This document shows, piece after piece, positions 1 through 64,000 of a stretch of DNA of 64,000 bases; position 1 is the first letter of the stretch, and each line of letters begins with the position of its first letter. The stretch is from a bacterium (lineage in GTDB: Bacteria > Patescibacteriota > Patescibacteriia > UBA9570), in assembly GCA_030698395.1 (NCBI GenBank), contig JAUYKW010000018.1, forward strand, positions 44,726 through 108,725, written 5' to 3'. A program made the position numbers and the translations under genes. The notes below the pieces were generated by a model. The model saw only the letters and a list, made by a program, of their open reading frames with translations, did not search any database and had not been told where the DNA came from.

Positions 1-311
1 TCGGTTACAGTACCAACAGTGGAACGAGGATTATGAGTAGTTGTTTTTTGATCTATAGAGATAGCAGGAGATAGTCCATCGATTCTGTCTACATCTGGTT
101 TATCCATTAAACCTAAAAATTGACGCGCATATGCTGATAAACTTTCTACATATCTACGTTGTCCTTCAGCATAAATTGTATCGAAAGCCAATGAAGATTT
201 ACCAGAACCTGATAAACCTGTAATTACAACTAATTTGTTTCGCGGAATGTCTATTGAGACATTTTTTAAGTTATGAACTCTCGCGTTTTTTATTGAAATC
301 GCATCTTCCAT
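1..311 (-). CDS. uvrA: Excinuclease ABC subunit A (UvrA), N-terminal fragment; gene runs off the left window edge
   Basis: Absent from the ORF track because it is truncated. My reverse-complement translation from ATG 311-309 reads [67 protein letters not shown]. This is the canonical UvrA N-terminus with Walker [10 protein letters not shown]. Confidence 0.9.
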
Positions 312-400
312 GATTTAGAAAAACATGTTTAACTAATTTGAACTCGAGTAGTATATATGAATATTTAATCTACGTCAAGGTGGTATACTAAGAGGAGCTT

Positions 401-1681
401 ATGACTAGCAAGGTAAAAAAACAATTAGCAACATTACCACAAAAGCCAGGAATTTATTTGTTTAAAAATTCTATTGGTAATGTACTTTATGTAGGTAAAG
501 CGAAGTCTTTAAGTAGCCGAGTTCGATCATACTTTAGACAGCATAATGATTTGAATGAAGCTAAACAAATTATGGTACGGCAAATTGTTGATGTAGATTG
601 GATAGAAACAAAAACTGAATCTGATGCCATAATTTTAGAAGATAAGTTGATCAAAGATTATCAACCTAGATTTAATGTATTAGCAAAGGATGATAAAAGT
701 TTTTTGTATATTCATATAACGGATGAGAAGTTTCCTCAGGTACTAGCAGTACGGAGACCAAATCTTCGTAAAGCTGGAATATTTTATGGACCATATCCAT
801 TTGCTCGTAGTATTAGAGAAGTTCTAAAATTATTACATAACATTTTTCCATATCGGACTTGTAAAAATTTACCAAAAAAGGCTTGTTTAGAATATTACAT
901 TTATAAATGTAAAGCACCGTGCATTAATAAGATTTCAGAATCAGATTATCAAGCATTGATATATGATGTGTTAGCTTTTTTTGAAGGTAGAAATACTTTA
1001 GAGCTAGAATCAAGATTGGAAGAAATGATGCAGGTAGCTTCTGAAGATAAAAAGTTCGAAGATGCAGCAAAGTATCGTGATCAGTTAAAAGCAATAAAAA
1101 AGCTGCGTTCATTTCAAAAAACTCCACGTGAGTATTTAACTGATTATTACCAATTTAAGGCTATCGATCCTGATTTAGGCCTTCAACAGCTACAGGATGC
1201 TCTGGTTTTGCCAGCTCAGCCAAAGAGGGTAGAAGTTTATGATATTTCAAATATCCAAGGAACATATGCGGTTGGATCGATGGTGGTGTTTATTGATGGA
1301 TTGCCAGCTAGGAGTGAATATCGGAGATTTAAAATTAAAACTGTCCAAGGTGCAGATGATTATAAAAGTTTGCAAGAAGTGGTTAGACGGCGATTAAAAA
1401 GAGATTGGCCAAAACCAGATTTAGCTATCATGGATGGAGGTAAGGGGCAATTAAATGCTGTAAAACATTTTTGGCAAGATCATGACGTATCAGTTGTTGC
1501 TTTAGCCAAGAAAAGAGAAGAGCTATTTCTACCTGATCAAGCGATACCAATTACAATGGAAGCTGGTAGTCAGGGATTATTTCTAATTCAAAGAATGCGT
1601 GATGAAGCGCATCGTTTTGCCATCACTTATTATCGTAAATTGCACTCTAAATCAATGCGAGCTAATACCACTAAAAGCTAG
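401..1681 (+). CDS. uvrC: Excinuclease ABC subunit C (UvrC), short form (426 aa) apparently lacking the C-terminal (HhH)2 domain
   Basis: GIY-YIG N-terminus (GIYLFKN..VLYVGKAKSLSSRVRSYF). UVR motif (FEDAAKYRDQLKAIKKL). RNase H-like endonuclease region (VYDISNIQG..MDGGKGQLN..DEAHRFA). SD AGAGGAG at 391-397. Confidence 0.85.
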   Translation: MTSKVKKQLATLPQKPGIYLFKNSIGNVLYVGKAKSLSSRVRSYFRQHNDLNEAKQIMVRQIVDVDWIETKTESDAIILEDKLIKDYQPRFNVLAKDDKSFLYIHITDEKFPQVLAVRRPNLRKAGIFYGPYPFARSIREVLKLLHNIFPYRTCKNLPKKACLEYYIYKCKAPCINKISESDYQALIYDVLAFFEGRNTLELESRLEEMMQVASEDKKFEDAAKYRDQLKAIKKLRSFQKTPREYLTDYYQFKAIDPDLGLQQLQDALVLPAQPKRVEVYDISNIQGTYAVGSMVVFIDGLPARSEYRRFKIKTVQGADDYKSLQEVVRRRLKRDWPKPDLAIMDGGKGQLNAVKHFWQDHDVSVVALAKKREELFLPDQAIPITMEAGSQGLFLIQRMRDEAHRFAITYYRKLHSKSMRANTTKS

Positions 1682-3044
1682 GGGGAGTAGCTGGTGGAGT
1701 ACCACTTGGTGTTGATGGAATTATTTCCGGAGAATTTGTTGGAGTAGGAGGAATTGGACCTGATGGGGGAATTCCCTGAGTAGGTGCTTGTGGTTGTTGT
1801 GGCAGTGTAGGTTCTAATATTTCAGGGGTAGTAGGAGGATTATCTTGAGTTGGTGGTATAGGTTGTTGAATTGTAGCTGTTTCATCAGCTAGAGTATTTG
1901 CAATCGATGGTTCAGCTTCGAAGGCTGGTGCCATTTCTAAGGAAGCTAAGTCGGTTGCATTAATACCGGTTTGGATTAGTTCAGCATCTGAAATATGAAT
2001 TGCATCTATACCAATTCCAATAACTATGCCATTTTTATCTTGAGAACGATATATTTTTGCATCCGAAGCTAACGAGGCGTTTAATTCTGGTTGTTCTAGA
2101 GTTTTTAATTTGTCTGTAATTGATGAGGGCTCAGTGGTGAGTGTAGATTTAACAGCTGGAGATTCAGTTTTTTGCGGTAGCATGTGCAAGTCTTCTGTTG
2201 TGATGTCAGCATCAGTTACTTCTGTCGGAGAAAAATGTACAGATCCAGTAGCATGTTCAATTAGTAATCCCATTTCGGGTGTGGCATATACTTGAGCACC
2301 GGAAACGACAGTGTTTGCAACTGCCGGATTAGTATCGGAGAATTTTTTATTAAGAATTTCTATAATTTGCTCTGGCGTTAATGACTCTCGCTCTTTCTCG
2401 AGTGGAGTAACAGGCGATTCGGGTGCTTCTTCAATTGGTGAAATAGCTGGTGTGTTCGAAGTTGCTGGAGGAATGGAACCAGATTTATCAATGGTAGGAG
2501 TTGGTTGTTCATCTGTTGAGTTGACTTCAACAGGATGAGGTTTAATAAATTCTAAATCTTTAAAGATGTCTTCACTTTTTTCTGGATCGGTTTTAATTTG
2601 TGTTCGAGCTTCTTGAATTTTCTTTATTTGGTTATTTAGTTTACCCTCATTACTTTCCATGAAGCCGGTTTGTTCAATGAGCTTCTTTAGTTTATCAATT
2701 AAGCCGGTTTGTTCAGAATTAATACTTTCTAATTCAGAGATTAGTTTTTCTTCTGCACTATCCAATTTAGCCAAATAATCGACAGTCGTATCGGATGGTA
2801 CATCTTGAAGGGGTATTACTTGTGGTTTTAGAGATTCTCCAGGATTTTCTACTGGTGTCGATGTTGTCATGGGTTCAGGAGATGTTGTATCAGATTCTGA
2901 AGTAGGTGTTACTGGATTAGTTGTAGCTGAAGCAGTATTCACAAAAGGAAGTGTGATAGCTGGTCCAGACGTTGGAGTAGTTGAATTATCGTTGGGTGTA
3001 CCCATTGGTTGAGGAGGTACTGGATTTGAGGTTGATTCATTCAT
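1671..3044 (-). CDS. Hypothetical Pro/Thr/Ser-rich disordered protein with a central coiled-coil segment
   Basis: ORF-track frame 1671..3083. The 3083 start is TTG, so I prefer ATG at 3044 (MNESTSNPVPP). Low-complexity P/T/S termini flank the heptad-like segment LDSAEEKLISELESINSEQTGLIDKLKKLIEQ. No TM segment or catalytic motif seen. Confidence 0.6.
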   Translation of the reverse strand: MNESTSNPVPPQPMGTPNDNSTTPTSGPAITLPFVNTASATTNPVTPTSESDTTSPEPMTTSTPVENPGESLKPQVIPLQDVPSDTTVDYLAKLDSAEEKLISELESINSEQTGLIDKLKKLIEQTGFMESNEGKLNNQIKKIQEARTQIKTDPEKSEDIFKDLEFIKPHPVEVNSTDEQPTPTIDKSGSIPPATSNTPAISPIEEAPESPVTPLEKERESLTPEQIIEILNKKFSDTNPAVANTVVSGAQVYATPEMGLLIEHATGSVHFSPTEVTDADITTEDLHMLPQKTESPAVKSTLTTEPSSITDKLKTLEQPELNASLASDAKIYRSQDKNGIVIGIGIDAIHISDAELIQTGINATDLASLEMAPAFEAEPSIANTLADETATIQQPIPPTQDNPPTTPEILEPTLPQQPQAPTQGIPPSGPIPPTPTNSPEIIPSTPSGTPPATPPSF

Positions 3045-3104
3045 AATTAATATAATAATAGCATTTTTTTTAAGAAAAATCAAGTTGAAATATTTTAGAA
3101 ATAC

Positions 3105-3129
3105 AAAAAAGTGGAGCGTTAAACCCCAC
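3105..3129 (-). terminator. Candidate intrinsic terminator downstream of the 828-aa gene
   Basis: The minus strand reads GTGGGGTTTAACGCTCCAC followed by TTTTTT. The stem GTGG(G)G/C(T)CCAC spans 3111-3129 and the A-run at 3105-3110 is the T-tract on the minus strand. Confidence 0.55.
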
Positions 3130-3169
3130 TTTTATAATTTGATTTAGTTATTTATTATTTTTTAATGCT

Positions 3170-5656
3170 TTAAACTGTAGCATTTGCATCAGGATGTTTA
3201 AGAGTTGGCAGTTCAGCTGATATTCTATCAACATTCTTTTCAGCTTCAGCATCTCTTGAGGCCTGAGCTATATCTCCGATTTTTCCAAAAGACATATATT
3301 CAGTAGGAAGTTCATCGTTTGCTACTGATTGCAGACCCTCTAAGGCTGTTTGGATATTTAACTGACCTGCATCTGCTAATGCCTCGGATAGTTGTGGTAA
3401 ATTGATATATTCAACCCCTGCATAATTACCTGGTTCGCCAGATAATATGTAAACACCCTGAGCATTTTGTGCAGTTGTGCCTTCTGGTAATCGAATATCA
3501 ATTAATCTTCCTTGTGCTGGCAAATCTACAAGCATGCGACGCAGATTGTCATTACTAGTTGCGAACTTTTTAGCTAAAGCATTTTTAATTTCGCTTACAT
3601 TATGTTCTCTCGTTTTTACTGCTTCAGTTTTTTCCGTTCCAGCTTCTGCATACGCTTTTTCTTCTGCTGCTTCAATCTGTTCAGACATGCGGGAATACTT
3701 ATTGTCTACACTTGGTGTTTGAACTGTTTCATTTCTGGCCGCTATGGAATCTTGAACGGATTTTGGTAAAGGTATACCAGATAAAGTAGCTTCTAGTTCC
3801 CAGGCATTTTCCATATTAGCATTTGCTTCATTACTAGCTTTTGTGGCTATTGATATTTTTTTATCAAGCGTAGCTAAAGCTTTGCGTAGTGCTCTGCCTT
3901 TTAGCGTTTCTGATTTTTCTAAGTTTGCTCTTTCAACAATTAAGTTACTTTCTATTTGTGAAGCTTTAATAAATGTGTTGGCAGCTTCCATAGATGCTTG
4001 AGATGCTTGTTCTATTGCTGCATTATCGGCATCTTCATTTGTTCTTGATAGTGTTTCAACGAGTTCTTGAGAGCCAGCAACATTGGCTTCAGCTTCTTTA
4101 ATACCAGCCTGAGTATCACGACTAATTTTTTCAAATAACTTGGCTCTTCCTTTTTCATCTGTTTTTCCTGCAAGGAAACGTTGATTTACTTCCCCAATCT
4201 TATCTGATCGTGCATCAAGTAAAGTTTTTAACTTCGCTTGTGCTTGTTCTAAACTTTGTTGAGCAGGCTCTAGAGCAGCGGATTTTTCTGCAGGCGTCAT
4301 TTGTTCCATTGGACGCATTGGTGTAATCATATCTTTAGCCAAAGCAGGGCTGTTTATTGTTACATCATATACGCTTTTGTCTGTTGTGAATCTAAAATCT
4401 TGTTTTTGTCTTGGCGAAAGTTTCGATGCACCTAGTGCTGTTTGTTCATATTCATCACGGAGTGCTCTCTGTTCATGTATATCCGATGGTGTTAGAGGAT
4501 TCATTGCCTCTCCATATTTAACTGGAGCTAGACCTTCTCCTTGTTTAAAAAATTCTTGTTCAACATCGTCACCAGCAAGTTCGCTAATGGCTTTTTCTGT
4601 TTGTTTATCTTCTACTTTTTGAATTTCAACTCCAAAATCACCTAAGTTAATAACTAGGCCACGAGCTCCATCAATTCTGCCATCATATTCTTCATTTATT
4701 TTTGCAATTGCCCGTTTAATCTCAGCGTCATTTAGTTTATCTGTATCAATTTCTGCAATTGCGATTGCCTTAGCATCCATAATTTGTTTGAGTTCTTCTT
4801 GAGCATTAGCAAGAGCTTTGGTTTTTTCTGCAGGTGTCATTTCTGGTTTATTAAAGTCCATGCGAGTTCTTGCTCCAGTACCGGATTCACCAACTTTTAT
4901 ACTATACGGGCTAGCTTGGCTTGATGTTGCAGTCTCTGTTCGTTGTAACTTAATACCACCACTAGCTGTGCGCATATAGAATTCATCTGCCATGTCATTG
5001 ACAATACTGGTCATGCCTGAATCTTGCATATGAGACATCTTCCACATGCTTTGGAATAACTTATTTTGATGTTCTGGGTCAGTAGAGGTTGCAATAGCTT
5101 CTCTTAATTTTCCTACAGCTTCTTGAATACGTTGTAGTTTAGTTTCTTGTCTGGTAAATAAACCAACACGTTCTGCTAGGCGTGTTACTTGAGCTCTTAG
5201 TACACTACGTTGCTCATCCATGGCTTCGTGTCGATTGCTAACAATCGTTTCTAATATTTTTAAGCTGTTAACCATGTGCTCTGCGCTAAGTAATCCTTCT
5301 GGTTTTTCAGCTGTAGCTTCTGCATCTTCATTAGGCAAATCTGAATAATCAACATCACTCATAGGTGTTTGGTAATTTCTAGCTTCAGGAATTCTATTAT
5401 AAGTTACCACTCCTTGGTCTTCTGGTTCTCCAATGTGTTGATCTAAATCTAACATTATGTCATCACTTGGGTCGTGGGAAATGTTTGGTAGTTGAGTTCT
5501 ATCTATTGGTGTTGTGGGGGCATTGTTATCTATATTGTCATCACCTGTATCTTCAAAACGTTCTGCGCCAGATAAAGGTAAGCCAGCATTATTTTCTATT
5601 TTTTTGGCTGGTAGATCTCTTTTATTTATTGGGTCTGTTCTTTCTCTTGCAACCAT
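3170..5656 (-). CDS. Hypothetical 828-aa Glu/Ala/Lys-rich coiled-coil protein with internal repeats
   Basis: Long uninterrupted ORF with an acidic disordered N-terminus and extended heptad-like stretches. A repeated MTPAEK-x-ALxxAQ module occurs at aa 272-290 and 452-470. No enzymatic motif, TM segment or signal peptide recognised. Confidence 0.65.
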   Translation of the reverse strand: MVARERTDPINKRDLPAKKIENNAGLPLSGAERFEDTGDDNIDNNAPTTPIDRTQLPNISHDPSDDIMLDLDQHIGEPEDQGVVTYNRIPEARNYQTPMSDVDYSDLPNEDAEATAEKPEGLLSAEHMVNSLKILETIVSNRHEAMDEQRSVLRAQVTRLAERVGLFTRQETKLQRIQEAVGKLREAIATSTDPEHQNKLFQSMWKMSHMQDSGMTSIVNDMADEFYMRTASGGIKLQRTETATSSQASPYSIKVGESGTGARTRMDFNKPEMTPAEKTKALANAQEELKQIMDAKAIAIAEIDTDKLNDAEIKRAIAKINEEYDGRIDGARGLVINLGDFGVEIQKVEDKQTEKAISELAGDDVEQEFFKQGEGLAPVKYGEAMNPLTPSDIHEQRALRDEYEQTALGASKLSPRQKQDFRFTTDKSVYDVTINSPALAKDMITPMRPMEQMTPAEKSAALEPAQQSLEQAQAKLKTLLDARSDKIGEVNQRFLAGKTDEKGRAKLFEKISRDTQAGIKEAEANVAGSQELVETLSRTNEDADNAAIEQASQASMEAANTFIKASQIESNLIVERANLEKSETLKGRALRKALATLDKKISIATKASNEANANMENAWELEATLSGIPLPKSVQDSIAARNETVQTPSVDNKYSRMSEQIEAAEEKAYAEAGTEKTEAVKTREHNVSEIKNALAKKFATSNDNLRRMLVDLPAQGRLIDIRLPEGTTAQNAQGVYILSGEPGNYAGVEYINLPQLSEALADAGQLNIQTALEGLQSVANDELPTEYMSFGKIGDIAQASRDAEAEKNVDRISAELPTLKHPDANATV

Positions 5657-5714
5657 ATATTTGATAGTTAAAGAATAGTGATTTTATTTGAATTTTTTAT
5701 TTTTGATTAATATA

Positions 5715-5742
5715 AGTATAGCAGAAATTTGAATTTTGTCAA
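5715..5742 (-). promoter_or_regulatory. Sigma70-like promoter for the 828-aa gene
   Basis: Minus strand: TTGACA (5742-5737), 16-nt spacer, TATACT (5720-5715). It lies about 55-60 nt upstream of ATG 5656. Confidence 0.5.
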
Positions 5743-5835
5743 GTAAAATAAGGCTTTTTGTATTATTTTTTATGGATTTTAAATGCTTATTACTTATATC
5801 AATTATTAGTAACATATTTGTATGATGATTAGACC

Positions 5836-5864
5836 TTGACAAATTGTAATATATCGGTGATAAT
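5836..5864 (+). promoter_or_regulatory. Near-consensus sigma70 promoter at the left edge of the GC-rich island
   Basis: TTGACA (5836-5841), exactly 17 nt spacer, GATAAT (5859-5864). The context TTAGAC-N-TTGACAA matches the secG promoter context at 11255-11268 in 13 of 14 positions. Confidence 0.65.
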
Positions 5865-6018
5865 GTTCTGTCCTCTTCGTTATGGAGGGGTCTGGTTCTT
5901 ACGGCACTCTATGTCGTTGGCGCCACGCTCTTTTTTACTAGACCGGTTTAGGATAATGCCCTATTCCAAATCGTCGTGCTTTTTCGACAAATCCTTAACT
6001 CACCACAAGGGAGATAAC
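5865..6018 (+). promoter_or_regulatory. Long GC-rich 5' leader / possible cis-regulatory or small RNA element upstream of the island ORF
   Basis: About 150 nt lie between the -10 box and ATG 6019. Pairings seen: CCTC 5872-5875 with GAGG 5885-5888, GGTCT 5889-5893 with AGACC 5940-5944, and GTCG 5973-5976 with CGAC 5985-5988. Palindrome TGGCGCCA 5918-5925 is followed by T6 at 5931-5936. Confidence 0.4.
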
Positions 6019-6987
6019 ATGACTGCGCAAGTCATTCCTTTCCCTAGCGGTGGAAGCCGGTCAGGGAAACAAGATATCTATGCTGAGATTCGGCCAAGCC
6101 AATCTCGGCTACAACAACATCGTCAAACCACAATGCAGGTAATTACGGGGACTGAGTGGACGGAACAATACCTCCACCCCCAGAACGTACGCGTGGAGCT
6201 GCCCCAACGTGGGGATGCAGAGCTCTTCGTGACAGTACACGTTCACATCCCGGCAATTCGTGGCCGGCTCCAGATTGGAGCGCAGGCGCTTGAACCGGGT
6301 AGACGACCCAGTGGTTGGGTGATGGCACAGGTAGAGGTGAGCGATCTTCGGCACCACCTCGTGTATGGACCAAGATACAAGAAGGTTCAGTATACGGTGC
6401 GACATGCCTTGGATGGCACTCACATGACCTTCCGGGTCAAGGTGGATCAATTCCCCTTCGGTCAGGCACAGGTGGTGCTTTGGTGGGTAGGCAAGAACGC
6501 CAACACCGATGGCATTTTCGTGCAGGCCAGGGAGATACCAGCTCTGACCTTGTCGACGAACGACCCTACAAGAACGATCACGCCTACGGGAGCGGTCGAT
6601 CGAACGGGAAAGGTCGTCGATAGCAACGTTGTAGTCGAGACCCACAGGTACGCATCCGGGTTTTTAACCGACTTCATCATCAACCTCCCGCACATGGATG
6701 GACAACAACATCCTGGTGTACCGCGGGTTCTCCCACGGCTGGACAAGGTGAACGTGCAAAAGGTGAACGTGCAAGACGGCACGTTGACGGTGATTGACCA
6801 ACTCACTGGCTCTGCCAAGGTGTACGACCATATCGTCTTTACGTGCGAGCGTTCAGACGAGGCTACACACCTCCGGTTCAGAGTCGAGGGGATGGACGCA
6901 ATTCCTGTCGGGTCCGAAGAGCTGGTCCTAGAATGGAGATCGACGTCTCTGGGTGGTTACTACATCCAGGTGATCGTTGATCGCTGA
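6019..6987 (+). CDS. Orphan 322-aa protein of the GC-rich island; beta-rich, with two tandem homologous halves; function unknown
   Basis: ATG 6019 is preceded by SD AAGGGAGA (6007-6014). The frame stays open across the whole island. Other-frame ORFs here are GC-rich shadow ORFs. A repeated motif is visible: THMTFRVKVDQFPFGQAQVVLWWVG versus THLRFRVEGMDAIPVGSEELVLEWRS. Confidence 0.7.
   Translation: MTAQVIPFPSGGSRSGKQDIYAEIRPSQSRLQQHRQTTMQVITGTEWTEQYLHPQNVRVELPQRGDAELFVTVHVHIPAIRGRLQIGAQALEPGRRPSGWVMAQVEVSDLRHHLVYGPRYKKVQYTVRHALDGTHMTFRVKVDQFPFGQAQVVLWWVGKNANTDGIFVQAREIPALTLSTNDPTRTITPTGAVDRTGKVVDSNVVVETHRYASGFLTDFIINLPHMDGQQHPGVPRVLPRLDKVNVQKVNVQDGTLTVIDQLTGSAKVYDHIVFTCERSDEATHLRFRVEGMDAIPVGSEELVLEWRSTSLGGYYIQVIVDR
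6745..6774 (+). repeat. Perfect 15-bp tandem duplication inside the island ORF
   Basis: AAGGTGAACGTGCAA at 6745-6759 is repeated exactly at 6760-6774. It is in frame and gives KVNVQKVNVQ. Confidence 0.95.
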
Positions 6988-6999
6988 AATGTCCAGCAT

Positions 7000-7077
7000 G
7001 GAAGTGAGAGGTACTGCGTACAACGCAGGACTTGAAACGTCGTCGCACATCAACTGCTGACTACCTCTCCATCTTCC
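7000..7077 (+). other. Nested hairpin element immediately 3' of the island ORF
   Basis: Outer stem: GGAAG 7000-7004 with CTTCC 7073-7077, and GAGAGGTA 7006-7013 with TACCTCTC 7062-7069. Inner hairpin: CTGCGT 7014-7019, loop ACA, ACGCAG 7023-7028. No T-tract follows. Confidence 0.6.
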
Positions 7078-7166
7078 CCTTAATCTTATAAATTATGTTT
7101 TAGACTTTTTTGTTTGTAAGTAACACAAAAGTTGAAAGCAGAATTTGTTTCTTTTAGAATCGCTAA

Positions 7167-8093
7167 CTAAGTTATTTTTAAGAGCATTACGAATTGCTCG
7201 AATGCAGAAAAATATTTCTTCGGACGTAATGTTGTATTTTGGTATTCCAACATTACTTCTATCATATAATCATCATGTGTAAACAGAACTACTCGTGATG
7301 GAGAGCTGGTTGTTGTTTCTAACATTAATCCATTTCGTTGGGAGATTTCTGGAATTGATTCAAGAATGTTAGCATTAATATATTCTGGTCTGTATTTTTT
7401 AATCCAATCAAGTGTTGTAACAGTGTCATTTTCTGCTAGTGATATTGTAAGGCTAGCACTTTCTCGATCCTTTGTTTGTAATTTTATTTTGTCTGGACCG
7501 ACTGTATTTACTTCAAAATAGTCTTCATACTCAATCGATAACTCTCCAGCATTAGTATTGAATTGTCTTTCTTGCATTGCTACCGGGTGAGTTATTTTTC
7601 CGTAGGATATATTTTCATCATATGCAGACACCATATTAATATGAGAGCTATATACAACAACTAATACCATAAAACCAATTACAACTAACGCGCAAGCGCT
7701 AAAGAAATGTTCGCCAAAACTTAACTTATTAATTTTAGATTTTTCTTCAATAGTTATTACAGGTGTTTCATTGTCACTCTCAATAGATTCAATGGGTGCA
7801 ACAGAATCGATACTTTCTATCGGTGAAATTGGTTCTAATTCTAATTTTTCAACTATGGACTGTTTTTCTGGAACTGGTTTTGATTTCTTTTGTACTTTTT
7901 TCTTAGCAACAGGTTTCTTAACAACAGTCTTTTTTGTAGTAATTTTTTTAGGTGCTTTTTTAACGGCAATGCTTTTCTTCTTTTTATTAGCTGTAACCTT
8001 TGTTACTTTAGTCGGGGCTTTGGCTTTATTCTCTTTTGCCTTGCTGACTTTAGTATTTTTTGGTTTGCTTATTTTTTTTGTTATTTTTGCCAT
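7167..8093 (-). CDS. Hypothetical bitopic membrane protein with a polycationic Lys-rich N-terminal tail
   Basis: By my count, 31 of the first 77 residues are Lys (AKKxP/KKxV repeats, histone-H1-like). This is followed by a PIESI(D/E)S repeat, one TM helix (FFSACALVVIGFMVLVVVYSS) and a ~160-aa C-terminal domain. Confidence 0.6.
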   Translation of the reverse strand: MAKITKKISKPKNTKVSKAKENKAKAPTKVTKVTANKKKKSIAVKKAPKKITTKKTVVKKPVAKKKVQKKSKPVPEKQSIVEKLELEPISPIESIDSVAPIESIESDNETPVITIEEKSKINKLSFGEHFFSACALVVIGFMVLVVVYSSHINMVSAYDENISYGKITHPVAMQERQFNTNAGELSIEYEDYFEVNTVGPDKIKLQTKDRESASLTISLAENDTVTTLDWIKKYRPEYINANILESIPEISQRNGLMLETTTSSPSRVVLFTHDDYMIEVMLEYQNTTLRPKKYFSAFEQFVMLLKIT

Positions 8094-8138
8094 GGTTTAA
8101 TATTATATTCCTCCAAATAAAAATATATTATAGCGAAG

Positions 8139-10208
8139 CTACATTTTTTCTACAAGTTTTTCTGGAATATCTGCAATAAATCTAGAAGCACTTACAATTT
8201 TTGTAGTACCAAACACAGTTCGCTGATTAGCATAAATAAGATATGCTCGTTCACGGGCGCGGGTTAATGCCACATAGCATAGACGACGCTCTTCCTCCAT
8301 TTCTAGTGGTTGGAATAAACTTCTGGCATGTGGAAATAGCCCTTCTTCCATACCTGCAACGAATACGTTATTGAATTCTAAACCTTTAGCAGCGTGTACA
8401 GTCATCATAGTGACTGCATTGGTGCTTTCGTCAACATCATCTTGATCTGAAATGAGAGCAACTTCTTCTAAGAAAGAGTTGATGCCAGCTTGACCAGGTA
8501 AATGATCGAATTTTTTGGTAACTGATTTTAATTCTTCAATATTTTCTATGCGACGTTGATCTTCTGATAGCTTTGGTGAGAATTGATCAGTGTAGCCGGT
8601 TTTGTCTGCAATCATAGTTAGTAAATCAGACGGAGTTTTTTCTGGAGCTGCCGCAATAATTTCTTGCATGGTTTTTTGAAAATTTAAAAAAGCTAGCCTT
8701 TGCTTTTCTCTTAAGGGTGGTAATTTGGTTTCAGATAATTCAACAAAGGTTGCTTCATTATCTCTGCAGGCTTGTTCTATTTTTAGCCAGCTATTTCTGC
8801 CTAATGATCTGGCAGGTATATTATAAATTCGTTCTAAACTTACCCAGTCAGCCGGATTAGCTACTACTTTCATATAAGCGATGAAATCCTTAATTTCTTT
8901 GCGCTCGTAAAATTTAATACCACCGATTAAACGATAAGGGATATTGTATTTCATGAAAGTTTCTTCTAGAGCACGTGATTGAGCATTGGTTCTATATAAA
9001 ATCACATACTCAGCAAGGTTGATATCTCGTTTTTGCCTTTTAATAACTTCTTCTAGAGCTAGATCCACTTTGTAATCTTTGAAAGTTTGACTTTTCATAA
9101 TTTTATCCAAAATGGACTCATCGGCTTCTGCTATTTGAATAGGGGTATATGAAATATCGTCATTGTCTTTTGGTTCGTTATTGTCCGAAAAATCAAATAT
9201 CTCTCTGATAATGAATTCTCCTTCGAGTTGTTCGTTTTCTACCTCTTTTACGACAATTTTATGTCCCCTGTCATTATCCGTCCAAAGAACCTTTTCCTTT
9301 TGAGAGGTATTATATTTAATAACTTCGTTGGCTGCTTCTAAAATACGTTTGGTGGATCGATAATTTTGTTCTAGTAGCACAACAACTGCATCTGGGTAAT
9401 CATCTTCGAAGTCTAGAATATTTTGTAAATTAGCTCCTCGCCATGAGTAGATGGACTGAAAGTCATCTCCTACTACACAGATATTATGATGCTTATCAGC
9501 TAATTGGTGGACTAATGTATATTGAGCATGATTAGTATCTTGATACTCATCAACCAAGATGTATTTAAATGCTGCTTGGTATTTTTTTAATACTTCTGGA
9601 TGTTCCTGAAAAAGTTTTACTGTTAATTGAATCAAATCATCAAAATCAAGTGCATTATTTCGTTGTAATTCCCCTTGATATTTACTATAAACATGAGCAG
9701 CAGTTTTTTCGATAGTTTCACTTGCCTCAGCTTCGTATGCACTAACATCCTTTAAATCATTTTTTGCACTCGATATCATGTATTTAATTATTTTAGGTGC
9801 GATTACTTTAGTATCGTATCCTAAATCTTTCATACATTTTTTAATCAAGGAATCACTATCCGATGCATCGTAGATGACATAATTAGTATCGTATCCTAAG
9901 ATTTCAATTTCTCGTCTTAAAATTTGTACACAAATTGAATGGAATGTACCTACTACCGGTAATTTTTTTACTTTGCCTTTAAGTAACTTTTGTAAGCGAT
10001 CTTTAATTTCTCCAGCAGCTTTGTTTGTGAATGTTACTGCTAAAATATTCCATGGCTTAACATCTTCCGTTGCAATAATGTAAGCAATCCGATGAATTAA
10101 GGTTTTGGTTTTTCCAGAACCAGCTCCAGCTAAAATTAAAAGGGGTCCATTAGTTTGTTGGACCGCTTTGCGTTGTCTATCGTTTAGAGGGGCTAGTAAT
10201 ATATGCAT
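8139..10208 (-). CDS. pcrA: ATP-dependent DNA helicase PcrA/UvrD (SF1)
   Basis: Motifs LAGAGSGKT, VDEYQDTN, QNYRST and VHAAKGLEF. The track start at 10247 is TTG. ATG at 10208 gives the typical N-terminus MHILLAPLNDRQRKAV. Confidence 0.9.
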   Translation of the reverse strand: MHILLAPLNDRQRKAVQQTNGPLLILAGAGSGKTKTLIHRIAYIIATEDVKPWNILAVTFTNKAAGEIKDRLQKLLKGKVKKLPVVGTFHSICVQILRREIEILGYDTNYVIYDASDSDSLIKKCMKDLGYDTKVIAPKIIKYMISSAKNDLKDVSAYEAEASETIEKTAAHVYSKYQGELQRNNALDFDDLIQLTVKLFQEHPEVLKKYQAAFKYILVDEYQDTNHAQYTLVHQLADKHHNICVVGDDFQSIYSWRGANLQNILDFEDDYPDAVVVLLEQNYRSTKRILEAANEVIKYNTSQKEKVLWTDNDRGHKIVVKEVENEQLEGEFIIREIFDFSDNNEPKDNDDISYTPIQIAEADESILDKIMKSQTFKDYKVDLALEEVIKRQKRDINLAEYVILYRTNAQSRALEETFMKYNIPYRLIGGIKFYERKEIKDFIAYMKVVANPADWVSLERIYNIPARSLGRNSWLKIEQACRDNEATFVELSETKLPPLREKQRLAFLNFQKTMQEIIAAAPEKTPSDLLTMIADKTGYTDQFSPKLSEDQRRIENIEELKSVTKKFDHLPGQAGINSFLEEVALISDQDDVDESTNAVTMMTVHAAKGLEFNNVFVAGMEEGLFPHARSLFQPLEMEEERRLCYVALTRARERAYLIYANQRTVFGTTKIVSASRFIADIPEKLVEKM

Positions 10209-10305
10209 AGCGGATGATAGAATACCACATTTTTTGCAGTGATACAATTTTTCTATATTTTACTAAATTTGTAACCAAGTTGTATTTTTGTGGTAACATT
10301 ATTCT

Positions 10306-11223
10306 ATGCAAGACTTTATAATAAAAACTTCAACCGGAGACGAAATTGAGGTTTATGCTGAACAGTTAGTTAAAAAAAGCAATCAAGGAACAATCGTTGC
10401 CGGTAAACATTTAGGAACCAATGAAGATGTGGTAGTAAAAATATCTCATCCTTTTTCTTTGATTAATGATACAGATCATACAGCTGGTGATAAGACTCAT
10501 GTATTAAGAGAATTAGAGATTTTACCACAGCTGTCTGGAGTTGATGGTATTCCAAAATTCATCGCATCTCATAAGCTGGTTGAGCCAGGAAAAAATGAAC
10601 GATATATTTTTGCAATGTCAAAAGTTAATGGGATTGATTTTGAAGAACGGCGGAAGCAAGATACGGAGCGAAGATTAACATGTGCGGAGGCGACAGATTT
10701 ATTAAAGCAAGTTGGATTAATTTTACAGCAAGCACATGAGCGGGATATTATTCATCGTGATTTAAAATTGAGTAACTTTATGATTTCACCGGATGGTAAG
10801 ATTTCGATAGTGGATTGGGGTACAGCTAAACATATTAGTCAGCCAAAAGATTCTTTTAGCGGTAGTACGCCAGATCATACTGTTATAGGAACGGTGCAAT
10901 TTGTTTCTTACGAACAGATAACTGGTCAGAAGCTAGATCAACGAACAGACATTTATTCACTTGGAGCAGTTACAGCATTGTTACGTTATGGGCCAAAAAT
11001 TAGTCAACGTTACGTGATTGATGAACAAGGTACGGTAACACAGCGCGAGAAAGGAAAGATAGCGAAAGCAGTTGCCGCTCGCGAAACTTTAAAATATGAA
11101 CTGTTTCCTAAGCCTGAAGATGACTGTGAACGTACTTTGCAGGCTGTACTTAAAAAAATGACAGATCCGGATAAGGAGAAGCGTTTTCAGTCAATGAGAG
11201 CAATGATTGAGGCAATTTCTTGA
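10306..11223 (+). CDS. Stand-alone Hanks-type Ser/Thr protein kinase domain (atypical)
   Basis: Catalytic loop HRDLKLSNF, DWG in place of DFG, VVVKI lysine, and a degenerate Gly-rich loop. No TM, PASTA or other sensor domain. Confidence 0.75.
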   Translation: MQDFIIKTSTGDEIEVYAEQLVKKSNQGTIVAGKHLGTNEDVVVKISHPFSLINDTDHTAGDKTHVLRELEILPQLSGVDGIPKFIASHKLVEPGKNERYIFAMSKVNGIDFEERRKQDTERRLTCAEATDLLKQVGLILQQAHERDIIHRDLKLSNFMISPDGKISIVDWGTAKHISQPKDSFSGSTPDHTVIGTVQFVSYEQITGQKLDQRTDIYSLGAVTALLRYGPKISQRYVIDEQGTVTQREKGKIAKAVAARETLKYELFPKPEDDCERTLQAVLKKMTDPDKEKRFQSMRAMIEAIS

Positions 11224-11261
11224 TATATGTTGACGATGATAAAAGTGCATAATTTTAGACG

Positions 11262-11290
11262 TTGACAATATATAACTAATATTGTAGTAT
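11262..11290 (+). promoter_or_regulatory. Sigma70-like promoter upstream of secG
   Basis: TTGACA (11262-11267), 17-nt spacer ending in TG, TAGTAT (11285-11290). ATG at 11306. Confidence 0.55.
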
Positions 11291-11305
11291 CACTACGTTC
11301 AATTT

Positions 11306-11530
11306 ATGGATCTTAATATCGTAATTTTAATAGCACAGATCATAGTTTCCATTTTAATGGTTGTTGTGATATTGATGCAACAAAAAGGTGCAGGCTTGGG
11401 CTCGGCTTTTGGTGGTGGTGATGCAGTGTACACAACTCGGAGAGGACCAGAAAAGTTTATTTTCAATTCAACTATAATTTTAGCAGTATTATTCCTTGGT
11501 CTAAGTATAGTAGCCTTTTTTCTGCAGTAA
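11306..11530 (+). CDS. secG: Preprotein translocase subunit SecG
   Basis: 74 aa with two TM helices flanking the Gly-rich loop MQQKGAGLGSAFGGG, which is typical of SecG. Confidence 0.8.
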   Translation: MDLNIVILIAQIIVSILMVVVILMQQKGAGLGSAFGGGDAVYTTRRGPEKFIFNSTIILAVLFLGLSIVAFFLQ

Positions 11531-11538
11531 AGTAATTT

Positions 11539-13308
11539 ATGCCAAATAAGAATCGACGAGAGCGGGCAAGCCGACTTGTTGTGGGAGTATCTAAAAAGAA
11601 GATGCCTTCACTAGGACAGCTCCGCTACATTAATAATTTATTATCAGGTAAAGAAAGAATAATCATTGGATTGAGTTTTTTATTTTTTTTCCTGTCTATT
11701 ATTTTTATTGGGTCTTATCGTTATTTATCAACTACAGAAGTGCAACCAAAGATTGGTGGAGAATACATAGAAGCAGTGGTTGGACATCCGCAATATATTA
11801 ATCCAGTATTATCACAGACCAATGACGTTGATTTGGATATTTCTAAATTATTGTATTCTGGATTATTTATTCGGACCAAGGTTCAGCGTCTAGAACCTGA
11901 TTTAGTGAGCGATTATGAAATTTCAGAAGATCAACTAACATATACATTTTATTTACGAAGAGATGCATATTGGCATGATGGTGAGGCGTTAACTGCTAAT
12001 GACGTAATTTTTACAATACAATCAATTCAAGATCCAAATTATCAGAGTCCTTTAGAACCAAGTTTGCGTGGTGTAGAGGTAGTTAAAGTTGATGACTATA
12101 CATTAACTTTAACATTGAAAGAACCATTTGCTCCTTTCTTATCTAGCTTAACATTCGGTATTTTGCCGGAACATATTTGGTTTAATGCCTATAAAGGATC
12201 GGTACAAAATATTACATTGTCAGAATATAATGTGAAACCTATTGGATCCGGACCCTTCGTGTTTGATAAATTAGTAAAAGATAGTGCTGGAGTACTAAAA
12301 TCTTATACAGTAGTGCCATTTGAAAAATATTATGGAAAACATCCATATCTAGAAAGCGTTACTTTTGTTTTTACACCAGACTTAATAAGTGCTACAGAGT
12401 TATTGCGTCGGAAGGAAGTTGATGCTGTAGCTTTTATCTCACCAGATCAAAAGTTAGAGCTACAAAAACAACATAAACAATTACAATATTACAATTTGAA
12501 ATTGCCTCAGTATACAGCCTTATTTTTTAATCAGGAACATTCCGATATATTAGCTAGAGATGAGGTAAGACAAGCAATTGTGTGGGGTGTAGATCGTGAT
12601 TCAATGATAGAACAGGCATTGCAAGGAGATGGAGAGCCAATTTTCACACCAATTTTAAAAGGGTACATTGGACATAATGATGATATTGAAAAATATGGCT
12701 TTGATATTGCTAAGGGAATAGAAATATTGGAAGAAGGTGGCTGGATACTGGAGGATGGTACTGAATTTAGAACTCGTAAGGACGAAACTTTAGAATTTGG
12801 AATTGCTACGGTGAATCAAGATGAATTCTTAAAAACTTTAGAGATTTTAAAAGAGAATTGGACAAAAATGGGCATAAAGGTTACTGTAGATGTGTATGAG
12901 CCGGAGGATATTCATGAGCAAATCATAAAGCCACGTAAATACGAAGCATTACTATTTGGAGAGATTGTTGGTGTTGATCCAGATCCATACGCATTCTGGC
13001 ATTCAACTCAAATGGAGCATCCTGGGTTAGCATTATCTATTTTTTATCAAAAAAATATTGATGATTTGCTAGAAACTGCACGTAAAGAAAGTGATGAAGA
13101 AGAACGACGATTAAAATACTTACATTTCCAGAATATTTTAGCTGAAGAGTTACCGGCAATTTTCCTTTATAATCCATACTATACTTATGCAATCCATCGA
13201 GATGTGCAGGGTGTAGATCCACAATATATTACTACTCCGGCTGATAGATTTGCTGATATATCCAACTGGTATAGAAAAACTGAACGGGTAAAGAATACGG
13301 ACTCCTAA
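11539..13308 (+). CDS. ABC-transporter family-5 (Opp/Dpp-like) solute-binding protein, membrane-anchored
   Basis: 589 aa. A basic N-terminus and TM anchor (IIIGLSFLFFFLSIIFIG) replace a lipobox. SBP_bac_5-like body (YTFYLRRDAYWHDGEALTANDV). No cognate permease or ATPase is adjacent. Confidence 0.7.
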   Translation: MPNKNRRERASRLVVGVSKKKMPSLGQLRYINNLLSGKERIIIGLSFLFFFLSIIFIGSYRYLSTTEVQPKIGGEYIEAVVGHPQYINPVLSQTNDVDLDISKLLYSGLFIRTKVQRLEPDLVSDYEISEDQLTYTFYLRRDAYWHDGEALTANDVIFTIQSIQDPNYQSPLEPSLRGVEVVKVDDYTLTLTLKEPFAPFLSSLTFGILPEHIWFNAYKGSVQNITLSEYNVKPIGSGPFVFDKLVKDSAGVLKSYTVVPFEKYYGKHPYLESVTFVFTPDLISATELLRRKEVDAVAFISPDQKLELQKQHKQLQYYNLKLPQYTALFFNQEHSDILARDEVRQAIVWGVDRDSMIEQALQGDGEPIFTPILKGYIGHNDDIEKYGFDIAKGIEILEEGGWILEDGTEFRTRKDETLEFGIATVNQDEFLKTLEILKENWTKMGIKVTVDVYEPEDIHEQIIKPRKYEALLFGEIVGVDPDPYAFWHSTQMEHPGLALSIFYQKNIDDLLETARKESDEEERRLKYLHFQNILAEELPAIFLYNPYYTYAIHRDVQGVDPQYITTPADRFADISNWYRKTERVKNTDS

Positions 13309-13409
13309 TAAATATAAAATATAACTTTGATAGCAGAGGGACTTCGCTAATGTCTCTGCTGTCGTAATTAATAAAGTACTAACAAATAATTGTTAGTTTA
13401 AGAATAAAT

Positions 13410-15218
13410 ATGATAAAAAAATCAGACAAAACATACAGATCAAATGAAGCAGATACAAGGAAGCGAAAAGCGCGAACACTGCAAAGAACGGTAAGTAAAA
13501 GATCCGGTGGTAGAAAAACATTAAGTATTAATGGTTACCAAGGACCAACAAATAAACGTTCAAAATTACGTGTTGCCATTGTAGGTGGCGCAGAAGAAGT
13601 AGGAAGAAACATGACCATGGTTGAATACGGTAATGATATCGTATTGATTGATTGTGGTTTACAGTTTCCAGAAGAAGATCAACCGGGTATTGATTACATC
13701 ATCCCAAATGTTTCTTATCTAAAGGGACGAGAAAAAGATGTAAAGGGTATTATAATTACTCACGGTCATTATGATCACATTGGTGGTATTCCACATATTT
13801 CACCAGTTCTTCACCATCCTCCAATTTATGGTACGAAATTAACTAATGGAATAATTAACAAGCGTCAGGATGATTTTCCTGATAAGGGTAAATTAGATTT
13901 ACGGGAAATTGATCCTGAGAAATCTATTCAACTTGGTATTTTTAACATCGAATTTTTTCGAGTGAATCATAACATCCCTGATTGCGTTGGTATTATTGTA
14001 CATACACCCGAAGGTACATTAGTTCATACTGGAGATTTTAAATTTGACCTTCAACCAATCATGGATGAAGTTACTGATTTTGCAAAGATTGCAAATATTG
14101 GTAAGCAAGGTGTATTAGCTTTGTTGTCCGATTCTACAAATGCTCCTTCACCAGGACATCAGTTATCTGAAAGTAAAATTGGCTTAACACTTGATGAAAT
14201 ATTTAGTAAGTCTACTGGACGAATTATAGTTGGAACATTTGCTTCGTTGTTAAATCGTTTACAGCAAGTAATCTGGATTTCTGAAAAATACGGTCGTAAA
14301 GTAGTTGTAGAAGGATATAGCATGAAGAGTAATATTGAAATATCTCATAAGTTGGGATATTTGAAAGTTAATCCAAAAACATTAATTTCACCAAAAGAAG
14401 CTTTGAAGTTACCAGATGATAAGGTAACTATCATGTGTACTGGTGCTCAAGGAGAGAGTAATGCTGCTTTGATGCGGATTGCAAATCGTGAGCATAGATT
14501 TTTCAAGATTGCTCAAGGAGATACAATAATCTTTTCTTCTTCAGTTATTCCTGGAAACGAAAGAACAGTACAGCGATTGAAAGATACTCTTTTAAAGGAA
14601 GGTGCACATGTAATTCATTATGAAATGATGGATGTTCATGCTGGTGGTCATGCTAAAGCTGAAGATTTGAAATTACTATTCAGATTGTTAAATCCAAAAT
14701 ACATTATCCCTGTGGAAGGAAATAGATTCTTATTAGAAGCTTCAAAAGGTATAGCGAAAGAGTTGGGTTGGACAGATGAGACCGCCTTAGTAACAACTAA
14801 CGGACAAATCATTCAATTTTCTGGTGGCGAAGGTAAGTTACTGAAAGAAAAAATTCCAACTGATTATGTAATGGTTGATGGATTAGGTGTTGGAGATGTA
14901 CAAGAAATTGTATTACGTGATCGACAGTTAATGAGTGAGGACGGAATGTTTGTGATTATCGTTACTATTAAGAAACAAACTGGAGAATTAATCGGTAGTC
15001 CAGATATTATTTCTCGTGGTTTCGTGTACATGAAAGATGCAAAGCATTTAATTGAGGATGCTCGTAGTCAAGTAAAGAAAATATGTGCTAAGAATAATCC
15101 AGAGAATGCATCAAATCCTATGTGGTTGAAGAATAAGTTGCGAGATGATATGGGTCAGTTCTTATTTCAAAGAATTCAAAGACGACCAATGATTCTGCCA
15201 GTTGTGGTAGAAGTTTAA
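13410..15218 (+). CDS. rnj: Ribonuclease J (metallo-beta-lactamase/beta-CASP) with a basic N-terminal extension
   Basis: HGHYDHIGG motif, beta-CASP region and conserved C-terminal domain. About 50 aa of Lys/Arg-rich sequence lie ahead of LRVAIVGG. Confidence 0.85.
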   Translation: MIKKSDKTYRSNEADTRKRKARTLQRTVSKRSGGRKTLSINGYQGPTNKRSKLRVAIVGGAEEVGRNMTMVEYGNDIVLIDCGLQFPEEDQPGIDYIIPNVSYLKGREKDVKGIIITHGHYDHIGGIPHISPVLHHPPIYGTKLTNGIINKRQDDFPDKGKLDLREIDPEKSIQLGIFNIEFFRVNHNIPDCVGIIVHTPEGTLVHTGDFKFDLQPIMDEVTDFAKIANIGKQGVLALLSDSTNAPSPGHQLSESKIGLTLDEIFSKSTGRIIVGTFASLLNRLQQVIWISEKYGRKVVVEGYSMKSNIEISHKLGYLKVNPKTLISPKEALKLPDDKVTIMCTGAQGESNAALMRIANREHRFFKIAQGDTIIFSSSVIPGNERTVQRLKDTLLKEGAHVIHYEMMDVHAGGHAKAEDLKLLFRLLNPKYIIPVEGNRFLLEASKGIAKELGWTDETALVTTNGQIIQFSGGEGKLLKEKIPTDYVMVDGLGVGDVQEIVLRDRQLMSEDGMFVIIVTIKKQTGELIGSPDIISRGFVYMKDAKHLIEDARSQVKKICAKNNPENASNPMWLKNKLRDDMGQFLFQRIQRRPMILPVVVEV

Positions 15219-15260
15219 GATCCTTTCCTGTCTGTAAAAATGTAGGGTCAGTATTTGAAA

Positions 15261-15296
15261 AGTAGAAACGTAGCATGCTACGTTTCTACTTTTTTA
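15261..15296. terminator. Strong (potentially bidirectional) intrinsic terminator after rnj
   Basis: Perfect 30-nt palindrome AGTAGAAACGTAGCATGCTACGTTTCTACT (15261-15290), followed by TTTTTT and preceded by GAAAA. Confidence 0.85.
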
Positions 15297-15315
15297 TTTA
15301 TGCTATAATACAAAT

Positions 15316-16296
15316 ATGAAAAAACGTATATTATCAGGAGTACAACCAACTGGAGCATTACATTTAGGTAATTATATTGGTGCTTTAAGACAATGGGTTG
15401 ATCTACAGCATGAAACAGATGCATATTTTTGTATCGTTGATTATCATGCTATTACCGTGAAACAGGATACTCAGGAATTGTATGATAATATTCATTCATT
15501 AGCAGCCATGTATGTGGCAGTAGGTTTAGATCCATCAAAAGTTACTTTATTCAAGCAATCTGATGTGTCGGCTCATACTGAGTTGGCATGGATTTTGAAT
15601 AATTTCACTCACATGGGAGAGCTACAGCGTATGACGCAGTATAAGGATAAAGCAAAGGGAAACGGTAAACAAACTGTTGGCCTGTTTACATATCCAGTAT
15701 TAATGGCAGCAGATATTTTGTTGTACCAACCGCACATGGTTCCAGTGGGTGAAGATCAAAAGCAACATGTTGAATTGACTAGGAATATAGCTCAGAGATT
15801 TAATAATAGATTTAGCGAAACTTTTCGTGTACCAGATGTAATGCATCCAAAAGACGGAGCAAGAATTATGAGTTTGGATGATCCTAATACCAAGATGAGC
15901 AAAACGGGATCTTCTCAGTGGGGATACATTGCTCTAAGTGATGCTCCAGATGTAGTGATGAAAAAAATTAAGAAGGCAGTAACTGATTCAGGTAGTACGA
16001 TAGAAGCATCTGCTGATAAACCAGCATTAACAAATTTATTAGTTATATATTCAGCAGTTTCCGGAAAAACAGTTGGTGAGTTAGAAGAATTGTATCATGG
16101 TCAGGGTTATGGAAAATTTAAGAAAGAATTAGGTGAAGCTATAGTTACTTGGTTAGAGCCGATTCAAGAACGATATCACGAGTTAATACAGAATTATGAT
16201 GAGTTACAGGCAATTCTTAAACAAGGTCAGGAACGAGCCTCAGTTGTAGCGCAGGTCACCTTGGATGATGTAAAAACAAAGATCGGAGTTATTTAG
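15316..16296 (+). CDS. trpS: Tryptophan--tRNA ligase
   Basis: Class I signatures GVQPTGALHLGNY and KMSKT. The size (326 aa) is typical of TrpRS. Confidence 0.9.
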   Translation: MKKRILSGVQPTGALHLGNYIGALRQWVDLQHETDAYFCIVDYHAITVKQDTQELYDNIHSLAAMYVAVGLDPSKVTLFKQSDVSAHTELAWILNNFTHMGELQRMTQYKDKAKGNGKQTVGLFTYPVLMAADILLYQPHMVPVGEDQKQHVELTRNIAQRFNNRFSETFRVPDVMHPKDGARIMSLDDPNTKMSKTGSSQWGYIALSDAPDVVMKKIKKAVTDSGSTIEASADKPALTNLLVIYSAVSGKTVGELEELYHGQGYGKFKKELGEAIVTWLEPIQERYHELIQNYDELQAILKQGQERASVVAQVTLDDVKTKIGVI

Positions 16297-16297
16297 T

Positions 16298-17575
16298 ATG
16301 ATTTTAATTTTGGGATTAGGTAGCTATCCCCAAGGCAGTGGCACATCAGCTGCATTATTTTTAGCTAAACAAGGGCATGAACTTGTAGTGACTGACTTAA
16401 AAACAGCTAATCAACTTCATCAACCAACTTTACGTAAGTTGAAAGCATTTTCTAATGTTACATTAGTATTAAGAAAACATCGCAAGCAGGACATTAAGCG
16501 AGCAAAATTAATTGTCAGAAATCCTGGTGTACCAGATTGGTCACCTTTTATTGAATATGCTCATCAATTAAAGAAGCCTATTACAAATGATGTGGGATTA
16601 TTCCTGGATGCTTTACGAGAAAGGTACTCACATGCAGAGGTTCCTGTAATTGGTATAACTGGTACCAGAGGCAAGAGTACAACTACTGCGATTATGGGTG
16701 ATGTGTTTAAAACTCATTTTGGAGAGCAGACTATTCATGTTGGTGGAAATATTGGAAAATCCCCATTAACTTTTTTGCATCATATTAAGTCTAGACATAT
16801 TGTGATATTAGAATTATCTAGTTGGCTTTTACATGATTTGCACAAACCTAGATTTACGGTAACAGTGATGACAAATCTTTTGCGTGATCATATGAATTAT
16901 TATCCATCCATGACTTTGTATCGCAAAGATAAAGAAAGAATTTTTTTAGGCCAAACTGCTGATGAATATGCGATTGTTAATCAGGATGACGTGATAGTAC
17001 AAAAAATGGCCAAGCATACTAAAGCATCAGTAATAAGTTTTCAAAAGGAGCGAGTGGCTGGCATGAAGTTATTGGGAGAGCATAATCAATATAATATTGG
17101 CGCTGCAATTGAAGTAGCGAAACTATTTAATATTCCAACAACTACAATTGAGAGAGTTATTAAGAATTTTTCTGGAATAGCTAATCGGTTAGAACAAATC
17201 AGAGTATATAAAAAACGAGAATTCTATAATGATACGACTGCAACTACTCCAGATGCAACTATAGCGGCATTAAGATCGTTCAAGAAAAAGGTTATTCTAA
17301 TTGCGGGCGGTAACACCAAACGATTATCCTTGAAAGATTTAAATAAGGAGATCGTTGGCGGAGTAAAGAGTTTAATTTTACTTCCAGGAAATGCAACAAA
17401 TCAATTTCCAGCTGGTATTGAGGTAGCAACTATGAAACAAGCTGTACATACTGCGTGGAATTTATCAAAACAAGGAGATATTATTTTATTATCTCCGGGT
17501 GTAACTTGGTTACCAAAAATGAACGAGTTTGAGCGTGGCAAGCTATTCGTTCGTGAGGTTAAAAGATTAAAATAA
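16298..17575 (+). CDS. murD: UDP-N-acetylmuramoyl-L-alanine--D-glutamate ligase (MurD-like Mur ligase)
   Basis: P-loop GITGTRGKSTT, Mur ligase middle and C-terminal domains, and a Rossmann-like N-terminus. It is convergent with murI. Confidence 0.7.
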   Translation: MILILGLGSYPQGSGTSAALFLAKQGHELVVTDLKTANQLHQPTLRKLKAFSNVTLVLRKHRKQDIKRAKLIVRNPGVPDWSPFIEYAHQLKKPITNDVGLFLDALRERYSHAEVPVIGITGTRGKSTTTAIMGDVFKTHFGEQTIHVGGNIGKSPLTFLHHIKSRHIVILELSSWLLHDLHKPRFTVTVMTNLLRDHMNYYPSMTLYRKDKERIFLGQTADEYAIVNQDDVIVQKMAKHTKASVISFQKERVAGMKLLGEHNQYNIGAAIEVAKLFNIPTTTIERVIKNFSGIANRLEQIRVYKKREFYNDTTATTPDATIAALRSFKKKVILIAGGNTKRLSLKDLNKEIVGGVKSLILLPGNATNQFPAGIEVATMKQAVHTAWNLSKQGDIILLSPGVTWLPKMNEFERGKLFVREVKRLK

Positions 17576-17576
17576 T

Positions 17577-18320
17577 TTAGGCAACTGGTAGATGAGTGTG
17601 TTTTTCTACTTCACGTAGAAAAGATTTCTTATCGCCACTACATTCAAAAATGTATTTTGGTTCTGTTTGAGGATCTTCAAGTTTTTCTTTGCGCATTATT
17701 CGTAGTACATGCCTAGTCACAGCTTCATTGGAATCAAGAATGATGACGTCTGGTCCAAATTTATTTTGCAATTTTCCTTTTATTAAAGTGTAATGCGTGC
17801 AACCAAGAATTAATACATCTGCTGTTTTGGCATCTATAGTACATTTATTTAACAATTCATCTTGTTTCGCATCATCTCCGTACTCAACGGCGTCAGCTAA
17901 GCCACTGCAAGAAACTTTTATAATTTCGCAGTTTCCTGCAAAGCGACCAATTAGTTCTGAAATATATTTAGCTGATACTGTTGATGTTGTTGCTAGTAAA
18001 GCAATTTTTTTGGTTTGAGAAATATGAGCTGCTGTTTTAATAACTGGAACAACCGCGATAATTGGTATTTTAATATTTTCGCGATAATACGCTAGATCAT
18101 TTACCGAAGCAGTATTACAAGCGATCACTAGTAAGGAACATTTCTTTTCTAATTTTTTTAAACCAGCTAGAGTGATTTTTCTAATTTCTTCCATGCTACG
18201 ATCACCGAATGGAAAATATTTAGTATCACCAAAATAGAAGATACTTTCTTGAGGAAGTACTTGAATAATGGTATTAAATATACCTAGTCCGCCAATACCT
18301 GAATCGTAAATTCCTATCAT
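17577..18320 (-). CDS. murI: Glutamate racemase
   Basis: Motifs DSGIGGL, ACNTAS and GCTHY, with the two catalytic Cys. Confidence 0.9.
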   Translation of the reverse strand: MIGIYDSGIGGLGIFNTIIQVLPQESIFYFGDTKYFPFGDRSMEEIRKITLAGLKKLEKKCSLLVIACNTASVNDLAYYRENIKIPIIAVVPVIKTAAHISQTKKIALLATTSTVSAKYISELIGRFAGNCEIIKVSCSGLADAVEYGDDAKQDELLNKCTIDAKTADVLILGCTHYTLIKGKLQNKFGPDVIILDSNEAVTRHVLRIMRKEKLEDPQTEPKYIFECSGDKKSFLREVEKHTHLPVA

Positions 18321-18330
18321 GTGTTTATTA

Positions 18331-19167
18331 TTAGGGCACGCGATTGAATAAAATAGCTGATATTGTAATCAGTACTACGGAGAATATTACCAGAATTCCT
18401 ATATCTATCAATACTGTTGGATATATATTGAATACAGAGAACGATAATTTATTAATGGCATCTATGGGAATGTCTTGATTTATCAGTACTATTCTGCGCA
18501 TGCCATCAACTGCATAACTAGCAGGATTTAGCTTTACTAGCGGATTCATCCAAGCTGGAACTTGTCCTAATGGAAAAAGTGCGCCGGATAAGAAGAACAT
18601 GGGCATGTTTACGAAGTTTACTACATATTGAAAAGCTTCTTGATTATCGAAGAATGAAACCATTACCATACCAATTGATGTGAGAGCGAATGCTACTAGC
18701 CAAATCATCGGAATTAGCAGGACAACCATCGTAAGAGTAAGGTGAACGCCAATAAAGGGAGCAAGGATTAGAATTAGCGTACCTTGAATTGCTGAAGTTG
18801 AGGCTGCACCTAATGCTCTGCCAATTACTATTGTAGAACGGGGGACTGGAGCTACTAAAATTTCTTTTAGAAAACCAAATTCTTTATCTTTAACGGTGCT
18901 CAGGGCAGAAAAAATTGCATTGAAAATTAAACTCATAGCGATAACTCCAGGGAAGATGAATTGTATATAATCAACGCCACTACCATTTGTCATGCTTTGG
19001 CTAGATCCACTTAATGACGATGCCATGCCACCACCAAAAATGAACAGCCATAGCATGGGCATAGTTAAACCTACTAACGCTCTAATTCTATTACGCCAAT
19101 AATGTAACAAATCTCTTTTCCAAAGAATTAGCGCTACGTTGGTATATTTTTTAACAGTATTCATCAT
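18331..19167 (-). CDS. ABC-2 type exporter permease
   Basis: 278 aa, six predicted TM segments, ABC-2 family layout. It lies directly downstream of the ATPase gene. Confidence 0.7.
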   Translation of the reverse strand: MMNTVKKYTNVALILWKRDLLHYWRNRIRALVGLTMPMLWLFIFGGGMASSLSGSSQSMTNGSGVDYIQFIFPGVIAMSLIFNAIFSALSTVKDKEFGFLKEILVAPVPRSTIVIGRALGAASTSAIQGTLILILAPFIGVHLTLTMVVLLIPMIWLVAFALTSIGMVMVSFFDNQEAFQYVVNFVNMPMFFLSGALFPLGQVPAWMNPLVKLNPASYAVDGMRRIVLINQDIPIDAINKLSFSVFNIYPTVLIDIGILVIFSVVLITISAILFNRVP

Positions 19168-19172
19168 ATTTT

Positions 19173-19985
19173 TTAGTGTGCAGGACCAGTTGGTCTTTGA
19201 GATCGTTGGCGGTTTTCTCCACTTAACTCATCATCTCGGATACCATGGCCGGTTGCTTCTAGAAACACCTGATTCATTGTTGGTACATTATATTTATCTT
19301 TTAGTTTAGCAGGAGTATCAAGATCAATTATTTTCCCTGAATCAATAATGGCAATGCGATCGCAATTTTCAACTTCATCAAGATAGTGAGTTGTAAGAAA
19401 AATTGTCATTTTATGTTCCCGCCGAACTTTATTAATATACTGCCAGATGTGTTCACGTGTTTGCGGATCTAGACCTAGAGTTGGTTCATCAAGAAATAAC
19501 ACTTCCGGAAAATGCATTAAACCGCGAGCGATCTCCAAGCGACGTTTCATACCTCCAGAAAATTGTTCAACAACAGAATGCGCCCTATCATCTAATTCAA
19601 CCATTTTGAGTAAGTGCGTTATTTGTTCTTTTCTTTGTTCTTTCGACATGCCATATAAAGTTCCGTGAAAATTCAAGTTTTCATATGCAGTGAGTTTTAT
19701 ATCTAATGTAGTATCTTGAAAAATGATACCAACCTTTTTTCTTACTTCATCTCTTTCTTTTATAATGTCATGGCCAGCAACTTTAGCACTTCCACCTGTA
19801 GGATTTAGCAAAGTTGTTAGCATCGAAATAGTTACACTTTTTCCAGCTCCGTTTGGACCAAGAAAGCCAAATAGTTCTCCAGGATTTACAGAAAATGAGA
19901 TACCATCTACTGCTTTTAGTATTTTGGCATTTTTCCCTTTAATCTTAAAAGTACGAGATAAATTCTCAACTTGTATAGTAGACAC
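19173..19985 (-). CDS. ABC transporter ATP-binding protein (DrrA/ABC-2 type)
   Basis: Walker A GPNGAGKS, signature SGGMKRRLEIA and Walker B LFLDEPTLGLD. Confidence 0.85.
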   Translation of the reverse strand: MSTIQVENLSRTFKIKGKNAKILKAVDGISFSVNPGELFGFLGPNGAGKSVTISMLTTLLNPTGGSAKVAGHDIIKERDEVRKKVGIIFQDTTLDIKLTAYENLNFHGTLYGMSKEQRKEQITHLLKMVELDDRAHSVVEQFSGGMKRRLEIARGLMHFPEVLFLDEPTLGLDPQTREHIWQYINKVRREHKMTIFLTTHYLDEVENCDRIAIIDSGKIIDLDTPAKLKDKYNVPTMNQVFLEATGHGIRDDELSGENRQRSQRPTGPAH

Positions 19986-19989
19986 GATA

Positions 19990-21537
19990 CTATTGTTTAT
20001 CAGTGATAATTAAATTTTTCCCAGTCATTTCTACTGGTGGTTCTTCTCCTAACAGATAAAGTATAGTTGATGCACAATCTTGGAGTGTTCCATTGTCGCG
20101 TAATTTTGAATGTCTATTTTCTTCGTCTACCAAAATGAATGGAACAAACGAATCTGTATGGAAGGTATGTGGGCAATCCCATTCTTCATCCCACATAAGT
20201 TCGGCATCACCATGATCTGCTGTAATGATAATGACACCATTATGTTTGCGAATTTCAGTATATATTTCTGCTAGTGCCATATCAATTGCTTGTACGCCAA
20301 GGATAGCTGCATCTTTGTTTCCAGTATGTCCTAACATATCAGCATTTGGGAAGTTCATAAAGTAAGTATCAAAAGCCTGTGCTTGTAAATGCTTCACTGC
20401 TTCCTTCGCAATGTTAGCTGCTTGCATTTCTGGCTTTAAATCGTAAGTAGCAACTTTGTCGGATGGAATTAATATTCGTTCTTCACCAGCAAATGGATTT
20501 TCTCGCATAACATTGAATATTTTTGTCATGTATACCCACTTTTCTGTTTCGGTTAATCTTAATTGACTGTATTTACGATCACTTAACACTTCTCCCAAAA
20601 TATTTTTTACTTCTAGTTCAGTTCTTTCTAAGGCAGTAGGTGTTTTCATGTCTGCATAATATTTACTCATGCCAACATAATGTATCTTTGGCCAGTTGCG
20701 TCGTTCAAAATGTTCAAAATCATCTTCAATGAGAGCTTTGGTTATCTCAATTTCTCTATCAACACGAAAATTAAAATTAATAACTACATCATTTTCTTGA
20801 ATTGTGCCAGCTGGATCAATTAGTGTTGGTTGGATGAACTCATCAGTTTCACCTCGGCTATATGCATCGCTAATACCCATGTGAATATTTTGAGCTTCTT
20901 GCAATCCTTCACCTAAGACCAGTAGTTTGTAGGCAGCTTCTATTCTTTCCCAACGATTATCACGATCCATTACCCACCAACGTCCTTGGAGGGAAGCGAT
21001 GGTACCTACACCGGCTGTAGCTATTTTATTTTCTAGCTTGTGAGCAAATTTTGAAACTGATTTTGGTGGTACATCTCTACCATCACTAATTACATGTACA
21101 AAGACATTTGCGATATCATATTCCTTCGCGATGTCTAATAATTCATGACAAGCTCTATCATACGTGTGCACGCCACCATCCGATAATAATCCCATTAGAT
21201 GTAAACGGCCATTACCTTGAGAGGCTTTGGTCATAGCTTCTACGATTGCTGTATTTTTACGCAGACCTCCGCTTTCAATTGCACTCAATAGTTGCATTTG
21301 AGGTAATAGTAAATTTCGTCCAGCACCCATAATGAGGTGTCCCATTTCAGTTGAGCCCGGATGTCCATTTGGTAATCCAATATGTGGACCAGCTGCACCA
21401 ATTGGTTTATTAGGATAGTTTGCGAGGAAGAAATCAATTTGCGGTGTATCTGCTAAAAAAATTGCATTATGTGCATCATCAGTACCAATGCCCCAGCCAT
21501 CTAGGACAATAAACATTATTGGTCGCTTTGCTTTCAT
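19990..21537 (-). CDS. gpmI: 2,3-bisphosphoglycerate-independent phosphoglycerate mutase
   Basis: N-terminal IVLDGWG, phosphoserine region, and C-terminal ADHGDAE metal site. 515 aa. Confidence 0.85.
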   Translation of the reverse strand: MKAKRPIMFIVLDGWGIGTDDAHNAIFLADTPQIDFFLANYPNKPIGAAGPHIGLPNGHPGSTEMGHLIMGAGRNLLLPQMQLLSAIESGGLRKNTAIVEAMTKASQGNGRLHLMGLLSDGGVHTYDRACHELLDIAKEYDIANVFVHVISDGRDVPPKSVSKFAHKLENKIATAGVGTIASLQGRWWVMDRDNRWERIEAAYKLLVLGEGLQEAQNIHMGISDAYSRGETDEFIQPTLIDPAGTIQENDVVINFNFRVDREIEITKALIEDDFEHFERRNWPKIHYVGMSKYYADMKTPTALERTELEVKNILGEVLSDRKYSQLRLTETEKWVYMTKIFNVMRENPFAGEERILIPSDKVATYDLKPEMQAANIAKEAVKHLQAQAFDTYFMNFPNADMLGHTGNKDAAILGVQAIDMALAEIYTEIRKHNGVIIITADHGDAELMWDEEWDCPHTFHTDSFVPFILVDEENRHSKLRDNGTLQDCASTILYLLGEEPPVEMTGKNLIITDKQ

Positions 21538-22910
21538 GAATCTTTTCTAATGATTGCTAAAATTTCATCTGTTTTAGCTCGCATGGTTTCTTCGTTGATA
21601 GATTCTAAATTTAGTCGTAATACAGATTCGGTGTTAGATGGTCTAACGTTGAACCAATAATCTTCATATTCAACCGTGATGCCATCTAGTTTAGATATAC
21701 TTTTGGCATCTGCTTCATAAATTTCTAAAAGTTTATTCATTATGCCCTCTTTATCTTTAACTGCAGAATTAATCTCTCCAGAATGAGCATATTTTCTGTA
21801 TGGTCGAACCTGATCTGCTACTGATTCTTCTTTACGGCTAAAGAATTTAAGAAGCATCATTGCTACAATAACAGGTGTTTCAAATACACCGAGTTCTGTA
21901 CGCATAAAAAAGTGTCCAGATGATTCGCCAGCAAATGCAGCCCCTTCTTTAATGGCTTGATCTTTAATAAAAGAATGACCAACCTTTGTAACAGATGGCT
22001 TTCCTCCGGCTGCTTCTATCATATCGCGAGTGATACGACCGGGTCGGATATCATAACAAATAGTAGAATTTGGTTCGCGTTCTAGCACTAGTTTTGCAAC
22101 CAATCCTCGAATGATAGCTGGTTCAATCATATTCCCTTCATTATCGATAAAGAATATTCTATCACCGTCTCCATCTGTTGCAATTCCTAAATCTGCACCT
22201 TCCTCAACTACACGTTTCATTAAGTCTTGATTATTTTCTTCTTTGAATGGATCTGCTTCATGCGCCGGCATATTACCATCGAGCTCAAAATTCATTTCAA
22301 TAAGTTCACATGGTAGGTGAGAGAACATGGCTCGAACATATGTACTTCCCATTGCATTTGCACAATCAGCAACAATCTTAAATGGGCGAATTCCTTCAGT
22401 ACCAACCCAATCAACTTCGAATTTTGTATGTTCTTCTACAATGCCACTTTGTTCTTCAACGTTGCCACCAGCAGTTGGTGCAGCGAAGTTATCAGCAATT
22501 ACTGTATCTCTGATCTCAGCAATACCATTTTCCATGCTTACAGGCTTTACTCCGGCACGCACAAATTTTAAACCATTAAATTCTTTTGGATTATGTGATG
22601 CAGTTACCATGATGCCACCATCGTAGGCATACTTTGCCACAGCATAATAAAAAGCTGGCGTAGATACGATGCCAACGTGCATAACGTGTAAGCCCTCATC
22701 AGTAAGCCCAGCTATTACTTGATCTTTAAGTGACGGTGATGACAAACGCATATCTTCACCTACTGCAACTGTAAGTAGTTTACCTGCGTTTTCTTTTTTT
22801 AAAAGCTGCGCATATGCTCGAGCAGTTTTATATGTAACTTCTTCGGTTAGTTCAGATCCGTAAATTCCACGAATGTCGTATGCTTTATAAATGTTACTTG
22901 CTACTTCCAT
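21534..22910 (-). CDS. Phosphomannomutase/phosphoglucomutase (alpha-D-phosphohexomutase)
   Basis: Active-site TASHNPKEFNG, metal loop GIATDGDGDR and sugar loop GESSGH. There is a 4-nt overlap with gpmI. Confidence 0.8.
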   Translation of the reverse strand: MEVASNIYKAYDIRGIYGSELTEEVTYKTARAYAQLLKKENAGKLLTVAVGEDMRLSSPSLKDQVIAGLTDEGLHVMHVGIVSTPAFYYAVAKYAYDGGIMVTASHNPKEFNGLKFVRAGVKPVSMENGIAEIRDTVIADNFAAPTAGGNVEEQSGIVEEHTKFEVDWVGTEGIRPFKIVADCANAMGSTYVRAMFSHLPCELIEMNFELDGNMPAHEADPFKEENNQDLMKRVVEEGADLGIATDGDGDRIFFIDNEGNMIEPAIIRGLVAKLVLEREPNSTICYDIRPGRITRDMIEAAGGKPSVTKVGHSFIKDQAIKEGAAFAGESSGHFFMRTELGVFETPVIVAMMLLKFFSRKEESVADQVRPYRKYAHSGEINSAVKDKEGIMNKLLEIYEADAKSISKLDGITVEYEDYWFNVRPSNTESVLRLNLESINEETMRAKTDEILAIIRKDS

Positions 22911-24258
22911 ATTTTGATTTTAAAAATAAGACGATTGCTCCCGTAGCCCAAATAATGCCAAGTGCATTAACAAAAGTGCCAATAAAATTGTAAGGAAACG
23001 GAATGCTACCAAGAATTGTAGTTATTAAATAAAAAATAGTTATACCTACAACCATGGATAAATAAATATTTTTTTGCTTTGGTAATATTATTTTTCCAAT
23101 AGCTAATCCAACATAAATTTTTGCTAGAAATACTGTTGTTCCAAATATCAATACGCCAAGAATACTGAGGGGAATTCCAATTAAGGAAAAAAGCAACATA
23201 GCAATTATTAAAGGAACTATAACCACGTAACCAAAGCCCCAGGCAAAACAGATTCCAGCTTTAGATAGCATTAGTTTTTTTACGGCTAGTGATTTTTCTT
23301 TCAGTACTACTAAAACAACTACACCTAACATTATGTAACCGAGCAAGCTAATTATTTTCCTAAGAAAAAACCACACGGTAAAACGAGATTTTTGTTCTTT
23401 CGGTTCTACTAAGGGAGGTGAATATGATTCTGTACCATTTATATGTGCCGCCGGATCAATTGTTGCATGGTTTGCAGATGAATAAAGTACGTCCCCACTA
23501 ATTTTTGCAGTTTCATTTATTATTAGATTGTTTACACTTTGAAAATATACATCGTTACCAATAGTACCGTTGATAGTTGCATTACCTATACTGCCCGATA
23601 GCTTTCCATTAATAACTCCATTTAATGTTAAGTCTCCAGCTTGTATTATGGCATCACGACTAATAACTGCACCTTTTTTTAGGGTGACTTTTCCTGCAGC
23701 CACAGTAAGGCTTCTATTTATATCTTCATTGATAATTACATTGTTACCACCAACTCTAAGATCCCCATCTACTGGAGCATTGATAGTTACGTTGGCTCCA
23801 ACAGCCATTAAATCTCCATCAACTATTCCATTAATGGTTACATTGTTGCCGATTACAATTACGTCACTTTTAAAATGACCAGTAACATCGATTGTTTCGC
23901 TAGCTACAAAATAAACGTCTTCATATATCTTTAAAGTAGATATATTTGGTGTTTCATCTAAAAATGATGTAGTGTCAATATTTTTCTCTAGTTCTGGAAA
24001 TCCTGAATTAATAACTTCTTCCGAGGCAGGCTTGGCAAGTTGTGCAGCTAGTTGACCAGTAGCAGTTTCTTGGTCTGCGGAAAAATCATCTGTCAGTAGC
24101 GCTGCATCAGCTTTAGAGAACGAAAAAAACAGTACGCTTACAACGAGTACTGCTCCAAAGGTGAATAATAATGGGAGTGCTTCTCGAAACTCTTTCATTT
24201 TCATAACCGGTATACTATACAGAATTTGTTCGATTTTGGCAAGCACTAATAAGGCCAT
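22894..24258 (-). CDS. Membrane protein with a bactofilin-like (polymer-forming, beta-helix) repeat region and a C-terminal multi-TM domain
   Basis: Repeats NVTINGIVDGDL / NVTINAPVDGDL / LTLNGVINGKL / ATINGTIGNDV lie between an N-terminal TM helix and about 5 C-terminal TM helices. The start is uncertain (24258, 24204 or 24198). Confidence 0.55.
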   Translation of the reverse strand: MALLVLAKIEQILYSIPVMKMKEFREALPLLFTFGAVLVVSVLFFSFSKADAALLTDDFSADQETATGQLAAQLAKPASEEVINSGFPELEKNIDTTSFLDETPNISTLKIYEDVYFVASETIDVTGHFKSDVIVIGNNVTINGIVDGDLMAVGANVTINAPVDGDLRVGGNNVIINEDINRSLTVAAGKVTLKKGAVISRDAIIQAGDLTLNGVINGKLSGSIGNATINGTIGNDVYFQSVNNLIINETAKISGDVLYSSANHATIDPAAHINGTESYSPPLVEPKEQKSRFTVWFFLRKIISLLGYIMLGVVVLVVLKEKSLAVKKLMLSKAGICFAWGFGYVVIVPLIIAMLLFSLIGIPLSILGVLIFGTTVFLAKIYVGLAIGKIILPKQKNIYLSMVVGITIFYLITTILGSIPFPYNFIGTFVNALGIIWATGAIVLFLKSKYGSSK

Positions 24259-24300
24259 TTTTAGGGCTAAAAAAGCACCAATTCTAGCAATAAAATATGG

Positions 24301-24996
24301 TTATTTTTTCGCGATAGTGATGATGTTTCTACCTAACTTTTGATCAGTTTTTTCGTTATTTGTAGAGTAGAAGTTGTCAGCATTTTTCCATGATGCATCA
24401 TCTAGCAGTTCATTTAGTTCAGGAATTGTGAAACCATGATAATAACGTTCTGCTAACACTTCTCCTTGTTCGTTTTTCCAAGGAACGATTGCATCACCAT
24501 TTTCGAATTCATTTGGAACATTCGTAAAGTAGTCAGGTAATGCTGGTTGATATAAATTCCAGTTCATCATAAATAAAGAACCTCCCGGTTTAGTAACTCG
24601 GGACATTTCCTGTAAAGCTTGAAGACGATATTTTTTCGATGGAATGTGCTGTAAGCTTGCAATCGCGATAGTGACATTGAACTCCTCATTGGCAAAAGGA
24701 AGTTCCAGCATGGATCCTTGAACTAGTTTAATATCAGGGTATAATTTCTTACCTTCCGTGATTAGTTTTTTTGAGACATCAAGGCCAGTATAGTAACCCT
24801 TGATTTTTTCTATAATTTCCGCTAGTCTGCCATTGCCACAACCAACGTCCAATACTTGATCTTCCGGTTTTACTAACTTATGAAGTAGTTGAAATTCCGG
24901 CCAATCATGTTGACGAGTTTGAGAAAAGTGTGGCGCAATTAAATTATAATCACTTTCAACTTTTTTTATCAATTTTTGAGCAAATGAATCAAGCAT
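24301..24996 (-). CDS. Class I SAM-dependent methyltransferase
   Basis: Motif I VLDVGCGNGR and post-I/II motifs. 231 aa. Confidence 0.75.
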   Translation of the reverse strand: MLDSFAQKLIKKVESDYNLIAPHFSQTRQHDWPEFQLLHKLVKPEDQVLDVGCGNGRLAEIIEKIKGYYTGLDVSKKLITEGKKLYPDIKLVQGSMLELPFANEEFNVTIAIASLQHIPSKKYRLQALQEMSRVTKPGGSLFMMNWNLYQPALPDYFTNVPNEFENGDAIVPWKNEQGEVLAERYYHGFTIPELNELLDDASWKNADNFYSTNNEKTDQKLGRNIITIAKK

Positions 24997-26534
24997 TACG
25001 GGACATTATTAATAAATCTATAAATCGTAGCGTAAGTGACGTTTTAAGTTTGCGGAGTGTAAAAGCAGAGGTGGCAAAAGAGTATGGCATCCATATGCCT
25101 ACTAATGCTAACATATTGTCCGAATACAAAACAATGATAGAGCAGGGCGATGCAGAGGAGGATATGATATTTATGCAGGTATTGCAAGTGAGAAGTATTC
25201 GTACTCTTTCTGGAATTGCTCCTATTACAGTACTTACTAAGCCTTATGCGTGCCCAGGTAAATGCATATATTGTCCATCTGAAGCGAATATGCCCAAGAG
25301 CTATATTGATACTGAGCCAGGTGCTATGCGGGCGTTGGCTTTAAAATTTGATCCTTATGAACAAGTTAGCAAACGTTTAACTGCCTTAGAAAGAAATGGC
25401 CATATTCCAGAAAAGTGTGAGTTGTTAGTTTTGGGTGGCACTTGGTCATCTTATCCGCATGATTATCAAGAGTGGTTCATGAAACGTTGTTATGATGCTT
25501 TTAATGAGGAGGAGTCTGAGACTTTGGCAGAAGCGAAAATTAAAAATGAAACTGCTAAATACCGAGTTATCGGATGTACATTAGAAACTCGCCCGGATTT
25601 TATTACAGAGGAAGAAGTAAAACGCTTACGATGGTTTGGCGCAACTCGAATGCAGATAGGAGTTCAATCTTTAAATAAACATGTATTAGAGCTGAATCGG
25701 AGAGAACAAACGAATGAACAAGTCCAAGTAGCTACGAAGCTTTTAAAAGAGGCAGGAATAAAAATTTCGTATCATATGATGCAAAATTTACCAGGCTCTA
25801 CTCCAGAAGGTGATTTACAGGATATTAAAACAATTTTTTCTGATCCTGGATATCAGCCTGATCATATAAAAGTGTATCCATGTGTAGTGGTTAAGTCTGC
25901 TCCGTTGTATCGACATTGGAAAGCTGGAAGATATAAATCTTATTCCCGAGAAGTGCTTACTGATTTGCTGATCAAGATTAAAAATGAAGTTCCATATTAT
26001 TGTAGGATTGAGCGTTTAGTACGAGATATTCCAGAAAATTCTATTGAAGGTGGAAATACCGTTACAAATCTACGACAAATGATGCAAGATAAGGGCGCAC
26101 AGTGTAATTGCATTCGTTGTCGAGAACCGCGCGCTGATACAACAGGAATAGAAGATGCAAAAATGTATGTTGATGAATACGAATCTGCTGACGGTGTTGA
26201 ATATTTTATTTCATTAGAAAATGATGATCGGACAAAGTTATTTGGCTTCGTGCGATTACGTTTACAAGATCGAGAACAACATTGGCTGGAAGAGTTGCAA
26301 GATTGTGCAATTATTCGAGAGTTGCACGTGTATGGTCAGTTGGTTCCAGTGGCAGCAAAAGGTAAGGCAGTTCAACACAAGGGCTTCGGTCGTAAGTTGA
26401 TGGTTGCCGCAGAAAAGATTGCTCAAGAACAAGGTGCTAAAAAAATAGCAGTAATTGCCGGAGTTGGAGTGAGAAAGTATTATGAAAAATTGGGTTATCA
26501 GTTAGATCAGGAATACATGATAAAATCACTTTAG
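24984..26534 (+). CDS. elp3: Elp3-like radical SAM / GNAT acetyltransferase (tRNA wobble-uridine modification family)
   Basis: Radical SAM CxxxCxxC (CPGKCIYCP) plus a C-terminal GNAT motif QHKGFGRKLM. The track start at 24930 is GTG. ATG at 24984 keeps the conserved N-terminus. Confidence 0.75.
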   Translation: MNQALRDIINKSINRSVSDVLSLRSVKAEVAKEYGIHMPTNANILSEYKTMIEQGDAEEDMIFMQVLQVRSIRTLSGIAPITVLTKPYACPGKCIYCPSEANMPKSYIDTEPGAMRALALKFDPYEQVSKRLTALERNGHIPEKCELLVLGGTWSSYPHDYQEWFMKRCYDAFNEEESETLAEAKIKNETAKYRVIGCTLETRPDFITEEEVKRLRWFGATRMQIGVQSLNKHVLELNRREQTNEQVQVATKLLKEAGIKISYHMMQNLPGSTPEGDLQDIKTIFSDPGYQPDHIKVYPCVVVKSAPLYRHWKAGRYKSYSREVLTDLLIKIKNEVPYYCRIERLVRDIPENSIEGGNTVTNLRQMMQDKGAQCNCIRCREPRADTTGIEDAKMYVDEYESADGVEYFISLENDDRTKLFGFVRLRLQDREQHWLEELQDCAIIRELHVYGQLVPVAAKGKAVQHKGFGRKLMVAAEKIAQEQGAKKIAVIAGVGVRKYYEKLGYQLDQEYMIKSL

Positions 26535-26657
26535 ACCAAAAATTCATTAATTTGAGGACTATTATAGTATTTGGTAGGGGTGGAATTGCATAGCTAGTAA
26601 TAAGATATTTATCTGTGCTACAATAGGGATGAATTAATCATTTATTCATAAATTTTC

Positions 26658-27899
26658 ATGTTAGAACACCTCAAAAAACAGGATCCAGACTTAGCTGGAT
26701 ATATCGAAGGGGAGCTAGAGCGACAGCGAACTAATTTAGAGTTGATTCCTTCGGAAAATTTTGTATCTCCAGCAGTATTAGAAGCTTTAGGTAGTATTTG
26801 TACGAATAAATATTCGGAAGGTTATCCAGGAAAGCGTTATTATGGTGGTCAGGAATGGATCGATAAAATTGAACAGTTAGCAATTGATAGAGCAAAGGAC
26901 ATATTTCAAGCCGAACATGTGAACGTTCAGCCGTTATCTGGTGCACCAGCAAATTTGGCTGTATATACAGCGCTATTAGAACAAGGAGATACGGTATTAG
27001 GAATGGATCTTTCACATGGTGGTCATCTTACTCATGGTCATCCGGTTACATTCATGGCTAAGGTGTACAATTTTGTTCGTTATAAGACAGGTGCTGATGG
27101 CTTGATTGATTTTGATAATTTACGGGAGATGGCTTTAGAGCATAAACCAAAAATGATTCTAGCTGGTTTCTCTGCTTATTCTCGAGATTTAGATTATGCT
27201 AAGTTCAAGGAAATTGCTGATGAAGTAGGAGCTCTTACGATGGCTGATATTGCTCATATTTCTGGATTGATCGCTGCTGGAGAATTAAATAATCCAGTGC
27301 CACATTTTGATGTTGTATCTACCACCACTCATAAGACTTTGCGTGGTCCTCGGGGTGGCATGATTATGTGCAAAGCAAAACATGCCAAAGCGATTAATAA
27401 AGCAGTATTCCCAGGATTGCAGGGTGGCCCACATGAAAATCAGATTGCAGCTTTAGCAGTTGCTTTAGGTGAAGCTCAACAGCCAGAGTTTAAAGATTAT
27501 GCTGCTCAAATTCGGAAGAATGCAAAAGTATTGTGTAATAAATTGCAAGAAGCTGGATTGAAAATAATGTTTGGAACTACTGATAATCATCTTATTTTGG
27601 CAGATGTTACACCGCTTGGAATTACAGGTAAGATCGCGCAGACAGTTTTAGATGAAGCTCGCATGACACTTAATATGAATATGATTCCGGATGATCCACG
27701 ATCACCAATGGATCCATCTGGTATTAGGTTAGGTACACCCCCTGTCACAACCCGCGGAATGAAAGAACCGGAGATGGAGCAAATTGCTGAGATGATGATC
27801 CGTGTTTTAACTAATCATGAAGACGAGTCTGTAAAAGAGGAAGTTCGGCAGGAAGTGAAAGCTTTAACCGATAGATTTCCACTTTATCCAGGCATGTAA
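26658..27899 (+). CDS. glyA: Serine hydroxymethyltransferase
   Basis: LIPSENF, SHGGHLTHG and the PLP-lysine motif TTTHKTLRGPRGG. Confidence 0.95.
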   Translation: MLEHLKKQDPDLAGYIEGELERQRTNLELIPSENFVSPAVLEALGSICTNKYSEGYPGKRYYGGQEWIDKIEQLAIDRAKDIFQAEHVNVQPLSGAPANLAVYTALLEQGDTVLGMDLSHGGHLTHGHPVTFMAKVYNFVRYKTGADGLIDFDNLREMALEHKPKMILAGFSAYSRDLDYAKFKEIADEVGALTMADIAHISGLIAAGELNNPVPHFDVVSTTTHKTLRGPRGGMIMCKAKHAKAINKAVFPGLQGGPHENQIAALAVALGEAQQPEFKDYAAQIRKNAKVLCNKLQEAGLKIMFGTTDNHLILADVTPLGITGKIAQTVLDEARMTLNMNMIPDDPRSPMDPSGIRLGTPPVTTRGMKEPEMEQIAEMMIRVLTNHEDESVKEEVRQEVKALTDRFPLYPGM

Positions 27900-27905
27900 A
27901 ATATA

Positions 27906-28958
27906 ATGGCATTACAGTTAGGAATTGTTGGTCTACCAAATGTTGGAAAATCTACATTATTCAAAGCACTTACCAAGCAACAAGTTGAAGCTAGCAACTA
28001 TCCTTTTTGTACTATCGATCCAAATGTAGGGTGCGTTTCTGTTCCTGATGAACGTTTAGAAAAATTACGGAATCTTTCTCAATCAGAAAATATTATTCCG
28101 GCTGCTATTGAATTTGTGGATATTGCCGGACTAGTTGCAGGCGCACATAAAGGTGAGGGCTTAGGAAATAAGTTTTTAGCAAATATTCGAGAGGTAGATG
28201 CAGTTGTGCAAGTAGTGAGAAATTTTACTGATGAAAATGTTACGCATGTACATAACGATGTGAATCCAAAAAATGATATTGAAGTGATTAATTTAGAATT
28301 AATCATGGCTGACGTTCAGTTATTGCAAAGCCATTATCAAAAAGTAGAAAAAAAAGCAAAGGGGCAAGATAAAGAAGCGATGCAAGAAAAAGCTGTAATA
28401 GAGAAGGTACTACCAATTTTAGAGGGTGGCGTGATGGCAAACACAATTGTATTAGATCCAGAAACTGAAGAACCATTTATTAAACATTTAAATTTACTCA
28501 CCCGCAAACCATTTCTATATGTAGTGAATGTTGATGAAGGAGAAACTGTTACACCCATTGAAGGGGCAGTGGTAATATCTGCAAAGATTGAAGCCGAGCT
28601 TACGGAATTATCAGACACTGAAGCAAAAGAGATGATGGATGCTTTGGGAATGGAATCTACTGGTTTGAATAAACTCATTCAAGCAGGGTATAAACTTCTT
28701 AATTTGATATCATATTTCACAACTGGAGAAAAAGAAACCAGAGCTTGGACCGTTGAACGTGGTGCTTTGGCGCCTGAAGCAGCTGGAGTTATTCATTCTG
28801 ATTTTGAGGAAAAGTTTATTAGAGCGGAGGTTATTGGTTGGGAGAAGTTGTTAGAGGCTGGAAGTTGGAGCTCTGCAAGAGATAAGGGTTGGCTGAGAAT
28901 GGAAGGCAAGGAATATGAGACTCAGGATGGAGATGTGATGGTATTTCATCATTCTTAA
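27906..28958 (+). CDS. ychF: Ribosome-binding ATPase YchF (Obg-like)
   Basis: G1 motif GIVGLPNVGKSTLF, a coiled-coil insert, and a C-terminal TGS-like domain ending DGDVMVFHHS. Confidence 0.9.
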   Translation: MALQLGIVGLPNVGKSTLFKALTKQQVEASNYPFCTIDPNVGCVSVPDERLEKLRNLSQSENIIPAAIEFVDIAGLVAGAHKGEGLGNKFLANIREVDAVVQVVRNFTDENVTHVHNDVNPKNDIEVINLELIMADVQLLQSHYQKVEKKAKGQDKEAMQEKAVIEKVLPILEGGVMANTIVLDPETEEPFIKHLNLLTRKPFLYVVNVDEGETVTPIEGAVVISAKIEAELTELSDTEAKEMMDALGMESTGLNKLIQAGYKLLNLISYFTTGEKETRAWTVERGALAPEAAGVIHSDFEEKFIRAEVIGWEKLLEAGSWSSARDKGWLRMEGKEYETQDGDVMVFHHS

Positions 28959-28961
28959 AAA

Positions 28962-30827
28962 ATGAATAAAAAAAAATATCAAGCTAAATTTGATGCTTTC
29001 ATAAAAAGGCATCCATTATTGTTACCAGTTATTGTTTCAGTTTTATGTGGATTGGTGTTATTAATTATTGCATTAAAATCTAGTGGTTCAGATTGGTTTT
29101 TTTCGGAGGTGTTAGCGGAGACAATCTATTCAGCAATTGTCTATCATCATGAGTTTCCATTTTTTTCTTACTTTCTAAATGGTGGAACACCTTTTATTCA
29201 AGATCCACAAGGGCCATTATTATCTATTAGTACGTTATGGATTTTGATATTTGGGCCTTGGGGTGGCTTAAGATTTGCCGCATTTTTTTGGGGATTTATC
29301 GGTACCTTTTCCTGCTGGGGGTGGCTAAGACCTAAATTAGGAAGTGGGCCAGCGTTAGTTTCTGCTACTGCCTGGATTTTGAGCATGGGTTTCTTTTGGC
29401 GTTTAGTAGTTGGTCACGATATGTTCTTGTGGCACTTAGCATTACCATTATTTTTAATAGTTATTGAAAAGTTAATATTTAAACCAACATGGAAGAATAG
29501 TATATTACTTGGATTGCTAACTGGATTATTTATCCTCGGACCATCATTACATTCACTTTTATATTTTATTATCCCAGCTGTAGTAATCTGGTACGTGGTG
29601 TTGTTGGTTGGTAATCACAAAAGAATAGCTATTAAGAATATATTTCTATTTTCAGCAATGGCTATTGTTATAGCATTAGCAATTGCATCACCAAAAGTTG
29701 CTGCATGGTCACGGCTAGATATGGTGAGAGAGACACAGAGTGAAAGTGCAATGTATTTAAAGGATGCTTTAATATCAATTGTTGACACTCAAGTTAGATC
29801 TGATCGTGGGTATTTGCTGGACGAGAAGTATGAGCGGGAAAGTTGGGGTATTTGGGAAAGTAATGTTGCCGCAACACCAATAATTCTTACATTAGCAATA
29901 TTAGCGCTTTTCATAGTAGCTTTCAAAAAAGAAAAACCAAATAGTTTGTTCATTTTTTCTATTACACTGTTTTTTGTAGGATTATTTATTGCGACAAACT
30001 CTTGGTTTTGGCAAGTATTTAGAGAATTATCGAATGGTAGTTTTAGGGTATCAGGCAGATTTTTAGGATTAGCTAATTTTTCAATAATTATCTTAGCGGG
30101 TATCGCAACAAAGTATTTGACAGGAATTGTCTCAAAAAAAATTCCTCATTTATCTGCAATTTTTATATTATCAACATTTGTTTTTAGTGCATTACTGATC
30201 TATCAAGCGAGCGTGACATTATCACCATATGTAAGTTCTGGAGGTAATATCCTTAAGCCAATCACAGCTATCTGGAATCATTCAAAAAAGAAAACTGACT
30301 CACCCATGTTAACAGGAGTAAATCATTATTATTATGATCAGGAGATAGAAGCAAATCAAATTAGTTCTGGTAACCTATATTTATTATATGGTCATAAAAT
30401 AATTGGAGATTCTGTTTCTGAAATACCTCTTGATGATTTTATGAAGATATTACCGAATAAAGATATAGAAATTCCAGTCTCACCAGAATTATCACCAGAT
30501 CGTTTAGAAGTATTTCATACTAAATTAGTGATTAGTAATTTACAGCCATTGGAAGAAGTAAACATCAGATTAAAGGTTGCACCATTAGGACAGGAAATTA
30601 TCACAGAACCTAGCGGGGCTAATATCACATTAGAGGAAAATGCAGGCACAATGACATTAATTAATAATGAGAATTACTTAATAGAAAAAATTACGATAAA
30701 ACCAAAGTCTCCTGTACCAGTAATAGCATGGATAGTGTCAATATTAACGTTAATAGCCTCTATAGGCTATCTAGTGGCCAAATCTGGAATTAGTGCTAGA
30801 ATAAGGTTTCAAAAAAATAAGGCATAA
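28962..30827 (+). CDS. Large polytopic membrane protein (621 aa), unknown; first gene of the glycan locus
   Basis: About 12 hydrophobic segments, then a ~190-aa soluble region and a terminal TM helix. It starts 3 nt after the ychF stop. Confidence 0.5.
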   Translation: MNKKKYQAKFDAFIKRHPLLLPVIVSVLCGLVLLIIALKSSGSDWFFSEVLAETIYSAIVYHHEFPFFSYFLNGGTPFIQDPQGPLLSISTLWILIFGPWGGLRFAAFFWGFIGTFSCWGWLRPKLGSGPALVSATAWILSMGFFWRLVVGHDMFLWHLALPLFLIVIEKLIFKPTWKNSILLGLLTGLFILGPSLHSLLYFIIPAVVIWYVVLLVGNHKRIAIKNIFLFSAMAIVIALAIASPKVAAWSRLDMVRETQSESAMYLKDALISIVDTQVRSDRGYLLDEKYERESWGIWESNVAATPIILTLAILALFIVAFKKEKPNSLFIFSITLFFVGLFIATNSWFWQVFRELSNGSFRVSGRFLGLANFSIIILAGIATKYLTGIVSKKIPHLSAIFILSTFVFSALLIYQASVTLSPYVSSGGNILKPITAIWNHSKKKTDSPMLTGVNHYYYDQEIEANQISSGNLYLLYGHKIIGDSVSEIPLDDFMKILPNKDIEIPVSPELSPDRLEVFHTKLVISNLQPLEEVNIRLKVAPLGQEIITEPSGANITLEENAGTMTLINNENYLIEKITIKPKSPVPVIAWIVSILTLIASIGYLVAKSGISARIRFQKNKA

Positions 30828-30830
30828 TCT

Positions 30831-31592
30831 ATGGATATAAAAGTATCAGTAATACTTCCAACTTATAATGAAAAGGATAATATTGGAGATTTAGTATTGG
30901 CCATTGATAAGGAAGTTCAAGCTAGTAAAGAAATTATTGTGGTTGACGACGATTCTCCAGATGGGACGTCTCAAATAATTCAAAAGATGATCGATCAGCA
31001 TCAGGTGCTTAATTTAAGATTGATTACAAGAAAACAAGATAAGGGATTAACCAATAGTATTTGGGAAGGAATTCAGCAAGCACATGGTGAGATTGTGCTA
31101 TGGATGGATTGTGATTTTTCAATGCCTCCAAAAGATATACCTCGTTTATTAAAGAAAATTGATGAAGGTAATGATGTTGCAGTTGGTTCTCGTTTTGTGA
31201 AGGGTGGAAGCTTTAAAGAAGATACGTCAGATTCAGAAGATTCTTGGTTGGCAGTTGTGCTTAGTAGATTGATGAATGTATTTATTCGCATGATGTTAGG
31301 TAGAGATTTTAAGGATTATACGAGTGGTTTTATTGCTATTAAACGAAGCATCTTTGATAAGATAACTCTTACTGGAGATTATGGAGAATATTTTATAGAT
31401 TTGATTGTGCGAGCTAAATTATTCAATTTTAAAATTATTGAAATTCCATATACATGCTTACCCCGTGAAAAAGGTGAGTCTAAGACTGGTAGTAATTTAT
31501 CTGATTATATTAAGCGTGGCAGTAAATACGTTTGGGTGACTTTAAAGCTTTTTAAATTAAGGATGAAGTATAAGTTTTTTAGAATTGTGTAG
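30831..31592 (+). CDS. GT2 glycosyltransferase, polyprenol-phosphate hexosyltransferase (Dpm1/GtrB)-like
   Basis: VSVILPTYNEKDNI, VVDDDSPDGT and DCDFSMPP (DxD). Confidence 0.75.
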   Translation: MDIKVSVILPTYNEKDNIGDLVLAIDKEVQASKEIIVVDDDSPDGTSQIIQKMIDQHQVLNLRLITRKQDKGLTNSIWEGIQQAHGEIVLWMDCDFSMPPKDIPRLLKKIDEGNDVAVGSRFVKGGSFKEDTSDSEDSWLAVVLSRLMNVFIRMMLGRDFKDYTSGFIAIKRSIFDKITLTGDYGEYFIDLIVRAKLFNFKIIEIPYTCLPREKGESKTGSNLSDYIKRGSKYVWVTLKLFKLRMKYKFFRIV

Positions 31593-31596
31593 GACT

Positions 31597-32181
31597 ATGG
31601 TTTTACCATTAAAAAAAGAAAGTATTTCAAAAGTAGTAGATCTTCATAAGCAAGTATTGGGACACACTCTAAACGCTAGAATAGGTTCATGGTTTTTAGA
31701 GAAATTATATGAAGAGACTATGCTAGCAAAAGAAAATGGTAGGTGCTTTGTCTCGTTTGAGGATGAAAAAGTTGTTGGCTTTGTTAGTATTTGTTTAGAT
31801 TATGAAGCTCTCAGTTCACGAATTATGAGTTCATTAACATTGGTACAAAAAATTAAGGTAAGCATTTTTATGGGAAGTCATTTTTGGTTAATACCAGATT
31901 TTTTCAAGAAGCAATTGTTCTCTAGATACATAAAAGCAAATATGCCACAGCCATATCCTATGGTATTAACAATTGGTGTAGATTCTAACCAACAGGGTAA
32001 TGGGATTGGTAAACAATTGATGCATGAGGTAAAAACTAGCTTTCGTAAGCATAATTTAACAGAATTTTATCTAGATACAGAAGAAACAAACGAACAGGCT
32101 ATCGGATTTTATAAGAAAATTGGTTTTGATGAGATTGCCAGGAAATACGGCAACGTAGTTTTGCAATATAAATTGAACTGA
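31597..32181 (+). CDS. GNAT family N-acetyltransferase
   Basis: Acetyl-CoA motif QQGNGIGKQLM. ATG at 31597 lies 5 nt after the GT2 stop. The track TTG start at 31585 is rejected. Confidence 0.7.
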   Translation: MVLPLKKESISKVVDLHKQVLGHTLNARIGSWFLEKLYEETMLAKENGRCFVSFEDEKVVGFVSICLDYEALSSRIMSSLTLVQKIKVSIFMGSHFWLIPDFFKKQLFSRYIKANMPQPYPMVLTIGVDSNQQGNGIGKQLMHEVKTSFRKHNLTEFYLDTEETNEQAIGFYKKIGFDEIARKYGNVVLQYKLN

Positions 32182-33440
32182 TGAGCATTGGTAAGAGAGA
32201 AATTAAAAAGGAGCATCTTCCGATTATAGTATTGGTTGCATTTAGTATCTTGGTGCAGTTAGCAATCTTGCCAAATTTTGGTTCTTTAGATACTAATGCA
32301 TTTATTAGAGTTGTTGATACAGTGGAGGCTTTTGGATTAAAACAAGGGTATGCAATTTATAATTTAGTGTATCCGCCACTAAGCTCCATCTTTGCATATG
32401 GTATTCATTTGATAATTCCGCTTTATTCTTTTATGCCTAAGCATCTACAGGTATTGGCTATAAAAGTGGGTTTGGCAATATTTCATTATGGTTTCCTAGC
32501 TTGTATATTATTGTTTCATAGAAAAAATAAAAAGTTATCTTGGTTCGCAGCAACAAAAGAAACAATTCCTATTTTATTGAACATTGCATTGATTGAGTCT
32601 ACGTTTATTATAGGATCATTTGATATTCTTTTGGCCATTCCGTTATTTTTTGCTTTTTATTTTGTATATAAGAAAAAGTTTTTTTGGTCTGGTTTTTTTC
32701 TCGCCACCGCTTTTTGTACTAAATTATTGCCGATTCTTTTAATTCCAGCTTTTTTAGTTTTCTTTTCATCGAAATTGTCGAAGGAAAAAATTACCCTTAA
32801 TTGGAGAGCGGTAAATTTATTTTTTCTGGGTATGTTAGTTGTAGTTGTACCTTTAGTGGCGTATTTTGGTTATCCGGAGATTAGAGAAATATTTGTAAAA
32901 TCATCAGTTCATAGTGATAAGTTGTCAGCGGCTTTTAATTTTAATAGAATAGTTCGTGAATTATTTATGCCGGAGAATATAACTACGCCGGCTATTTACT
33001 ATTTTGGTCGAGGAGTATTCTTTCTAACCTCAGCATTTTTACTAATAAGATTATGGATGAGTCCAAAGAATATTCAAAATCTACTATATACTAGCATTGG
33101 AATAATCATAACTTATTTTACTTTTCTTGCTGGCGTGCATCAGAATCATATTTTTCCGGCACTAATCTTTGCTATCCTCTTGGTGATGTATAACAAAAAT
33201 AGCATAAATATGTTTATTTATTATTCTATCACTGCAATAGCCTTTATAAATTGGTTCGCACCTTATGGGTTTGGATATTTTGAAACTGTTGAATATACCG
33301 GAATTAGATATTTGTGGCAGCTTCCAGTTACTACCATTGGTTTGATATATGCTTTGTTAAGCTTGCTTACTGTTTTCTTTTTTGGGGGATATATGTGGTT
33401 GGTGTTACGACCAAAATTCTTCAGGCAGACTGAGAAATAA
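32181..33440 (+). CDS. Polytopic GT-C-like membrane glycosyltransferase (DUF2029/GT87-like)
   Basis: 419 aa, more than 10 TM segments, with a YPPLSS motif in the first external loop. TGATG overlap with the GNAT gene. Confidence 0.4.
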   Translation: MSIGKREIKKEHLPIIVLVAFSILVQLAILPNFGSLDTNAFIRVVDTVEAFGLKQGYAIYNLVYPPLSSIFAYGIHLIIPLYSFMPKHLQVLAIKVGLAIFHYGFLACILLFHRKNKKLSWFAATKETIPILLNIALIESTFIIGSFDILLAIPLFFAFYFVYKKKFFWSGFFLATAFCTKLLPILLIPAFLVFFSSKLSKEKITLNWRAVNLFFLGMLVVVVPLVAYFGYPEIREIFVKSSVHSDKLSAAFNFNRIVRELFMPENITTPAIYYFGRGVFFLTSAFLLIRLWMSPKNIQNLLYTSIGIIITYFTFLAGVHQNHIFPALIFAILLVMYNKNSINMFIYYSITAIAFINWFAPYGFGYFETVEYTGIRYLWQLPVTTIGLIYALLSLLTVFFFGGYMWLVLRPKFFRQTEK

Positions 33441-34530
33441 GTTTCATTTGTTCACAAACATAATCAATCTGTTCATCTGTGATTGCTAGACCAGAAGGTA
33501 AATATAGGCCATGTTTTGCTATGTAATCCGTGTTGGGGTAGGATCCAATATCCCCGTAAGTATTTATTAGTACTGGCTGATCTGTTGGCGAGTAAAAGAA
33601 ATCTCTAGTATCAATATCTACTTCTTTTAGCTGTGTTCGGACTTCGTCTTTAGTTTTGCCAAATTCCTCTTCAATTAAAATTGCATACATCCAAAAAACA
33701 TTTTTATTTTTCGGAAGTGTGGTTGGCAACTTAATACCTGGAATATCTTTTAGTACGCTATTATACCTTTCTGCCATCTGATTCTTCTTTTCAATATATT
33801 CATCAATATGCTGAAGTTCCCCGCATCCTATTGCAGCTTGCATATTAGTCATTCTATAGTTATAGCCAACGTGTTCATGGATGAATCTTGTATCAGAGTG
33901 ATAGAGATCTTTTAATTTTCTAGCTTTTTCAGCAATTGCATCGTCATTTGTTACTACCATACCGCCTTCTCCAGTAGTGATTATTTTATTTCCATAAAAA
34001 CTAAAACATGCAATGTCGGACATGCTTCCACAAATTCTTCCTTTGTAGGTTGCACCATGAGCTTCAGCAGCATCTTCAATTACGATCAAATTATGTTTCT
34101 GGGCAATTTCTAATATTGGATCCATATCGCAGGAATGGCCATAGATATGAACGGGCATTATTGCTTTGGTATTTTTGGTAATTTTTTCTTCAAGTTTAGC
34201 TGGATCTAAATTATATGTTTCTAATTCACAATCTACAAAAACTGGTTTAGCCCCAGTGTACATTACTGCAAATATTGTTGCGATCATTGTAAACGCAGGT
34301 ACGATTACTTCATCTCCAGGTCCAATATTCATTGTGAGTAAGGCAGTGTGTAATGCTGTTGTTCCATTATTTGTAGTAATGGCGTGCTTAACACCAAGAT
34401 AAGATGCGAACTTGTTTTCGAATTCTTCTACAAATTTTCCAGCAGATGAGATCCAACCTGTTTCTACTGCTTCTAATATATTTTTTTTTGCTTCTTCTGA
34501 TATCAGCGGTTCATTAACGGGTACACGCAT
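33421..34530 (-). CDS. DegT/DnrJ/EryC1/StrS-family PLP-dependent sugar aminotransferase
   Basis: NGTTALHTAL, and SFYGNKIITTGEGGMV containing the PLP lysine. 369 aa. Confidence 0.85.
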   Translation of the reverse strand: MRVPVNEPLISEEAKKNILEAVETGWISSAGKFVEEFENKFASYLGVKHAITTNNGTTALHTALLTMNIGPGDEVIVPAFTMIATIFAVMYTGAKPVFVDCELETYNLDPAKLEEKITKNTKAIMPVHIYGHSCDMDPILEIAQKHNLIVIEDAAEAHGATYKGRICGSMSDIACFSFYGNKIITTGEGGMVVTNDDAIAEKARKLKDLYHSDTRFIHEHVGYNYRMTNMQAAIGCGELQHIDEYIEKKNQMAERYNSVLKDIPGIKLPTTLPKNKNVFWMYAILIEEEFGKTKDEVRTQLKEVDIDTRDFFYSPTDQPVLINTYGDIGSYPNTDYIAKHGLYLPSGLAITDEQIDYVCEQMKLISQSA

Positions 34531-34533
34531 ATA

Positions 34534-34950
34534 TTAATCCATAAATATTTTAGCTTTCTTATCTCCAGGATATGGGCCTTGTTTGATTTCAATGATTCTA
34601 CATTTACTTAACATTTTAAATGAATGACCGCCAGCAACGAATAGTGCAAAATCTCCTTTATTTAGTTTAACTTTTTTTAGTACGGTCCAATCATTGCGGT
34701 AAATAGTAGCTTCAACACTGCCCTTTTCAATGTAGAGAAATTCTTGAGTAGTGGATACATTGTATTTTAAGCTTGGATGTCGATGAGGTTTTACTTTGTG
34801 ACCTTTAGGATGTTCTAATAGACCAACTTGAAGCGGGTAATTTTGTGGAGTTAAAAAACGCACTCCATCAGCCTTCATGTCTGCGGAATAAATTAAGGCG
34901 TAGACTTTTTTCCCCTCTGTAATTTCGTTTACTGCTTTCATTTGATGCAA
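34534..34950 (-). CDS. Cupin-fold WxcM/FdtA-like sugar 3,4-ketoisomerase (putative)
   Basis: 138 aa with His-containing cupin strands (HPKGHKVKPHRH). It lies immediately upstream of the DegT gene in the same operon. Confidence 0.5.
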   Translation of the reverse strand: MHQMKAVNEITEGKKVYALIYSADMKADGVRFLTPQNYPLQVGLLEHPKGHKVKPHRHPSLKYNVSTTQEFLYIEKGSVEATIYRNDWTVLKKVKLNKGDFALFVAGGHSFKMLSKCRIIEIKQGPYPGDKKAKIFMD

Positions 34951-35073
34951 GTATTAATTGAAAATCAGATTATATTATAGGTTCAAAGTACGGGGGAGTC
35001 AATTATTGAAGAATTTCATTATCATTGTTTTTTTTAACCTTTGTCTATATAATAAAGCCTCATTGAAATAATT

Positions 35074-35496
35074 ATGAAACAGTTTATTAGTCAGTTTGTA
35101 AAATTTTGTATTACGGGAACAATCAATGCTGGCATTGATTTCTTAGTATATTTAGGGTTAACGCGCTACTTTGATTTTTGGGAAAATCGTTTAGTCATGG
35201 CCACCGGAGTTGCGTTTGTGATAGCAAATATCAATAGTTATATCATGAATAAATACTGGACATTTCGAGATCCTAACGGTAGGCACAAAATACAATATCC
35301 AAAATTCTTTGCAGTTTCATTGGTTGGTTTAGCAATAAACTTAGCTGTCTTTTATTATCTAGTTCATGTATTAATGATAGACGACATTCTTAGCAAGGTA
35401 ATAGTTGCAGCAATTGTATTAGTATGGAATTTTTTCGCGAATAAATTTTGGACTTTTATTAAGCCAAAAAAAGATTTATTGGAATCTAAAAGTTAA
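35074..35496 (+). CDS. GtrA-family membrane protein (polyprenol-linked sugar translocation)
   Basis: 140 aa, 4 TM segments. N-terminus QFVKFCITGTINAGIDFLVY and C-terminal NKFWTF motifs. Confidence 0.75.
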   Translation: MKQFISQFVKFCITGTINAGIDFLVYLGLTRYFDFWENRLVMATGVAFVIANINSYIMNKYWTFRDPNGRHKIQYPKFFAVSLVGLAINLAVFYYLVHVLMIDDILSKVIVAAIVLVWNFFANKFWTFIKPKKDLLESKS

Positions 35497-36615
35497 TTAG
35501 CCTTGATAGGTTAGAAATAGTATTTTACGTACTACTCGTGCTTCTGGTCGGGAGTAAAAAATTGGTTCATGAAATTGTGAGTAGTTTAGTTTTGTATAAT
35601 ATTTTGCCAGCGGTAATGTCAAAGTATCATCATGTCTGCGCCATGCTGGTACAGCCAATACTATTCTGGCTTGAGGAGCAAGAATATCTGTAAGTGCTAG
35701 AAATGTTTCTTCATATAACTTGATCATTTGGCGATGAACTTTATCTGTTTTCTTTGGTCGCAGCGGTCCCAGATATCCTTCAGCGACAACTCTATTTATT
35801 GACTCTTTTCCTAAAATATTTTTAATATCCTTAACATCACTAACATGTAATGGAATTTTTGGTAGGTTTAACCATGCCAGATTATCTGTTGTGTCTAAAA
35901 TACTTTTCTTCGAAATGTCGGAACCTATTACATTTTTGTAGCCTGATAATAGAGCTTCCTGCAATATAGTGCCTGATCCGCAAAAGGGATCTAGAATAGT
36001 ATCATCTAAATTTGGTTGTGAAATATTTATCATCATTCTAGCGATTTTTGGTGGGAGCATTCCAGAATGATGATCTCTTTGTGGTCTGCCGTAATCTCGT
36101 TTTGAAAAATCTCTGAATGGTTGTACTGAGGTGGTGCGAGCTAATAAAATACTCTTATTATAAAGCACTAAACAAAAATCTGTTTGGTTATCTAACAAAT
36201 GTTCTTTTTGTACAATTACAGAAGACAGCGCTGGTTCTTTACTACTAACATATCTAATTGATTTACCGGTAGCTCTGACTTCTTTTTTCCAGTCTATCCC
36301 TATGCGTTCTAATTTTTTTGCGTAATGCTTTACTATATTATCGGTCATGGCATTTTCTCCTGCATAAACACTAAAACCAAACCTAATTTTATTTTCTCCT
36401 GTTAAGTATTTTTTAAAAATATCCAAGCCCGCTAAATCACGGGATATTTCATCAACGACTGTACATATTTTTATGGTACCTCCTAAGATATTAATGTCTA
36501 CATCATTAGAAAGTTCTGCTATATTTCCGCCAGACCATTTTTTCAAAACATTAAGTGATTCTAATTCTAATGCTGAGAGATCTGGTGTAGTACCAAGAAT
36601 TGCTATTTGTTTCAT
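35497..36615 (-). CDS. Putative RNA (guanine-N2/adenine-N6 type) methyltransferase, UPF0020/Trm11-like
   Basis: Motif ILDPFCGSGTILQEA with an N-terminal THUMP-like region. ATG at 36615 forms an ATGA overlap with the epimerase stop. The track start at 36636 is rejected. Confidence 0.55.
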   Translation of the reverse strand: MKQIAILGTTPDLSALELESLNVLKKWSGGNIAELSNDVDINILGGTIKICTVVDEISRDLAGLDIFKKYLTGENKIRFGFSVYAGENAMTDNIVKHYAKKLERIGIDWKKEVRATGKSIRYVSSKEPALSSVIVQKEHLLDNQTDFCLVLYNKSILLARTTSVQPFRDFSKRDYGRPQRDHHSGMLPPKIARMMINISQPNLDDTILDPFCGSGTILQEALLSGYKNVIGSDISKKSILDTTDNLAWLNLPKIPLHVSDVKDIKNILGKESINRVVAEGYLGPLRPKKTDKVHRQMIKLYEETFLALTDILAPQARIVLAVPAWRRHDDTLTLPLAKYYTKLNYSQFHEPIFYSRPEARVVRKILFLTYQG

Positions 36616-37550
36616 ATACGATTGTTTTGATACCATGAGGCAAATTTATTTAAACCTTCTTCTAGACTTGTAGTTGGTTTAAAGTTTAAAAGTTTTTTTG
36701 CTTTATCTATATTAGCGTATGTTTGATGAACGTCACCTGGTTGCATGCCAACCTGTTTAATGATTGCAGTTTTACCAGTAACTTTTTCTACAGTAGCAAT
36801 GAAATCATTTAACGAGATTGGTTCATTATTTCCTAGGTTGATAATTTCATAAGGAAATGGATTTTCTACGGCAGCTTTTACACCCTGTACTATGTCTGCT
36901 ATGTAAGTATAATCTCTACTAGTATTTCCATCACCAAATTTTATAATTTCCTTTTCTTTTAGAATTTTTTCTGTAAATAGATATGGAGCCATGTCTGGCC
37001 TACCACGTTCACCATATACTGTGAAGAATCGTAGGATGGTAGTTTGAATGTTGTGCAAATGATGATTGGTATAAAGCATTAGTTCAGCTGCTCGTTTTGT
37101 AGCTGCATATGGAGAAATCGGCTCATTAACATTTACATCTTCTGAAAAAGGCACTGTCGTAGTATCTCCGTAAACCGCGGAAGTTGATCCGAAGATAAAA
37201 CGATTTACATTATATTCCATCGCTAACTTTGCTAAATTTGTTGTGCCTAGTAAATTTACTTTCGCATATAAATCTGGTTCTAGCAAAGATGATCGGACAC
37301 CTGCACGAGCTGCCAAATGAATTATCAGATCAAATTTATGATCTTTAAATATTTCAGTTAGAGCTGTAGAATCTGTAACATCAACTTGATAAAATTTTTC
37401 TGGTCGTAATAATGCTAAATTTTCTTTTTTGAATTCTGGATTATAGTAATCATTAATATTATCAATAATTACAACGTTATGATCAGCTTGTAGAGCTTCT
37501 ACTATATGAGAGCCAATGAAACCAGCGCCTCCGGTTACTAATATATTCAT
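36612..37550 (-). CDS. NAD-dependent sugar-nucleotide epimerase, UDP-glucuronate 4-epimerase-like
   Basis: GGAGFIGSH, catalytic YAATKRAAE, and RFFTVYGERGRPDMA, which is typical of UDP-GlcA 4-epimerases. Confidence 0.6.
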   Translation of the reverse strand: MNILVTGGAGFIGSHIVEALQADHNVVIIDNINDYYNPEFKKENLALLRPEKFYQVDVTDSTALTEIFKDHKFDLIIHLAARAGVRSSLLEPDLYAKVNLLGTTNLAKLAMEYNVNRFIFGSTSAVYGDTTTVPFSEDVNVNEPISPYAATKRAAELMLYTNHHLHNIQTTILRFFTVYGERGRPDMAPYLFTEKILKEKEIIKFGDGNTSRDYTYIADIVQGVKAAVENPFPYEIINLGNNEPISLNDFIATVEKVTGKTAIIKQVGMQPGDVHQTYANIDKAKKLLNFKPTTSLEEGLNKFASWYQNNRI

Positions 37551-37582
37551 ATTAAATTTTTATCCATTACTTCCATATTCTA

Positions 37583-37831
37583 TCACCTTTTCTTAATAAC
37601 GAGCATCATAATACCAGCTATCATCGATAAAGCAATACTAAACCATGTAAATGCCCATGCAGCAAAAGCTCTTTGGTGAGCTAAAATTTGATCTTCATAA
37701 TATGGATCTCCTAATAGAGTGGTATCTTGCAAGGTGGCTAAATAGATAATATAAATAGCAGTTAGCGCAATTAGTGCAGTGATTACCCACATAATAGATG
37801 AAAAAATCTTATTTTTAAGGTTTGAGGTCAT
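37583..37831 (-). CDS. Small 2-TM membrane protein, unknown
   Basis: 82 aa with two hydrophobic helices. It overlaps the upstream gene end by 17 nt, which suggests co-translation. Confidence 0.45.
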   Translation of the reverse strand: MTSNLKNKIFSSIMWVITALIALTAIYIIYLATLQDTTLLGDPYYEDQILAHQRAFAAWAFTWFSIALSMIAGIMMLVIKKR

Positions 37832-39383
37832 AAATAACGTATGATGTATTTTCGTAAATAACAGGATAATATTCTGATTTGTTTGTACTCCAGATACTTT
37901 TATAAACCGGTGAATCTTTACTAATAATGAAGTAACTAATACCTAGCTCAGCAATATTGGATGTATTTCTTTCGTTTTTTGGTTTAGCAATAATAGTATA
38001 CATTGCATGAAGTCTTTGATAAGTTGGGTTTTCTGGTTGATTGATAATTTCGGAAAATGGAGAAGATGGATTAAGAACATTAAATTTTTGTATATCACGA
38101 TGATTTAAACTGTACCATGGGTAATAAATAGTATGGCCAGAGTACCATAATGGAGCATGGAGAATTTCTTGATTAGTTGCGCTTTGGACACCTAATAACC
38201 TGCCAGTATGATTCGTATCATCTAGCCATTCAAGCGCTTCAGCAAAACCATCATGTGGTCGATAGCGGAAAGACCACCCTTCGATATCATCTTTCATAAA
38301 CACTACGGCATGAGTTGCTTGTGCACCTACAATTAAAACTGCAAACAAGACAAATACAATAGGTGTAAATTTTAAATACTTTCGTAATTCTACTAAGCCG
38401 AAACTTGCAAAAATAGCCAGACTTATCCAAGCAAAAGGAATGAATCTGTTAGGTAGGATGCCAATTCCAAACAATGGTAGGTGGCCTAGAATTATAGGTA
38501 CTAGCAACATGATTAGAAGTAACCATTTTATTTGTTTAGTTATTTTTGATAAACCAAAAACTAAACCAACTCCTGCTAGCATTGTAATTAAGTATCCCCA
38601 AATTGCTGGATGATCCCAAATTGGATGATAAAAACCAGGCAGACTATTATTTATGAAGTAGCCGATCATACCTTTGATAGACACAGGAAATATAGCTAAT
38701 GTAAAATCAAGCACTAAAACAATAATTCCAGTAGTAATTAGACCAATTTTTATTTTCCATGATTTTATATAAAAAAGAACAAACCATGAGGAAAATACAA
38801 TTGCCGCAATGCCGAAAGATAAATCATGAACGAGAGCTAGTAGGCTAAATGGTGACAAAGCAAAAGCGATCCATCGATGTTGCTGTTTAGTGATGGCCAA
38901 AATAGCAAAAATAATACAAAAAATAATTAGCATATAACCAAATAGATTTTGCGGAGTCAAAACTAATGACCTTATTAGAGCAGGAGACAAAGCAGAAAAT
39001 AATCCAGCAAATAGAGCAATGGTTGGAGATTTACTTAATAACCAGCCTATTAACCAAACTCCTACAACGCATGCCAAAAAAGCTAGACCACCTGTTAATA
39101 ATAATAGATGATGACTTTGGATGGGCAATATTTTTAATAATCCTGCATGGATGATTTGTAGAACAGGATAGGTAGATGGTCGCCAACACATTTCATAACT
39201 ATTTCCGGTTAATGAATAAGTACTGAACTCACCGGTTTCGGCTAATACTTTGGCTCCGCAGGCTAATCCACTAGCATCTGGCGTGATGGCAAAATCATTC
39301 CAATATAGTGATATGAAAACTAAAAATATAGCCACTATTGCTACAATACTTAAGCTGAGGGTGATTTTTAATTTTTTATTCAT
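37815..39383 (-). CDS. Large polytopic membrane protein (522 aa), GT-C/O-antigen-polymerase-like, unknown
   Basis: About 11 TM segments followed by a ~150-aa C-terminal soluble domain. It is the first gene of the minus-strand operon that diverges from the 39384-39643 region. Confidence 0.45.
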   Translation of the reverse strand: MNKKLKITLSLSIVAIVAIFLVFISLYWNDFAITPDASGLACGAKVLAETGEFSTYSLTGNSYEMCWRPSTYPVLQIIHAGLLKILPIQSHHLLLLTGGLAFLACVVGVWLIGWLLSKSPTIALFAGLFSALSPALIRSLVLTPQNLFGYMLIIFCIIFAILAITKQQHRWIAFALSPFSLLALVHDLSFGIAAIVFSSWFVLFYIKSWKIKIGLITTGIIVLVLDFTLAIFPVSIKGMIGYFINNSLPGFYHPIWDHPAIWGYLITMLAGVGLVFGLSKITKQIKWLLLIMLLVPIILGHLPLFGIGILPNRFIPFAWISLAIFASFGLVELRKYLKFTPIVFVLFAVLIVGAQATHAVVFMKDDIEGWSFRYRPHDGFAEALEWLDDTNHTGRLLGVQSATNQEILHAPLWYSGHTIYYPWYSLNHRDIQKFNVLNPSSPFSEIINQPENPTYQRLHAMYTIIAKPKNERNTSNIAELGISYFIISKDSPVYKSIWSTNKSEYYPVIYENTSYVIYDLKP

Positions 39384-39487
39384 GCGAAACAGACTGTGTT
39401 ATTTTACGTATATAATTAAGTCTTGAATATTAGCACTATAGCGCACGTTGGTCGATATTGCCTTATATTGTTATCCTTCTATTAGAT

Positions 39488-39528
39488 TTGAGATGATTGA
39501 GATCTATAAATATGACAATAATGACAAT
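39488..39528. promoter_or_regulatory. Two pairs of 9-bp-phased direct repeats in the divergent control region of the glycan locus
   Basis: TTGAGAT at 39488-39494 and 39497-39503. ATGACAAT at 39512-39519 and 39521-39528. Confidence 0.35.
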
Positions 39529-39643
39529 TAATTATAACATGATCAATTAAGCTGGTTTAGTATAATATAATATCATTATCTCTTGCAAATATTGAGAAAA
39601 TGTGGTTTTCTTAACGATACATTAGTAAAAATTAAGTAAATTC

Positions 39644-40306
39644 ATGAAATCAATAGCAGTAATACCGGCATATAATGAAGAGATTCATTTACAAGAAGTG
39701 TTAGATAAAGTTAGGTCATATGTATCTCAAGTTATTGTGATTGATGATGGTTCATCAGATAGTAGTTTTGAGATCGCAGATAGTATGGGTGGCCAGGTAA
39801 TCGCTCTTCAGCATGAAATAAATTTAGGAAAGGGAGCAGCTCTAAAGACTGGATGTGACGCTGCCAAAAAGTTGGGTGCAGATTATATAATATGTATGGA
39901 TGCGGATAATCAGCACAAGCCAGAGAGTATACCAAAATTTCTAGATGCATTAGTAGATGAAGATATTGATATAGTATTCGGAGCAAGACAGTTTAATAAA
40001 GATATGCCATTTATGATGTTTATGGGAAATAGAGTTTTATCGGTAATTATTAATAAACTTTTTCATATTTTTGTTCACGACACTCAATCTGGCTATCGGG
40101 CGTTTACAGTTGATGCTTATGATAAGTTGAAATGGGAGAGTAGTGGATATGAGGCAGAAACCGAAATGATTGTTCGAGCCAGTGAGTATCATTTAAAATA
40201 TGCAGAGGTAGATATTGATACTATTTATCATGATGACTATAAAGGGACTACAGCAATAGACGGGATCAAGATATTACTTCAAATAATTAAGTGGAAACTT
40301 CTATGA
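39644..40306 (+). CDS. GT2 glycosyltransferase (polyprenol-phosphate glycosyltransferase-like)
   Basis: AVIPAYNEE, VIDDGSSD and MDADNQH (DxD). Confidence 0.75.
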   Translation: MKSIAVIPAYNEEIHLQEVLDKVRSYVSQVIVIDDGSSDSSFEIADSMGGQVIALQHEINLGKGAALKTGCDAAKKLGADYIICMDADNQHKPESIPKFLDALVDEDIDIVFGARQFNKDMPFMMFMGNRVLSVIINKLFHIFVHDTQSGYRAFTVDAYDKLKWESSGYEAETEMIVRASEYHLKYAEVDIDTIYHDDYKGTTAIDGIKILLQIIKWKLL

Positions 40307-40650
40307 CAAATATTCAAATAGTAGCATCAATTTTTGGCTTAGCTATGATATATATGACGTTTTTGCAGTATAAACGAGGAGCGTTCAATAGATATCAATT
40401 TGTTATTTGGGTAGTATTATTTCTTAGTTTTGTAATTGTAATTTGGTTGCCGGATAAGTTTAATTTTATAACGGAACGTTTAGGTATTTCACGCGCATTT
40501 GATTTATTTTCTATCATTGCTTTTGTTATCATATTGTTTCTTACATTTCATAATTATTTATTAATAACGAGGATAGAAAAGAGATTAGAAACTAAAGTTC
40601 GAGAAAAAACTTTAACGAAAGTAGATTCATTTAAGGATAAACAACAATAA
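40303..40650 (+). CDS. Small 3-TM membrane protein coupled to the GT2 gene (DUF2304-like arrangement)
   Basis: ATG at 40303 forms an ATGA overlap with the GT2 stop. The track GTG start at 40291 is rejected. Three hydrophobic helices and a basic C-terminal tail. Confidence 0.4.
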
Positions 40651-40660
40651 TAAAATTTTT

Positions 40661-41710
40661 ATGAAAAAAGCATTACTAATTGGAATCACAGGACAAGACG
40701 GATCTTACTTAGCAGAACTATTATTAGACAAAGGCTATGAAGTTCATGGTACAATGCGGAGATCTAGCCAATTTAATACTGGACGAATTGATCACTTGTA
40801 TAAGGATCCACATTTAAATGGAGTAAGACTTTTTTTACATTATAGTGATTTAACTGATGGAAGTAATTTAGCTAGATTAATTAGAGAAATTAAACCAGAC
40901 GAAATTTATAATTTAGGTGCTCAAAGTCATGTGCGGGTTAGTTTTGATATTCCGGAATATACAGCTATGGTGACTGGATTAGGAACGCTTAAAATTTTAG
41001 ATGCGATTCGCGATGTAAAAAAGGATACAAAGTTTTATCAAGCATCAAGTTCAGAGATGTTTGGTTTAGTACAGGAAGTACCACAAAAAGAAGATACGCC
41101 TTTTTATCCAAGATCACCATATGCAGTGGCTAAAGTTTATTCATACTGGATTACTAGAAATTACCGGGAAGGATATGATCTTTTTGCTAGTAATGGTATT
41201 TTGTTTAATCATGAATCACCCCGACGTGGAGAAACATTCGTAACTAGAAAGATAACCAGAGCTTTATCTAAGATAAAATTGGGCATCGATAAAAAATTGT
41301 ATTTGGGCAACATGGATGCAAAACGTGATTGGGGATATGCTCCTGATTATGTTGAAGCTATGTGGATGATGATGCAACAAGATAAACCAGATGATTATGT
41401 AATAGCAACTGGGGAAACTCATTCAGTGCGAGAGTTTGTAGAAGTTGCTGCAAAATGTTTGGATATTGATGTTATTTGGGAGGGTAAGGGAGTTGATGAG
41501 AAAGGCTATAATAAAAAAACGGGAGAGGAAATTGTTAATATAGATCCTAAATATTTTCGACCAACTGAGGTTGATTTATTAATTGGTGATTATTCCAAAG
41601 CTAAGAAAGATTTAGGTTGGGAACCGAAAGTTACTTTTAAAGAGCTAACTCAAATCATGATAGATGCGGATTACGATTATTATGTACGCGAGAAAGGACA
41701 TATAAAATAG
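40661..41710 (+). CDS. gmd: GDP-mannose 4,6-dehydratase
   Basis: [28 protein letters not shown] and NHESPRRG. Confidence 0.92.
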
Positions 41711-41711
41711 T

Positions 41712-42641
41712 ATGGATAAAAATGATAAAATATATATTGCTGGACACCGAGGATTAGTTGGTAGTGCGATAGTACGAAAGTTGGAAGCAGAGGGTTTTAC
41801 TAACATTATTAAGCGTACTAGAAAAGAATTAGATTTAGTAAATCAAGCAGCCGTTACAGAATTTTTTGCTACTGAAAAACCAGATTATGTATTTTTAGCT
41901 GCAGCTAAAGTAGGTGGCATTAATGCTAACGATATTTATCCTGGTGATTTTATTTATCAGAATTTACAGATTCAGAATAACATTATTAGTAATGCTAAAG
42001 AAGTTGGAGTTAAGAAATTATTGTTTTTAGGCAGTAGCTGTATTTATCCTAAATTGTCTAAGCAGCCAATGAAAGAAGAGTATCTTTTAACAGGAACTTT
42101 AGAGCCAACAAATGAACCGTATGCTATAGCAAAGATTGCTGGTATAAAAATGTGTCAATCATACAATAAACAATATGGGACGAATTTTATCTCTGTGATG
42201 CCGACAAATTTATTTGGTTTTAATGATAACTTTGATTTAGAAAAATCACATGTACTACCAGCATTATTACGAAAAATTTATGAAGCAAAAAAAAATAATC
42301 AATCCACTGTTACGGTTTGGGGAACAGGAAAGCCACGTCGTGAATTTTTGTTTGTTGACGATTTAGCTGATGCAGTTTATTTTTTGATGCAGAACTATGA
42401 TGAGGATGAAATAGTAAATATTGGCACTGGTGAAGATATTATGATTTCAGAGTTAGCAGAATTGATTAAGAAGGTAATAGGTTTTGAAGGCGAAATTGTA
42501 TATGACGCAAGTAAACCTGATGGAACTCCGCGAAAATTATTAGATGTAAGTAAATTAAATGGACTTGGTTGGAAAGCAGATACTTCGCTTGAGGACGGTA
42601 TTAGAAAAACTTTTGAATGGTTTCAGGCTAACTTGCCTTAA
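41712..42641 (+). CDS. fcl: GDP-L-fucose synthase (GDP-4-keto-6-deoxymannose 3,5-epimerase/4-reductase)
   Basis: [17 protein letters not shown] and YAIAKIAG. It lies directly after gmd. Confidence 0.9.
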
Positions 42642-42643
42642 AT

Positions 42644-43414
42644 ATGAAGGTATCTATAATTACACCTTCATATAATCAGAAAAATTTTATTGCCCAAACA
42701 ATAGAAAGCGTTATTAATCAGCGTGGTGATTTTGAGTTGGAGTATATTATTATTGATGGTTCATCTACTGATGGATCAATTGATATTATTAAAAAGTATG
42801 CAGCAATGGATGCTAGAATAAAATGGCTTTCTGAAGAGGATCGTGGGCAATCACATGCAATCAATAAAGGATTAAAAATGGCTACTGGTGATATAGTTGC
42901 TTATTTGAATTCGGATGATGTTTATCTAAAAGATGCTTTAAAAAAATTAGTGGCAGAATTTTCCAAACAGAAAGACTTAAAATGGTTATATGGTGGTTGT
43001 AATATCATAGATGAATCTGGAGATGAAACACGAGGCATAATAACAAAATATAAAGAGTGGCTAGGAAAAAAATATTCGTATAACAAACTATTAGTAGTGA
43101 ATTTTATTAGCCAGCCAGCAGTTTTTTGGCGACGGGATTTATTAGATGAAATTGGATTTATCAATGAAGATGAGCACTTAGTTATGGATTATGAATATTG
43201 GTGCAGACTTGGCAAGAAGTACCAACCTTATAAGCTAACAGATAACATAGCTGCGTTTCGTTCGTATACTGATAATAAAAGTAGCCAAGGTTTTGTAAAG
43301 CAATTTAAGCGAGAAGCACAAATAGCTAAAAAATATTCCAATAGTTTTATATTAAACATTTTGCATTTGATACACGTAGGAGGAATAATTATGATTTATA
43401 AAATAATTTCTTAG
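42644..43414 (+). CDS. GT2 glycosyltransferase
   Basis: VSIITPSYNQ, IIDGSSTDGS and YLNSDD (DxD). Confidence 0.8.
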   Translation: MKVSIITPSYNQKNFIAQTIESVINQRGDFELEYIIIDGSSTDGSIDIIKKYAAMDARIKWLSEEDRGQSHAINKGLKMATGDIVAYLNSDDVYLKDALKKLVAEFSKQKDLKWLYGGCNIIDESGDETRGIITKYKEWLGKKYSYNKLLVVNFISQPAVFWRRDLLDEIGFINEDEHLVMDYEYWCRLGKKYQPYKLTDNIAAFRSYTDNKSSQGFVKQFKREAQIAKKYSNSFILNILHLIHVGGIIMIYKIIS

Positions 43415-44578
43415 ATGAAAATTCTTCAGGTTATTCCATATTTTGTGCCGGCCTTTAGTTATGGCGGTCCTATCCAGACATGTTTAGTTATATCTCAGCA
43501 CATGGTTAATAATGGCCATGAGGTAACTGTTGCTACAACAGATACTCTTGATGGTAAAGAGAGAATATATTTTCTAAATGAGGATATCGATGGAATTAGA
43601 GTTGTGAGGTTTCGGAATGTAAGTAATTCAATTGCAAAAAAAACTAATTTATTTTTGCCGATAGGTTTTAGAAAATGGTGTAAAGATAATATAAAACAAT
43701 TTGATATTATTCATTGTCATGATTTTTTTACGTACCAAAATATTGTAGTTAGGTACTATGCAAAGAAATATCACATTCCTTTCATAATTCAACCACATGG
43801 ATCTTTAGAGGATGTGCGATTACAGGCTAGGTTTGGTTTTATAAAAAGATTTTTTATTCGAAAAGTTCTTTTTTTATTATTAGAAGCTAAATATGTTATT
43901 GCTCTAACTAAAGCAGAACAACTGACAATAAATAAGATTGATTCAAATGCAAATGTTTCAATTGTACCAAATGGCATTAATTTGGATCAGTATTATGATG
44001 TTCAAGAAATTAATTTGCATGCGAAATATAATTTACCTGCAGATACAAAGTTAATTTGTTTCTTAGGAAGAGTACAATACATCAAGGGATTAGATCATTC
44101 CTTATTAACACTTAAGCATCTAGTTGGTAAGGTGGCATTTCATTTTTTTATTATCGGACCCAACGAAGGTGATGAACAACAACGATTAGAGAATATAATT
44201 AAAGAAGATAATTTAGAAAAATTTGTTACTTTTGTAGGATTATTATCTGGAATGGAAAAGAAGCAATTTATTAAATCATGTGATTCATTTTTAATGTTAT
44301 CACGCAGTGAAGGATTGCCAATATCTATTTTAGAAGCTGCGGCCGTTGGTTTACCGACTATGATTTCATATGAGTGTCATGTTCCAGAATTAGCAGTTTT
44401 AAATGCTGGGTACGAAGTTGATAAGATTGATTATGTTAATAATGCAAAAATACTCAAGAATTTTTTTGATTCTTCTGATATTTCAGATAACATGCGGATG
44501 CAAGCAAGGGCAGTAGTTGCGGATAAATTTTCCGTCCCAAAGATGGTAACCAAAATAAAGTCTTTATATCAGGATTAG
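43415..44578 (+). CDS. GT4 (GT-B fold) glycosyltransferase
   Basis: N-terminus MKILQVIPYF..YGGP and the C-terminal E-x7-E region SEGLPISILEAAAVGLP. Confidence 0.8.
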   Translation: MKILQVIPYFVPAFSYGGPIQTCLVISQHMVNNGHEVTVATTDTLDGKERIYFLNEDIDGIRVVRFRNVSNSIAKKTNLFLPIGFRKWCKDNIKQFDIIHCHDFFTYQNIVVRYYAKKYHIPFIIQPHGSLEDVRLQARFGFIKRFFIRKVLFLLLEAKYVIALTKAEQLTINKIDSNANVSIVPNGINLDQYYDVQEINLHAKYNLPADTKLICFLGRVQYIKGLDHSLLTLKHLVGKVAFHFFIIGPNEGDEQQRLENIIKEDNLEKFVTFVGLLSGMEKKQFIKSCDSFLMLSRSEGLPISILEAAAVGLPTMISYECHVPELAVLNAGYEVDKIDYVNNAKILKNFFDSSDISDNMRMQARAVVADKFSVPKMVTKIKSLYQD

Positions 44579-46554
44579 CTATCTGGCGTATTTATTTTTT
44601 TGGTACCGTATATTGTACGGTATTTTTTGTGATTGAATTTGTAGAGCATCCATTGTGTTCGGTTGCCAATTCTCTGTTCATCTACTTTGGTAAATGCTAA
44701 AGGGTATTTATCTAATACCTTGTAAAATTCTTGGAGATCTTTTTGATTATTACTATTATTTAGGATCCAGTAATAATTAATTCCATTTTTACGTAACTTA
44801 TTTGTGAGTAGTTCATTTGGTTTGATGGTGAAATATCTTTGTTGGTAATTTGTGTCGAATGTTCTAATAAGGGCTACAGCGTGATTATTACGAATTTGTA
44901 TATCTGAGGAATAGTATTGAGTTTCATAGAAATGAGCATTACTAGCTATTAAACCATTATTAGATGCATTTTTTAATGAGTCTGTAGCGGTAGGTGCGCC
45001 ATAATCATATCCGTAAGTTGCTAAGGACAACTTGTTATTAAAATAAAAAGGAGCCATTTTTAAACAGAGTAAGGTAATTATTATTAATCCGAGGATGGGG
45101 TATTTCTGTTTGAGTTTTATCTTTGGGAATAATATGACTCCTATTAAGAGAATCACAAAAAGTGCAATAAAAATTATCGGTTTATAAGTTAATAGAGTTG
45201 CAAGAAATGAGGCATTTGCTAGTGCACTACCATATACAAGATCTTTGATATCAAACCAATACAAAATTACAAAAAATATAAATACTGATGAAAATATAAT
45301 TGATTGTCGTTTGGAGAATTTTGTTAGTATTTGGCGAGCGGCGAGAAATGTAAAGTAAATAATACAAACTAATATTGGCAATGTAACTCGGAAACCAATA
45401 ATGCTTTCAGCCTCATGATAATTCAGATAAACGAATACGAGGAGTAATGTCATCATTACAATGTCTGGTCGTATTTTACTATAATGTTTTTTAAAATTGT
45501 TAAATATTCGCTTTGCACTTATCCAAATCCCTAGAGATGTTAAAGGTAAAATAAAAATATTTAAATCTTGCTCGGAAAAATTATAAGAATAAATCAACCA
45601 AAGTTTTTGAAAGAAGTTAGCAGGTGCGCGTTGAATTTGAGATTCAACTAATCCTGTTGGAATTTCTCTTGAGTATTCCGCAATAGCAATTTTAGATTGG
45701 CTTAATTCACTTATTAGTGGAGTATCAGATGGGCTAAGAGAAAGAATTTGATCCAGCACAGAAAAAATAAGTTTGTTGATGAAAATGTATATATCACCAA
45801 ATACAAAACGAAGAAGATTTTCATATAAGCGGGGATATGGCAACATGTTAAAATCTAGTAATAGTATCGTTGCAATAAAAGTAGGGAAGGCAATTATTAA
45901 AGATTCTTTTATGATATATAATATTTTATATGATATTTCTTTATTTATTTTCCAAGAGTCTAGTATAGTAATTGTAAAAATCATTGGAGCAGCCAGCAAC
46001 AAATAGTAATCTTTTATCAACATTAGCAACAATAGGCCAAGACCAATTTGATATGCTTTGGCTTTTTTTGCCAGTAAGTAGACTAGGAAAGTAAATGCAA
46101 AAGTTGCTGGAATGTCTAGCATTAAACGAACCGAGAATATCCAAAAACCTGGAATTAGTAATAAGATAAAAAGAAACCACTTGCGTCTTTCCTTTTTAAT
46201 GTCTAAATGATTAGTAAGTAAATAAAGGGATATTATAAATCCAGCAGCGAAGATAAAAATTGGAATTCTATATTCAGTTAGAGTCTGAGGATTTGTGATT
46301 AGATTGTATAAAAATGCTACAAACGCCACTAAAAATGTATGCTCTGTATTAATGTTATACCAGGAAATTTCTCCATTAAATGCACCTTTGAAAGCGTTAA
46401 CAATGTTTGCATAGATATACTCATCAGGTGTGGGCCATATCCAGTTATTTAAAAGGGCAAGAAATATTAAGGAAAATAATAAAAAAAATATCAAGGTAGA
46501 ATGTTGTTTGAGGAATTTTACTAGTTGTTGTATTATCTTCATTTTATATCTCAC
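44575..46554 (-). CDS. Large polytopic GT-C glycosyltransferase, ArnT/PMT (GT39/GT83)-like
   Basis: 659 aa, about 13 TM segments, with a first-loop motif WPTPDEYIYANIV (DE-x-x-Y type) and a C-terminal soluble domain. Confidence 0.45.
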   Translation of the reverse strand: MRYKMKIIQQLVKFLKQHSTLIFFLLFSLIFLALLNNWIWPTPDEYIYANIVNAFKGAFNGEISWYNINTEHTFLVAFVAFLYNLITNPQTLTEYRIPIFIFAAGFIISLYLLTNHLDIKKERRKWFLFILLLIPGFWIFSVRLMLDIPATFAFTFLVYLLAKKAKAYQIGLGLLLLMLIKDYYLLLAAPMIFTITILDSWKINKEISYKILYIIKESLIIAFPTFIATILLLDFNMLPYPRLYENLLRFVFGDIYIFINKLIFSVLDQILSLSPSDTPLISELSQSKIAIAEYSREIPTGLVESQIQRAPANFFQKLWLIYSYNFSEQDLNIFILPLTSLGIWISAKRIFNNFKKHYSKIRPDIVMMTLLLVFVYLNYHEAESIIGFRVTLPILVCIIYFTFLAARQILTKFSKRQSIIFSSVFIFFVILYWFDIKDLVYGSALANASFLATLLTYKPIIFIALFVILLIGVILFPKIKLKQKYPILGLIIITLLCLKMAPFYFNNKLSLATYGYDYGAPTATDSLKNASNNGLIASNAHFYETQYYSSDIQIRNNHAVALIRTFDTNYQQRYFTIKPNELLTNKLRKNGINYYWILNNSNNQKDLQEFYKVLDKYPLAFTKVDEQRIGNRTQWMLYKFNHKKYRTIYGTKKINTPDS

Positions 46555-46586
46555 TAGAAGCAGGCTTTATTATATAAAAAAGTCTA

Positions 46587-47450
46587 TTATCTCACCAATT
46601 TGAACGGGGATAGAATAGCTACTTTTGTAATTTTTATAGCATGAAATCCAATAAGTAGGACAATATGCTTTATTTTGTAGTATTGGTTGGGACAATTCTT
46701 TAATAAATATTTAATCATATAAATCATATTGCTGTGTGATTTTATATGAAAGGCATCATCAAAAGCTTGTTTGAGAGTTGGGTTTTTTATCCTAGATTCA
46801 ATTCCTGATTTAATCCCAGTATCGTGAGAAACAGCATCATAAGATACCACCATTTTAAAACCAGCCCTTTTTACTTGCAGAAAAAAATCATAATCTGATA
46901 GATAATGGGGAAAGCGTTTATAATCAAAGGCAACTTTAGAAAAAACTTCTATCGGTAGGAGCGTGAATCTGCCTGTCATTACATCAATCTGTCCATCATA
47001 AACACCATTTTCTTGAATTGGTATCAGAGGATATGTTCTGGTTTTCCATTTAGCTACATGCCCGCCACTAATTATTTTTCCCGTGGAATTTTTTATTGCT
47101 GCAGCAACGACAGCTCTATTATACTTCAAGCTAGTTTGATAGCAGATTTCTAAAGCATCTTTTTCTGGAAAGTGATCATTGTTAGCAAACAGAATGAAAT
47201 CTTCCGGTTGAGCTTCTTTTTTTATATACTCAACCCCCATAGCCATGGTTCTTGTCCAGAAAACGTCACCCTTAGTAGATAGTATTTTTACTTTTGGAAA
47301 ATGTTTTTTTATTGCTTCAACCGAACCATCTGTTGAAGCATCATCAACTACCACAATTTCAAAATCTTGCATTGTTTGGCTATAAATTTTTTCTATAAAC
47401 TTGAGCGTAGTGTCTCGACGATTATAAATGGCTGTTAATACATAAATCAT
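46587..47450 (-). CDS. GT2 glycosyltransferase
   Basis: TAIYNRRD and VVVDDASTDGS. 287 aa. Confidence 0.75.
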   Translation of the reverse strand: MIYVLTAIYNRRDTTLKFIEKIYSQTMQDFEIVVVDDASTDGSVEAIKKHFPKVKILSTKGDVFWTRTMAMGVEYIKKEAQPEDFILFANNDHFPEKDALEICYQTSLKYNRAVVAAAIKNSTGKIISGGHVAKWKTRTYPLIPIQENGVYDGQIDVMTGRFTLLPIEVFSKVAFDYKRFPHYLSDYDFFLQVKRAGFKMVVSYDAVSHDTGIKSGIESRIKNPTLKQAFDDAFHIKSHSNMIYMIKYLLKNCPNQYYKIKHIVLLIGFHAIKITKVAILSPFKLVR

Positions 47451-47462
47451 AATTGATACAAT

Positions 47463-48635
47463 CTATTCAGAAAGTTCTAATAAATTATCAGCAAAGGCTT
47501 TGATGGTGAATTTCTGTTGGGAGCGTAGATAGTTACTTTCCAAAATTTTTGTTCGTTCAGTATCATCAAGATTTAAACAGAAAAGTATTTTTTCTATCAT
47601 GGATTGTTGATTTCCTTGCTGAAAGATAAATCTATCATCTCCTACAACTTCAGGGATTGCTCCATTGTTACTTCCAAGAATTAATGTTTTCGTCATCATA
47701 GCTTCAACCAAAACTCTTCCAAATAATTCATAGAAGTCTCTCTTTCCTTTATTAGTAGGCAAAATAAGTAAATCAATTATATTATATAGATATACTAGAC
47801 GATCGTAATCTTGGGCACCTAACATAAAGCAACGTTTTTCTAATTTATGTTCTGTAATGTATTTTTTACATTTCATAATATATTCTTCATTCCCATCACC
47901 AGCCACTACAAATGAAACATGTTCTGGTAAATCAGCTAATGCTTGAATTATATTCAATACTCCTTTTTCAGGAACAACTCGGCCAACAAAGCCGAGAATA
48001 TATTTTTGATCAAAAATAATTTCCTGCTTTAACTTTTTTACGAGTTTTGCACTTGATAAGTTAAGAGGTTTAAATTGAGCGGGGTCACTACTCCAGTAAA
48101 CAGTTTTAACTTTATTGCCGATTGGTAAAGCTTTCTTAATTCTTTCTTCTTGGCCATGGTTACGGGCTACAAATCTATGGGCAAATAACTTATTAAATTT
48201 TAAAAGTATTCTAACAGGCCATGGTAGGTAGCTGGAATCTTCAAAATATTTTGCCTGACTCCAGGTAACAATACGATATCGTTTAAAGAAGAGTAATTTG
48301 TAAAGAACTACAAAGAACGTATCGAATGTAAAGGTTTCATCGGTTACAATTATTATATCTGGATTATGTTGCATGATAGCCAAAGGTAAGGCTGGGAAGT
48401 ATCCAGATAATAGATACGTTTTTTTTCTGAATAATTTTCCCGGAATGTACTCAACATTATTAATCGTTTTACGTTCCAGAAAATATTGTGGCTGATATCC
48501 ATTGGTATATTGCACTTCTTTTGGTAAAACTACTTTTACCTCAAATCCAGGTCGATTTCCTATTTCACTAAAAAAATCTTGAAATTGGTGATTTGCCCCG
48601 TAATGGCTTAAGAATAGAATTTTTGTGATATCCAT
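47463..48635 (-). CDS. GT4 (GT-B fold) glycosyltransferase
   Basis: C-terminal FGRVLVEAMMTKTLILGSNNGAIPEVV. ATG at 48635 (MDITKILFLSH) is preferred over the TTG at 48683. Confidence 0.75.
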   Translation of the reverse strand: MDITKILFLSHYGANHQFQDFFSEIGNRPGFEVKVVLPKEVQYTNGYQPQYFLERKTINNVEYIPGKLFRKKTYLLSGYFPALPLAIMQHNPDIIIVTDETFTFDTFFVVLYKLLFFKRYRIVTWSQAKYFEDSSYLPWPVRILLKFNKLFAHRFVARNHGQEERIKKALPIGNKVKTVYWSSDPAQFKPLNLSSAKLVKKLKQEIIFDQKYILGFVGRVVPEKGVLNIIQALADLPEHVSFVVAGDGNEEYIMKCKKYITEHKLEKRCFMLGAQDYDRLVYLYNIIDLLILPTNKGKRDFYELFGRVLVEAMMTKTLILGSNNGAIPEVVGDDRFIFQQGNQQSMIEKILFCLNLDDTERTKILESNYLRSQQKFTIKAFADNLLELSE

Positions 48636-48784
48636 AAATTGCCTACTATTTTCATTGTAGCTTTGTGTATGGTAACAGAACAATGATATGAGGACAATAT
48701 CATGGATACATTATCATTGCCTTGTCACACAGCTATATTTTCAGTATAATATCGACAACTTTATATAACTCCAAATTCAACTGC

Positions 48785-49573
48785 ATGAGCCTCATTTCGC
48801 ATCTAGCAACAGTTGCAAAGCCAAGTAATGTTTTGGAAAGCATTAAGAGTATCAAGTTATCGTCCCAATATTCGATTAAGGGGGACTATAAACGGATATA
48901 TCTATATCATATTCGAAAAACTGGTGGAACAAGCTTAAACCACATGTTTTTATCTCTAGGTGGTAGAGATGGCAGAGATGTTTATCGAGAGATGATGCAA
49001 AAGCCTAATCATCGAATAATTAGTAGCAATAAGGTATTTGCTGGTTTTAACCACAGTATAATTAAAAGGGGTAATTATTATTATGCTTTTTCTCATGAGC
49101 CAATGCATGAAGTTGTGATTCCTGATAAAACCTTTACTGTTACTTGTGTACGAGATCCCTTAGAAAGAGTTGTGTCTCATTATAAAATGTTGATTGAAAT
49201 GAAACAGGATAATGCAAAACATCCGGGAATGCAAAAACAAAGTAAATGGCTAGGAAATAGTTTTGAAGATTTTTTAAAGAATATTCCAAAAAAGTTTTTA
49301 TTAAATCAGTTATACATGTTTTCAAAGGAATATAGTATAGACGAAGCTACTACTAATATTGTATCTTGTTCACATTTTTTCTTCACAGAAAATTTTTCGC
49401 AAGGTGTTGCTGGGTTATCCGATAAGTTAGGAATTCAACTGCAAGCTCTTCATACTCGTAAGACCCCAAGTAGCATTATGGTTACAGAAAAAGAGCAAGA
49501 TCAGCTACGAGAAATGTTGGAACCTGAATATATTTTATATAAAAAATTATCACAAATAAAAGAATCAGCTTAA
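48785..49573 (+). CDS. Sulfotransferase (Sulfotransfer_2-like)
   Basis: 5'-PSB loop YHIRKTGGTSL and 3'-PB motif VRDPLERVVSHY. ATG at 48785 is preferred over the TTG at 48722. Confidence 0.65.
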   Translation: MSLISHLATVAKPSNVLESIKSIKLSSQYSIKGDYKRIYLYHIRKTGGTSLNHMFLSLGGRDGRDVYREMMQKPNHRIISSNKVFAGFNHSIIKRGNYYYAFSHEPMHEVVIPDKTFTVTCVRDPLERVVSHYKMLIEMKQDNAKHPGMQKQSKWLGNSFEDFLKNIPKKFLLNQLYMFSKEYSIDEATTNIVSCSHFFFTENFSQGVAGLSDKLGIQLQALHTRKTPSSIMVTEKEQDQLREMLEPEYILYKKLSQIKESA

Positions 49574-49575
49574 TT

Positions 49576-50316
49576 ATGAATGTTTTTAATATACCCTCAG
49601 TTATTTGGAAGAGAGTTAATAACAAAGTATATGGTTTACTAGGTAAAGATCCATTAACCAAGGAGAAAATTTATCAAGTTAAGACTGAACGAATCGGTAC
49701 AAATTATGGTGGCTGGGTGATTCCAGCAAATTATCTAACTAAAGATTCAGTTTGTTATTGTGCAGGCGTTGGTGAAGATGTTAGTTTTGATTTGGGTATA
49801 ATTAAAAAATATGTTTGTAAAGTTTATGCTTTTGATCCTACGCCACGCGCGCAAGAATACATAGAGAAAAATGTTGAGCCAGATCCAAATTTTGTTTTTG
49901 TGGACGTTGGTTTATGGGATGAAGACACCACCATGAAGTTTTATTCTCCAAAAAATCCAGATCATGTCTCACATTCGATTGTGAATCTACAGAAAACTGA
50001 TACTTATTTTGAAGCAAAGGTAAAAAGATTATCGACTATTATGAGAGAGTTACAGCATGATAAATTATCTTTATTAAAGTTAGACATTGAAGGTGCTGAG
50101 TATAAAGTGTTAGATTCTTTAGTAGATGATAAGGTTGATATTGATATATTATGTATCGAATTTGATGAGGGGCATACTAAAATGGACAATGATTATAAAT
50201 CTCGAATCAAAGGATCGTTAGAAAAACTTTTTGCCATGGGTTACGTGATGATAGATGTTGATCAGAGTTGTAATTACACCTTGATTAAAGAGAATATGTT
50301 AAGAGAATTGGCTTAG
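49576..50316 (+). CDS. FkbM-family SAM-dependent methyltransferase
   Basis: The hallmark LKLDIEGAEYKVL and a CAGVGEDVSFD nucleotide-binding region. Confidence 0.7.
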   Translation: MNVFNIPSVIWKRVNNKVYGLLGKDPLTKEKIYQVKTERIGTNYGGWVIPANYLTKDSVCYCAGVGEDVSFDLGIIKKYVCKVYAFDPTPRAQEYIEKNVEPDPNFVFVDVGLWDEDTTMKFYSPKNPDHVSHSIVNLQKTDTYFEAKVKRLSTIMRELQHDKLSLLKLDIEGAEYKVLDSLVDDKVDIDILCIEFDEGHTKMDNDYKSRIKGSLEKLFAMGYVMIDVDQSCNYTLIKENMLRELA

Positions 50317-50319
50317 AGC

Positions 50320-51570
50320 ATGAAAGTTGCACAGTTGAGTACAATGGATATCAAAGGAGGTGGCGGTTCTATGGCCGCCTATCGCTTGCATACTGCTTTG
50401 CGTGCTAACAATGTAGATTCTTCACTATTGGTAAAATTCAAATATAGTGATGATAAAAATGTAATCGGTAAACATCCGACTAACGAGTTAGTAAGAAAAA
50501 TTAGTTCGTTCAGTTCATTTATGGATGAAATTCCTGGTAAATTTTCTAACTCGCCTGATACGGTGTATCGTTCGAGTGCATGGTATCCGGATGGTGTGGC
50601 ACGAAAGTTAAAAGAGTTGAATCCTGACGTAATAAATCTACATTGGATTAATGGTGGCTTTGTGCGATTGGAATCTCTTGCTAAGTGGCAAGGGTCAATT
50701 GTATGGACGATGCATGATATGTGGGCATTTTGTGGCACAGAGCATTACACTAGTGATCAACGTTATCAAGAGGGATATTTAAAAACAAATCGACCAGCTG
50801 GAGAATCTGGATTTGATGTAAATCGTTGGACGTGGCAACGAAAACAAAAGGCATGGTCTACACTAACTGATCTAGTTGTAGTAACACCTAGTAAGTGGTT
50901 AGCAAGTTGTGTTCGAAAAAGTGTATTGTTCAAGAATTATCGAATTGAAGTAATTCCAAATAGTGTTAACCAAGAAATTTTTAAACCACAAGAAAAGATT
51001 GTGTTACGAAAGAAACATAATATAAATCCACAGAGTAAACTTATTTTGTTTGGCGCTGGAAATACTGCTAGTCCAAGAAAGGGAGTGGATTTACTAAAAA
51101 AAGCATTAAAAAAATTAAGTGTTAATGCTACACATAATTATATTGAGTTAGTAGTTTTTGGTAAGTATCAGCCAGAGGATTACAGTGATATTAATTTACC
51201 AATTAAGCATTTAGGTCATGTTGCTGGAGAGTCTGAGATTGCAGAAATATATTCTATGGCCGATGTATTTGTTGCTCCGTCCCGCCAAGATAATCTACCA
51301 AATACAATTGTAGAGGCTTTAGCTTGTGGAACACCATGTGTGGCATTTAATATTGGCGGCATGCCAGATATGATTGATCATCAAAATAATGGGTATTTAG
51401 CTAAAGCATTTGATGTGGATGAATTAGCTGCTGGAATTGTTTGGGTATTGGAAGATAAAGAACGATGGCAGAAGCTTTCTAGTCAATCTAGAATTAAGGC
51501 TGAAAATAATTATACATATTCAGAGCAAGCAAAAAAATATAGTGAACTTTATCAAAGCATCACTGTTTAA
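50320..51570 (+). CDS. GT4 (GT-B fold) glycosyltransferase
   Basis: PSRQDNLPNTIVEALACGTPCVAFNIGGMPDMI (E-x7-E region). Confidence 0.8.
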   Translation: MKVAQLSTMDIKGGGGSMAAYRLHTALRANNVDSSLLVKFKYSDDKNVIGKHPTNELVRKISSFSSFMDEIPGKFSNSPDTVYRSSAWYPDGVARKLKELNPDVINLHWINGGFVRLESLAKWQGSIVWTMHDMWAFCGTEHYTSDQRYQEGYLKTNRPAGESGFDVNRWTWQRKQKAWSTLTDLVVVTPSKWLASCVRKSVLFKNYRIEVIPNSVNQEIFKPQEKIVLRKKHNINPQSKLILFGAGNTASPRKGVDLLKKALKKLSVNATHNYIELVVFGKYQPEDYSDINLPIKHLGHVAGESEIAEIYSMADVFVAPSRQDNLPNTIVEALACGTPCVAFNIGGMPDMIDHQNNGYLAKAFDVDELAAGIVWVLEDKERWQKLSSQSRIKAENNYTYSEQAKKYSELYQSITV

Positions 51571-51582
51571 GGAGTTGTCTTT

Positions 51583-52479
51583 TTATTGACCTGCCTTATA
51601 TATAGCGTATCGATCAGCTAACCAATTTTGGGGAGATTGTTTTTTTGGTTGGAGTTTAGCTAGCTCGGATAAGATAGATTCAATATTATATCCAAGGAGG
51701 GATAATTTTTCTGAGTCTAATGAACGTAGATATTTTTTTGCGTACTGTATACGTAAATTTGTATTGAATGTAGTTTTCCATTTTTCTAATGACTTATTCT
51801 GTACCTGTTTTTCTTTAGCTATATAGGGATCTCCCATGGTGCCATGAAGTTTTTCTTTTTGAATATTTTGGATCATATTTGAATTGAATGGTATTTCTAG
51901 ATAGTTACAAATCTTCTCTGTAACTTCGCTTGATTTTTCTACTAACTCTTCATATTTAATTAATATACTTTTTTCTTTCAGCAATTCATATCCATCACTC
52001 AGGAGATGTGGACCTTCATACAGATCTGTATTTGAAGGTTTTACATTTAATTTACCAAAGTTCCATGTTTCAATCACTGAAGCTAATGTTGCCAAAGGAT
52101 TTCTGCCTAAAAAAATAAATTTTGCCTCAGGAAATAATTTTGCTATTTCTGGAATAATAAAATAGTAACGAGGAGTTTTATCAAGAAAATATTTTTCATT
52201 GTCACAAGCTGAACTATATATGTCAGTGACAAATTCTTTTAATGACTTATCATAAGAAAACATTTTTTTTGGAAGTTCTGAAAAAAAATCTTGTAGCGCT
52301 TGACGACAAACTTCCTTATCGTAATCTACTGTTAGATCATTTTGTTTTTTTGGATATAGGAGTGGTAACAATATCCATGGTTCAGATACAGAACAAATTT
52401 CTGGATGAGACATTAATATTTTCTGCAGTAAAGTTGAACCAGAACGAGGTGTGGAAAAGAGGAAGATTAAATTATCCAT
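51583..52479 (-). CDS. Sulfotransferase (Sulfotransfer_1/3-like)
   Basis: 5'-PSB loop STPRSGSTLLQKIL and 3'-PB-like FLGRNPLATLAS. 298 aa. Confidence 0.65.
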   Translation of the reverse strand: MDNLIFLFSTPRSGSTLLQKILMSHPEICSVSEPWILLPLLYPKKQNDLTVDYDKEVCRQALQDFFSELPKKMFSYDKSLKEFVTDIYSSACDNEKYFLDKTPRYYFIIPEIAKLFPEAKFIFLGRNPLATLASVIETWNFGKLNVKPSNTDLYEGPHLLSDGYELLKEKSILIKYEELVEKSSEVTEKICNYLEIPFNSNMIQNIQKEKLHGTMGDPYIAKEKQVQNKSLEKWKTTFNTNLRIQYAKKYLRSLDSEKLSLLGYNIESILSELAKLQPKKQSPQNWLADRYAIYKAGQ

Positions 52480-53491
52480 TTTTTCTAATTAATTTGCTAT
52501 AAGCTAGAGCTAACATATCTTGAAGTTGAGTTTTTTTACAAGAAATTATTCTTCGACGTAAATCATTTGGTATTACTTGCTGAATATCATCTTGCTCATT
52601 TAATTCTTGTATTTCAGCAACATAATCTTTATTTTTTTCGTAGAGTATATCAGCGTATTCTGTTCTATCAGATAGCTTTGGATTATTATGTTCCTCAGGC
52701 CACTTTAAAAGTTGTTCTTGCAATTTAAAATAAAGTTTAACTTTTTCACTAGTTCGTAAACCATTAGTCCCAATTGGATGCCATGGGTGTGCCGTGTATG
52801 TGTCTGTAAGTACAGCTCCTTTGCTGTTAGCGGCCATTTCCAATCTGATACTGACATCTTCTCCAATTTTGGATAGAGAAGTACTCCAAAGAGGATTAGT
52901 GTCATATCCTTCTATTATATCCCAATACTTTCTTGCCGCGGATATCATTGGTCCAAAATTTCGGCGGGGTGGAAATAATTCAGGTTGTCTATATTTTGTT
53001 GGGCAAGTTGCTAGCACAGATGCTAGATCGTTGTTAGCATTTTGCCATTCCTTAAAGGATGCCCCAGCTGGGTATTGAGCCATTCTACGAAACGCATTAA
53101 ATACTTTGTACTTTCCTTGTTGATGATGCTTTGTTAGCACAGTTAGAAAGTCTTTAGGTAGAAGTTGATCTCCATCCATTACTGAAATTATATCGCCTTG
53201 AGATGCCGCTATGCCAGCATTATTACATTTTGATAAGTGATAAGCTTCAGTATTAACATTCTCGTCCAAATAAATTATCTTGATATTCATTTGGTCTTTA
53301 ACTTCTTTATGGCGATCGAACAGCGATTTTAATCCCTTTTTGTGATTATACTTATCGGCAAATTCACGGCTTCTTTGTTCAACATAAATAAGTTCAAAAT
53401 TATTCCTAGGGAAATCTTGATTTAGTAGACCATTAATTAGATGAAAAAAATTACGATAACTCGAGTCCCAACTAATGATAGAGTGTAACAT
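52472..53491 (-). CDS. GT2-like glycosyltransferase (divergent)
   Basis: GT-A-like N-terminus (FELIYVEQRS) and DxD candidate VMDGDQ. 8-nt overlap with the downstream sulfotransferase gene. Confidence 0.45.
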   Translation of the reverse strand: MLHSIISWDSSYRNFFHLINGLLNQDFPRNNFELIYVEQRSREFADKYNHKKGLKSLFDRHKEVKDQMNIKIIYLDENVNTEAYHLSKCNNAGIAASQGDIISVMDGDQLLPKDFLTVLTKHHQQGKYKVFNAFRRMAQYPAGASFKEWQNANNDLASVLATCPTKYRQPELFPPRRNFGPMISAARKYWDIIEGYDTNPLWSTSLSKIGEDVSIRLEMAANSKGAVLTDTYTAHPWHPIGTNGLRTSEKVKLYFKLQEQLLKWPEEHNNPKLSDRTEYADILYEKNKDYVAEIQELNEQDDIQQVIPNDLRRRIISCKKTQLQDMLALAYSKLIRKNG

Positions 53492-53495
53492 ATAG

Positions 53496-54467
53496 TTATT
53501 TTATATCAGTCAACCAAGCTCTTACAAGTTTGATTTCGTCGTTGGATACAAATCCATTTTTATGAAGAGCAGTGTAAACAATTTCTAAGTTTTTCAATAA
53601 ATCTTTACCTAGTTTTATATTTTGAAGTAATTCAATGATTGGTTTAGTGTTTTGATATACTTCAACTTCATCAGCAAAATCTTTCATTAAGTTGTGAGCA
53701 TTTCTTTCTTGGTAAACAGTTGCCTCAGTAAAACCTAAATGCATGCCATGTAGCCACATAATATGTTGTGCCAGATAACCTCTTAGAATATCAGTAAATC
53801 TAAAACTAACAGTTGCGGGGAGATATAATAATGGAAATGCTTTTTTTTGCCAGAAAGTATTTTGCGAATTAAACGGACAGTAACACTTTTTTGGTAAATG
53901 AATACTTTTTTTTCGATCGAATTTGGTAGTGTCGTTAAAGACTAAGCGATAAATGGCATCAACATCTGGATCTGTATCAGCTAAACCTTGCCATGCTCCA
54001 ATACTAGTTAATTTAGAATGTTGTTTTAACTTGCTCTTATTTTTTGTTTGAATGAGGTCTAACGGGTATCCTCGTGGCCAAATTAATTTCTTTGAAAAGT
54101 AATTGTATACATTATAATATTTGTCTTTTGTCTCTATACTTCTTTTGCTAGTAAAATCTGGACACTTCCAATGTTTGTATGGCAGATTGTCGTCATCTGT
54201 ATCATAGATAATATCTGCTCCTTGACGCATTGCATAAATATACCCGATGTTTTTTCTAGTATAGTGGTTATAAGGACTGTAGCGAACAAATTCGTAGCCT
54301 AGTTTTTTTTGATCTTGAACTGAAAGGAAGGTTAAGTTTTTTGAACTTTTAATTTGTGGAGTTTTTTTATCTCCAACAAGAACAACGTGCCAATCTGGAA
54401 TTTTTTCAAAAGCTTTTACCGCTTTAGTTCTGTCGTTAATGCTAGTTATGACTATGAATTTTTTCAT
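53496..54467 (-). CDS. Putative glycosyltransferase, DUF288/STELLO-like
   Basis: The N-terminal pattern KKFIVITSINDRT..WHVVLVGDKKTP and a DTDDDN motif resemble that family. The call is from memory only. Confidence 0.35.
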   Translation of the reverse strand: MKKFIVITSINDRTKAVKAFEKIPDWHVVLVGDKKTPQIKSSKNLTFLSVQDQKKLGYEFVRYSPYNHYTRKNIGYIYAMRQGADIIYDTDDDNLPYKHWKCPDFTSKRSIETKDKYYNVYNYFSKKLIWPRGYPLDLIQTKNKSKLKQHSKLTSIGAWQGLADTDPDVDAIYRLVFNDTTKFDRKKSIHLPKKCYCPFNSQNTFWQKKAFPLLYLPATVSFRFTDILRGYLAQHIMWLHGMHLGFTEATVYQERNAHNLMKDFADEVEVYQNTKPIIELLQNIKLGKDLLKNLEIVYTALHKNGFVSNDEIKLVRAWLTDIK

Positions 54468-55675
54468 GATAGTTGCGTAATTTTATAATCAGTTGGAGGA
54501 CAAGATCCTAAGACATCTCTGCGCGACACAATAAAAGGATCAATTACACTAGTTGGTTGCATTTCAAAGAATAATAATTGTGGACGGTAAAAAATTCCTG
54601 TATCAAGCAGTCCCAGCCCTAAGCTAATGCTGTAATTTCCGGGTGGAAGATTTGTATCTTCAGCAGAAATTTCAAGTTTATGTTTTCCTTTAGGAATGGC
54701 ATCTATTTTTGCTGTAACTGTCATGATGCGTGCTAACTGACTGTTAAATATTTGGATACCAACTCTAATATTATTGAGTTCTTTATCGGTGTTATTAGTT
54801 ACTAGCAACTCTGTAATCAGAGGCTTGCTGTACTGCATTTGGGACAATCTAATTTGTTCAATAGTAAAGTTTTTGATTTTTGTATCAAACGGACCAGTTC
54901 CTGATTCTTGAGAATTTGTCAGGCGTAGATATTCTTGAACAGCTTTGTCTGTATCTGCGATCGTTACAATTTTTCCTTGATTCAGCACAACGCATGATTT
55001 ACATAAGCTTTGAATTGCTCCCATATTGTGGCTAACAAAAATGATAGTGCGACCATCTTCTTTTGTTACTTCATCCATTTTGCCAAGGCACTTTTTTTGA
55101 AACTGGGTATCACCAACAGCTAGTACTTCATCTACTAAAAGAATCTCTGGTTCTAGATGGGCAGCTACAGCAAATGCTAAACGCACGCGCATCCCACTAG
55201 AATATCTTTTTACTGGGGTGTCTAAGAATTTTTCTACTTCTGCGAATTCAACAATTTCATCAAACTTTTTTGAGATTTCTCTTTTTGTCATGCCCAATAC
55301 AGCTCCATTTAGAAATACATTTTCTCGGCCAGTTAATTCTGGATGAAATCCAGTGCCAACTTCCAATAAGCTAGCAACTCTGCCACGTAAAGTTATTTTA
55401 CCAGTGGTTGGTGATGTGATGCGGGACAATACTTTTAATAGGGTACTTTTACCAGCTCCGTTACTACCGATTAATCCTATTACTTCACCTTTCTCTATAG
55501 AAAAATTTATATCTTTAAGTGCCCAGAATGTTTCTCGATGGGATTCTTTGTTTGTGAACCATTTTTTTGGATTTAAAGATTTAGCAATTACATCACGTAA
55601 AGCTACATAGGGTTCCATTTCCCCTAGTTGATATTGTTTTGAAATATTTTCAGCTAGAATTACAGGTTTGGACAT
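54464..55675 (-). CDS. wzt: Polysaccharide ABC exporter ATP-binding protein (Wzt/TagH type) with a C-terminal extension
   Basis: GSNGAGKSTLLK, SSGMRVRLAFA and LLVDEVLAVGD. About 150 extra C-terminal residues are beta-rich. Confidence 0.8.
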   Translation of the reverse strand: MSKPVILAENISKQYQLGEMEPYVALRDVIAKSLNPKKWFTNKESHRETFWALKDINFSIEKGEVIGLIGSNGAGKSTLLKVLSRITSPTTGKITLRGRVASLLEVGTGFHPELTGRENVFLNGAVLGMTKREISKKFDEIVEFAEVEKFLDTPVKRYSSGMRVRLAFAVAAHLEPEILLVDEVLAVGDTQFQKKCLGKMDEVTKEDGRTIIFVSHNMGAIQSLCKSCVVLNQGKIVTIADTDKAVQEYLRLTNSQESGTGPFDTKIKNFTIEQIRLSQMQYSKPLITELLVTNNTDKELNNIRVGIQIFNSQLARIMTVTAKIDAIPKGKHKLEISAEDTNLPPGNYSISLGLGLLDTGIFYRPQLLFFEMQPTSVIDPFIVSRRDVLGSCPPTDYKITQLS

Positions 55676-55679
55676 AATT

Positions 55680-56501
55680 TTATACTACATCTGCGAACTT
55701 TTGTTCGGTTTTACGGAAATAAAATAAGCCTACAATAAATAACAATATTGAAATACCTATAGACATGGCTAGACTTTCTAGATTAATTGGCGTATTTCCA
55801 ATAATGATGGCACGAGCGTTTTCAATTACACCAGACATTGGATTAAGATTTAGAATCCATTGGTATTTCTCGCCAGCAATTTTTGCGGGATAAATTACGG
55901 GTGTTAAAAAAAGTAGCATTTGAATAAAAAACGGAATAATATATCGGACATCACGATATTTTACATTTACTGCTGATAGAAATAATCCCATACCTAAACT
56001 AGTGAAGTAGGTAATGAGAATCAATATTGGAATAAGAAATAGACTAATTGGTTTAGGGACGAATTGATAATAAAACATCATGGCACAGAGGATGGAGCTG
56101 GCAATTAAGAAATCAATAAAAGCAACAATTACTGTTGATGATGGTAATATTAATCTTGGAAAATAGATTTTTTTGATCATCTCTTGATCAGATACTAAGC
56201 TACCGCTAGCACTTGATAGTGCTTGTGAGAAAAAGAGCCAGAAAACTAAACCAACATAAACAAATATTGGATATGGAGCACCGCTAGAATCTATTTGAGC
56301 TAGGTTTCCAAAAAAGACTGTAAAAATTACCATACTTATGATAGGTACAAAAAAAGCCCACAATATTCCAATGGCTGTTTGTTTGTATCTTACTTTTACA
56401 TCTCTAAGTGCAAGAAAGTAAAAGAGATCTTTATATTGGAGCATTTCCCGGAAGTCTATCCGTAGCCAGCTACGTTTTGGTAGGATAATTGTTTCTTTCA
56501 T
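55680..56501 (-). CDS. wzm: Polysaccharide ABC exporter permease (Wzm/TagG, ABC-2 type)
   Basis: 273 aa with six TM segments and the ABC-2 pattern. It lies directly upstream of wzt. Confidence 0.8.
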   Translation of the reverse strand: MKETIILPKRSWLRIDFREMLQYKDLFYFLALRDVKVRYKQTAIGILWAFFVPIISMVIFTVFFGNLAQIDSSGAPYPIFVYVGLVFWLFFSQALSSASGSLVSDQEMIKKIYFPRLILPSSTVIVAFIDFLIASSILCAMMFYYQFVPKPISLFLIPILILITYFTSLGMGLFLSAVNVKYRDVRYIIPFFIQMLLFLTPVIYPAKIAGEKYQWILNLNPMSGVIENARAIIIGNTPINLESLAMSIGISILLFIVGLFYFRKTEQKFADVV

Positions 56502-56575
56502 TTACGAAGAATATTTATAATTGAGCAGGCATACTCTACTATTTTTAAGGGTATAAGTCAACAAGTTTTATTAGT

Positions 56576-57586
56576 CTATGCTTTTTCCAGAAATACAATA
56601 AAGCTCTCTCCTTTGCCGGCTTTATCGCGTATCCGCCATGCTGGAATGGTGAAGTAACTATTCAATAATGCTAGAACTCTCAAACTGAATTCTTTGAAAC
56701 TTAAGTATTTAATATATTCTAATGTATTCATGTTCTTAGGACGCGGTTGCCAGATGGTTTCTTTGTTTCCCAGTGATACTCGTTCTTTTTTATTGGTAAG
56801 ATATTGTAATGCAACCCAACCCATTGGAGTGGTAGTTTCGGATTTAAGAACTTTGAATCCAGTTTCTTTAGCCAGAACATTTATACTTTTTTGTGAAAAA
56901 AAATTTACGTGATATGGAATGTGCCAGTTAATCCATTTTTTTTCGGTTCGCTTTGCATTTGCACTTTCTATATTTGGTGTACTAAGAATTATTTTACCAC
57001 CAACCTTTAATTTTTTTGATATTTTGATTAAAAAATCTTTAGGATCAGGTATATGTTCTATTAACTGACTCATTGTGATGAAATCAAAGAAATCATCAGG
57101 GTAAGGCATTGTGTCTATGTCGCCAAAATGTATTTCTAAATTTAGTTCGTCTGCAATTGGTTTTATATTTTTATCTAGTTCTGTTCCGTATGCATCACCA
57201 CCAAGTTTAGTAATTTCTAAAAGAGATACTCCGTTTCCGCAACCTATATCCAAAACTTTGCTACCAGCAGTTATATAACTATGACATTTATTTTTTTCTC
57301 CTTGTAGATTGTTTTTGTCGCTATTTGGTTTTCTAGAGAAATTATCAGCAGTTGCTTTTACATCATCAGCAGTCATTGCTTTTCTGGGATAATAATCTGT
57401 ATAAATACTTTCTAATACTTCACTAGATGGAATTGGGTTAATTTCAGCAAAGTTACATGATGAACATTTATTCACTGAGTATTGTTCAGGGTATCCATAA
57501 CGATCATCATGCATTTCATTGTACAGGAGTGTCGTCGGAGATTTGCATATTTTGCAGTATAATACTGCATTTTCTTCACTTAGCAT
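56576..57586 (-). CDS. Class I SAM-dependent methyltransferase with an N-terminal Cys4 zinc ribbon
   Basis: CKICKS...CSSC ribbon and motif I VLDIGCGNG. It is the first gene of the wzm-wzt operon. Confidence 0.7.
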   Translation of the reverse strand: MLSEENAVLYCKICKSPTTLLYNEMHDDRYGYPEQYSVNKCSSCNFAEINPIPSSEVLESIYTDYYPRKAMTADDVKATADNFSRKPNSDKNNLQGEKNKCHSYITAGSKVLDIGCGNGVSLLEITKLGGDAYGTELDKNIKPIADELNLEIHFGDIDTMPYPDDFFDFITMSQLIEHIPDPKDFLIKISKKLKVGGKIILSTPNIESANAKRTEKKWINWHIPYHVNFFSQKSINVLAKETGFKVLKSETTTPMGWVALQYLTNKKERVSLGNKETIWQPRPKNMNTLEYIKYLSFKEFSLRVLALLNSYFTIPAWRIRDKAGKGESFIVFLEKA

Positions 57587-57749
57587 GCTTTATTGGGTTG
57601 AAAAGATTCAATAGTTATCATGTATAGATCGCTTGTAACTAGATTAGTCTACAATTTTCATTATCTAGCGTCAATTGCCAGCTCTTGACTGAAAATATCC
57701 TTTTTGTTACTGTTTGTTCACTAAATAAATAATACTTCTACTCTTTAAT

Positions 57750-57791
57750 CCATATTATAGGAGCGAGATCATATCGCGACGCTATAATGGG
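57750..57791 (+). promoter_or_regulatory. Imperfect hairpin in the rpsF upstream region (also contains a TATAAT box)
   Basis: CC-ATTATAG (57750-57760) pairs with CTATAAT-GG (57782-57790), and inner GCGA pairs with TCGC. TATAAT at 57783-57788 could instead be the -10 box, 29 nt before ATG 57817. Confidence 0.3.
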
Positions 57792-57816
57792 TAGTTGTTA
57801 AGAACAATACAATACA

Positions 57817-58470
57817 ATGATACAACACTATGAACTTATGTTCATTATACCTGGTTCTATTGATGCGGCTGCAGTTAAGCCCGTTCAGGAGCGAGTATTT
57901 GAACTAATCAAGCAAGCTAACGCTACTATGTCTAGTCAGTATGACATGGGACGGCGAAAATTAGCATACAAAATTAAACAGCAAACATATGGCCATTACT
58001 ATGTGTTGCAGTTTGATGCAGAAGCAGAAGTAATAAAAGATTTGGATACTAAATTACGACTCGATCACGAGATTTTGCGTTATATGTTAGTTAAGGGAAA
58101 GCCTTTGACTAATGAACAATTGAAAGCGATGATTGAGGAGCCAGAAAAGGAAGAAGTGGAACCGGCAGAGGAAATGAGCGACATATCAGGCGCACTCCCT
58201 GCGGAGCCACAGGTGCAAGTACAACCAGTTGTAAAATCTGCAACAGAGGTTAAGGTTGAAGCAGAGCCTGTTACAGAAGTAGCAGAGCCAGAAACTGTAA
58301 CAACTGAAGTTGTGGAAGAATCTATTGTTACAGAGGTTGCTGAACCAGAAGTAGCGGAATCAACTCCAACTCCAGAATCAGAGGTTATGAAATCAAAATT
58401 AACTATGGAAGAACTGGATAAAAAATTGGAAGATATTCTAGGTGATACTGATTTAGAATCACAATTATAA
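57817..58470 (+). CDS. rpsF: 30S ribosomal protein S6 with a long acidic C-terminal extension
   Basis: N-terminus YELMFIIP..RRKLAYKI..GHYYVLQF is S6. About 110 extra residues are rich in E/V/T/P, with TEVAEPE repeats. Confidence 0.85.
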   Translation: MIQHYELMFIIPGSIDAAAVKPVQERVFELIKQANATMSSQYDMGRRKLAYKIKQQTYGHYYVLQFDAEAEVIKDLDTKLRLDHEILRYMLVKGKPLTNEQLKAMIEEPEKEEVEPAEEMSDISGALPAEPQVQVQPVVKSATEVKVEAEPVTEVAEPETVTTEVVEESIVTEVAEPEVAESTPTPESEVMKSKLTMEELDKKLEDILGDTDLESQL

Positions 58471-58506
58471 CTTAGTAACAAAACATAACTACTAAATTAC
58501 AAATAT

Positions 58507-58944
58507 ATGGATCTTAATAAAGTAATGATAATTGGTAGAATTACCAAAGATCCAGAAGTGCGTACAATTACTTCTGGACAAACTGTTGCATCGTTCTCTA
58601 TTGCAACAAATCGACAGTGGAAAGACCAATCTGGCCAAAAACAAGAAAAAGCAGAATTTCATAATGTTGTTGCTTGGAGAAAATTGGCTGAGATAATCCA
58701 ACAATATGTAAAAAAAGGATCAAAAATTTACATAGAAGGTAGATTAGAAACTCGTTCTTGGGATGATCCTCAGGGAGTGAAAAAATATCGTACAGAAATT
58801 GTTGCTGATAATATGATCATGCTTGATTCAAAAGGATCAGTAGCCAATACAGGTGGAGGATCTGTTCCTGCACCATCTATTGCCCCAGAGCCAGCTGTTG
58901 AAGATCCTGGAGAAGAAATCACAGTTGAGGATATTCCATTCTAG
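58507..58944 (+). CDS. ssb: Single-stranded DNA-binding protein
   Basis: OB-fold N-terminus MDLNKVMIIGRITKDPEVR, EFHNVVAWRKLAE, and an acidic tip ending EDIPF. Confidence 0.9.
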   Translation: MDLNKVMIIGRITKDPEVRTITSGQTVASFSIATNRQWKDQSGQKQEKAEFHNVVAWRKLAEIIQQYVKKGSKIYIEGRLETRSWDDPQGVKKYRTEIVADNMIMLDSKGSVANTGGGSVPAPSIAPEPAVEDPGEEITVEDIPF

Positions 58945-58962
58945 AAATTAATATATATAACA

Positions 58963-59196
58963 ATGAGACCACAAAAAAGAAAAAATAGAAAAAAGCGAGA
59001 TCCACTAGATATTAGTATCGATGATATTGATTACAAAAATGTTGCAGTACTAAGAAAAGTTGTATCAAATTACTCAAAAATTTTACCAGCAAAACGTACG
59101 GGTGCAAGTTCTAAGATGCAACGTAAATTTGCTAAGGAAATTAAGCGAGCTCGCACCATGGGTTTATTGCCATTTATTCCATTCATTAAGAAGTAG
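58963..59196 (+). CDS. rpsR: 30S ribosomal protein S18
   Basis: 77 aa and basic, with IDYKNVAVLRKVVSNYSKILPAKRTG. It sits in the conserved rpsF-ssb-rpsR order. Confidence 0.9.
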   Translation: MRPQKRKNRKKRDPLDISIDDIDYKNVAVLRKVVSNYSKILPAKRTGASSKMQRKFAKEIKRARTMGLLPFIPFIKK

Positions 59197-59199
59197 GGT

Positions 59200-59757
59200 A
59201 TGTTAAACATGAGTGACATCAAAATGGGGAAGGTTGTCGATATGGATGGCGCTCCCTTTCAGGTGATGAATACCGATCATTTGCAAATGGGCCGAGGTAG
59301 TGCAGTATTGCGTACAAAATTACGTAATTTAATTGATGGTTCTGTTCGTGAGCATACATTTAAATCTGGAGATAAAATTGAGGAAGCTGATTTATCACGG
59401 ATGCGAGCGAGCTTTCTTTATCGAGAGGATGATCAATTTCATTTTATGAATAATGAAAATTACGAGCAGTTCGCATTTGATCTTGAACAGATTGGAGAAA
59501 TCTCTAATTTTGTAAAGGAAGGTGAGGATGTTGATGTAATGAGTTTTAATGGTAATCCAGTAACTATTACAATACCTACAAAGGTAGAGCTTAAAGTAGT
59601 TGAATCTCCTCCGGGAATAAAAGGTGATTCTGCAGCTAATGTTACTAAACGAGTAAAGTTAGAAACAGGTTATGAAATTCCAGTACCATTATTTGTAAAA
59701 CAAGATGATATAATCAGAGTGAATACTGAGACTGGAGAATACGTAGAGCGAGTGTAA
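59200..59757 (+). CDS. efp: Elongation factor P
   Basis: 185 aa with the loop MGRGSAVLRTKLRNL and three-domain length. The start could be 59200 or 59209. Confidence 0.88.
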   Translation: MLNMSDIKMGKVVDMDGAPFQVMNTDHLQMGRGSAVLRTKLRNLIDGSVREHTFKSGDKIEEADLSRMRASFLYREDDQFHFMNNENYEQFAFDLEQIGEISNFVKEGEDVDVMSFNGNPVTITIPTKVELKVVESPPGIKGDSAANVTKRVKLETGYEIPVPLFVKQDDIIRVNTETGEYVERV

Positions 59758-59785
59758 TTTATATCCGAGCATAGAAAAATATAAT

Positions 59786-59815
59786 AAAGGCGCTAATATT
59801 TGCGCCTTTATTACT
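59786..59815 (+). terminator. Candidate intrinsic terminator after efp
   Basis: AAAGGCGC (59786-59793), 8-nt loop, GCGCCTTT (59802-59809), then ATTACTTT. Confidence 0.6.
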
Positions 59816-59846
59816 TTATATTTCATATTATGCTAAAATTATTGAT

Positions 59847-61271
59847 ATGAAAAAAACAAAAATTGTCTGTACAATCGGACCAGCATCAGAGAATAAAATA
59901 GTATTAGAAAAAATGGCGCGAGCCGGAATGAATGTTGCTCGGCTTAATTTTTCGCACGGTACATATGATAATCATAGACTGTTGATTAAGAATATTCGGG
60001 ATATGGCAAAAAAAGTTGGGACACCAATTGCAATTATGCAAGATTTGCAAGGGCCTCGCATTAGGGTTGGTGATGTACATAAAGATGGTATTGATATATT
60101 AAGAGGAGAAAAAGTAGTATTGGTTCCTGAGAAACTGATTAACTATAAATTATTAGTTACTGGTGATGATAAAATTATTCCGATTGGATATCAAGATTTA
60201 CATAAGTATGTAAAAGTTGGTGGACACGTTCTAATTAGTGATGGTCTGATAGATATTAAAGTAAATAAGGTTAAAGATGGATTTATTCATGGTAAAGTTA
60301 TCAAACCTGGTATTATTTTGTCTCATAAAGGAATTAATTTACCAGGTACGTTAATTGAAGCTGAGGTAATCACAGCTAAAGATAAAAAGGATTTAATATT
60401 TGGTCTATCACAAGGAATTGATTTTGTTGCCCTTTCATTTGTGAAGGATGCAGCAAACGTAATAGCATTGAGAAAATTATTAGGTAATAAAGATGTTCAA
60501 ATAATATCAAAGATAGAACGCAAAGAAGCATTGAATAATTTCGATGAAATTTTAGAAGTTACAGATGGTGTGATGGTTGCTCGGGGAGATTTAGGTATTG
60601 AGATTCCACCAGCTGATGTACCATTAGCTCAAAAAGATATGATTCAGAGATGTATGCTAGTTGGTAAGCCTGTTATTGTAGCAACACAAATGTTGGAATC
60701 AATGATGTTAAATCCACGACCAACCAGAGCTGAAGTTTCAGATGTTGCTAACGCAGTAATTGATCATACAGATGCAGTGATGCTTTCTGGTGAGTCTGCT
60801 TATGGTAAATATCCGGTAGAGTCCGTGCAGATGATGGCGGATGTTATTAAAAAAACAGAAGCTTCTAGATTTGACGATTTACCTGGACATTACTTAAAAA
60901 TTACTCATCCTAATATTCAAGATTCAATATCTATTGTAGCCTATGATTTAGCATTGCAAGAAGATGTGAAAGCTATTGTGGTAAATTCTCTTTCTGGTAG
61001 AGCTGCGCGCATGGTTGTTCGGCATCGTCCGGAAACAACTATTGCAGTATTGACTAATAACCAGAGAACTCAAAATAAACTTGCTTTGTCTTGGGGGATT
61101 CAAGCATTACTATTACCTAAGTGCAAAACTTTGGATGAGTTGATTCGTAAATCGGTTACTTTAATGAAAAATAGTAAATTAGTTAAAGCGGGAGATAATA
61201 TTGTATTGGTATCCGGACATCCAGTAGGAACATCTGAAGGGGTTAACATGGTAAAACTTCATTCAATATAA
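59847..61271 (+). CDS. pyk: Pyruvate kinase
   Basis: KTKIVCTIGPAS, NFSHG, MVARGDLGIEIP and ATQMLESM. Confidence 0.92.
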   Translation: MKKTKIVCTIGPASENKIVLEKMARAGMNVARLNFSHGTYDNHRLLIKNIRDMAKKVGTPIAIMQDLQGPRIRVGDVHKDGIDILRGEKVVLVPEKLINYKLLVTGDDKIIPIGYQDLHKYVKVGGHVLISDGLIDIKVNKVKDGFIHGKVIKPGIILSHKGINLPGTLIEAEVITAKDKKDLIFGLSQGIDFVALSFVKDAANVIALRKLLGNKDVQIISKIERKEALNNFDEILEVTDGVMVARGDLGIEIPPADVPLAQKDMIQRCMLVGKPVIVATQMLESMMLNPRPTRAEVSDVANAVIDHTDAVMLSGESAYGKYPVESVQMMADVIKKTEASRFDDLPGHYLKITHPNIQDSISIVAYDLALQEDVKAIVVNSLSGRAARMVVRHRPETTIAVLTNNQRTQNKLALSWGIQALLLPKCKTLDELIRKSVTLMKNSKLVKAGDNIVLVSGHPVGTSEGVNMVKLHSI

Positions 61272-61432
61272 AAAAACAGCTAGAAGCTAGATATTAAAAT
61301 TCATTATCTATTGGGTGATTTTTTTATGTTCTACGGAGAACAATCAATAATTTATTTATTTTCTGATTAAGGATAAAAAACTACTAAGATTAGTACATAA
61401 TAGATTCTATCCACCGTTGTTGTGTATATAAG

Positions 61433-61461
61433 TAGACAATAGTACGCGGTTTTTATATAAT
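61433..61461 (+). promoter_or_regulatory. Sigma70-like promoter upstream of ppsA
   Basis: TAGACA (61433-61438), 17-nt spacer, TATAAT (61456-61461). About 65 nt before ATG 61529. Confidence 0.5.
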
Positions 61462-61528
61462 ACGCCTTAGTGTGTCCATATCGAAAATGGACTTTTATTT
61501 ATCTCGAATAGTAAACAGAATAAAGATT

Positions 61529-63967
61529 ATGGCAGACAATAAGCAAACAGATTACATTCTATGGTTTAAAGATCTTGGTATTGAAGATGTACCTTTAGTA
61601 GGCGGAAAAAATGCATCCTTGGGTGAGATGTATCAAAACATGGCTGAAAAAGGAGTTGCAGTACCAAATGGCTTTGCTATTACTGCATATGCATATGAGC
61701 ATTTCTTAGAAGAAACAGGTGTGAAACAGCAAATTGTTGATATTTTGGCTACGTTAGATACTGCGGATTTAAGAAACTTGCAGGAGCATGGCCTAAAAGT
61801 AAGAGAAGCTATATTACGAGCAGAATTACCAGATGATTTGAAAACAGCAATTGAGAAAGCTTATAAAGAAATGACTGAGTTAGAAGGAAATGGTGAGAAT
61901 ATGGATGTAGCAGTGCGGAGCTCTGCAACAGCAGAAGATATGCCAGATGCTTCATTTGCAGGACAACAAGAAACATTCTTAAATATTCGTGGTGGTTTTG
62001 AGGTTATTGAAGCTACAAAAAAATGTATGGCATCACTTTTTACAAATCGAGCAATTTCTTATCGGCATGATAAGGGATATGATCAGTTTAATGTTTCTTT
62101 ATCTGTTGGTGTACAAAAGATGGTGCGAGCTGATGAAGCTGGTTCTGGTGTAATGTTTACAATTGATACAGAATCTGGTTTTCAAAACGCTGTGTTGATA
62201 AATGCATCGTGGGGATTAGGTGAAATGGTTGTACAAGGTAAAGTTGAGCCAGATGAGTACTATGTTTATAAACCAACATTAAAAGAAGGATCTACCAGAA
62301 ATGATGATGACACGCTAAATTTTAAGTATCGTCCAATAGTTGCGAAGAGCCTTGGTAATAAAGAAGAAAAAATGATTTACAGCTTAGAAGGTAACGATCC
62401 TGTGAGAGAGGTGCCAGTAGCAGAGGAAGATAGAAAGAAATTTGTTCTAACTGATGACGAAGTATTGCAATTGGCATACTGGGCATGTTTAATCGAGGAT
62501 CATTATGGCAAACCAATGGATATTGAGTGGGCCAAGGATGGTATCACTGAAAAGTTATATATCGTACAAGCCAGACCAGAGACTGTACATGCACAGGTTG
62601 AAGGAAATATATTGGAAGAGTACGAAATCCATGGTAAAGGTGAAATATTAACTGAAGGTGTATCAGTGGGATCAAAGATTGGTCAAGGTAAAGTACATGT
62701 GTTAAAAGATGCATCAGAAATTCATGATTTTAAAGAAGGTGAAGTATTAGTAACAGAAATTACTGATCCGGATTGGGAGCCAATCATGAAAATCGCATCT
62801 GCCATTGTTACAAATTCAGGTGGTAGAACTTCTCATGCAGCAATTGTGTCTCGTGAGTTAGGTATTCCAGCAGTTGTAGGAACTAAAGATGCAACCATGG
62901 TATTAAAGACTGGCCAAGAAGTAACAGTCTCTTGTGCTGAAGGTGAGAAGGGATTTATTTACGATGGTAATGTTCCTTATGATATAAAGAAAACAGATTT
63001 GGGAGATCTAAGGCCACCGAAAACTGACATTATGCAAATTGTGGGAGATCCATCACGGGTGTTTGATTTTTCCATGATTCCAAATCGTGGCGTTGGTTTG
63101 GCTCGTTTAGAAATGATTATCCTTAATGCTATTAAAGTTCATCCATTAGCATTACTTAAATTTGATGAGCTAGAAGAGGAAGAAGTAAAAAAAGAAATAA
63201 CTGAGCTAACTCGTAACTACGAAAAGAAGGAAGATTTCTTTATTGATCAATTAGCATTAGGAGTGGGAAGAATTGCTGCGGCTTATGCTCCACATCAGGT
63301 GATTGTGCGTATGTCGGATTTTAAATCTAATGAATATGCAAATTTGATTGGTGGAAAGCAATTTGAACCACATGAAGAAAATCCTATGCTAGGTTGGAGA
63401 GGAGCTTCTCGTTATTACTCTGAAGAATATAAAGATGCTTACATCTTAGAGTGTAAAGCGATGAAGATTGTGCGTGAAGAAATGGGATTAACTAACATGA
63501 AATTGATGATTCCTTTTGTGCGCACTCCAGAAGAGGGCCAAAAAGTTATTGATATTCTGGCTGAAAATGGTTTGAAGCAAGGAGATGGTGGGCTAGAAAT
63601 TTACATGATGTGCGAGATACCATCAAATGTACTTTTAGCTGAAGAGTTTATTAAAATCTTTGATGGTTTCTCAATCGGATCAAATGATCTTACTCAACTT
63701 ACATTAGGCTTAGATCGTGATTCTGGATTAGTAGCTCATATCTATGATGAGCGTAATGAGGCTGTAAAGAAGTTGTTAGGACAAGCTATCGATGTAGTTC
63801 ACGCTGCTGGTAAGAAGATTGGTATTTGCGGGCAAGCACCATCTGATTTTCCAGAAATTGCTGAGTTTTTAGTTGATAAGGGAATCGATACTATATCTGT
63901 CACTCCTGATACTGGATTAAAGACATGGCTTAACGTAGCAGCTTACGAAGAAAAAGTCGGCAAATAA
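61529..63967 (+). CDS. ppsA: Phosphoenolpyruvate synthase (pyruvate, water dikinase)
   Basis: ATP-grasp N-terminus (GGKNASLGEM), swivel-domain phosphohistidine GGRTSHAAIVSRELGIPAVVG, and C-terminal PEP-utilising ICGQAPSD. ATG at 61529 is preferred over the GTG at 61472. Confidence 0.92.
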   Translation: MADNKQTDYILWFKDLGIEDVPLVGGKNASLGEMYQNMAEKGVAVPNGFAITAYAYEHFLEETGVKQQIVDILATLDTADLRNLQEHGLKVREAILRAELPDDLKTAIEKAYKEMTELEGNGENMDVAVRSSATAEDMPDASFAGQQETFLNIRGGFEVIEATKKCMASLFTNRAISYRHDKGYDQFNVSLSVGVQKMVRADEAGSGVMFTIDTESGFQNAVLINASWGLGEMVVQGKVEPDEYYVYKPTLKEGSTRNDDDTLNFKYRPIVAKSLGNKEEKMIYSLEGNDPVREVPVAEEDRKKFVLTDDEVLQLAYWACLIEDHYGKPMDIEWAKDGITEKLYIVQARPETVHAQVEGNILEEYEIHGKGEILTEGVSVGSKIGQGKVHVLKDASEIHDFKEGEVLVTEITDPDWEPIMKIASAIVTNSGGRTSHAAIVSRELGIPAVVGTKDATMVLKTGQEVTVSCAEGEKGFIYDGNVPYDIKKTDLGDLRPPKTDIMQIVGDPSRVFDFSMIPNRGVGLARLEMIILNAIKVHPLALLKFDELEEEEVKKEITELTRNYEKKEDFFIDQLALGVGRIAAAYAPHQVIVRMSDFKSNEYANLIGGKQFEPHEENPMLGWRGASRYYSEEYKDAYILECKAMKIVREEMGLTNMKLMIPFVRTPEEGQKVIDILAENGLKQGDGGLEIYMMCEIPSNVLLAEEFIKIFDGFSIGSNDLTQLTLGLDRDSGLVAHIYDERNEAVKKLLGQAIDVVHAAGKKIGICGQAPSDFPEIAEFLVDKGIDTISVTPDTGLKTWLNVAAYEEKVGK

Positions 63968-64000
63968 AATTACAAATAACGGATAGAAAAGTAGCGACAT

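What the first reader, a model, noticed from the sequence alone, without database searches (positions are those of the whole stretch)
7000..7077. Nested hairpin element at the island's 3' edge, with an inverted-repeat relationship to the 5' edge
A 13-bp interrupted outer stem begins 13 nt after the stop codon. It pairs GGAAG/CTTCC and GAGAGGTA/TACCTCTC and encloses a perfect 6-bp hairpin (CTGCGT-ACA-ACGCAG) plus 33 unpaired nt.

No T-tract follows, so it is not a classical intrinsic terminator. Transcription from the strong island promoter could therefore run antisense into the Lys-rich gene at 7167-8093.

The right arm, ACCTCTCCAT (7063-7072), is the reverse complement of ATGGAGAGGT. That matches ATGGAGGGGT (5882-5891) near the left edge in 9 of 10 positions.

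So both island ends carry purine/pyrimidine-tract hairpins of similar sequence. This recalls the subterminal hairpins of some mobile elements or a 3' RNA-stabilising or processing structure. The ORF has no transposase features I recognise.
Basis: seen in the sequence. Interest (0 to 1): 0.55.

Follow-up and report, generated by a model that had tools for sequence, protein, structure and literature searches.

The report
Conserved four-way-junction mRNA 3' end
The hairpin is real, but it is not the end of a mobile element: it is the conserved, cloverleaf-shaped 3' end of an unusually GC-rich, very heavily folded messenger RNA that sits at the same genomic spot in a small group of ultra-small (Patescibacteria) bacteria.

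Summary
The structure is real. Positions 7000-7077 pair as described, but the "33 unpaired nt" form two more hairpins. The result is a stacked four-way junction (-31 kcal/mol, z about -4 to -5).

The 9/10 inverted match to the 5' edge is at chance level and is not conserved.

The "island" is not a recent insertion. The same GC-rich, opposite-strand gene lies between the UvrD/Lys-rich-protein genes and UvrC/UvrA in five related Patescibacteria lineages (UvrD 67-69% identical). Shared features:
- a TTGACA promoter and a 5'-terminal hairpin;
- an invariant leader 10-mer, GCCCTATTCC;
- in four of the five lineages, a fast-evolving beta-sandwich ORF followed by a purine-arm/pyrimidine-arm 3' structure, which is a four-way junction in three of those four.

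Between close relatives the junction differs at 2.4% of positions and the ORF at 11.8%. Whole transcripts are extremely structured (z -4.5 to -10; neighbouring genes about 0).

Best reading: the junction defines and protects the 3' end of a hyper-structured, stable mRNA by blocking exonucleases, and may also terminate transcription. This mechanism is inferred; there are no transcript data. The element is not in Rfam, is single-copy, and belongs to a tiny clade.

The parts
5836..5864 (+). Sigma-70-type promoter TTGACA-17-GATAAT (alternatively TG-n-TAATGT at 5861-5866). Its -35 and -10 boxes align with those of the related loci.
   Evidence: 11/12 consensus match. It is one of only four such matches found in the ~43 kb scanned. 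It aligns with TTGACA / TAnnnT in L049, L050, L054, L057 and L058.
5872..5890 (+). 5'-terminal hairpin CCUCUUC-GUUAU-GGAGGGG, starting 1-3 nt after the predicted transcription start.
   Evidence: -9.4 kcal/mol, z -2.2. An equivalent GTCC(C/T)C...GGGG hairpin sits at the same distance from the -10 box in all related loci.
5958..5967 (+). Invariant leader motif GCCCTATTCC, usually displayed in a hairpin loop. Its partner is unknown.
   Evidence: Identical in all six loci. It lies in a loop in the global folds of L049, L050 and L058.
5970..5988 (+). Second conserved leader block: ATCGTCGTGC (fully shared with L058; L057 keeps only TCGTGC) overlapping GTGCTTTTTCGAC (shared with L049).
   Evidence: Read.
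6007..6013 (+). Shine-Dalgarno sequence AAGGGAG, 5 nt before the ATG.
   Evidence: SD plus ATG are aligned in the relatives.
6019..6987 (+). 322-aa ORF made of two tandem copies of a lineage-specific beta-sandwich domain. It is GC-rich (GC3 0.62 against 0.19-0.31 in all 53 other ORFs of the window).
7000..7077 (+). The finding: a four-way junction. Outer stem 7000-7004/7073-7077 plus 7006-7013/7062-7069. Inner hairpins H1 7014-7028, H2 7029-7041, H3 7042-7061.
   Evidence: The same topology is seen in L049, L050 and L054. Null frequency of this topology is 0.4-1.3%. It is conserved at 2.4% differences against 11.8% for the ORF between L050 and L054.
7078..7091 (+). Pyrimidine-rich tail CCTTAATCTTATAA after the junction. 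It has no uninterrupted T-run.
   Evidence: Compare the tails TATGATTTTTCTTCTT (L050; L054 has TACTGATTTTTCTTCTT) and TTACCCCTTTACTTGTTTT (L049).

Best explanation
Positions 7000-7077 form the 3'-terminal structural module of a conserved, single-copy, strongly promoted and extraordinarily structured mRNA.

How the unit is built:
- Transcription starts at about 5870 from a near-consensus promoter.
- The RNA begins with a hairpin within 1-3 nt of its 5' end.
- Its leader displays an invariant GCCCUAUUCC motif.
- It encodes a fast-evolving beta-sandwich protein.
- Twelve nt after the stop codon, an SD-like purine tract pairs with a CCUCC-like pyrimidine tract. This closes a perfectly stacked four-way junction.

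Shown here: the structure, its conservation in architecture across lineages, its purifying selection, and its membership of a hyper-structured transcript.

Inferred: the junction marks and protects the transcript's 3' end. It would block 3'-to-5' exonucleases and, with the pyrimidine/U-rich tail, probably pause or terminate RNA polymerase. That would prevent the transcript from running antisense into the convergent Lys-rich membrane-protein gene. The 5' hairpin would do the equivalent job against the RNase J encoded at 13410-15218. Together they would give a long-lived mRNA.
For: Structure:
- (z -3.9 to -5.05).
- Retained in the full-length fold with p about 0.8.

Not an assembly artefact: an independent Logan assembly of run SRR13727534 is 100% identical over 5700-7200, including both junctions.

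Synteny: UvrD -> Lys-rich 300-aa protein -> [opposite-strand GC-rich unit] -> ... -> UvrC -> UvrA is found in L049, L050/L055, L054, L057 and L058. The GC island is at the same place in each.

Conserved architecture:
- W, L049, L050 and L054 each fold on their own into outer stem plus three hairpins with at most one linker nucleotide (z -5.05, -4.77, -3.25, -3.84).
- The junction persists in their global MFE structures.
- This topology occurs in only 1.3% of ORF-body windows and 0.4% of shuffles.
- L057 keeps the purine/pyrimidine stem as a plain hairpin.

Selection:
- Between L050 and L054 the junction has 2 differences in 83 nt, both in the H1 loop. One change creates a UACG tetraloop. The ORF has 54 differences in 456 nt (Fisher p 0.006).
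- L049 H1 is capped by a UUCG tetraloop. UNCG loops are RNA-specific stabilisers (established knowledge).

Whole transcript:
- z -10.3/-7.3 (L049), -8.8/-9.4 (L050), -6.9 (L057), -4.9 (L058), -4.5 (W).
- Controls: -1.95 to +2.24 for host neighbour genes, and -0.26 to -3.06 for GC-matched coding pieces.
- The sense strand is always more structured than the antisense strand.
- Substitutions avoid paired positions (7.8% against 18.3%) and break fewer pairs than expected (p 0.007).

Context:
- The 5'-terminal hairpin and promoter are conserved in all six loci.
- RNase J is present in the window.
- Host convergent gene pairs otherwise abut or overlap with no intergenic structure.
- Canonical terminators are not enriched in this genome.
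Against: - There are no transcript data, so the 3' end is not mapped and stabilisation or termination is pure inference.
- W has no U-tract. In the relatives the U-rich stretch starts 3-10 nt after the stem, which is atypical for intrinsic termination.
- Only three independent lineages carry the four-way form. L057 has a simple hairpin and L058 has no clear equivalent, so the branched architecture may not be essential.
- The junction contains almost no G-U pairs and folds equally well on the minus strand. The strand on which it acts is inferred from context, not shown.
- A simple hairpin would suffice for exonuclease blocking, so why there are four helices is unexplained.
Confidence: 0.55

Rival explanations
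1. It is one functional module of a dual-function or primarily structural RNA. It would be a docking platform for a protein (possibly the encoded beta-sandwich protein) or for another RNA, not mainly an end-protection device. The selected product of the locus would be the folded RNA itself.
For: - Whole-transcript z is -4.5 to -10, against about 0 for neighbouring genes.
- Substitutions preserve pairing inside the ORF.
- GC enrichment has been maintained in genomes of 33-43% GC across deep divergence.
- L058 keeps the promoter, the 5' hairpin, the invariant motif and a structured ~560-nt GC-elevated RNA (z -4.9), but has no family ORF; its longest sense ORFs are 33-48 aa.
- The invariant GCCCUAUUCC motif is displayed in a loop.
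- A four-way junction is more elaborate than end protection needs.
Against: - The ORF is clearly coding where present: codon periodicity, in-frame indel, and family motifs.
- No complementary target for the loop motif is enriched in the window.
- There is no Rfam match.
- The junction is absent or simplified in L057 and L058.
Confidence: 0.2
2. It is simply an unusual factor-independent transcription terminator, possibly bidirectional, for the convergent gene pair.
For: - It sits between two convergent stop codons (6987 and 7167) and folds on both strands.
- In L050 and L054 a U5 run follows a few nt after the stem. In L049 the element ends about 25 nt from the convergent gene's stop codon.
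- Its outer stem is long and GC-rich.
Against: - W has no T-run and the scan does not call it.
- It is branched, not a simple hairpin.
- L057 carries, about 50 nt further downstream, a separate canonical terminator (CCCGGG-ACACAT-GCCCGGGC plus a T-run). This suggests the purine/pyrimidine stem is not itself the terminator there.
- The host can make canonical terminators when it uses them (15257-15294).
Confidence: 0.15
3. It is a DNA-level element: a subterminal hairpin of an IS200/IS605-like or cassette-type mobile element, or a recombination site marking the edge of a horizontally acquired island.
For: - There is a sharp GC jump at both edges, and GC3 is 0.62 against about 0.23 in the host.
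- Hairpins lie near both ends.
- The single-stranded DNA fold has z -4.08.
- The ORF is an orphan.
- A different GC-rich gene sits beside UvrD in L052 and L053.
Against: - The unit is syntenic, with homologous promoter, leader and ORF family, in five lineages.
- It is single-copy. The hairpin-arm pattern has no copies in metagenome or viral contigs, and the six viral-contig matches to other leader patterns are chance matches.
- There is no transposase or integrase domain.
- No attC core sites and no target-site duplication were seen.
- The end-to-end inverted repeat is at chance level.
- UNCG tetraloops and the sense-strand bias point to RNA.
Confidence: 0.03
4. It is a chance by-product of GC-rich sequence with no function.
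For: GC-rich sequence folds well. One other window in the ORF (6040-6119) reaches the same energy.
Against: - 0 of 200 shuffles fold as well.
- The same rare topology recurs at the same position in three independent lineages.
- It is 5-fold better conserved than the ORF.
Confidence: 0.03

Closest known systems
3' stabilising stem-loops of bacterial mRNAs (for example the Bacillus thuringiensis cry 'positive retroregulator', or REP-type stabilisers in E. coli operons); recalled from established literature, not tested here
   Same: A stable GC-rich structure lies just downstream of a stop codon at the end of a transcription unit. It has no obligatory U-tract and is proposed to block 3'-to-5' exonucleases. 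Here it is paired with a 5'-terminal hairpin, the classic 5' stabiliser anatomy (ompA in E. coli; RNase J-protected leaders in B. subtilis).
   Different: It is a four-way junction rather than a single hairpin. It is single-copy, whereas REPs are dispersed repeats. It is embedded in a transcript that is hyper-structured along its whole length. No half-life data exist.
Rho-independent (intrinsic) terminators
   Same: It has a long GC-rich outer stem after the stop codon and lies between convergent genes. The tail is U/pyrimidine-rich in some relatives.
   Different: The interior is branched. W has no U-run within 0-2 nt of the stem. L057 has a separate canonical terminator downstream.
tRNA-like / cloverleaf 3' structures (viral TLS, the tRNA-like domain of tmRNA, mascRNA)
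   Same: It is a four-helix cloverleaf of about 78 nt at the 3' end of an RNA. H2 has a 7-nt loop, UUGAAAC, with the U33/purine-37 pattern.
   Different: - There are no inter-helix linkers.
- There are no D-loop or T-loop consensus sequences.
- The outer stem is 13 bp.
- It is not called by ARAGORN or by any Rfam tRNA, tmRNA or TLS model at E<=10.
- Helix lengths vary freely among relatives.
IS200/IS605 subterminal hairpins and integron attC sites
   Same: Imperfect palindromes flank or follow an orphan ORF, and the fold is also stable as single-stranded DNA.
   Different: There is no TnpA, TnpB or integrase, and no RYYYAAC/GTTRRRY cores. The unit is single-copy, stays in a fixed syntenic slot over deep divergence, and carries its own conserved promoter.
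Highly structured dual-function RNAs such as Staphylococcus aureus RNAIII
   Same: It is strongly promoted, long and very structured. It encodes a small protein and displays a conserved pyrimidine-rich sequence in a hairpin loop.
   Different: No targets have been identified, and there is no sequence or Rfam relationship. The ORF occupies most of the RNA. The resemblance concerns how it may work, not family membership.

Membership tests
Rho-independent terminator | GC-rich stem at the 3' end of a transcription unit | tested here: met
   The 13-bp outer stem begins 12 nt after the stop codon.
Rho-independent terminator | Single unbranched hairpin with a short (3-8 nt) loop | tested here: not met
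   The MFE and centroid structures are a four-way junction with a 48-nt interior.
Rho-independent terminator | U-tract (at least 5 U in 8 nt) starting 0-2 nt after the stem | tested here: not met
   It is not called by the scan. The tail is CCUUAAUCUUAU. In L050 and L054 the U5 run starts 4-5 nt after the stem.
IS200/IS605-type element ends | Associated TnpA (Y1) and/or TnpB gene | tested here: not met
   The ORF has no Pfam, NCBIfam, PHROG, PADLOC or PDB match. The two flanking genes (308 aa and 828 aa) also have no Pfam or NCBIfam match.
IS200/IS605-type element ends | Multiple copies or variable insertion sites | tested here: not met
   There is one copy in the 64-kb window. The hairpin-arm pattern has no match in metagenome or viral contigs. 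The unit occupies the same syntenic slot in five lineages.
IS200/IS605-type element ends | Related subterminal hairpins at the left and right ends | tested here: inconclusive
   Both ends have C-run/G-run hairpins in all lineages. Their sequence relationship is at chance level and not conserved.
Integron attC site | R''/R' core sites (RYYYAAC ... GTTRRRY) bounding the palindrome | tested here: not met
   Reading 6988-7095 shows no AAC/GTT cores at the stem boundaries.
tRNA / tRNA-like structure | Recognised by tRNA/tmRNA detectors or covariance models | tested here: not met
   ARAGORN finds 0 genes in the window. There is no Rfam hit in 5868-7100 at E<=10.
tRNA / tRNA-like structure | Four-helix cloverleaf topology of about 76 nt | tested here: met
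   It is 78 nt, with an outer stem plus three hairpins.
3' mRNA-stabilising stem-loop | Stable structure at the transcript's 3' end, conserved by selection | tested here: met
   z is -3.9 to -5. Differences are 2.4% against 11.8% in the ORF between L050 and L054. The architecture recurs in three lineages.
3' mRNA-stabilising stem-loop | Increases mRNA half-life or blocks 3' exonucleases | not testable with these tools
   This needs RNA decay assays or Term-seq.
Any described RNA family (Rfam 15) | Covariance-model match | tested here: not met
   Searches give no hit inside the element in W or L057. L049 and L050 were searched only at gathering threshold and gave none. L058 gives only weak hits far below gathering score.

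The most novel reading that the evidence does not exclude
The whole 0.56-1.2-kb transcript, not just its 3' hairpin, may be a previously undescribed class of large, GC-rich, hyper-structured RNA. It is fixed at one syntenic locus in a Kerfeldbacteria-like Patescibacteria clade.

In this reading the fold itself is the selected product. The supporting observations are:
- z of -5 to -10;
- substitutions that preserve base pairs, even inside the ORF;
- GC content held about 5-20 points above the genome (about 5 in L058, 13-20 elsewhere) across deep divergence;
- retention of the structured RNA in L058, which has lost the long ORF.

The four-way junction, the 5' hairpin and the loop-displayed invariant GCCCUAUUCC would be its functional modules. 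The beta-sandwich ORF would be a second, dispensable function or a partner protein.
Probability: 0.3. Interest if true: 0.75.

Novelty: new variant of a known kind. Interest (0 to 1): 0.5.

Why it matters
**What changes.** A compositional "island" that looks like fresh horizontal transfer turns out to be an old, vertically inherited locus. Its GC-richness tracks RNA structure rather than foreign origin. This is a caution for island callers working on AT-rich genomes.

**Possible value.** If the inferred role holds, it would be a natural example of a branched four-way-junction 3' end paired with a 5'-terminal hairpin on a bacterial mRNA. It occurs in a phylum where RNA decay and termination signals are essentially uncharacterised and canonical terminators are not enriched.

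**Broader reading.** If the whole transcript is a structured RNA, it adds a new large structured RNA, with an invariant loop motif, to Patescibacteria, organisms that cannot yet be manipulated genetically. It would also supply concrete, testable modules.

**Limits.** The family is tiny and there are no expression data.

Tried and rejected
**Searches that found nothing**
- Homologues of the 322-aa ORF. The 5.8-billion-protein word search and the full HMMER scan of 1.84 billion representatives returned only the protein itself.
- Pfam, PHROGs, PADLOC, NCBIfam and PDB sequence searches.
- tblastn against phages and blastn against plasmids.
- Protein-based scans of metagenome and viral contigs.
- Copies of the hairpin arms in the window, metagenome and viral contigs.
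- Leader-motif patterns in viral contigs gave 6 hits. All lie in GC-rich phage DNA or inside a phage ORF and are in the range expected by chance, so they were rejected.

**Steps that were uninformative**
- Single-sequence AF2 gave pLDDT 36.
- The genome-contig scan with UvrD returned only distant phyla, at most 48% identity over a best local segment. Synteny came instead from exact-protein look-ups of closer UvrD homologues.
- BLASTP between the ORFs of different lineages found nothing. Homology only became visible in multiple alignment.
- The fold search gave only generic Ig-like sandwiches.
- The afdb50 library was unavailable.

**Ideas rejected**
- Assembly chimera: an independent assembly is identical.
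- tRNA, tmRNA or TLS.
- attC site: no core sites.
- 5'-3' circularising pairing.
- The 75-aa ORF downstream in L050: it has frame-breaking indels in L054 and is not called there.
- Trans targets of the loop motif in the window: 16 matches against 30 expected.

**Not attempted**
- A formal covariation count on the junction. With three independent, unalignable sequences, any structure-guided alignment would be circular. A topology null and a close-pair conservation test were used instead.
- Two literature searches found no description of this locus.
Full report
**1. The observation**

- The ORF stops at 6985-6987.
- GGAAG (7000-7004) pairs with CTTCC (7073-7077).
- GAGAGGTA (7006-7013) pairs with TACCTCTC (7062-7069).
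- CTGCGT-ACA-ACGCAG occupies 7014-7028.

Folding 6995-7085 gives these values.

| Fold | Energy (kcal/mol) | z | Shuffles as good |
|---|---|---|---|
| RNA, + strand | -31.3 | -3.87 | 0 of 200 |
| Exact 80-mer | -31.3 | -5.05 | 0 of 200 |
| DNA parameters | -17.1 | -4.08 | 0 of 200 |
| RNA, - strand | -32.7 | -2.8 | 1 of 200 |

They form two further hairpins, at 7029-7041 and 7042-7061. The element is therefore a four-way junction with no linker nucleotides.

It is the most extreme of 90 sliding 80-nt windows across 5600-7460 (z -4.46). It persists with pair probability of about 0.8 when the whole 1215-nt predicted transcript is folded. No T-run follows it, and the terminator scan does not call it.

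**2. The inverted repeat to the 5' edge**

ATGGAGGGGT (5882-5891) is indeed 9/10 complementary to 7063-7072. The match is not meaningful, for four reasons.
- The 10-mer with at most 1 mismatch occurs 7 times in the window against 3.1 expected.
- Shuffling the left edge gives p = 0.027 (35 nt), 0.10 (75 nt) or 0.19 (whole leader). 3% of arbitrary host 35-nt windows match the hairpin equally well.
- In the full-length fold the 5'-3' pairing has about 2% probability.
- In the related loci, end-to-end duplex potential is not above background.

What is conserved is simpler. Each end carries its own hairpin built from a C-run and a G-run.

**3. What the "island" is**

The segment 5870-7077 is 55% GC in a 33% GC genome. 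It contains one ORF, 6019-6987, preceded by the SD sequence AAGGGAG.
- The ORF has normal codon periodicity (GC1/2/3 = 0.64/0.41/0.62).
- Its open frame is longer than in any of 2000 shuffles.
- Its GC3 is a complete outlier against 0.19-0.31 for the other 53 ORFs.
- The protein has no homologue outside its own record in 5.8 billion proteins or 1.84 billion representatives, and no known domain.

Taken alone, this looks like fresh horizontal transfer. It is not.

An independent Logan assembly of run SRR13727534 reproduces both junctions at 100% identity. This excludes a binning or assembly chimera.

The nearest UvrD homologues are 67-69% identical and come from Patescibacteria, some named Kerfeldbacteria. 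Exact-protein look-ups of these homologues recovered their contigs.

The gene order UvrD -> Lys-rich ~300-aa membrane protein -> [opposite-strand unit] -> variable large protein(s) -> UvrC -> UvrA is conserved. A GC island (51-61%, against 40-43% for the locus) sits in the same slot in L049, L050/L055, L054, L057 and L058.

**4. Anatomy of the conserved unit**

Alignment of the six 5' regions shows the following features in every locus:
- a TTGACA -35 box;
- a TAnnnT -10 box;
- GTCC at the predicted start, opening a 5'-terminal hairpin;
- an invariant 10-mer, GCCCTATTCC (window 5958-5967).

The 10-mer usually lies in a hairpin loop. An SD sequence and ATG follow.

The ORFs are 322, 171, 152, 151 and 192 aa long. 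BLASTP does not align them. Multiple alignment shows shared motifs: DLVIxLPY, LRV, xLRFRV..D, VFLxW. The window protein is a tandem duplication of the domain.

A profile search finds only 10 members in 5.8 billion proteins. AF2 with this shallow alignment gives a seven-strand beta-sandwich with a disordered N-terminus (pLDDT 59). It has only generic Ig-like neighbours.

Between the close pair L050 and L054, the ORF is 84% identical in amino acids. It has 16 synonymous and 24 non-synonymous codon changes and one in-frame indel. It is therefore coding, but fast-evolving.

L058 has lost the long ORF; its longest sense-strand ORFs are 33-48 aa. It keeps the promoter, the 5' hairpin and the motif.

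**5. The 3' element in relatives**

Folded independently, the sequence after the stop codon in L049, L050 and L054 gives the same architecture as in the window.
- A purine-rich, SD-like 5' arm pairs with a CCUCC-like 3' arm.
- This outer stem encloses exactly three hairpins with at most one linker nucleotide.
- z values are -4.77, -3.25 and -3.84.
- The junction also appears in their global MFE structures.

The primary sequences are almost entirely different. This topology (outer stem of at least 8 bp, three branches, spanning at least 90% of the window) occurs in 1.3% of windows from the ORF bodies and 0.4% of shuffles. Its recurrence at the same position in three independent lineages is therefore very unlikely by chance.

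L057 keeps only the purine/pyrimidine stem, as a plain hairpin (z -3.1). It also has a separate canonical terminator about 50 nt further on.

The tail TCGTCCTCCAT is shared by L050, L054 and L057.

Between L050 and L054 the junction has 2 differences in 83 nt. Both lie in the H1 loop, and one creates a UACG tetraloop. The ORF has 54 differences in 456 nt (Fisher p = 0.006). The flanking intergenic DNA differs at 42-69% of positions.

H1 of L049 is capped by a UUCG tetraloop. UNCG loops are RNA-specific stabilisers (established knowledge), which points to an RNA-level role.

**6. The unexpected part: the whole transcript is hyper-structured**

| Sequence | z, sense | z, antisense |
|---|---|---|
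| L049 | -10.3 (tool: -7.3) | -6.8 |
| L050 | -8.8 (tool: -9.4) | -5.0 |
| L057 | -6.9 | -5.4 |
| L058 | -4.9 | -3.3 |
| Window (W) | -4.5 | not run |
| Host neighbour genes (controls) | -1.95 to +2.24 | |
| GC-matched coding pieces (controls) | -0.26 to -3.06 | |

The sense strand is always more structured than the antisense strand. 65-70% of bases are paired.

Between L050 and L054, substitutions hit 7.8% of paired positions against 18.3% of unpaired positions. They break fewer pairs than random placement would: 16 observed against 20.7 +/- 1.6 expected (p = 0.007).

The GC-richness of the "island" is therefore best explained by long-term selection for RNA structure, not by foreign origin.

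**7. Mechanism**

Shown:
- a conserved, selected four-way-junction structure immediately 3' of the ORF;
- a conserved 5'-terminal hairpin;
- a near-consensus promoter, one of four 11/12 matches found in the ~43 kb scanned;
- RNase J encoded in the window at 13410-15218;
- host convergent genes that otherwise abut or overlap, with no intergenic structures;
- canonical terminators not enriched over shuffles.

Inferred, from established knowledge of 5' stem-loop protection against RNase E/J and 3' stem-loop protection against PNPase/RNase II-type enzymes:
- the two terminal structures bracket and stabilise the mRNA;
- the junction defines its 3' end by blocking exonucleases, and possibly by pausing or terminating polymerase;
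- this insulates the convergent Lys-rich gene from antisense transcription.

I give this reading 0.55.

The main rival (0.2) is that the junction is a docking or functional module of a dual-function structured RNA. A plain atypical terminator gets 0.15. A DNA-level mobile-element end and chance get about 0.03 each.

**8. Comparison with known systems**

The element works most like 3' stabilising stem-loops paired with a 5' stabiliser. Membership tests gave these results.
- Intrinsic terminator: fails. It is branched and has no adjacent U-tract.
- tRNA-like structures: fails.
- IS200/IS605 ends: fails. There is no TnpA or TnpB, it is single-copy, and it is syntenic.
- attC site: fails. There are no core sites.
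- Rfam: no match.
- Literature: two full-text searches found nothing on this locus.

**9. Verdict**

The inverted-repeat link to the 5' edge is not supported.

The 3' RNA structure reading holds; the mobile-element reading does not.

I classify the element as a new variant of a known kind: a branched, conserved 3'-end structure. It lies in a narrowly distributed but compositionally and structurally remarkable transcript.

Interest is 0.5. The more novel reading, that the whole transcript is a new large structured RNA, has probability of about 0.3.

Noticed in passing
window 5958-5967 (also L049 8207-8216(-), L050 13851-13860(-), L054, L057, L058): The 10-mer GCCCTATTCC is invariant in the 5' leader of all six related loci, although the surrounding leader differs by about 40% even between close relatives. 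It is usually presented in a hairpin loop and preceded by an A-rich run. No complementary target is enriched in the window.
   Followed up: partly
window 5870-7085; L049 7562-8327(-); L050 13262-13964(-); L057 10950-11697(-); L058 ~3307-3864(-): The whole transcripts are far more structured than shuffles (z -4.5 to -10), whereas neighbouring genes are near 0. Base-pair-preserving substitutions occur inside the ORF. The GC 'island' seems to reflect selection for RNA structure.
   Followed up: partly
window 5886-5937: When the leader is folded alone, a long imperfect hairpin (GGAGGGG...CGCUCUU) is followed by T6 (5932-5937). This looks like an attenuator. It competes with the 5'-terminal hairpin for the GGAGGGG arm. 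It is weakly supported (z -1.9) and is not predicted in the full-length fold.
   Followed up: no
window 6019-6987: The ORF is a tandem duplication of the family's ~140-aa beta-sandwich domain; relatives have one copy. It also contains a 15-nt tandem repeat at 6740-6769 (KVNVQKVNVQ).
   Followed up: partly
window 6040-6119: A second very stable local structure lies just inside the start of the ORF (-31.3 kcal/mol, z -4.3). It is formed by TTCCCT...AGGGAA and GCTGAGATT...AATCTCGGC.
   Followed up: no
L058 3252-4000: One lineage retains the promoter, 5' hairpin, invariant motif and a structured, GC-elevated ~560-nt RNA. It has no family-type ORF; the longest sense-strand ORFs are 33-48 aa.
   Followed up: partly
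L052 12092-13051 and L053 5711-6670: In another UvrD clade the slot next to UvrD holds a different GC-rich (up to 68%) plus-strand gene with a twin-arginine signal and lipobox. A ~400-nt GC-rich leader precedes it and contains GGAAGTGAGGGTGTA (compare the window's GGAAGTGAGAGGTA). The region has z -3.9. It lacks the GCCCTATTCC motif.
   Followed up: no
window: 1671/1681, 17575/17577, 33421/33440, 35496/35497, 44575/44578, 51570/51583: All other convergent gene pairs in the window overlap or abut by at most 13 nt, so there is no room for terminators. Terminator-like sites are not enriched over shuffles. One textbook 17-bp terminator exists at 15257-15294, after the RNase J gene.
   Followed up: partly
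window 1-64000: ARAGORN finds no tRNA or tmRNA gene in the 64-kb window.
   Followed up: no
L049 3897-4485; L054 7380-7968: A PhdYeFM/PemK toxin-antitoxin pair sits immediately upstream of UvrD in two relatives but not in the window. Several UvrD homologues in this clade carry inteins (Pfam PF14890, for example P0020, P0024, P0086).
   Followed up: no
window 3170-5656 and 1671-3083 (- strand): The genes downstream of the unit encode large proteins (828 aa with a charged, E/A/K-rich sequence; 470 aa Pro/Thr-rich) with no Pfam or NCBIfam match. They are replaced by differently sized proteins (386+385, 410, 404, 423, 416 aa) in the relatives, so this is a variable region.
   Followed up: no

What the first reader, a model, noticed from the sequence alone, without database searches (positions are those of the whole stretch)
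28962..57586. A ~28.6 kb surface-glycan locus occupies nearly half of the window
About 29 consecutive genes fall in this locus:
- Six or seven GT2/GT-A enzymes and four GT4 enzymes.
- Four large polytopic GT-C-like proteins.
- GtrA.
- gmd-fcl (GDP-fucose synthesis).
- A DegT aminotransferase, a cupin isomerase and a GNAT.
- A UDP-GlcA-4-epimerase-like enzyme.
- Two sulfotransferases.
- FkbM and class I methyltransferases.
- A Wzm/Wzt exporter.

For an organism whose other genes look streamlined, this is a very large investment in one complex, heavily decorated polymer (fucose, an amino-dideoxy sugar, a uronic acid, methyl and sulfate groups). Such a polymer could be central to cell-cell attachment or phage defence.
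Basis: partly seen in the sequence, partly recalled or inferred. Interest (0 to 1): 0.5.

Follow-up and report, generated by a model that had tools for sequence, protein, structure and literature searches.

The report
Mosaic surface-glycan gene island in a CPR bacterium
Nearly half of this window from a tiny-genome (Patescibacteria/CPR) bacterium is a real but conventional sugar-polymer gene island, made of a lineage-conserved fucose core plus swappable modules that include an export-and-sulfation cassette.

Summary
Positions 28962-57586 carry 29 tightly packed ORFs (98% coding) between ychF and rpsF-ssb-rpsR-efp, and 27-28 of them are glycan-related.

- There are three GT4 enzymes, not four.
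- The "UDP-GlcA epimerase" is only a GalE-like SDR, and no Ugd is present, so a uronic acid is unsupported.
- The cupin is a sub-threshold WbuC-like match.
- The methyltransferase at 35497-36636 is a nucleic-acid-type enzyme. It belongs to the conserved chromosomal backbone and is probably not a glycan enzyme.

All four polytopic proteins have GT-C support: one by Pfam GT87, two by AlphaFold models that match only GT-C structures, and one by transitive homology to YfhO/AftD.

Eleven related CPR contigs show a mosaic island with these parts:
- A conserved core of a GT-C, an 82-aa partner, an SDR, a GacI/GacJ-like GT2+DUF2304 pair, gmd and fcl.
- A movable amino-sugar module.
- A roughly 9-kb cassette (two sulfotransferases, FkbM, four glycosyltransferases, Wzm/Wzt) seen in no relative.

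The mechanism is the known ABC-transporter-dependent assembly combined with lipid-linked, GT-C-mediated decoration outside the membrane. The claim of one polymer is unproven, and roles in attachment or phage defence are untested. This is a new member of a known kind, of moderate-to-low interest.

The parts
28962..30827 (+). 621-aa polytopic membrane protein, a remote YfhO-like GT-C glycosyltransferase
   Evidence: About 11 TM segments. No Pfam, NCBIfam or PDB sequence hit. The family is small: 8 word-index hits and 39 representatives at E<=1e-30. Distant relatives hit Pfam YfhO (8/39), PTPS_related (8/39) and GT-C_AftD (4/39). Two paralogs exist in the same MAG.
30831..31592 (+). GT2, a candidate polyprenyl-phosphate glycosyltransferase (ArnC/AglJ/Dol-P-hexose-transferase-like)
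   Evidence: Pfam Glycos_transf_2, 115 bits. The best NCBIfam models are ArnC (91 bits), AglJ and Dol-P-hexose transferase, all below cut-off. A 66% identical ortholog sits in the L088 module.
31585..32181 (+). GNAT N-acetyltransferase
   Evidence: Pfam Acetyltransf_1, 62.9 bits. No specific NCBIfam assignment. A 42% identical ortholog is in L088.
32181..33440 (+). GT87-family GT-C glycosyltransferase (419 aa, about 9 TM)
   Evidence: Pfam GT87, 43.1 bits against a cut-off of 25. TM prediction. No ortholog in the related loci.
33421..34530 (-). DegT/DnrJ/EryC1 sugar aminotransferase
   Evidence: Pfam 429 bits. The best NCBIfam models are the LegC family (360 bits) and PseC (281 bits), both below cut-off. 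Orthologs of 65-69% identity are in L083, L086, L087 and L088.
34534..34950 (-). Small cupin, WbuC-like, always paired with the DegT gene
   Evidence: NCBIfam cupin_WbuC 33.5 bits (cut-off 42) and Pfam Cupin_2 17.7 bits, both sub-threshold. Orthologs of 65-70% identity lie next to DegT in L083, L086 and L088.
35074..35496 (+). GtrA-family small membrane protein (proposed flippase for polyprenyl-P-sugar)
   Evidence: Pfam GtrA_DPMS_TM, 98 bits. Orthologs of 63-65% identity in L083 and L088.
35497..36636 (-). UPF0020/TIGR01177-type class I methyltransferase, probably a backbone RNA/DNA methyltransferase and not a glycan enzyme
   Evidence: Pfam UPF0020 and N6_N4_Mtase. NCBIfam TIGR01177 and Trm14-like. 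PADLOC nucleic-acid methyltransferase models. Homologs lie between ychF and ssb in distant Patescibacteria that have no glycan genes there (L008, L016, L028). It overlaps the upstream SDR gene by 25 nt. No (D/N)PPY motif was found, so the substrate is uncertain.
36612..37550 (-). SDR nucleotide-sugar epimerase/dehydratase (GalE-like), part of the conserved core
   Evidence: Pfam Epimerase, 201 bits. NCBIfam GalE 200 bits, below the 262 cut-off. Orthologs of 55-67% identity in L085 and L089-L093.
37583..37831 (-). 82-aa two-TM protein, conserved partner gene of the 522-aa GT-C
   Evidence: Two TM segments. No family hit. It overlaps the GT-C gene by 17 nt. An 81-82-aa gene follows the GT-C ortholog in L083/L084 and L085, and L089 has a 43% identical one.
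37815..39383 (-). 522-aa GT-C-fold glycosyltransferase with no existing family model, part of the conserved core
   Evidence: 12 TM segments. Invariant TPD after TM1. AlphaFold2 pLDDT 80.9, pTM 0.76. The 29 best Foldseek PDB hits are all GT-C enzymes: AftD 4.7e-7, PglB/STT3, ALG12, DPY19, ArnT with TM 0.56-0.58. Only 9 homologs were found.
39644..40306 (+). GT2 polyprenyl-phosphate sugar synthase candidate (PpgS/GacI-like), part of the conserved core
   Evidence: Pfam GT2, 95.5 bits. The best NCBIfam models are PpgS (117.7 bits), AglJ and Dol-P-hexose transferase, all below cut-off. Orthologs of 57-67% identity in 7 related loci.
40291..40650 (+). DUF2304 small membrane protein (GacJ/Rv3632-like activator of the GT2)
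   Evidence: Pfam DUF2304, 55.5 bits. Three TM segments. It overlaps the GT2 gene by 16 nt. The role of GacJ and Rv3632 is described in bioRxiv 10.1101/180810.
40661..41710 (+). GDP-mannose 4,6-dehydratase (Gmd)
   Evidence: NCBIfam TIGR01472, 577 bits against a cut-off of 415. Orthologs of 79-83% identity in relatives.
41712..42641 (+). GDP-L-fucose synthase (Fcl)
   Evidence: NCBIfam NF047922, 511.7 bits against a cut-off of 500. Orthologs of 67-75% identity.
42644..43414 (+). GT2 (TuaG/WcaE-like) with a C-terminal TM, candidate cytoplasmic-face transferase
   Evidence: Pfam GT2, 108 bits. NCBIfam TuaG 94 bits and WcaE 61 bits, below cut-off. Orthologs of 51-57% identity in most relatives.
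43415..44578 (+). GT4 glycosyltransferase
   Evidence: Pfam Glycos_transf_1 and Glyco_transf_4. Only 22-29% identical to the GT4 at this position in relatives, so it is not orthologous.
44575..46554 (-). 659-aa GT-C-fold glycosyltransferase with no existing family model
   Evidence: About 10 TM segments. Invariant WPTPDE after TM1. AlphaFold2 pLDDT 82.2, pTM 0.82. Foldseek PDB hits: ArnT 5.9e-5, STT3, ALG12, ALG9, PglB, EmbB, AftB. 18 homologs were found, some fused to GT8 and some named Kerfeldbacteria.
46587..47450 (-). GT2 with a C-terminal TM, paired with the 659-aa GT-C
   Evidence: Pfam GT2, 69 bits. TM at 263-281. GT2 genes of 30-39% identity lie next to the GT-C659-like gene in L086, L087 and L089.
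47463..48683 (-). GT4 glycosyltransferase, the first gene of the cassette that has no counterpart in relatives
   Evidence: Pfam Glycos_transf_1, 100.5 bits. No homolog in 11 related loci.
48722..49573 (+). Sulfotransferase (Sulfotransfer_2 family)
   Evidence: Pfam 35.6 bits against a cut-off of 22. The HIRKTGGTS and VRDPLERVVS PAPS-binding motifs are intact.
49576..50316 (+). FkbM-family methyltransferase
   Evidence: Pfam Methyltransf_21, 53.3 bits. NCBIfam fkbM_fam, 64 bits against a cut-off of 37.7.
50320..51570 (+). GT4 glycosyltransferase
   Evidence: Pfam Glycos_transf_1, 105.8 bits.
51583..52479 (-). Sulfotransferase (Sulfotransfer_3/1 family, NoeE-like N-terminus)
   Evidence: Pfam Sulfotransfer_3, 108.6 bits. 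NCBIfam NoeE 84 bits, N-terminal part only and below cut-off. The TPRSGST and GRNPLATLAS motifs are intact. No close relative in JGI metagenomes.
52472..53491 (-). Divergent GT2-like GT-A enzyme
   Evidence: Pfam GT2, 31.9 bits against a cut-off of 23.3. A DGD motif is present. No NCBIfam hit.
53496..54467 (-). STELLO-like GT-A glycosyltransferase
   Evidence: Pfam STELLO, 54.2 bits against a cut-off of 27.8, covering the C-terminal 100 residues only. A DTDDD motif lies in the N-terminal half.
54464..55675 (-). Wzt, the ABC-exporter ATPase, with a C-terminal extension
   Evidence: Pfam ABC_tran, and Wzt_C at 21.9 bits, sub-threshold. The best NCBIfam models are TagH and galactan Wzt. It aligns to the 404-aa chain 8dku/7k2t over residues 43-354, E 1e-68, which is beyond the nucleotide-binding domain.
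55680..56501 (-). Wzm, the ABC-2 permease
   Evidence: Pfam ABC2_membrane, 68 bits. NCBIfam galactan Wzm/RfbD 70.7 bits and KpsM 42 bits, below cut-off. Six TM segments.
56576..57586 (-). Class I SAM methyltransferase with an N-terminal Cys4 zinc ribbon, a possible chain-end methylase
   Evidence: Pfam Methyltransf_23, 87.9 bits. CxxC...CxxC at the N-terminus. Orthologs of 47-48% identity lie next to the GT-C659-like gene in L086 and L087.

Best explanation
The interval is a mosaic cell-envelope glycan island of a Patescibacteria (CPR) bacterium. It sits at a lineage-conserved chromosomal site between ychF and rpsF-ssb-rpsR-efp, and it is built from at least four modules that recur independently in relatives.

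1. Lineage-conserved core (36612-44578). It holds a new GT-C family (522 aa) with an 82-aa membrane partner and a GalE-like SDR. Transcribed divergently from these are a PpgS/GacI-like GT2 with its DUF2304 (GacJ-like) activator, gmd, fcl, a GT2 and a GT4.

2. Movable amino-sugar module (28962-35496). It holds a YfhO-like GT-C, an ArnC-like GT2, a GNAT, a GT87 GT-C, DegT with a cupin, and GtrA.

3. A GT-C (659 aa) with its paired GT2 (44575-47450), plus a methyltransferase (56576) that is adjacent to this pair in relatives.

4. A roughly 9-kb cassette found in no relative examined (47463-56501). It holds two GT4, two GT-A-type transferases, two sulfotransferases, FkbM and Wzm/Wzt.

Inferred mechanism:
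- A glycan chain is built on a polyprenyl carrier at the cytoplasmic face by the soluble GT2 and GT4 enzymes, using GDP-L-fucose among other donors.
- It is O-methylated and O-sulfated in the cytoplasm, where SAM and PAPS are available.
- It is exported by Wzm/Wzt, whose extended C-terminus may recognise a terminal cap.
- Separately, the membrane-associated GT2 enzymes load single sugars onto polyprenyl phosphate, including an aminated and probably N-acetylated sugar made by DegT and the GNAT.
- GtrA flips these carriers, and the four GT-C enzymes transfer the sugars to acceptors outside the membrane. This is the 'three-component' type of decoration.

Shown: the gene families, the folds, the synteny and the modularity. 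Inferred: the donors, the acceptors, the order of steps, and whether the modules feed one product or several.
For: - Domain inventory.
- Four polytopic proteins.
- GT-C fold of the 522-aa and 659-aa proteins.
- YfhO/AftD link of the 621-aa family.
- gmd and fcl score above the equivalog cut-offs.
- The GT2+DUF2304 pair matches the experimentally characterised GacI/GacJ and PpgS/Rv3632 pairs (bioRxiv 10.1101/180810).
- The combination of an ABC exporter with three-component decoration, and a priming enzyme encoded elsewhere, are documented features of such pathways (PMC11127046).
- Wzt aligns to the 404-aa chain 8dku/7k2t well beyond the NBD.
- Each unmodelled GT-C has an adjacent GT2 (621/30831, 522/39644, 659/46587). 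The last two pairings, and the block-A gene set, are conserved in relatives.
- Same chromosomal site in relatives. In L093, ychF and the methyltransferase are 139 bp apart with the core following. In L085 and L089 other small genes fill that gap. In L088 the island ends directly at rpsF-ssb-rpsR-efp.
- No homolog of 47463-56501 in any of the 11 related loci.
- Both sulfotransferases keep their PAPS-binding motifs.
Against: - No initiating phosphoglycosyltransferase (WecA/TagO/WbaP type), no ManC, no PAPS-synthesis genes and no LCP-type or WaaL-type ligase are in the window. The start, the sulfate donor and the final anchoring are therefore unaccounted for here.
- Only one GtrA serves up to three putative lipid-sugar synthases.
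- Assigning 30831 and 46587 as polyprenyl-phosphate transferases rests on sub-threshold best hits and on adjacency.
- The Pfam Wzt_C match is below its cut-off.
- The related loci are partial contigs, so 'absent in relatives' applies only to the 14-22 kb seen in each.
- All function is inferred from homology. The organism is uncultured.
Confidence: 0.62

Rival explanations
1. One reading: the whole 28.6 kb encodes one heavily decorated polymer. The ABC-exported, methylated and sulfated, fucose-containing chain would be the acceptor for all four GT-C enzymes.
For: - All genes are contiguous, with 98% coding density and uniform GC of 0.31-0.34.
- ABC-exported chains decorated by three-component systems are known from the group A carbohydrate and from Klebsiella and Citrobacter O antigens.
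- The 56576-type methyltransferase links the exporter arm to the GT-C659 module, because it is adjacent to GT-C659 in relatives.
Against: - The core and the GT-C modules occur in relatives with no Wzm/Wzt in the stretches seen. Their acceptor evidently does not depend on this cassette.
- There are about eight transcription units with many strand switches.
- A backbone methyltransferase gene lies within the island.
Confidence: 0.25
2. Protein glycosylation. Some or all of the GT-C enzymes would glycosylate S-layer, pilin or other surface proteins. This could happen through PMT/YfhO-like O-glycosylation from lipid-linked monosaccharides, or by en-bloc transfer as in the Geobacillus S-layer glycan pathway. 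The targets would then be proteins rather than a wall polysaccharide.
For: - The 522-aa model's top hits include the oligosaccharyltransferases STT3, PglB and AglB, and DPY19.
- GT-C plus GtrA plus GT2 systems are reported to glycosylate membrane-associated proteins in streptococci (title and abstract of PMC12041528, listed).
- From general knowledge, CPR cells carry S-layers and abundant pili.
- In a distant relative the same chromosomal interval holds type IV pilus genes (L008).
Against: - No WWDxG-type oligosaccharyltransferase motif is among the invariant residues of the 522-aa family.
- The fold hits include lipid- and polysaccharide-directed GT-Cs (AftD, ArnT, ALG12, EmbB) equally well.
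- No candidate acceptor protein gene is in the locus.
Confidence: 0.1
3. A teichoic-acid-type or LPS O-antigen-type cluster, meaning a well-described polymer class under another name.
For: The best NCBIfam models for Wzt are the TagH teichoic-acid exporter ATPases (208 and 182 bits) and galactan Wzt (190 bits). TarH and TagH structures are among the top PDB hits.
Against: - No CDP-glycerol or CDP-ribitol enzymes, and no TagB/TagF-type glycerophosphotransferase, appear among the 29 ORFs.
- No WaaL, Lpt or lipid A genes are in the window.
- All TagH and Wzt matches are far below the equivalog cut-offs.
- The content is mosaic and matches no described cluster.
Confidence: 0.03

Closest known systems
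Group A carbohydrate (gac) cluster of Streptococcus pyogenes and related rhamnose-rich wall-polysaccharide clusters
   Same: Both combine an ABC exporter for a chain built in the cytoplasm with a GT2 (GacI) and DUF2304 (GacJ) pair that makes a polyprenyl-P-sugar. A polytopic GT-C (GacL) then adds that sugar outside the membrane. Both belong to a monoderm-type envelope.
   Different: There are no rhamnose genes (rmlA-D) and no rhamnosyltransferases. There is no GacH-type glycerophosphate transferase. The flippase candidate is GtrA rather than a Wzx-like GacK. This locus has four GT-Cs, fucose synthesis, two sulfotransferases and an amino-sugar branch. Sequence similarity is at family level only.
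Three-component (GtrA/GtrB/Gtr*) glycan-modification systems, including B. subtilis/Listeria CsbB-YfhO-GtcA and E. coli ArnB/ArnC/ArnT
   Same: The set of parts is the same: a polyprenyl-phosphate GT2, a small GtrA flippase and a GT-C transferase. Block A even pairs a YfhO-like GT-C with an ArnC-like GT2 and a DegT aminotransferase, which recalls the Arn logic.
   Different: Up to three GT2/GT-C pairs and a GT87 share a single GtrA. Three of the GT-Cs match no Pfam or NCBIfam model. An 82-aa partner gene accompanies one of them. The donors and acceptors are unknown.
ABC-transporter-dependent O-antigen pathways with a CBD-bearing Wzt and a terminal methyl cap (E. coli O8/O9a, Aquifex aeolicus Wzm-Wzt)
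   Same: Wzm and a Wzt with a C-terminal extension are present. This Wzt aligns to the 404-aa chain 8dku/7k2t over residues 43-354, which I recall to be the full-length A. aeolicus Wzt. Methyltransferase genes lie next to the exporter, and the priming enzyme is not in the cluster.
   Different: There is no LPS context. No WbdD-like kinase or coiled-coil ruler was recognised. The Wzt_C Pfam match is sub-threshold. Sulfotransferases are present.
Mycobacterial arabinogalactan/LAM machinery (Wzm/Wzt Rv3781/Rv3783, PpgS-Rv3632-Rv3779, GT87 mannosyltransferases, AftD)
   Same: The best-matching models for several parts are mycobacterial types: PpgS, galactan Wzm/Wzt, GT87 and AftD as the top fold hit. 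A DUF2304 partner of the GT2 is present, as with Rv3632.
   Different: All of these matches are far below the equivalog cut-offs. There are no galactofuranose or arabinofuranose (DprE, UbiA) genes. The phylum and envelope are different.

Membership tests
ABC-transporter-dependent polysaccharide assembly pathway | Wzm-type ABC-2 permease and Wzt-type ATPase encoded together in the glycan cluster | tested here: met
   ABC2_membrane 68 bits and ABC_tran 89.7 bits in adjacent genes. The best NCBIfam models are the galactan Wzm/Wzt and TagH exporters. The top PDB hits are the 8dku/7k2t 'ABC transporter' chains and TarH/TagH.
ABC-transporter-dependent polysaccharide assembly pathway | No Wzx flippase or Wzy polymerase; the chain is completed by cytoplasmic glycosyltransferases | tested here: inconclusive
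   No Polysacc_synt, MOP or Wzy_C Pfam hit among the 29 ORFs. Six soluble or monotopic GT2/GT4 enzymes are present. However, Wzy proteins are often missed by profiles, and the rest of the genome was not seen.
ABC-transporter-dependent polysaccharide assembly pathway | Initiating polyprenyl-phosphate phosphoglycosyltransferase (WecA/TagO/WbaP type) | tested here: not met
   None is in the 64-kb window. This does not exclude membership, because the enzyme is frequently encoded elsewhere in such systems (PMC11127046). It is not testable beyond the window.
CBD-Wzt / terminal-cap export control | C-terminal carbohydrate-binding domain on Wzt and a chain-terminating enzyme | tested here: inconclusive
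   Wzt is 403 aa. Pfam Wzt_C scores 21.9 bits against a cut-off of 30.4. The alignment to the 404-aa chain 8dku/7k2t runs to residue 354. The adjacent methyltransferase 56576 has a zinc ribbon but no recognised coiled coil.
Three-component extracytoplasmic glycosylation system (GtrA / polyprenyl-P GT2 / GT-C) | GT-C-fold polytopic transferase | tested here: met
   GT87 Pfam hit. The AlphaFold models of the 522-aa and 659-aa proteins match only GT-C structures among significant hits. Distant relatives of the 621-aa family hit YfhO and GT-C_AftD.
Three-component extracytoplasmic glycosylation system (GtrA / polyprenyl-P GT2 / GT-C) | GT2 that makes a polyprenyl-monophosphate sugar | tested here: inconclusive
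   The best models for 39644 are PpgS, AglJ and Dol-P-hexose transferase, and it has a DUF2304 partner as in GacI/GacJ. The best model for 30831 is ArnC.
Three-component extracytoplasmic glycosylation system (GtrA / polyprenyl-P GT2 / GT-C) | GtrA-type small flippase | tested here: met
   GtrA_DPMS_TM, 98 bits against a cut-off of 26.1.
GDP-L-fucose de novo pathway | Gmd and Fcl both present as equivalogs | tested here: met
   TIGR01472 577 bits (cut-off 415) and NF047922 511.7 bits (cut-off 500). PMM/PGM lies upstream at 21534-22910. ManC is not in the window.
PAPS-dependent carbohydrate sulfotransferases | 5'-PSB and 3'-PB PAPS-binding motifs | tested here: met
   TPRSGST and GRNPLATLAS in 51583; HIRKTGGTS and VRDPLERVVS in 48722. 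Pfam scores are above cut-off.
PAPS-dependent carbohydrate sulfotransferases | A PAPS supply (ATP sulfurylase and APS kinase) in the organism | not testable with these tools
   None is in the window. The rest of the MAG (locus tags Q8P90_) could not be queried.
Wall teichoic acid cluster | Polyol-phosphate polymerase or primase (TagB/TagF family) and CDP-glycerol/ribitol synthesis | tested here: not met
   No such Pfam or NCBIfam hit among the 29 ORFs.
Known anti-phage defence systems (PADLOC) | A match to a defence-system protein model beyond generic domains | tested here: not met
   Ten proteins were scanned. The only hits were generic methyltransferase models (mad2, MTase_II) for the two class I methyltransferases.

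The most novel reading that the evidence does not exclude
The operon GT2(PpgS/GacI-like)-DUF2304-gmd-fcl is conserved in all six distinct related contigs that show this region, and it is always transcribed divergently from the new 522-aa GT-C and its 82-aa partner. One reading is that this GT2 loads L-fucose from GDP-fucose onto polyprenyl phosphate, in the way dolichol-P-mannose synthase uses GDP-mannose. The GT-C would then fucosylate an envelope acceptor outside the membrane. That would be a lipid-linked fucose donor and a CPR-specific extracytoplasmic fucosylation system that, as far as I know and as far as a full-text search showed, has not been described. The more conservative alternative is that the GalE-like SDRs in the same core supply UDP-Gal(NAc) to the GT2, as for PpgS, while fucose is added in the cytoplasm by the downstream GT2 and GT4.
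Probability: 0.15. Interest if true: 0.6.

Novelty: new member of a known kind. Interest (0 to 1): 0.35.

Why it matters
CPR/Patescibacteria are thought to live attached to host cells, and their surface chemistry is almost unknown. This window shows that one such organism devotes about 29 kb to envelope glycans. From general knowledge of CPR genome sizes near 1 Mb, that would be roughly 3% of the genome.

The genes sit in a hot spot between ychF and rpsF that keeps a fucose/GT-C core across relatives while swapping other modules. That pattern is typical of surface structures under diversifying selection. The locus also supplies three GT-C families with no existing profile model and a sulfation cassette, which are concrete targets for biochemical work.

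The machinery itself is of well-known types, so the finding extends known biology to a poorly known phylum rather than changing it.

Tried and rejected
1. Sequence searches of the three unmodelled polytopic proteins against PDB gave nothing useful. Fold prediction or transitive profile searching was needed instead.
2. Profile-profile comparison of the three families with each other found no relationship, so they are not recent paralogs.
3. A GTDB species-representative scan with YchF found no close relative. The best hit was 58% identical, so no synteny at short distance came from that collection. The distant Patescibacteria loci did reveal the conserved ychF-methyltransferase-ssb backbone.
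4. A JGI metagenome scan with sulfotransferase 51583 found no relative.
5. Looking up paralog P0004 gave no contig.
6. The STELLO-like ORF and the following GT2-like ORF were considered as a split gene. This was rejected, because they are in different frames and the second has no STELLO match.
7. The teichoic-acid, LPS O-antigen and known defence-system readings were rejected (see the membership tests).
8. A uronic-acid component was rejected as unsupported, because there is no Ugd and the SDR is GalE-like.
9. Rfam and tRNA scans of the window found nothing.
10. Literature searches found no paper that links CPR/Patescibacteria with sulfotransferases or with a described glycan cluster of this kind.

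Full report

Yes. ORF calling gives 29 consecutive ORFs from 28962 to 57586. They cover 98% of the interval, and most junctions are between -25 and +38 nt. The interval is bounded on the left by YchF (27906-28958). On the right it is bounded by ribosomal protein S6 (57817-58470), followed by ssb, S18 and efp.

Pfam and NCBIfam scans assign 25 of the 29 ORFs to glycan-related families. The three large proteins without family hits proved to be GT-C enzymes (section 3). The remaining 82-aa gene is their conserved neighbour.

GC content is 0.329 in the locus against about 0.36 in both flanks. This is a mild dip of the kind often seen in surface-glycan clusters.

**2. Corrections to the inventory**

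- GT-A type: six genes (30831, 39644, 42644, 46587, 52472, and the STELLO-like 53496, which has a DTDDD motif).
- GT4: three genes (43415, 47463, 50320), not four.
- gmd and fcl both exceed the NCBIfam equivalog cut-offs, at 577/415 and 511.7/500 bits, so GDP-L-fucose synthesis is well supported.
- DegT is strong (429 bits), but its best specific models (LegC family, PseC) are below cut-off.
- The cupin is only a sub-threshold WbuC-family match.
- The SDR at 36612 is best matched by GalE at 200 bits (cut-off 262). TviC scores only 98.6 bits, and no UDP-glucose dehydrogenase is present. A uronic acid is therefore not supported.
- Both sulfotransferases retain the two PAPS-binding motifs.
- Wzt is 403 aa and aligns to the 404-aa 'ABC transporter' chain 8dku/7k2t over residues 43-354 (E 1e-68). 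From memory this chain is the full-length Aquifex aeolicus Wzt. The alignment runs well past the nucleotide-binding domain, although the Pfam Wzt_C score (21.9 bits) is below its cut-off.
It overlaps the preceding GT2 by 16 nt.

**3. The four polytopic proteins**

Hydropathy analysis predicts 9-12 TM segments in each.

- The protein at 32181 hits Pfam GT87 (43 bits against a cut-off of 25).
- The 522-aa, 659-aa and 621-aa proteins hit no Pfam, NCBIfam or PDB sequence.
- Their families are very small in a search of 5.8 billion proteins: 9, 18 and 8 members respectively. Source names, where given, are Kerfeldbacteria or simply 'bacterium'.
- Family alignments show an invariant acidic motif just after TM1. 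It is TPD in the 522-aa family and WPTPDE in the 659-aa family.
- The AlphaFold2 model of the 522-aa protein has pLDDT 80.9 and pTM 0.76. Its 29 best PDB matches are all GT-C enzymes: AftD, PglB/STT3/AglB, ALG12, ALG9, DPY19, ArnT, Pmt4, AftA and EmbB.
- The AlphaFold2 model of the 659-aa protein has pLDDT 82.2 and pTM 0.82. It matches ArnT, STT3, ALG12, ALG9, PglB, EmbB and AftB.
An exhaustive profile search found 39 representatives at E<=1e-30 and 1345 at E<=1e-3. Among 38 more distant relatives, 8 hit Pfam YfhO, 8 hit PTPS_related and 4 hit GT-C_AftD. It is therefore a remote YfhO-like GT-C.
- The three families are not detectably related to each other.

**4. Organism**

The window is part of an NCBI MAG labelled only 'bacterium' (locus tags Q8P90_, contig 112,874 bp). 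It was also assembled from run SRR13727534.

The best YchF relatives among the GTDB species representatives are only 54-58% identical. The top matches are mostly Parcubacteria/Patescibacteria MAGs, interleaved with Bacillota MAGs of similar identity. Kerfeldbacteria lie in the Parcubacteria group of the Patescibacteria.

**5. Comparative anatomy**

Eleven related contigs were recovered through the GT-C families (L083-L093) and compared by tblastn.

(a) Backbone.
- L093 and L089 have YchF 71-72% identical and SHMT 80-81% identical to the window. L093 additionally carries PMM, the methyltransferase and ELP3 upstream.
- In L093 the order is PMM, methyltransferase, ELP3, SHMT, YchF. It then runs directly (139 bp) into the UPF0020-type methyltransferase, followed by SDR, the 82-aa gene, the GT-C522 ortholog, a second SDR, and the divergent GT2-DUF2304-gmd-fcl operon.
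- In L089 the gap between YchF and the methyltransferase is 1.6 kb. In L085 it holds four small hypothetical genes.
- In the window the same gap holds 6.5 kb and seven genes (28962-35496).
- The methyltransferase also lies between ychF and ssb in much more distant Patescibacteria, where the neighbouring cargo is different. It is type IV pilus genes in L008, restriction-modification genes in L016, and a reverse transcriptase plus PGA_cap in L028.
- This methyltransferase matches nucleic-acid methyltransferase models. I therefore read 35497-36636 as a backbone gene embedded in the island. Two cautions apply: it is translationally coupled to the SDR (25-nt overlap), and it lacks a canonical (D/N)PPY motif.

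(b) Core. The following are conserved, in this arrangement, in L083/L084, L085, L089, L090, L091 and L093:
- SDR 36612 (55-67% identity)
- the 82-aa gene
- GT-C522 (37-45%)
- GT2 39644 (57-67%)
- DUF2304 (55-69%)
- gmd (79-83%)
- fcl (67-75%)
- usually GT2 42644 (51-57%)

The GT4 that follows is not orthologous (22-29%).

(c) Block A.
- L088 carries the same gene set: GT2 at 66%, GNAT at 42%, DegT at 68%, cupin at 70%, a YfhO-like GT-C at 35% and GtrA at 63%.
- There it lies at the other end of the island, immediately before rpsF-ssb-rpsR-efp.
- L083 and L086 carry parts of the set.
- GT87 was found in none of the relatives.

(d) GT-C659 and its neighbours.
- GT-C659 and a neighbouring GT2 are paired in L086, L087 and L089.
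- In L086 and L087 a 47-48% identical ortholog of methyltransferase 56576 lies directly beside them.

(e) The cassette without counterparts.
- Nothing between 47463 and 56501 has a counterpart in any related locus. This stretch holds GT4, a sulfotransferase, FkbM, GT4, a sulfotransferase, GT2, the STELLO-like GT, Wzt and Wzm.
- A JGI metagenome scan with one of the sulfotransferases also found nothing.
- The simplest reading is a self-contained exporter-and-sulfation cassette of about 9 kb. It would have been inserted between methyltransferase 56576 and the GT2/GT-C659 pair.
- These contigs are partial, so absence is established only for the stretches seen.

**6. Mechanism (inferred)**

Each piece corresponds to a well-studied type.

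- Wzm/Wzt, together with soluble GT2 and GT4 enzymes and no recognisable Wzx or Wzy, define ABC-transporter-dependent assembly. In this pathway the whole chain is made on a polyprenyl carrier in the cytoplasm and then exported. The priming enzyme is commonly encoded elsewhere (PMC11127046).
- Sulfotransferases and FkbM- or class-I methyltransferases are soluble, so sulfation and methylation should precede export.
- The extended Wzt C-terminus and the neighbouring methyltransferase suggest export gated by a terminal cap, as in the CBD-Wzt systems. This point is inconclusive.
- GT2 39644 plus DUF2304 mirrors GacI/GacJ and PpgS/Rv3632. In those systems the small protein stimulates synthesis of a polyprenyl-phosphate sugar, which a GT-C (GacL) then transfers outside the membrane (bioRxiv 10.1101/180810).
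- GT2 30831 is ArnC-like. It sits next to the YfhO-like GT-C, DegT, a GNAT and GtrA. This resembles both the CsbB/YfhO/GtcA systems and the Arn systems.
- GT2 46587 is paired with GT-C659.
- The locus therefore probably runs up to three lipid-linked monosaccharide branches, plus a GT87 enzyme, through one GtrA.

The donor sugars, the acceptors and the final anchoring are not determined. The window contains no priming enzyme, ManC, PAPS-synthesis genes or LCP/WaaL-type ligase.

**7. One polymer or several?**

The core and the GT-C modules persist in relatives in which no exporter was seen. This argues that their acceptor does not depend on the Wzm/Wzt cassette.

My best reading (0.62) is a composite island whose modules may feed one or several products. 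I give the strict one-polymer reading 0.25, protein glycosylation 0.10, and a teichoic-acid or O-antigen identity 0.03.

No known defence system is present. Roles in attachment or phage interaction remain speculation.

**8. Novelty and score**

Every mechanistic element is of a known kind. What is new:
- the setting, a CPR bacterium, for which literature searches found no described glycan cluster of this kind and no mention of sulfotransferases
- three GT-C families without profile models
- a conserved 82-aa partner gene
- a hot spot between ychF and rpsF with a conserved fucose core

The most novel reading still open is that the GT2-DUF2304-gmd-fcl operon makes a polyprenyl-phosphate fucose donor for extracytoplasmic fucosylation. 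I put this at about 0.15, because the GalE-like SDRs in the same core make a PpgS-like UDP-Gal(NAc) donor at least as plausible.

Overall this is a new member of a known kind, with interest 0.35.

Noticed in passing
window 5950-7050 (ORF 5836-6987, +): A sharp GC island of 0.52-0.575 in a 0.33-0.38 background, flanked by very AT-rich spacers (0.22-0.26). It holds a single ORF, with a probable start at M62, that has no Pfam, PDB or Rfam match. It looks like one gene of foreign composition.
   Followed up: partly
window 1671-5656 (-) and 7167-8093 (-): Three sizeable ORFs (470, 828 and 308 aa) around the GC island have no Pfam hit at E<=0.001.
   Followed up: no
window 21534-24258 (-): A phosphomannomutase/phosphoglucomutase gene overlaps a 454-aa, roughly 7-TM protein that has no family hit. 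The pair is conserved upstream of ychF in L093 (64% and 26% identity). PMM would feed the GDP-mannose to GDP-fucose route. The membrane protein might be a further envelope-glycan component lying outside the reported coordinates.
   Followed up: partly
window 24930-26534 (+): An ELP3-like radical-SAM plus GNAT protein (Radical_SAM, Radical_SAM_C, Acetyltransf_1, weak ELP3_N). It is conserved at 73% identity in L093 and at 46-48% in L004 and L028. It is part of the conserved backbone of this lineage.
   Followed up: no
L082 1040-2878; P0002 and P0004 (same MAG, locus tags Q8P90_00205 and Q8P90_00695): The 621-aa YfhO-like GT-C has two further paralogs (40-41% identity) on another contig of the same genome. 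One is a stand-alone gene next to phosphoglucose isomerase. The genome therefore holds at least six GT-C genes.
   Followed up: partly
P0021, P0022 and P0029 (relatives of window 44575-46554): Some members of the 659-aa GT-C family are about 960 aa long, and one carries a Pfam GT8 (PF01501) domain. This is a fusion of a GT-C with a soluble retaining glycosyltransferase.
   Followed up: no
L008 12600-17700; L016 11500-17600; L028 11000-16700: In distant Patescibacteria the same ychF-methyltransferase-ssb interval carries quite different cargo. L008 has type IV pilus genes (PilM, T2SSF, T2SSE). L016 has two DNA methyltransferases of restriction-modification type. L028 has a reverse transcriptase, a CDP-alcohol phosphatidyltransferase and PGA_cap. 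The interval therefore behaves as a general hot spot for surface and defence genes.
   Followed up: partly
window 18331-19985 (-): A second ABC-2 exporter pair is DrrA/DrrB-like (drrA 311.6 bits against a cut-off of 312.45). It is not a Wzm/Wzt type and is probably unrelated to the glycan locus.
   Followed up: partly

What the first reader, a model, noticed from the sequence alone, without database searches (positions are those of the whole stretch)
48785..52479. Two different sulfotransferases embedded in the glycan locus imply a sulfated bacterial polysaccharide
ORF 48785-49573 carries HIRKTGGTS (5'-PSB loop) and VRDPLERVVSHY (3'-PB). ORF 51583-52479 carries TPRSGSTLL and GRNPLATLAS.

Both pairs are classic PAPS-binding signatures, but from two different sulfotransferase subfamilies. 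The genes flank an FkbM methyltransferase and a GT4.

Sulfated glycans are uncommon in bacteria. No PAPS-synthesis genes (sat/cysDN, cysC) are in this window, so the sulfate donor supply is an open question. That matters particularly for a reduced genome.
Basis: partly seen in the sequence, partly recalled or inferred. Interest (0 to 1): 0.55.

Follow-up and report, generated by a model that had tools for sequence, protein, structure and literature searches.

The report
Two sulfotransferases in a CPR glycan locus
A tiny-genome (CPR/Patescibacteria) bacterium carries two intact, unrelated sulfate-transferring enzymes inside the gene cluster that builds and exports its fucose-containing surface sugar coat, so the coat is probably sulfated; this kind of cluster is known from other bacteria, and where the activated sulfate comes from is still unknown.

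Summary
ORF 48785-49573 (+) matches PF03567 (E 1e-8) and ORF 51583-52479 (-) matches PF13469/PF00685 (E 7e-31). Both keep every family-invariant PAPS-loop residue and give confident sulfotransferase-fold models. ST1 is closest to heparan-sulfate 6-O/2-O-sulfotransferases, and ST2 to CurM-ST and tyrosylprotein sulfotransferases.

GenBank already names both genes as sulfotransferases (MDP3970733.1, MDP3970736.1). The host is a Kerfeldbacteria-like CPR MAG.

The genes sit in a ~27 kb glycan locus that also holds:
- GDP-L-fucose synthesis (Gmd, Fcl)
- about ten glycosyltransferases
- three methyltransferases
- a Wzm/Wzt ABC exporter whose Wzt carries a cap-reading carbohydrate-binding domain

ST2 is the last gene of the wzm-wzt operon. 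ST1-FkbM-GT4 is a separate operon.

Homologues elsewhere sit in the same kind of cluster, sometimes next to APS kinase, CysDN and CysQ. ST1-type domains are repeatedly fused to FkbM methyltransferase domains.

No PAPS-synthesis gene lies in the 64 kb window, and the rest of the genome could not be searched.

Verdict: this is a new member of a known kind (sulfated polysaccharide clusters). The CPR host, the open PAPS supply and a possible sulfo/methyl capping module add moderate interest.

The parts
48722..48750 (+). Promoter-like site (TTGTCA-17-TATAAT) for the ST1-FkbM-GT4 operon
   Evidence: It is the best match in 47-58.5 kb (11 of 12), 35 nt upstream of the ATG at 48785. This is a consensus match only; the total count of such sites is not above chance.
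48785..49573 (+). ST1: Sulfotransfer_2-family (PF03567) sulfotransferase, 262 aa, MDP3970733.1
49576..50316 (+). FkbM-family SAM methyltransferase, 2 nt downstream of ST1
   Evidence: PF05050 E 4.7e-14 and TIGR01444 64 bits against 37.7. It is 29-39% identical to FkbM domains that lie C-terminal to ST1-type domains in fused proteins P0271, P0270, P0287 and P0274.
50320..51570 (+). GT4 glycosyltransferase (GT4c), conserved partner of ST1-family genes
   Evidence: PF00534 E 2e-30. Homologues at 36-40% identity lie next to ST1 homologues in L084, L089 and L086, and homologues at 33-44% lie within 2.6 kb on the same strand in L116, L117, L128, L132, L133 and L161.
51583..52479 (-). ST2: Sulfotransfer_3/Sulfotransfer_1-family sulfotransferase, 298 aa, MDP3970736.1; last gene of the wzm-wzt operon
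   Evidence: PF13469 E 7e-31 and PF00685 E 2e-11. Invariant residues P11, R12, G14, S15, T16, E33, K101, R126 and S134 are kept. Sequence match to CurM sulfotransferase 4gbm is E 2e-16. The AF2 model has pLDDT 90.7. Foldseek matches TPST1/2 at TM about 0.7, E 3e-10. The start overlaps the upstream gene by 8 nt. GenBank names it 'sulfotransferase'.
52472..53491 (-). GT2-like glycosyltransferase (GT2d)
   Evidence: PF00535 E 1.6e-7.
53496..54467 (-). STELLO-like glycosyltransferase
   Evidence: PF03385 E 1.4e-14.
54464..55675 (-). Wzt: ABC exporter ATPase with a C-terminal carbohydrate-binding domain
   Evidence: PF00005 matches; Wzt_C is weak at 21.9 bits, below the 30.4 cut-off. phmmer aligns residues 43-354 to residues 29-350 of full-length Aquifex aeolicus Wzt (8dku/7k2t, 404 aa), E 1e-68, so the alignment runs through the CBD.
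55680..56501 (-). Wzm: ABC-2 permease
   Evidence: PF01061 E 1e-18. It is 59% identical to the Wzm of the Patescibacteria locus L084.
56576..57586 (-). Class I SAM methyltransferase (MT23), first gene of the minus-strand operon
   Evidence: PF13489 E 8e-25. It is 51% identical to its L084 counterpart.
42644..48683 (.). Further glycosyltransferases: GT2b 42644-43414 (+), GT4a 43415-44578 (+), a 659-aa polytopic membrane protein 44575-46554 (-), GT2c 46587-47450 (-), GT4b 47463-48683 (-)
   Evidence: Pfam hits. The 659-aa protein has no Pfam hit and only a faint hit to a 'cell surface glycopolymer formation protein' family.
40661..42641 (+). GDP-L-fucose synthesis: Gmd 40661-41710 and Fcl 41712-42641
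   Evidence: TIGR01472 577 bits against a cut-off of 415, and NF047922 511.7 bits against 500.
30831..40650 (.). Distal part of the glycan locus: GT2a, GNAT, GT87, DegT-type aminotransferase, WbuC-like cupin, GtrA, methyltransferase-like protein (PF01170/PF01555), epimerase, 522-aa membrane protein, GT2+DUF2304
   Evidence: Pfam and NCBIfam hits. GT2a, GNAT, GT87 and DegT are 70%, 47%, 55% and 75% identical to the genes that directly follow the ST1 homologue in L084.

Best explanation
Both genes most likely encode active, cytoplasmic, PAPS-dependent O-sulfotransferases. They would decorate the fucose-containing surface glycan that this locus builds on a lipid carrier at the inner face of the membrane. 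A Wzm/Wzt ABC transporter then exports the glycan.

Shown:
- family membership, intact PAPS-loop and catalytic residues, and the sulfotransferase fold for both proteins
- operon placement: ST2 is the last gene of MT-wzm-wzt-GT-GT-ST2, and ST1 is the first gene of ST1-FkbM-GT4
- GDP-L-fucose synthesis genes in the locus
- a carbohydrate-binding domain on Wzt
- the same kind of neighbourhood for homologues in other bacteria, some with dedicated PAPS-supply genes
- recurrent fusion of ST1-type domains to FkbM methyltransferase domains

Inferred:
- the acceptor is the glycan. ST1 probably acts with FkbM and the GT4 on one residue, possibly a fucosylated or terminal one, while ST2 sulfates a second position.
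- sulfation happens before export.
- PAPS is made by sat or cysDN plus cysC encoded elsewhere in the genome.
For: Family membership: both profile matches exceed Pfam's curated cut-offs.

Active-site residues: every invariant column of 38-sequence family alignments is retained. ST1 keeps K45, G48, T49, S50, H104, R123 and S131. ST2 keeps R12, S15, T16, E33, K101, R126 and S134. In ST2 these residues align with the PAPS-loop, catalytic Glu and Lys of CurM-ST and TPST.

Operon structure: genes overlap by 4-8 nt or have very short gaps.

Locus content: Gmd and Fcl score above equivalog cut-offs. Wzt aligns through the CBD of A. aeolicus Wzt.

Context of homologues:
- Patescibacteria L084 has Wzm-Wzt-...-FkbM-GT4-ST1-GT2-GNAT-GT87-DegT, with 40-75% identical partner genes.
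- L086 has APS kinase immediately upstream of the ST1 homologue, followed by GT2-FkbM-GT4.
- In Deferribacter, L092 has APS kinase-CysD-CysN-APS kinase-CysQ-Wzx directly upstream of the closest named ST2 homologue.
- L127 has ST1-GT2-APS kinase-CysD-CysN.

Fusions: GT2-ST-FkbM, MT-ST-FkbM and FkbM-ST.

Fucose link: GT11 fucosyltransferase or Gmd/Fcl genes lie beside ST1 homologues in L086, L094, L138, L145 and L150.

Against: There is no biochemical evidence, and the acceptor is unknown.

No PAPS-synthesis or PAP-recycling gene lies in the 64 kb window. The rest of the MAG could not be searched.

The related Patescibacteria locus L084 also lacks PAPS genes within the 15 kb held.

ST2's nearest solved structures are protein-tyrosine and polyketide sulfotransferases, not carbohydrate ones.

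ST1's Pfam match covers only the N-terminal 140 of 252 model positions.

The catalytic base of ST1 is assigned only by invariance (H104), not by a reliable alignment to the 2-OST histidines.

ST2 lacks the roughly 24-residue C-terminal tail seen in most homologues.
Confidence: 0.68

Rival explanations
1. Capping-module variant. ST1-FkbM-GT4 is a chain-terminating module. The GT4 adds a terminal sugar, FkbM methylates it and ST1 sulfates it. The Wzt carbohydrate-binding domain then reads this sulfo/methyl cap to license export. Sulfate would be a new kind of cap for ABC-transporter-dependent glycans, rather than a decoration on every repeat unit.
For: Wzt carries a CBD homologous to that of A. 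aeolicus Wzt. CBD-bearing Wzt proteins export only capped chains, and known caps are methyl, (methyl)phosphate or Kdo (PMC9445017).

ST1-type domains are fused to FkbM and GT2 domains in single polypeptides, in the same ST-then-FkbM order as the genes here.

The ST1+GT4c(+FkbM) neighbourhood recurs on the same strand across phyla.

An RfbT-type (PF05575) methyltransferase sits next to Wzt in L084. From established knowledge, V. cholerae RfbT methylates the terminal perosamine of an ABC-exported O-antigen.
Against: The Pfam Wzt_C match is below its cut-off.

The locus has two other methyltransferases that could supply an ordinary methyl cap.

Nothing distinguishes terminal from per-repeat sulfation in sequence data.

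No sulfate cap was found in the literature searched.

Only 6 of 38 ST1-family loci of 8 kb or more have a Wzt within 10 kb. The closest homologue's locus, L094, shows no Wzm/Wzt in the 20 kb held and instead carries WecA-like, WecG and Wzy_C genes.
Confidence: 0.22
2. ST2 is a protein (tyrosine) sulfotransferase of the TPST/RaxST type that modifies a secreted or surface protein, not the glycan.
For: The best structural matches of the ST2 model are tyrosylprotein sulfotransferases 1 and 2 (TM 0.66-0.71, E about 3e-10). The catalytic Arg, Glu, Lys and Ser of TPST are all conserved.
Against: ST2 is translationally coupled to a GT2 gene at the end of the wzm-wzt operon.

Its closest named homologue sits between a Wzx flippase and glycosyltransferases, behind a cysDNC-cysQ block.

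By sequence it is closer to CurM-ST (E 2e-16) than to TPST (E 8e-9).

Its only NCBIfam hit is the carbohydrate sulfotransferase NoeE.

No peptide substrate or type I secretion genes lie nearby.
Confidence: 0.06
3. The genes are functionally stranded. They arrived by horizontal transfer with the glycan cassette, the reduced genome makes no PAPS, and no sulfation occurs.
For: No PAPS genes lie in 64 kb.

The family shows a flat identity distribution across phyla: 45-57% to Patescibacteria, Gammaproteobacteria, Nitrosomonadales, Desulfobulbus and Anaerolineales alike. RNase J, by contrast, is 80-82% identical to its closest relatives. This fits a mobile gene pool.

The locus GC (0.329) is slightly below that of its flanks (0.357-0.366).
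Against: Both ORFs are intact, retain all invariant residues and sit in tightly packed operons.

An ST1 homologue is kept in the same cluster type in another Patescibacteria genome.

Only about 10% of ST1-family loci carry PAPS genes nearby, so their absence here is uninformative.

CPR genomes with sat, cysC and cysN are reported.
Confidence: 0.1
4. The acceptor is a small glycolipid or oligosaccharide (as with Nod factors or mycobacterial sulfolipids) rather than an exported polymer.
For: ST2's only NCBIfam hit is NoeE, the Nod-factor fucose sulfotransferase (84 bits). Characterised bacterial carbohydrate sulfotransferases mostly act on lipo-oligosaccharides (PMC8205485).
Against: The NoeE score is far below its equivalog cut-off of 500 and covers only the PAPS-binding half. 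The locus has about ten glycosyltransferases and a Wzm/Wzt polymer exporter, and no acyltransferase, polyketide synthase or Nod-type genes.
Confidence: 0.08

Closest known systems
Synechan (xss) sulfated exopolysaccharide cluster of Synechocystis sp. PCC 6803 (Maeda et al. 2021, PMC8205485)
   Same: One polysaccharide cluster carries two sulfotransferases from distinct subfamilies among about eight glycosyltransferases. [quoted passage not shown]
   Different: Synechan uses Wzx/Wzy polymerisation in a Gram-negative phototroph that has full sulfate assimilation. Here the exporter is Wzm/Wzt with a CBD, the host is a CPR bacterium, and no regulator set (XssQRS) is present. Homology of ST1 and ST2 to XssA and XssE was not tested.
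Sulfated capsular polysaccharide clusters of marine Vibrio sp. KMM 8419 and Cobetia marina (PMC11641403, PMC11766843)
   Same: These are ABC-transporter-exported glycans with several sulfotransferase genes embedded among glycosyltransferases and 6-deoxyhexose synthesis genes.
   Different: Those clusters carry a second copy of cysNDC. The authors call PAPS genes plus sulfotransferases in one cluster the hallmark of sulfated polysaccharide synthesis. That hallmark is not met in this window.
Heparan sulfate 6-O- and 2-O-sulfotransferases (PDB 5t03, 3f5f), the Sulfotransfer_2 clade
   Different: Identity is only 16-19%. ST1 is a soluble 262-aa bacterial protein with no Golgi stem or transmembrane segment. 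The acceptor-binding half is not alignable by sequence.
CurM/OLS activating sulfotransferases and tyrosylprotein sulfotransferases (PDB 4gbm, 4gox, 5wri, 3ap1), the Sulfotransfer_3 clade
   Same: They are the best sequence (E 2e-16) and fold (TM about 0.7) matches of ST2. They have an identical PRSGST loop, catalytic Glu, DKxP Lys and Rxx...S 3'-PB.
   Different: Their acceptors are a beta-hydroxyacyl-ACP or a peptide tyrosine. ST2's genomic context is purely glycan.
Cap-dependent Wzm/Wzt O-antigen export (A. aeolicus WzmWzt; E. coli O9a WbdD; PMC9445017, PMC3482155)
   Same: Both have a Wzm permease plus a Wzt ATPase with a C-terminal CBD, with methyltransferases encoded beside the transporter. 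Window Wzt is 403 aa and A. aeolicus Wzt is 404 aa, aligned across 312 residues.
   Different: Known caps are methyl, methyl-phosphate or Kdo; sulfate is not among them. CPR bacteria have no outer membrane or LPS, so the final acceptor must differ. No WbdD-like kinase or coiled-coil terminator was seen.
NoeE (Nod-factor fucose 3-O-sulfotransferase) and NodH of rhizobia
   Same: NoeE is the only curated NCBIfam model hit by ST2. The locus also makes GDP-L-fucose and encodes O-methyltransferases, echoing the methyl-fucose sulfate of NGR234 Nod factors (the chemistry is from established knowledge).
   Different: The score is 84 bits against an equivalog cut-off of 500. The match is limited to model positions 10-143 of 387, which is the PAPS-binding half.

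Membership tests
Sulfotransfer_2 (PF03567) PAPS-dependent carbohydrate sulfotransferases - ST1 | Profile match above the curated gathering score | tested here: met
   36 bits against a cut-off of 22, E 1.1e-8, covering model positions 3-140 of 252.
Sulfotransfer_2 (PF03567) PAPS-dependent carbohydrate sulfotransferases - ST1 | 5'-phosphosulfate-binding loop with catalytic Lys and Ser/Thr (xKxGxTS) | tested here: met
   HIRKTGGTS is present. K45, G48, T49 and S50 are invariant across 38 homologues and align with PKTASTS of HS 2-OST.
Sulfotransfer_2 (PF03567) PAPS-dependent carbohydrate sulfotransferases - ST1 | 3'-phosphate-binding motif (RDPxxRxxS) | tested here: met
   VRDPLERVVSHY is present. 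R123, P125, R128 and S131 are invariant and align with IRDPIERLVSYY of HS 2-OST.
Sulfotransfer_2 (PF03567) PAPS-dependent carbohydrate sulfotransferases - ST1 | Catalytic base (His) positioned near the 5'-PSB loop | tested here: inconclusive
   H104 (and H42) are invariant in the family. The sequence alignment does not place H104 on His140/142 of 2-OST, and model coordinates could not be inspected.
Sulfotransfer_2 (PF03567) PAPS-dependent carbohydrate sulfotransferases - ST1 | Sulfotransferase alpha/beta fold | tested here: met
Sulfotransfer_3 / Sulfotransfer_1 (PF13469 / PF00685) - ST2 | Profile match above the gathering score | tested here: met
   PF13469 108.6 bits against 27, full length; PF00685 44 bits against 22.
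Sulfotransfer_3 / Sulfotransfer_1 (PF13469 / PF00685) - ST2 | PRSGST 5'-PSB loop, catalytic Glu, DKxP Lys, and 3'-PB Arg...Ser | tested here: met
   R12, S15, T16, E33, K101, R126 and S134 are all invariant in 38 homologues. They align with the corresponding residues of CurM-ST and TPST1.
Sulfotransfer_3 / Sulfotransfer_1 (PF13469 / PF00685) - ST2 | Sulfotransferase fold | tested here: met
   AF2 pLDDT 90.7, pTM 0.89. Foldseek matches TPST1/2 at TM 0.66-0.71 and CurM-ST at E 2.5e-9.
Both sulfotransferases | PAPS-dependent sulfuryl transfer to a defined acceptor | not testable with these tools
   This needs enzyme assays. Only indirect support exists, from homologues adjacent to APS kinase, CysDN and CysQ.
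NoeE equivalog (NF052394) | Score at or above the equivalog cut-off | tested here: not met
   84.3 bits against 500. ST2 is not NoeE.
Sulfated-polysaccharide gene cluster as defined in PMC11641403 | Sulfotransferase genes inside a polysaccharide biosynthesis and export cluster | tested here: met
   Both sulfotransferases lie among GT2/GT4 genes, Gmd/Fcl and Wzm/Wzt.
Sulfated-polysaccharide gene cluster as defined in PMC11641403 | PAPS-synthesis genes (cysC, cysDN or sat) in the same cluster | tested here: not met
   None was found in the 64 kb by Pfam or tblastn. Presence elsewhere in the genome could not be tested.
Cap-dependent ABC-transporter (Wzm/Wzt-CBD) glycan pathway | Wzm ABC-2 permease plus Wzt nucleotide-binding protein | tested here: met
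   PF01061 and PF00005 match. Match to A. aeolicus WzmWzt is E 1e-68.
Cap-dependent ABC-transporter (Wzm/Wzt-CBD) glycan pathway | C-terminal carbohydrate-binding domain on Wzt | tested here: inconclusive
   Pfam Wzt_C scores 21.9 bits, below its 30.4 cut-off. However, the phmmer alignment to full-length A. aeolicus Wzt runs to residue 354 of 403, well into the CBD.
Cap-dependent ABC-transporter (Wzm/Wzt-CBD) glycan pathway | Dedicated terminal-modifying enzyme that stops elongation | not testable with these tools
   The candidates are FkbM, MT23, ST1 and ST2. Only fusion and neighbourhood evidence links ST1, FkbM and a glycosyltransferase.
CPR / Patescibacteria (Kerfeldbacteria-like) host | Closest relatives of housekeeping genes are CPR genomes | tested here: met
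   RNase J is 80-82% identical to Candidatus Kerfeldbacteria MAGs, and 52-77% to Patescibacteria group, Magasanikbacteria and Falkowbacteria (lineage). The glycan genes are 47-75% identical to those of a Patescibacteria group MAG. This rests on a single marker, and some equally close records are titled 'uncultured Gammaproteobacteria'.

The most novel reading that the evidence does not exclude
The ST1-FkbM(-glycosyltransferase) unit, found here as adjacent genes and elsewhere as single fused polypeptides, may be an unrecognised class of chain-terminating module. It would install a sulfated, methylated terminal sugar, possibly a fucose-linked residue, as the export cap read by the Wzt carbohydrate-binding domain. 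In a host-attached CPR episymbiont this capped glycan would be the contact surface. The sat/cysC/cysN genes reported in CPR genomes, so far read as sulfate reduction, would exist to supply PAPS for it.
Probability: 0.2. Interest if true: 0.65.

Novelty: new member of a known kind. Interest (0 to 1): 0.38.

Why it matters
CPR/Patescibacteria live attached to host cells, and their surface chemistry is almost unknown. Kerfeldbacteria were singled out as especially strongly host-attached (PMC7906910). A sulfated, methylated, fucose-containing glycan would be a strongly anionic and unusual surface, relevant to attachment, phage resistance or metal binding.

The finding also offers a concrete and testable reason for the sat/cysC/cysN genes seen in CPR genomes. 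The literature found here reads those genes as sulfur-cycling capacity. No paper found links Patescibacteria with sulfotransferases.

More generally, the recurrent ST-FkbM fusions point to a coupled sulfation and methylation step in ABC-exported glycans that has not been characterised. If instead the genome truly lacks a PAPS route, it would imply uptake of an activated sulfate donor from the host, which would be new for bacteria.

Tried and rejected
1. Walking out of the window to look for PAPS genes failed. Only short Logan contigs of the same organism came back (L001-L003), and the last window protein is not on record.

No genome-wide search for cysC or sat in Kerfeldbacteria genomes was possible afterwards.

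3. The supplementary METABOLIC tables of PMC7906910 list cysC, sat and cysN per genome. They are cut off and could not be mapped to Kerfeldbacteria columns at reasonable cost.

4. The longer TTG start of ST1 (48722, 283 aa) was rejected, because that TTG is the -35 box of the best promoter-like site and GenBank uses the ATG.

5. The 276-aa Logan gene call of ST2 was rejected. It removes the invariant PRSGST loop, and GenBank has the 298-aa form.

6. I considered whether ST2 is degenerate because it is about 24 aa shorter than its homologues. The missing part is a variable C-terminal tail outside the catalytic core. The convergent GT4 stop codon is only 12 nt away, so no frameshifted remainder exists.

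7. Neither an ST1+ST2 pairing nor a CPR-type locus turned up in the metagenome scan. None of 80 loci has an ST2, GT87 or GT2a homologue.

8. The intrinsic terminator and promoter scans are at chance level overall and were used only for the one 11-of-12 site.

9. The last homologue search was not spent on APS kinase, because a top-120 list cannot be restricted to this lineage.

Full report
OBSERVATION. Both ORFs are present exactly as described. ST1 (48785-49573, +, 262 aa) contains HIRKTGGTS and VRDPLERVVSHY. ST2 (51583-52479, -, 298 aa) contains TPRSGSTLL and GRNPLATLAS. The motifs hold at profile level and exceed Pfam's curated cut-offs. ST1 hits PF03567 Sulfotransfer_2 (E 1.1e-8, 36 bits against 22). 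ST2 hits PF13469 Sulfotransfer_3 (E 7e-31, 108.6 bits against 27) and PF00685 (E 2.3e-11). The genes between them are an FkbM methyltransferase (49576-50316) and a GT4 glycosyltransferase (50320-51570).

GenBank already names both proteins. MDP3970733.1 is 'sulfotransferase family 2 domain-containing protein' and MDP3970736.1 is 'sulfotransferase'. Both come from a MAG labelled only '[bacterium]', on a 112,874-bp contig. The ATG at 48785 is the likely start of ST1. The upstream TTG at 48722 is the -35 hexamer of the best promoter-like site in the region (TTGTCA-17-TATAAT, 11 of 12).

ORGANISM. The window has about 35% GC, and no tRNA or Rfam hit. It holds housekeeping genes: uvrC, uvrD, RNase J, TrpRS, SHMT, rpsF-ssb-efp, pyk and ppdk.

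RNase J is 80-82% identical to Candidatus Kerfeldbacteria MAGs. It is 52-77% identical to 'Patescibacteria group', Magasanikbacteria and Falkowbacteria MAGs. Kerfeldbacteria belong to the Patescibacteria/Parcubacteria group. Some equally close records are titled 'uncultured Gammaproteobacteria bacterium'; I take these to be bulk-submission labels. The glycan genes are 47-75% identical to those of a named Patescibacteria MAG.

THE LOCUS. A glycan region of about 27 kb runs from about 30.8 to 57.6 kb. Its contents are:
- GT2, GNAT, GT87, a DegT-type aminotransferase, a WbuC-like cupin, GtrA, an epimerase and GT2+DUF2304
- Gmd and Fcl, both above equivalog cut-offs, so GDP-L-fucose is made here
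- GT2b, GT4a, a 659-aa polytopic membrane protein, GT2c and GT4b
- the plus-strand operon ST1-FkbM-GT4c
- the converging minus-strand operon MT23-Wzm-Wzt-STELLO-like GT-GT2d-ST2, whose genes overlap by 4-8 nt

The stop codons of GT4c and ST2 are 12 nt apart. Wzt (403 aa) aligns with full-length Aquifex aeolicus Wzt (404 aa; 8dku/7k2t) over residues 43-354, E 1e-68. The alignment therefore runs through the carbohydrate-binding domain. The Pfam Wzt_C hit on its own is sub-threshold. Neither sulfotransferase has a signal peptide or membrane segment by inspection. That fits sulfation on the cytoplasmic face before export, where PAPS would be available.

ARE THE ENZYMES INTACT? In 38-sequence alignments of homologues, the window proteins retain every invariant column.
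- ST1 keeps Y39, H42, K45, G48, T49, S50, S103, H104, R123, P125, R128, S131 and others.
- ST2 keeps P11, R12, G14, S15, T16, E33, K101, T102, P103, R126, P128, S134 and others.

In ST2 these residues align with the 5'-PSB loop, catalytic Glu, DKxP Lys and 3'-PB Arg/Ser of CurM sulfotransferase and TPST1.

ST2 lacks the variable tail of about 24 residues that most homologues have. There is no room for a frameshifted remainder. Nothing suggests degeneration in either gene.

COMPARATIVE CONTEXT. ST1 has 408 homologues at E <= 0.001 in the word-index search. The closest are 45-58% identical and come from Patescibacteria, Gammaproteobacteria, Nitrosomonadales, Desulfobulbus and Anaerolineales. An exhaustive profile search finds 1538 50%-identity representatives, 393 of them at E <= 1e-30. 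ST2 has 3690 homologues; the best named ones are Deferribacter and Flexistipes at 46-52%.

The neighbourhoods of these homologues are informative.

(a) A Patescibacteria MAG (L084, GC 28%) has Wzm-Wzt-RfbT/FkbM-MT-GT4-MT-GT2-GT2-FkbM-GT4-ST1homolog-GT2-GNAT-GT87-DegT. This is the same gene set as here, rearranged, and without ST2.

(b) A non-CPR contig (L086) has Wzm-Wzt-MTs-GT11-GT2s-APS kinase-ST1homolog-GT2-FkbM-GT4.

(c) In Deferribacter thermophilus (L092), the ST2 homologue follows APS kinase-CysD-CysN-APS kinase-CysQ-Wzx and precedes glycosyltransferases and an EpsG-type polymerase.

(d) L127 has ST1homolog-GT2-APS kinase-CysD-CysN.

(e) Among 38 metagenome loci of 8 kb or more that carry an ST1-family gene:
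- 12 have a GT4c-like gene, 5 of them at 33-44% identity and within 2.6 kb on the same strand
- 4 have an FkbM homologue
- 6 have a Wzt
- 4 have an APS kinase
- 1 has CysDN
- none has ST2

(f) Fucose genes recur beside ST1 homologues. GT11 fucosyltransferase appears in L086 and in the closest homologue's locus, L094. Gmd, or Gmd with Fcl, appears at 60-65% identity in L138, L145 and L150.

(g) ST1-type domains occur in fused proteins:
- FkbM-ST (P0269)
- MT-ST-FkbM (P0270)
- GT2-ST-FkbM (P0271, P0287)
- ST-GT2-FkbM (P0274)
- MT-Sulfotransfer_4-ST (P0267)
- MT-GT-ST-TPR (P0374)
- ST-TPR-TylF (P0375)

The window's FkbM is 29-39% identical to the FkbM domains in these fusions. The ST-then-FkbM order matches the two genes here, which are 2 nt apart.

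MECHANISM. Best explanation (confidence about 0.68): both proteins are active PAPS-dependent O-sulfotransferases that modify the lipid-linked, fucose-containing glycan in the cytoplasm before Wzm/Wzt export. ST1 works as a unit with FkbM and GT4c. This is supported by the neighbourhood and Rosetta-stone evidence, but the chemistry is inferred. ST2 adds a second sulfate at another position; this is inferred from its different subfamily and separate operon.

A more specific variant (about 0.2) is that the ST1-FkbM-GT4 unit makes the non-reducing-end cap. CBD-bearing Wzt proteins export only capped chains, and the known caps are methyl, (methyl)phosphate or Kdo (PMC9445017; PMC3482155). No sulfate cap turned up in the literature searched. 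Sequence data cannot separate capping from per-repeat decoration.

PAPS SUPPLY. No APS kinase, ATP sulfurylase, CysDN or CysQ-type gene is in the window. The rest of the MAG could not be reached. Absence next to the sulfotransferase is normal, since only about 10% of comparable loci have an APS kinase nearby. He et al. [quoted passage not shown] A PAPS route elsewhere in the genome is therefore plausible but unshown. The same paper found Kerfeldbacteria unusually enriched in the fraction above 2.5 um, meaning strongly host-attached. That makes surface chemistry relevant in this lineage.

RIVALS.
- ST2 as a tyrosine sulfotransferase. The fold similarity is outweighed by operon context, the Deferribacter neighbourhood, the closer sequence match to CurM-ST and the NoeE hit.
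- Stranded genes without PAPS. This cannot be excluded, but it is disfavoured by full residue conservation, tight operons and retention in another Patescibacteria genome.
- A small glycolipid acceptor. This is disfavoured by about ten glycosyltransferases and a polymer exporter in the locus.

COMPARISON AND NOVELTY. Sulfotransferases embedded in bacterial polysaccharide clusters are already described:
- Synechan in Synechocystis has two sulfotransferases of distinct subfamilies (PMC8205485).
- Vibrio sp. KMM 8419 and Cobetia marina capsules have cysNDC plus several sulfotransferases and ABC export (PMC11641403).
- Rhizobial NodH, NoeE and LpsS are known from established knowledge.

This locus is a new member of that kind. 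It does not meet the 'PAPS genes in the cluster' hallmark proposed in PMC11641403.

What is new is the host. No paper found links Patescibacteria with sulfotransferases. The coupling of ST1 to FkbM also appears uncharacterised. Because the genes are already correctly named in GenBank and the inference is conventional, I score interest at 0.38.

LIMITS. Taxonomy rests on one marker. No acceptor or regiochemistry can be assigned. The counts depend on tblastn thresholds (E <= 1e-8, at least 50% query coverage) and on contigs that are often shorter than the requested flanks.

Noticed in passing
window 5950-7000 (ORF 5836-6987, +): A sharply bounded block of about 1 kb has 53-57% GC in a genome of about 35% GC, and is flanked by 22-30% GC spacers. 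It carries one long, protein-like ORF (383 aa from TTG; 374 aa in the Logan call) with no Pfam hit, plus shadow ORFs on both strands. It has no Rfam match even at E <= 1. The RNA fold z-score is -4.2, from only 20 shuffles. It is either a foreign gene or an unknown structured RNA.
   Followed up: partly
window 24930-26534 (+): This is an Elp3-like protein (radical SAM + Radical_SAM_C + GNAT acetyltransferase). That architecture is uncommon in bacteria. It sits beside a class I methyltransferase on the opposite strand.
   Followed up: no
window 57817-58470 (+): Ribosomal protein S6 is 217 aa long, but the Pfam S6 domain covers only residues 4-93. There is therefore a C-terminal extension of about 120 residues of unknown nature.
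   Followed up: no
window 44575-46554 (-), 37815-39383 (-), 28962-30827 (+), 22894-24258 (-): Four large proteins (659, 522, 621 and 454 aa) lie in or next to the glycan locus. The two whose translations I read (659 and 522 aa) look polytopic; the other two were not read. None has a significant Pfam match. They are candidates for GT-C-type transferases, ligases or polymerases that attach the exported glycan to its final acceptor. No LCP, Wzy_C or WecA/WbaP-type initiating enzyme was detected in the window.
   Followed up: partly
window 1671-5656 (-) and 7167-8093 (-): Three proteins have no Pfam hit: 470 aa, 828 aa and a 308-aa protein. The 308-aa protein has a lysine-rich, low-complexity N-terminal half followed by a membrane segment. 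This is typical CPR 'dark' surface-protein content.
   Followed up: no
L005, L007-L009, L011-L012 and many others: Many GTDB-representative MAGs titled 'uncultured Gammaproteobacteria bacterium' carry RNase J genes 78-82% identical to this CPR window. Their identity is as close as that of records titled Kerfeldbacteria. The record titles look like placeholder or mislabelled taxonomy from a bulk submission.
   Followed up: no
P0267 (860 aa) and P0406 (1120 aa): P0267 carries two different sulfotransferase domains (Sulfotransfer_4 plus an ST1-type domain) behind a methyltransferase domain. P0406 has an N-terminal ST1-type domain followed by about 880 residues with no Pfam match. Both are multi-domain relatives worth examining as possible glycan terminators.
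   Followed up: partly
L093 7121-8059: An ST2 homologue (50% identical) lies among type IV pilin genes, a prepilin peptidase, two Wzy_C+TPR proteins and a PMT_2 protein. This hints that in some organisms this sulfotransferase family modifies a protein-linked (pilin or S-layer) glycan.
   Followed up: no
window 18331-19985 (-): A second ABC-2 permease and ATPase pair, without a C-terminal extension, lies between a Glu-racemase-like gene and iPGM. It is separate from the Wzm/Wzt of the glycan locus.
   Followed up: no
window 51583-52479 and 56576-57586: Gene-start disagreements exist between pipelines. Logan calls ST2 as 276 aa, which drops the PAPS loop, while GenBank has 298 aa. GenBank calls the MT23 methyltransferase as 312 aa against a 336-aa ORF, which drops the first 24 residues and with them the first Cys pair (C11, C14) of the N-terminal Cys-rich (zinc-ribbon-like) segment; the second pair (C41, C44) is kept.
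   Followed up: partly
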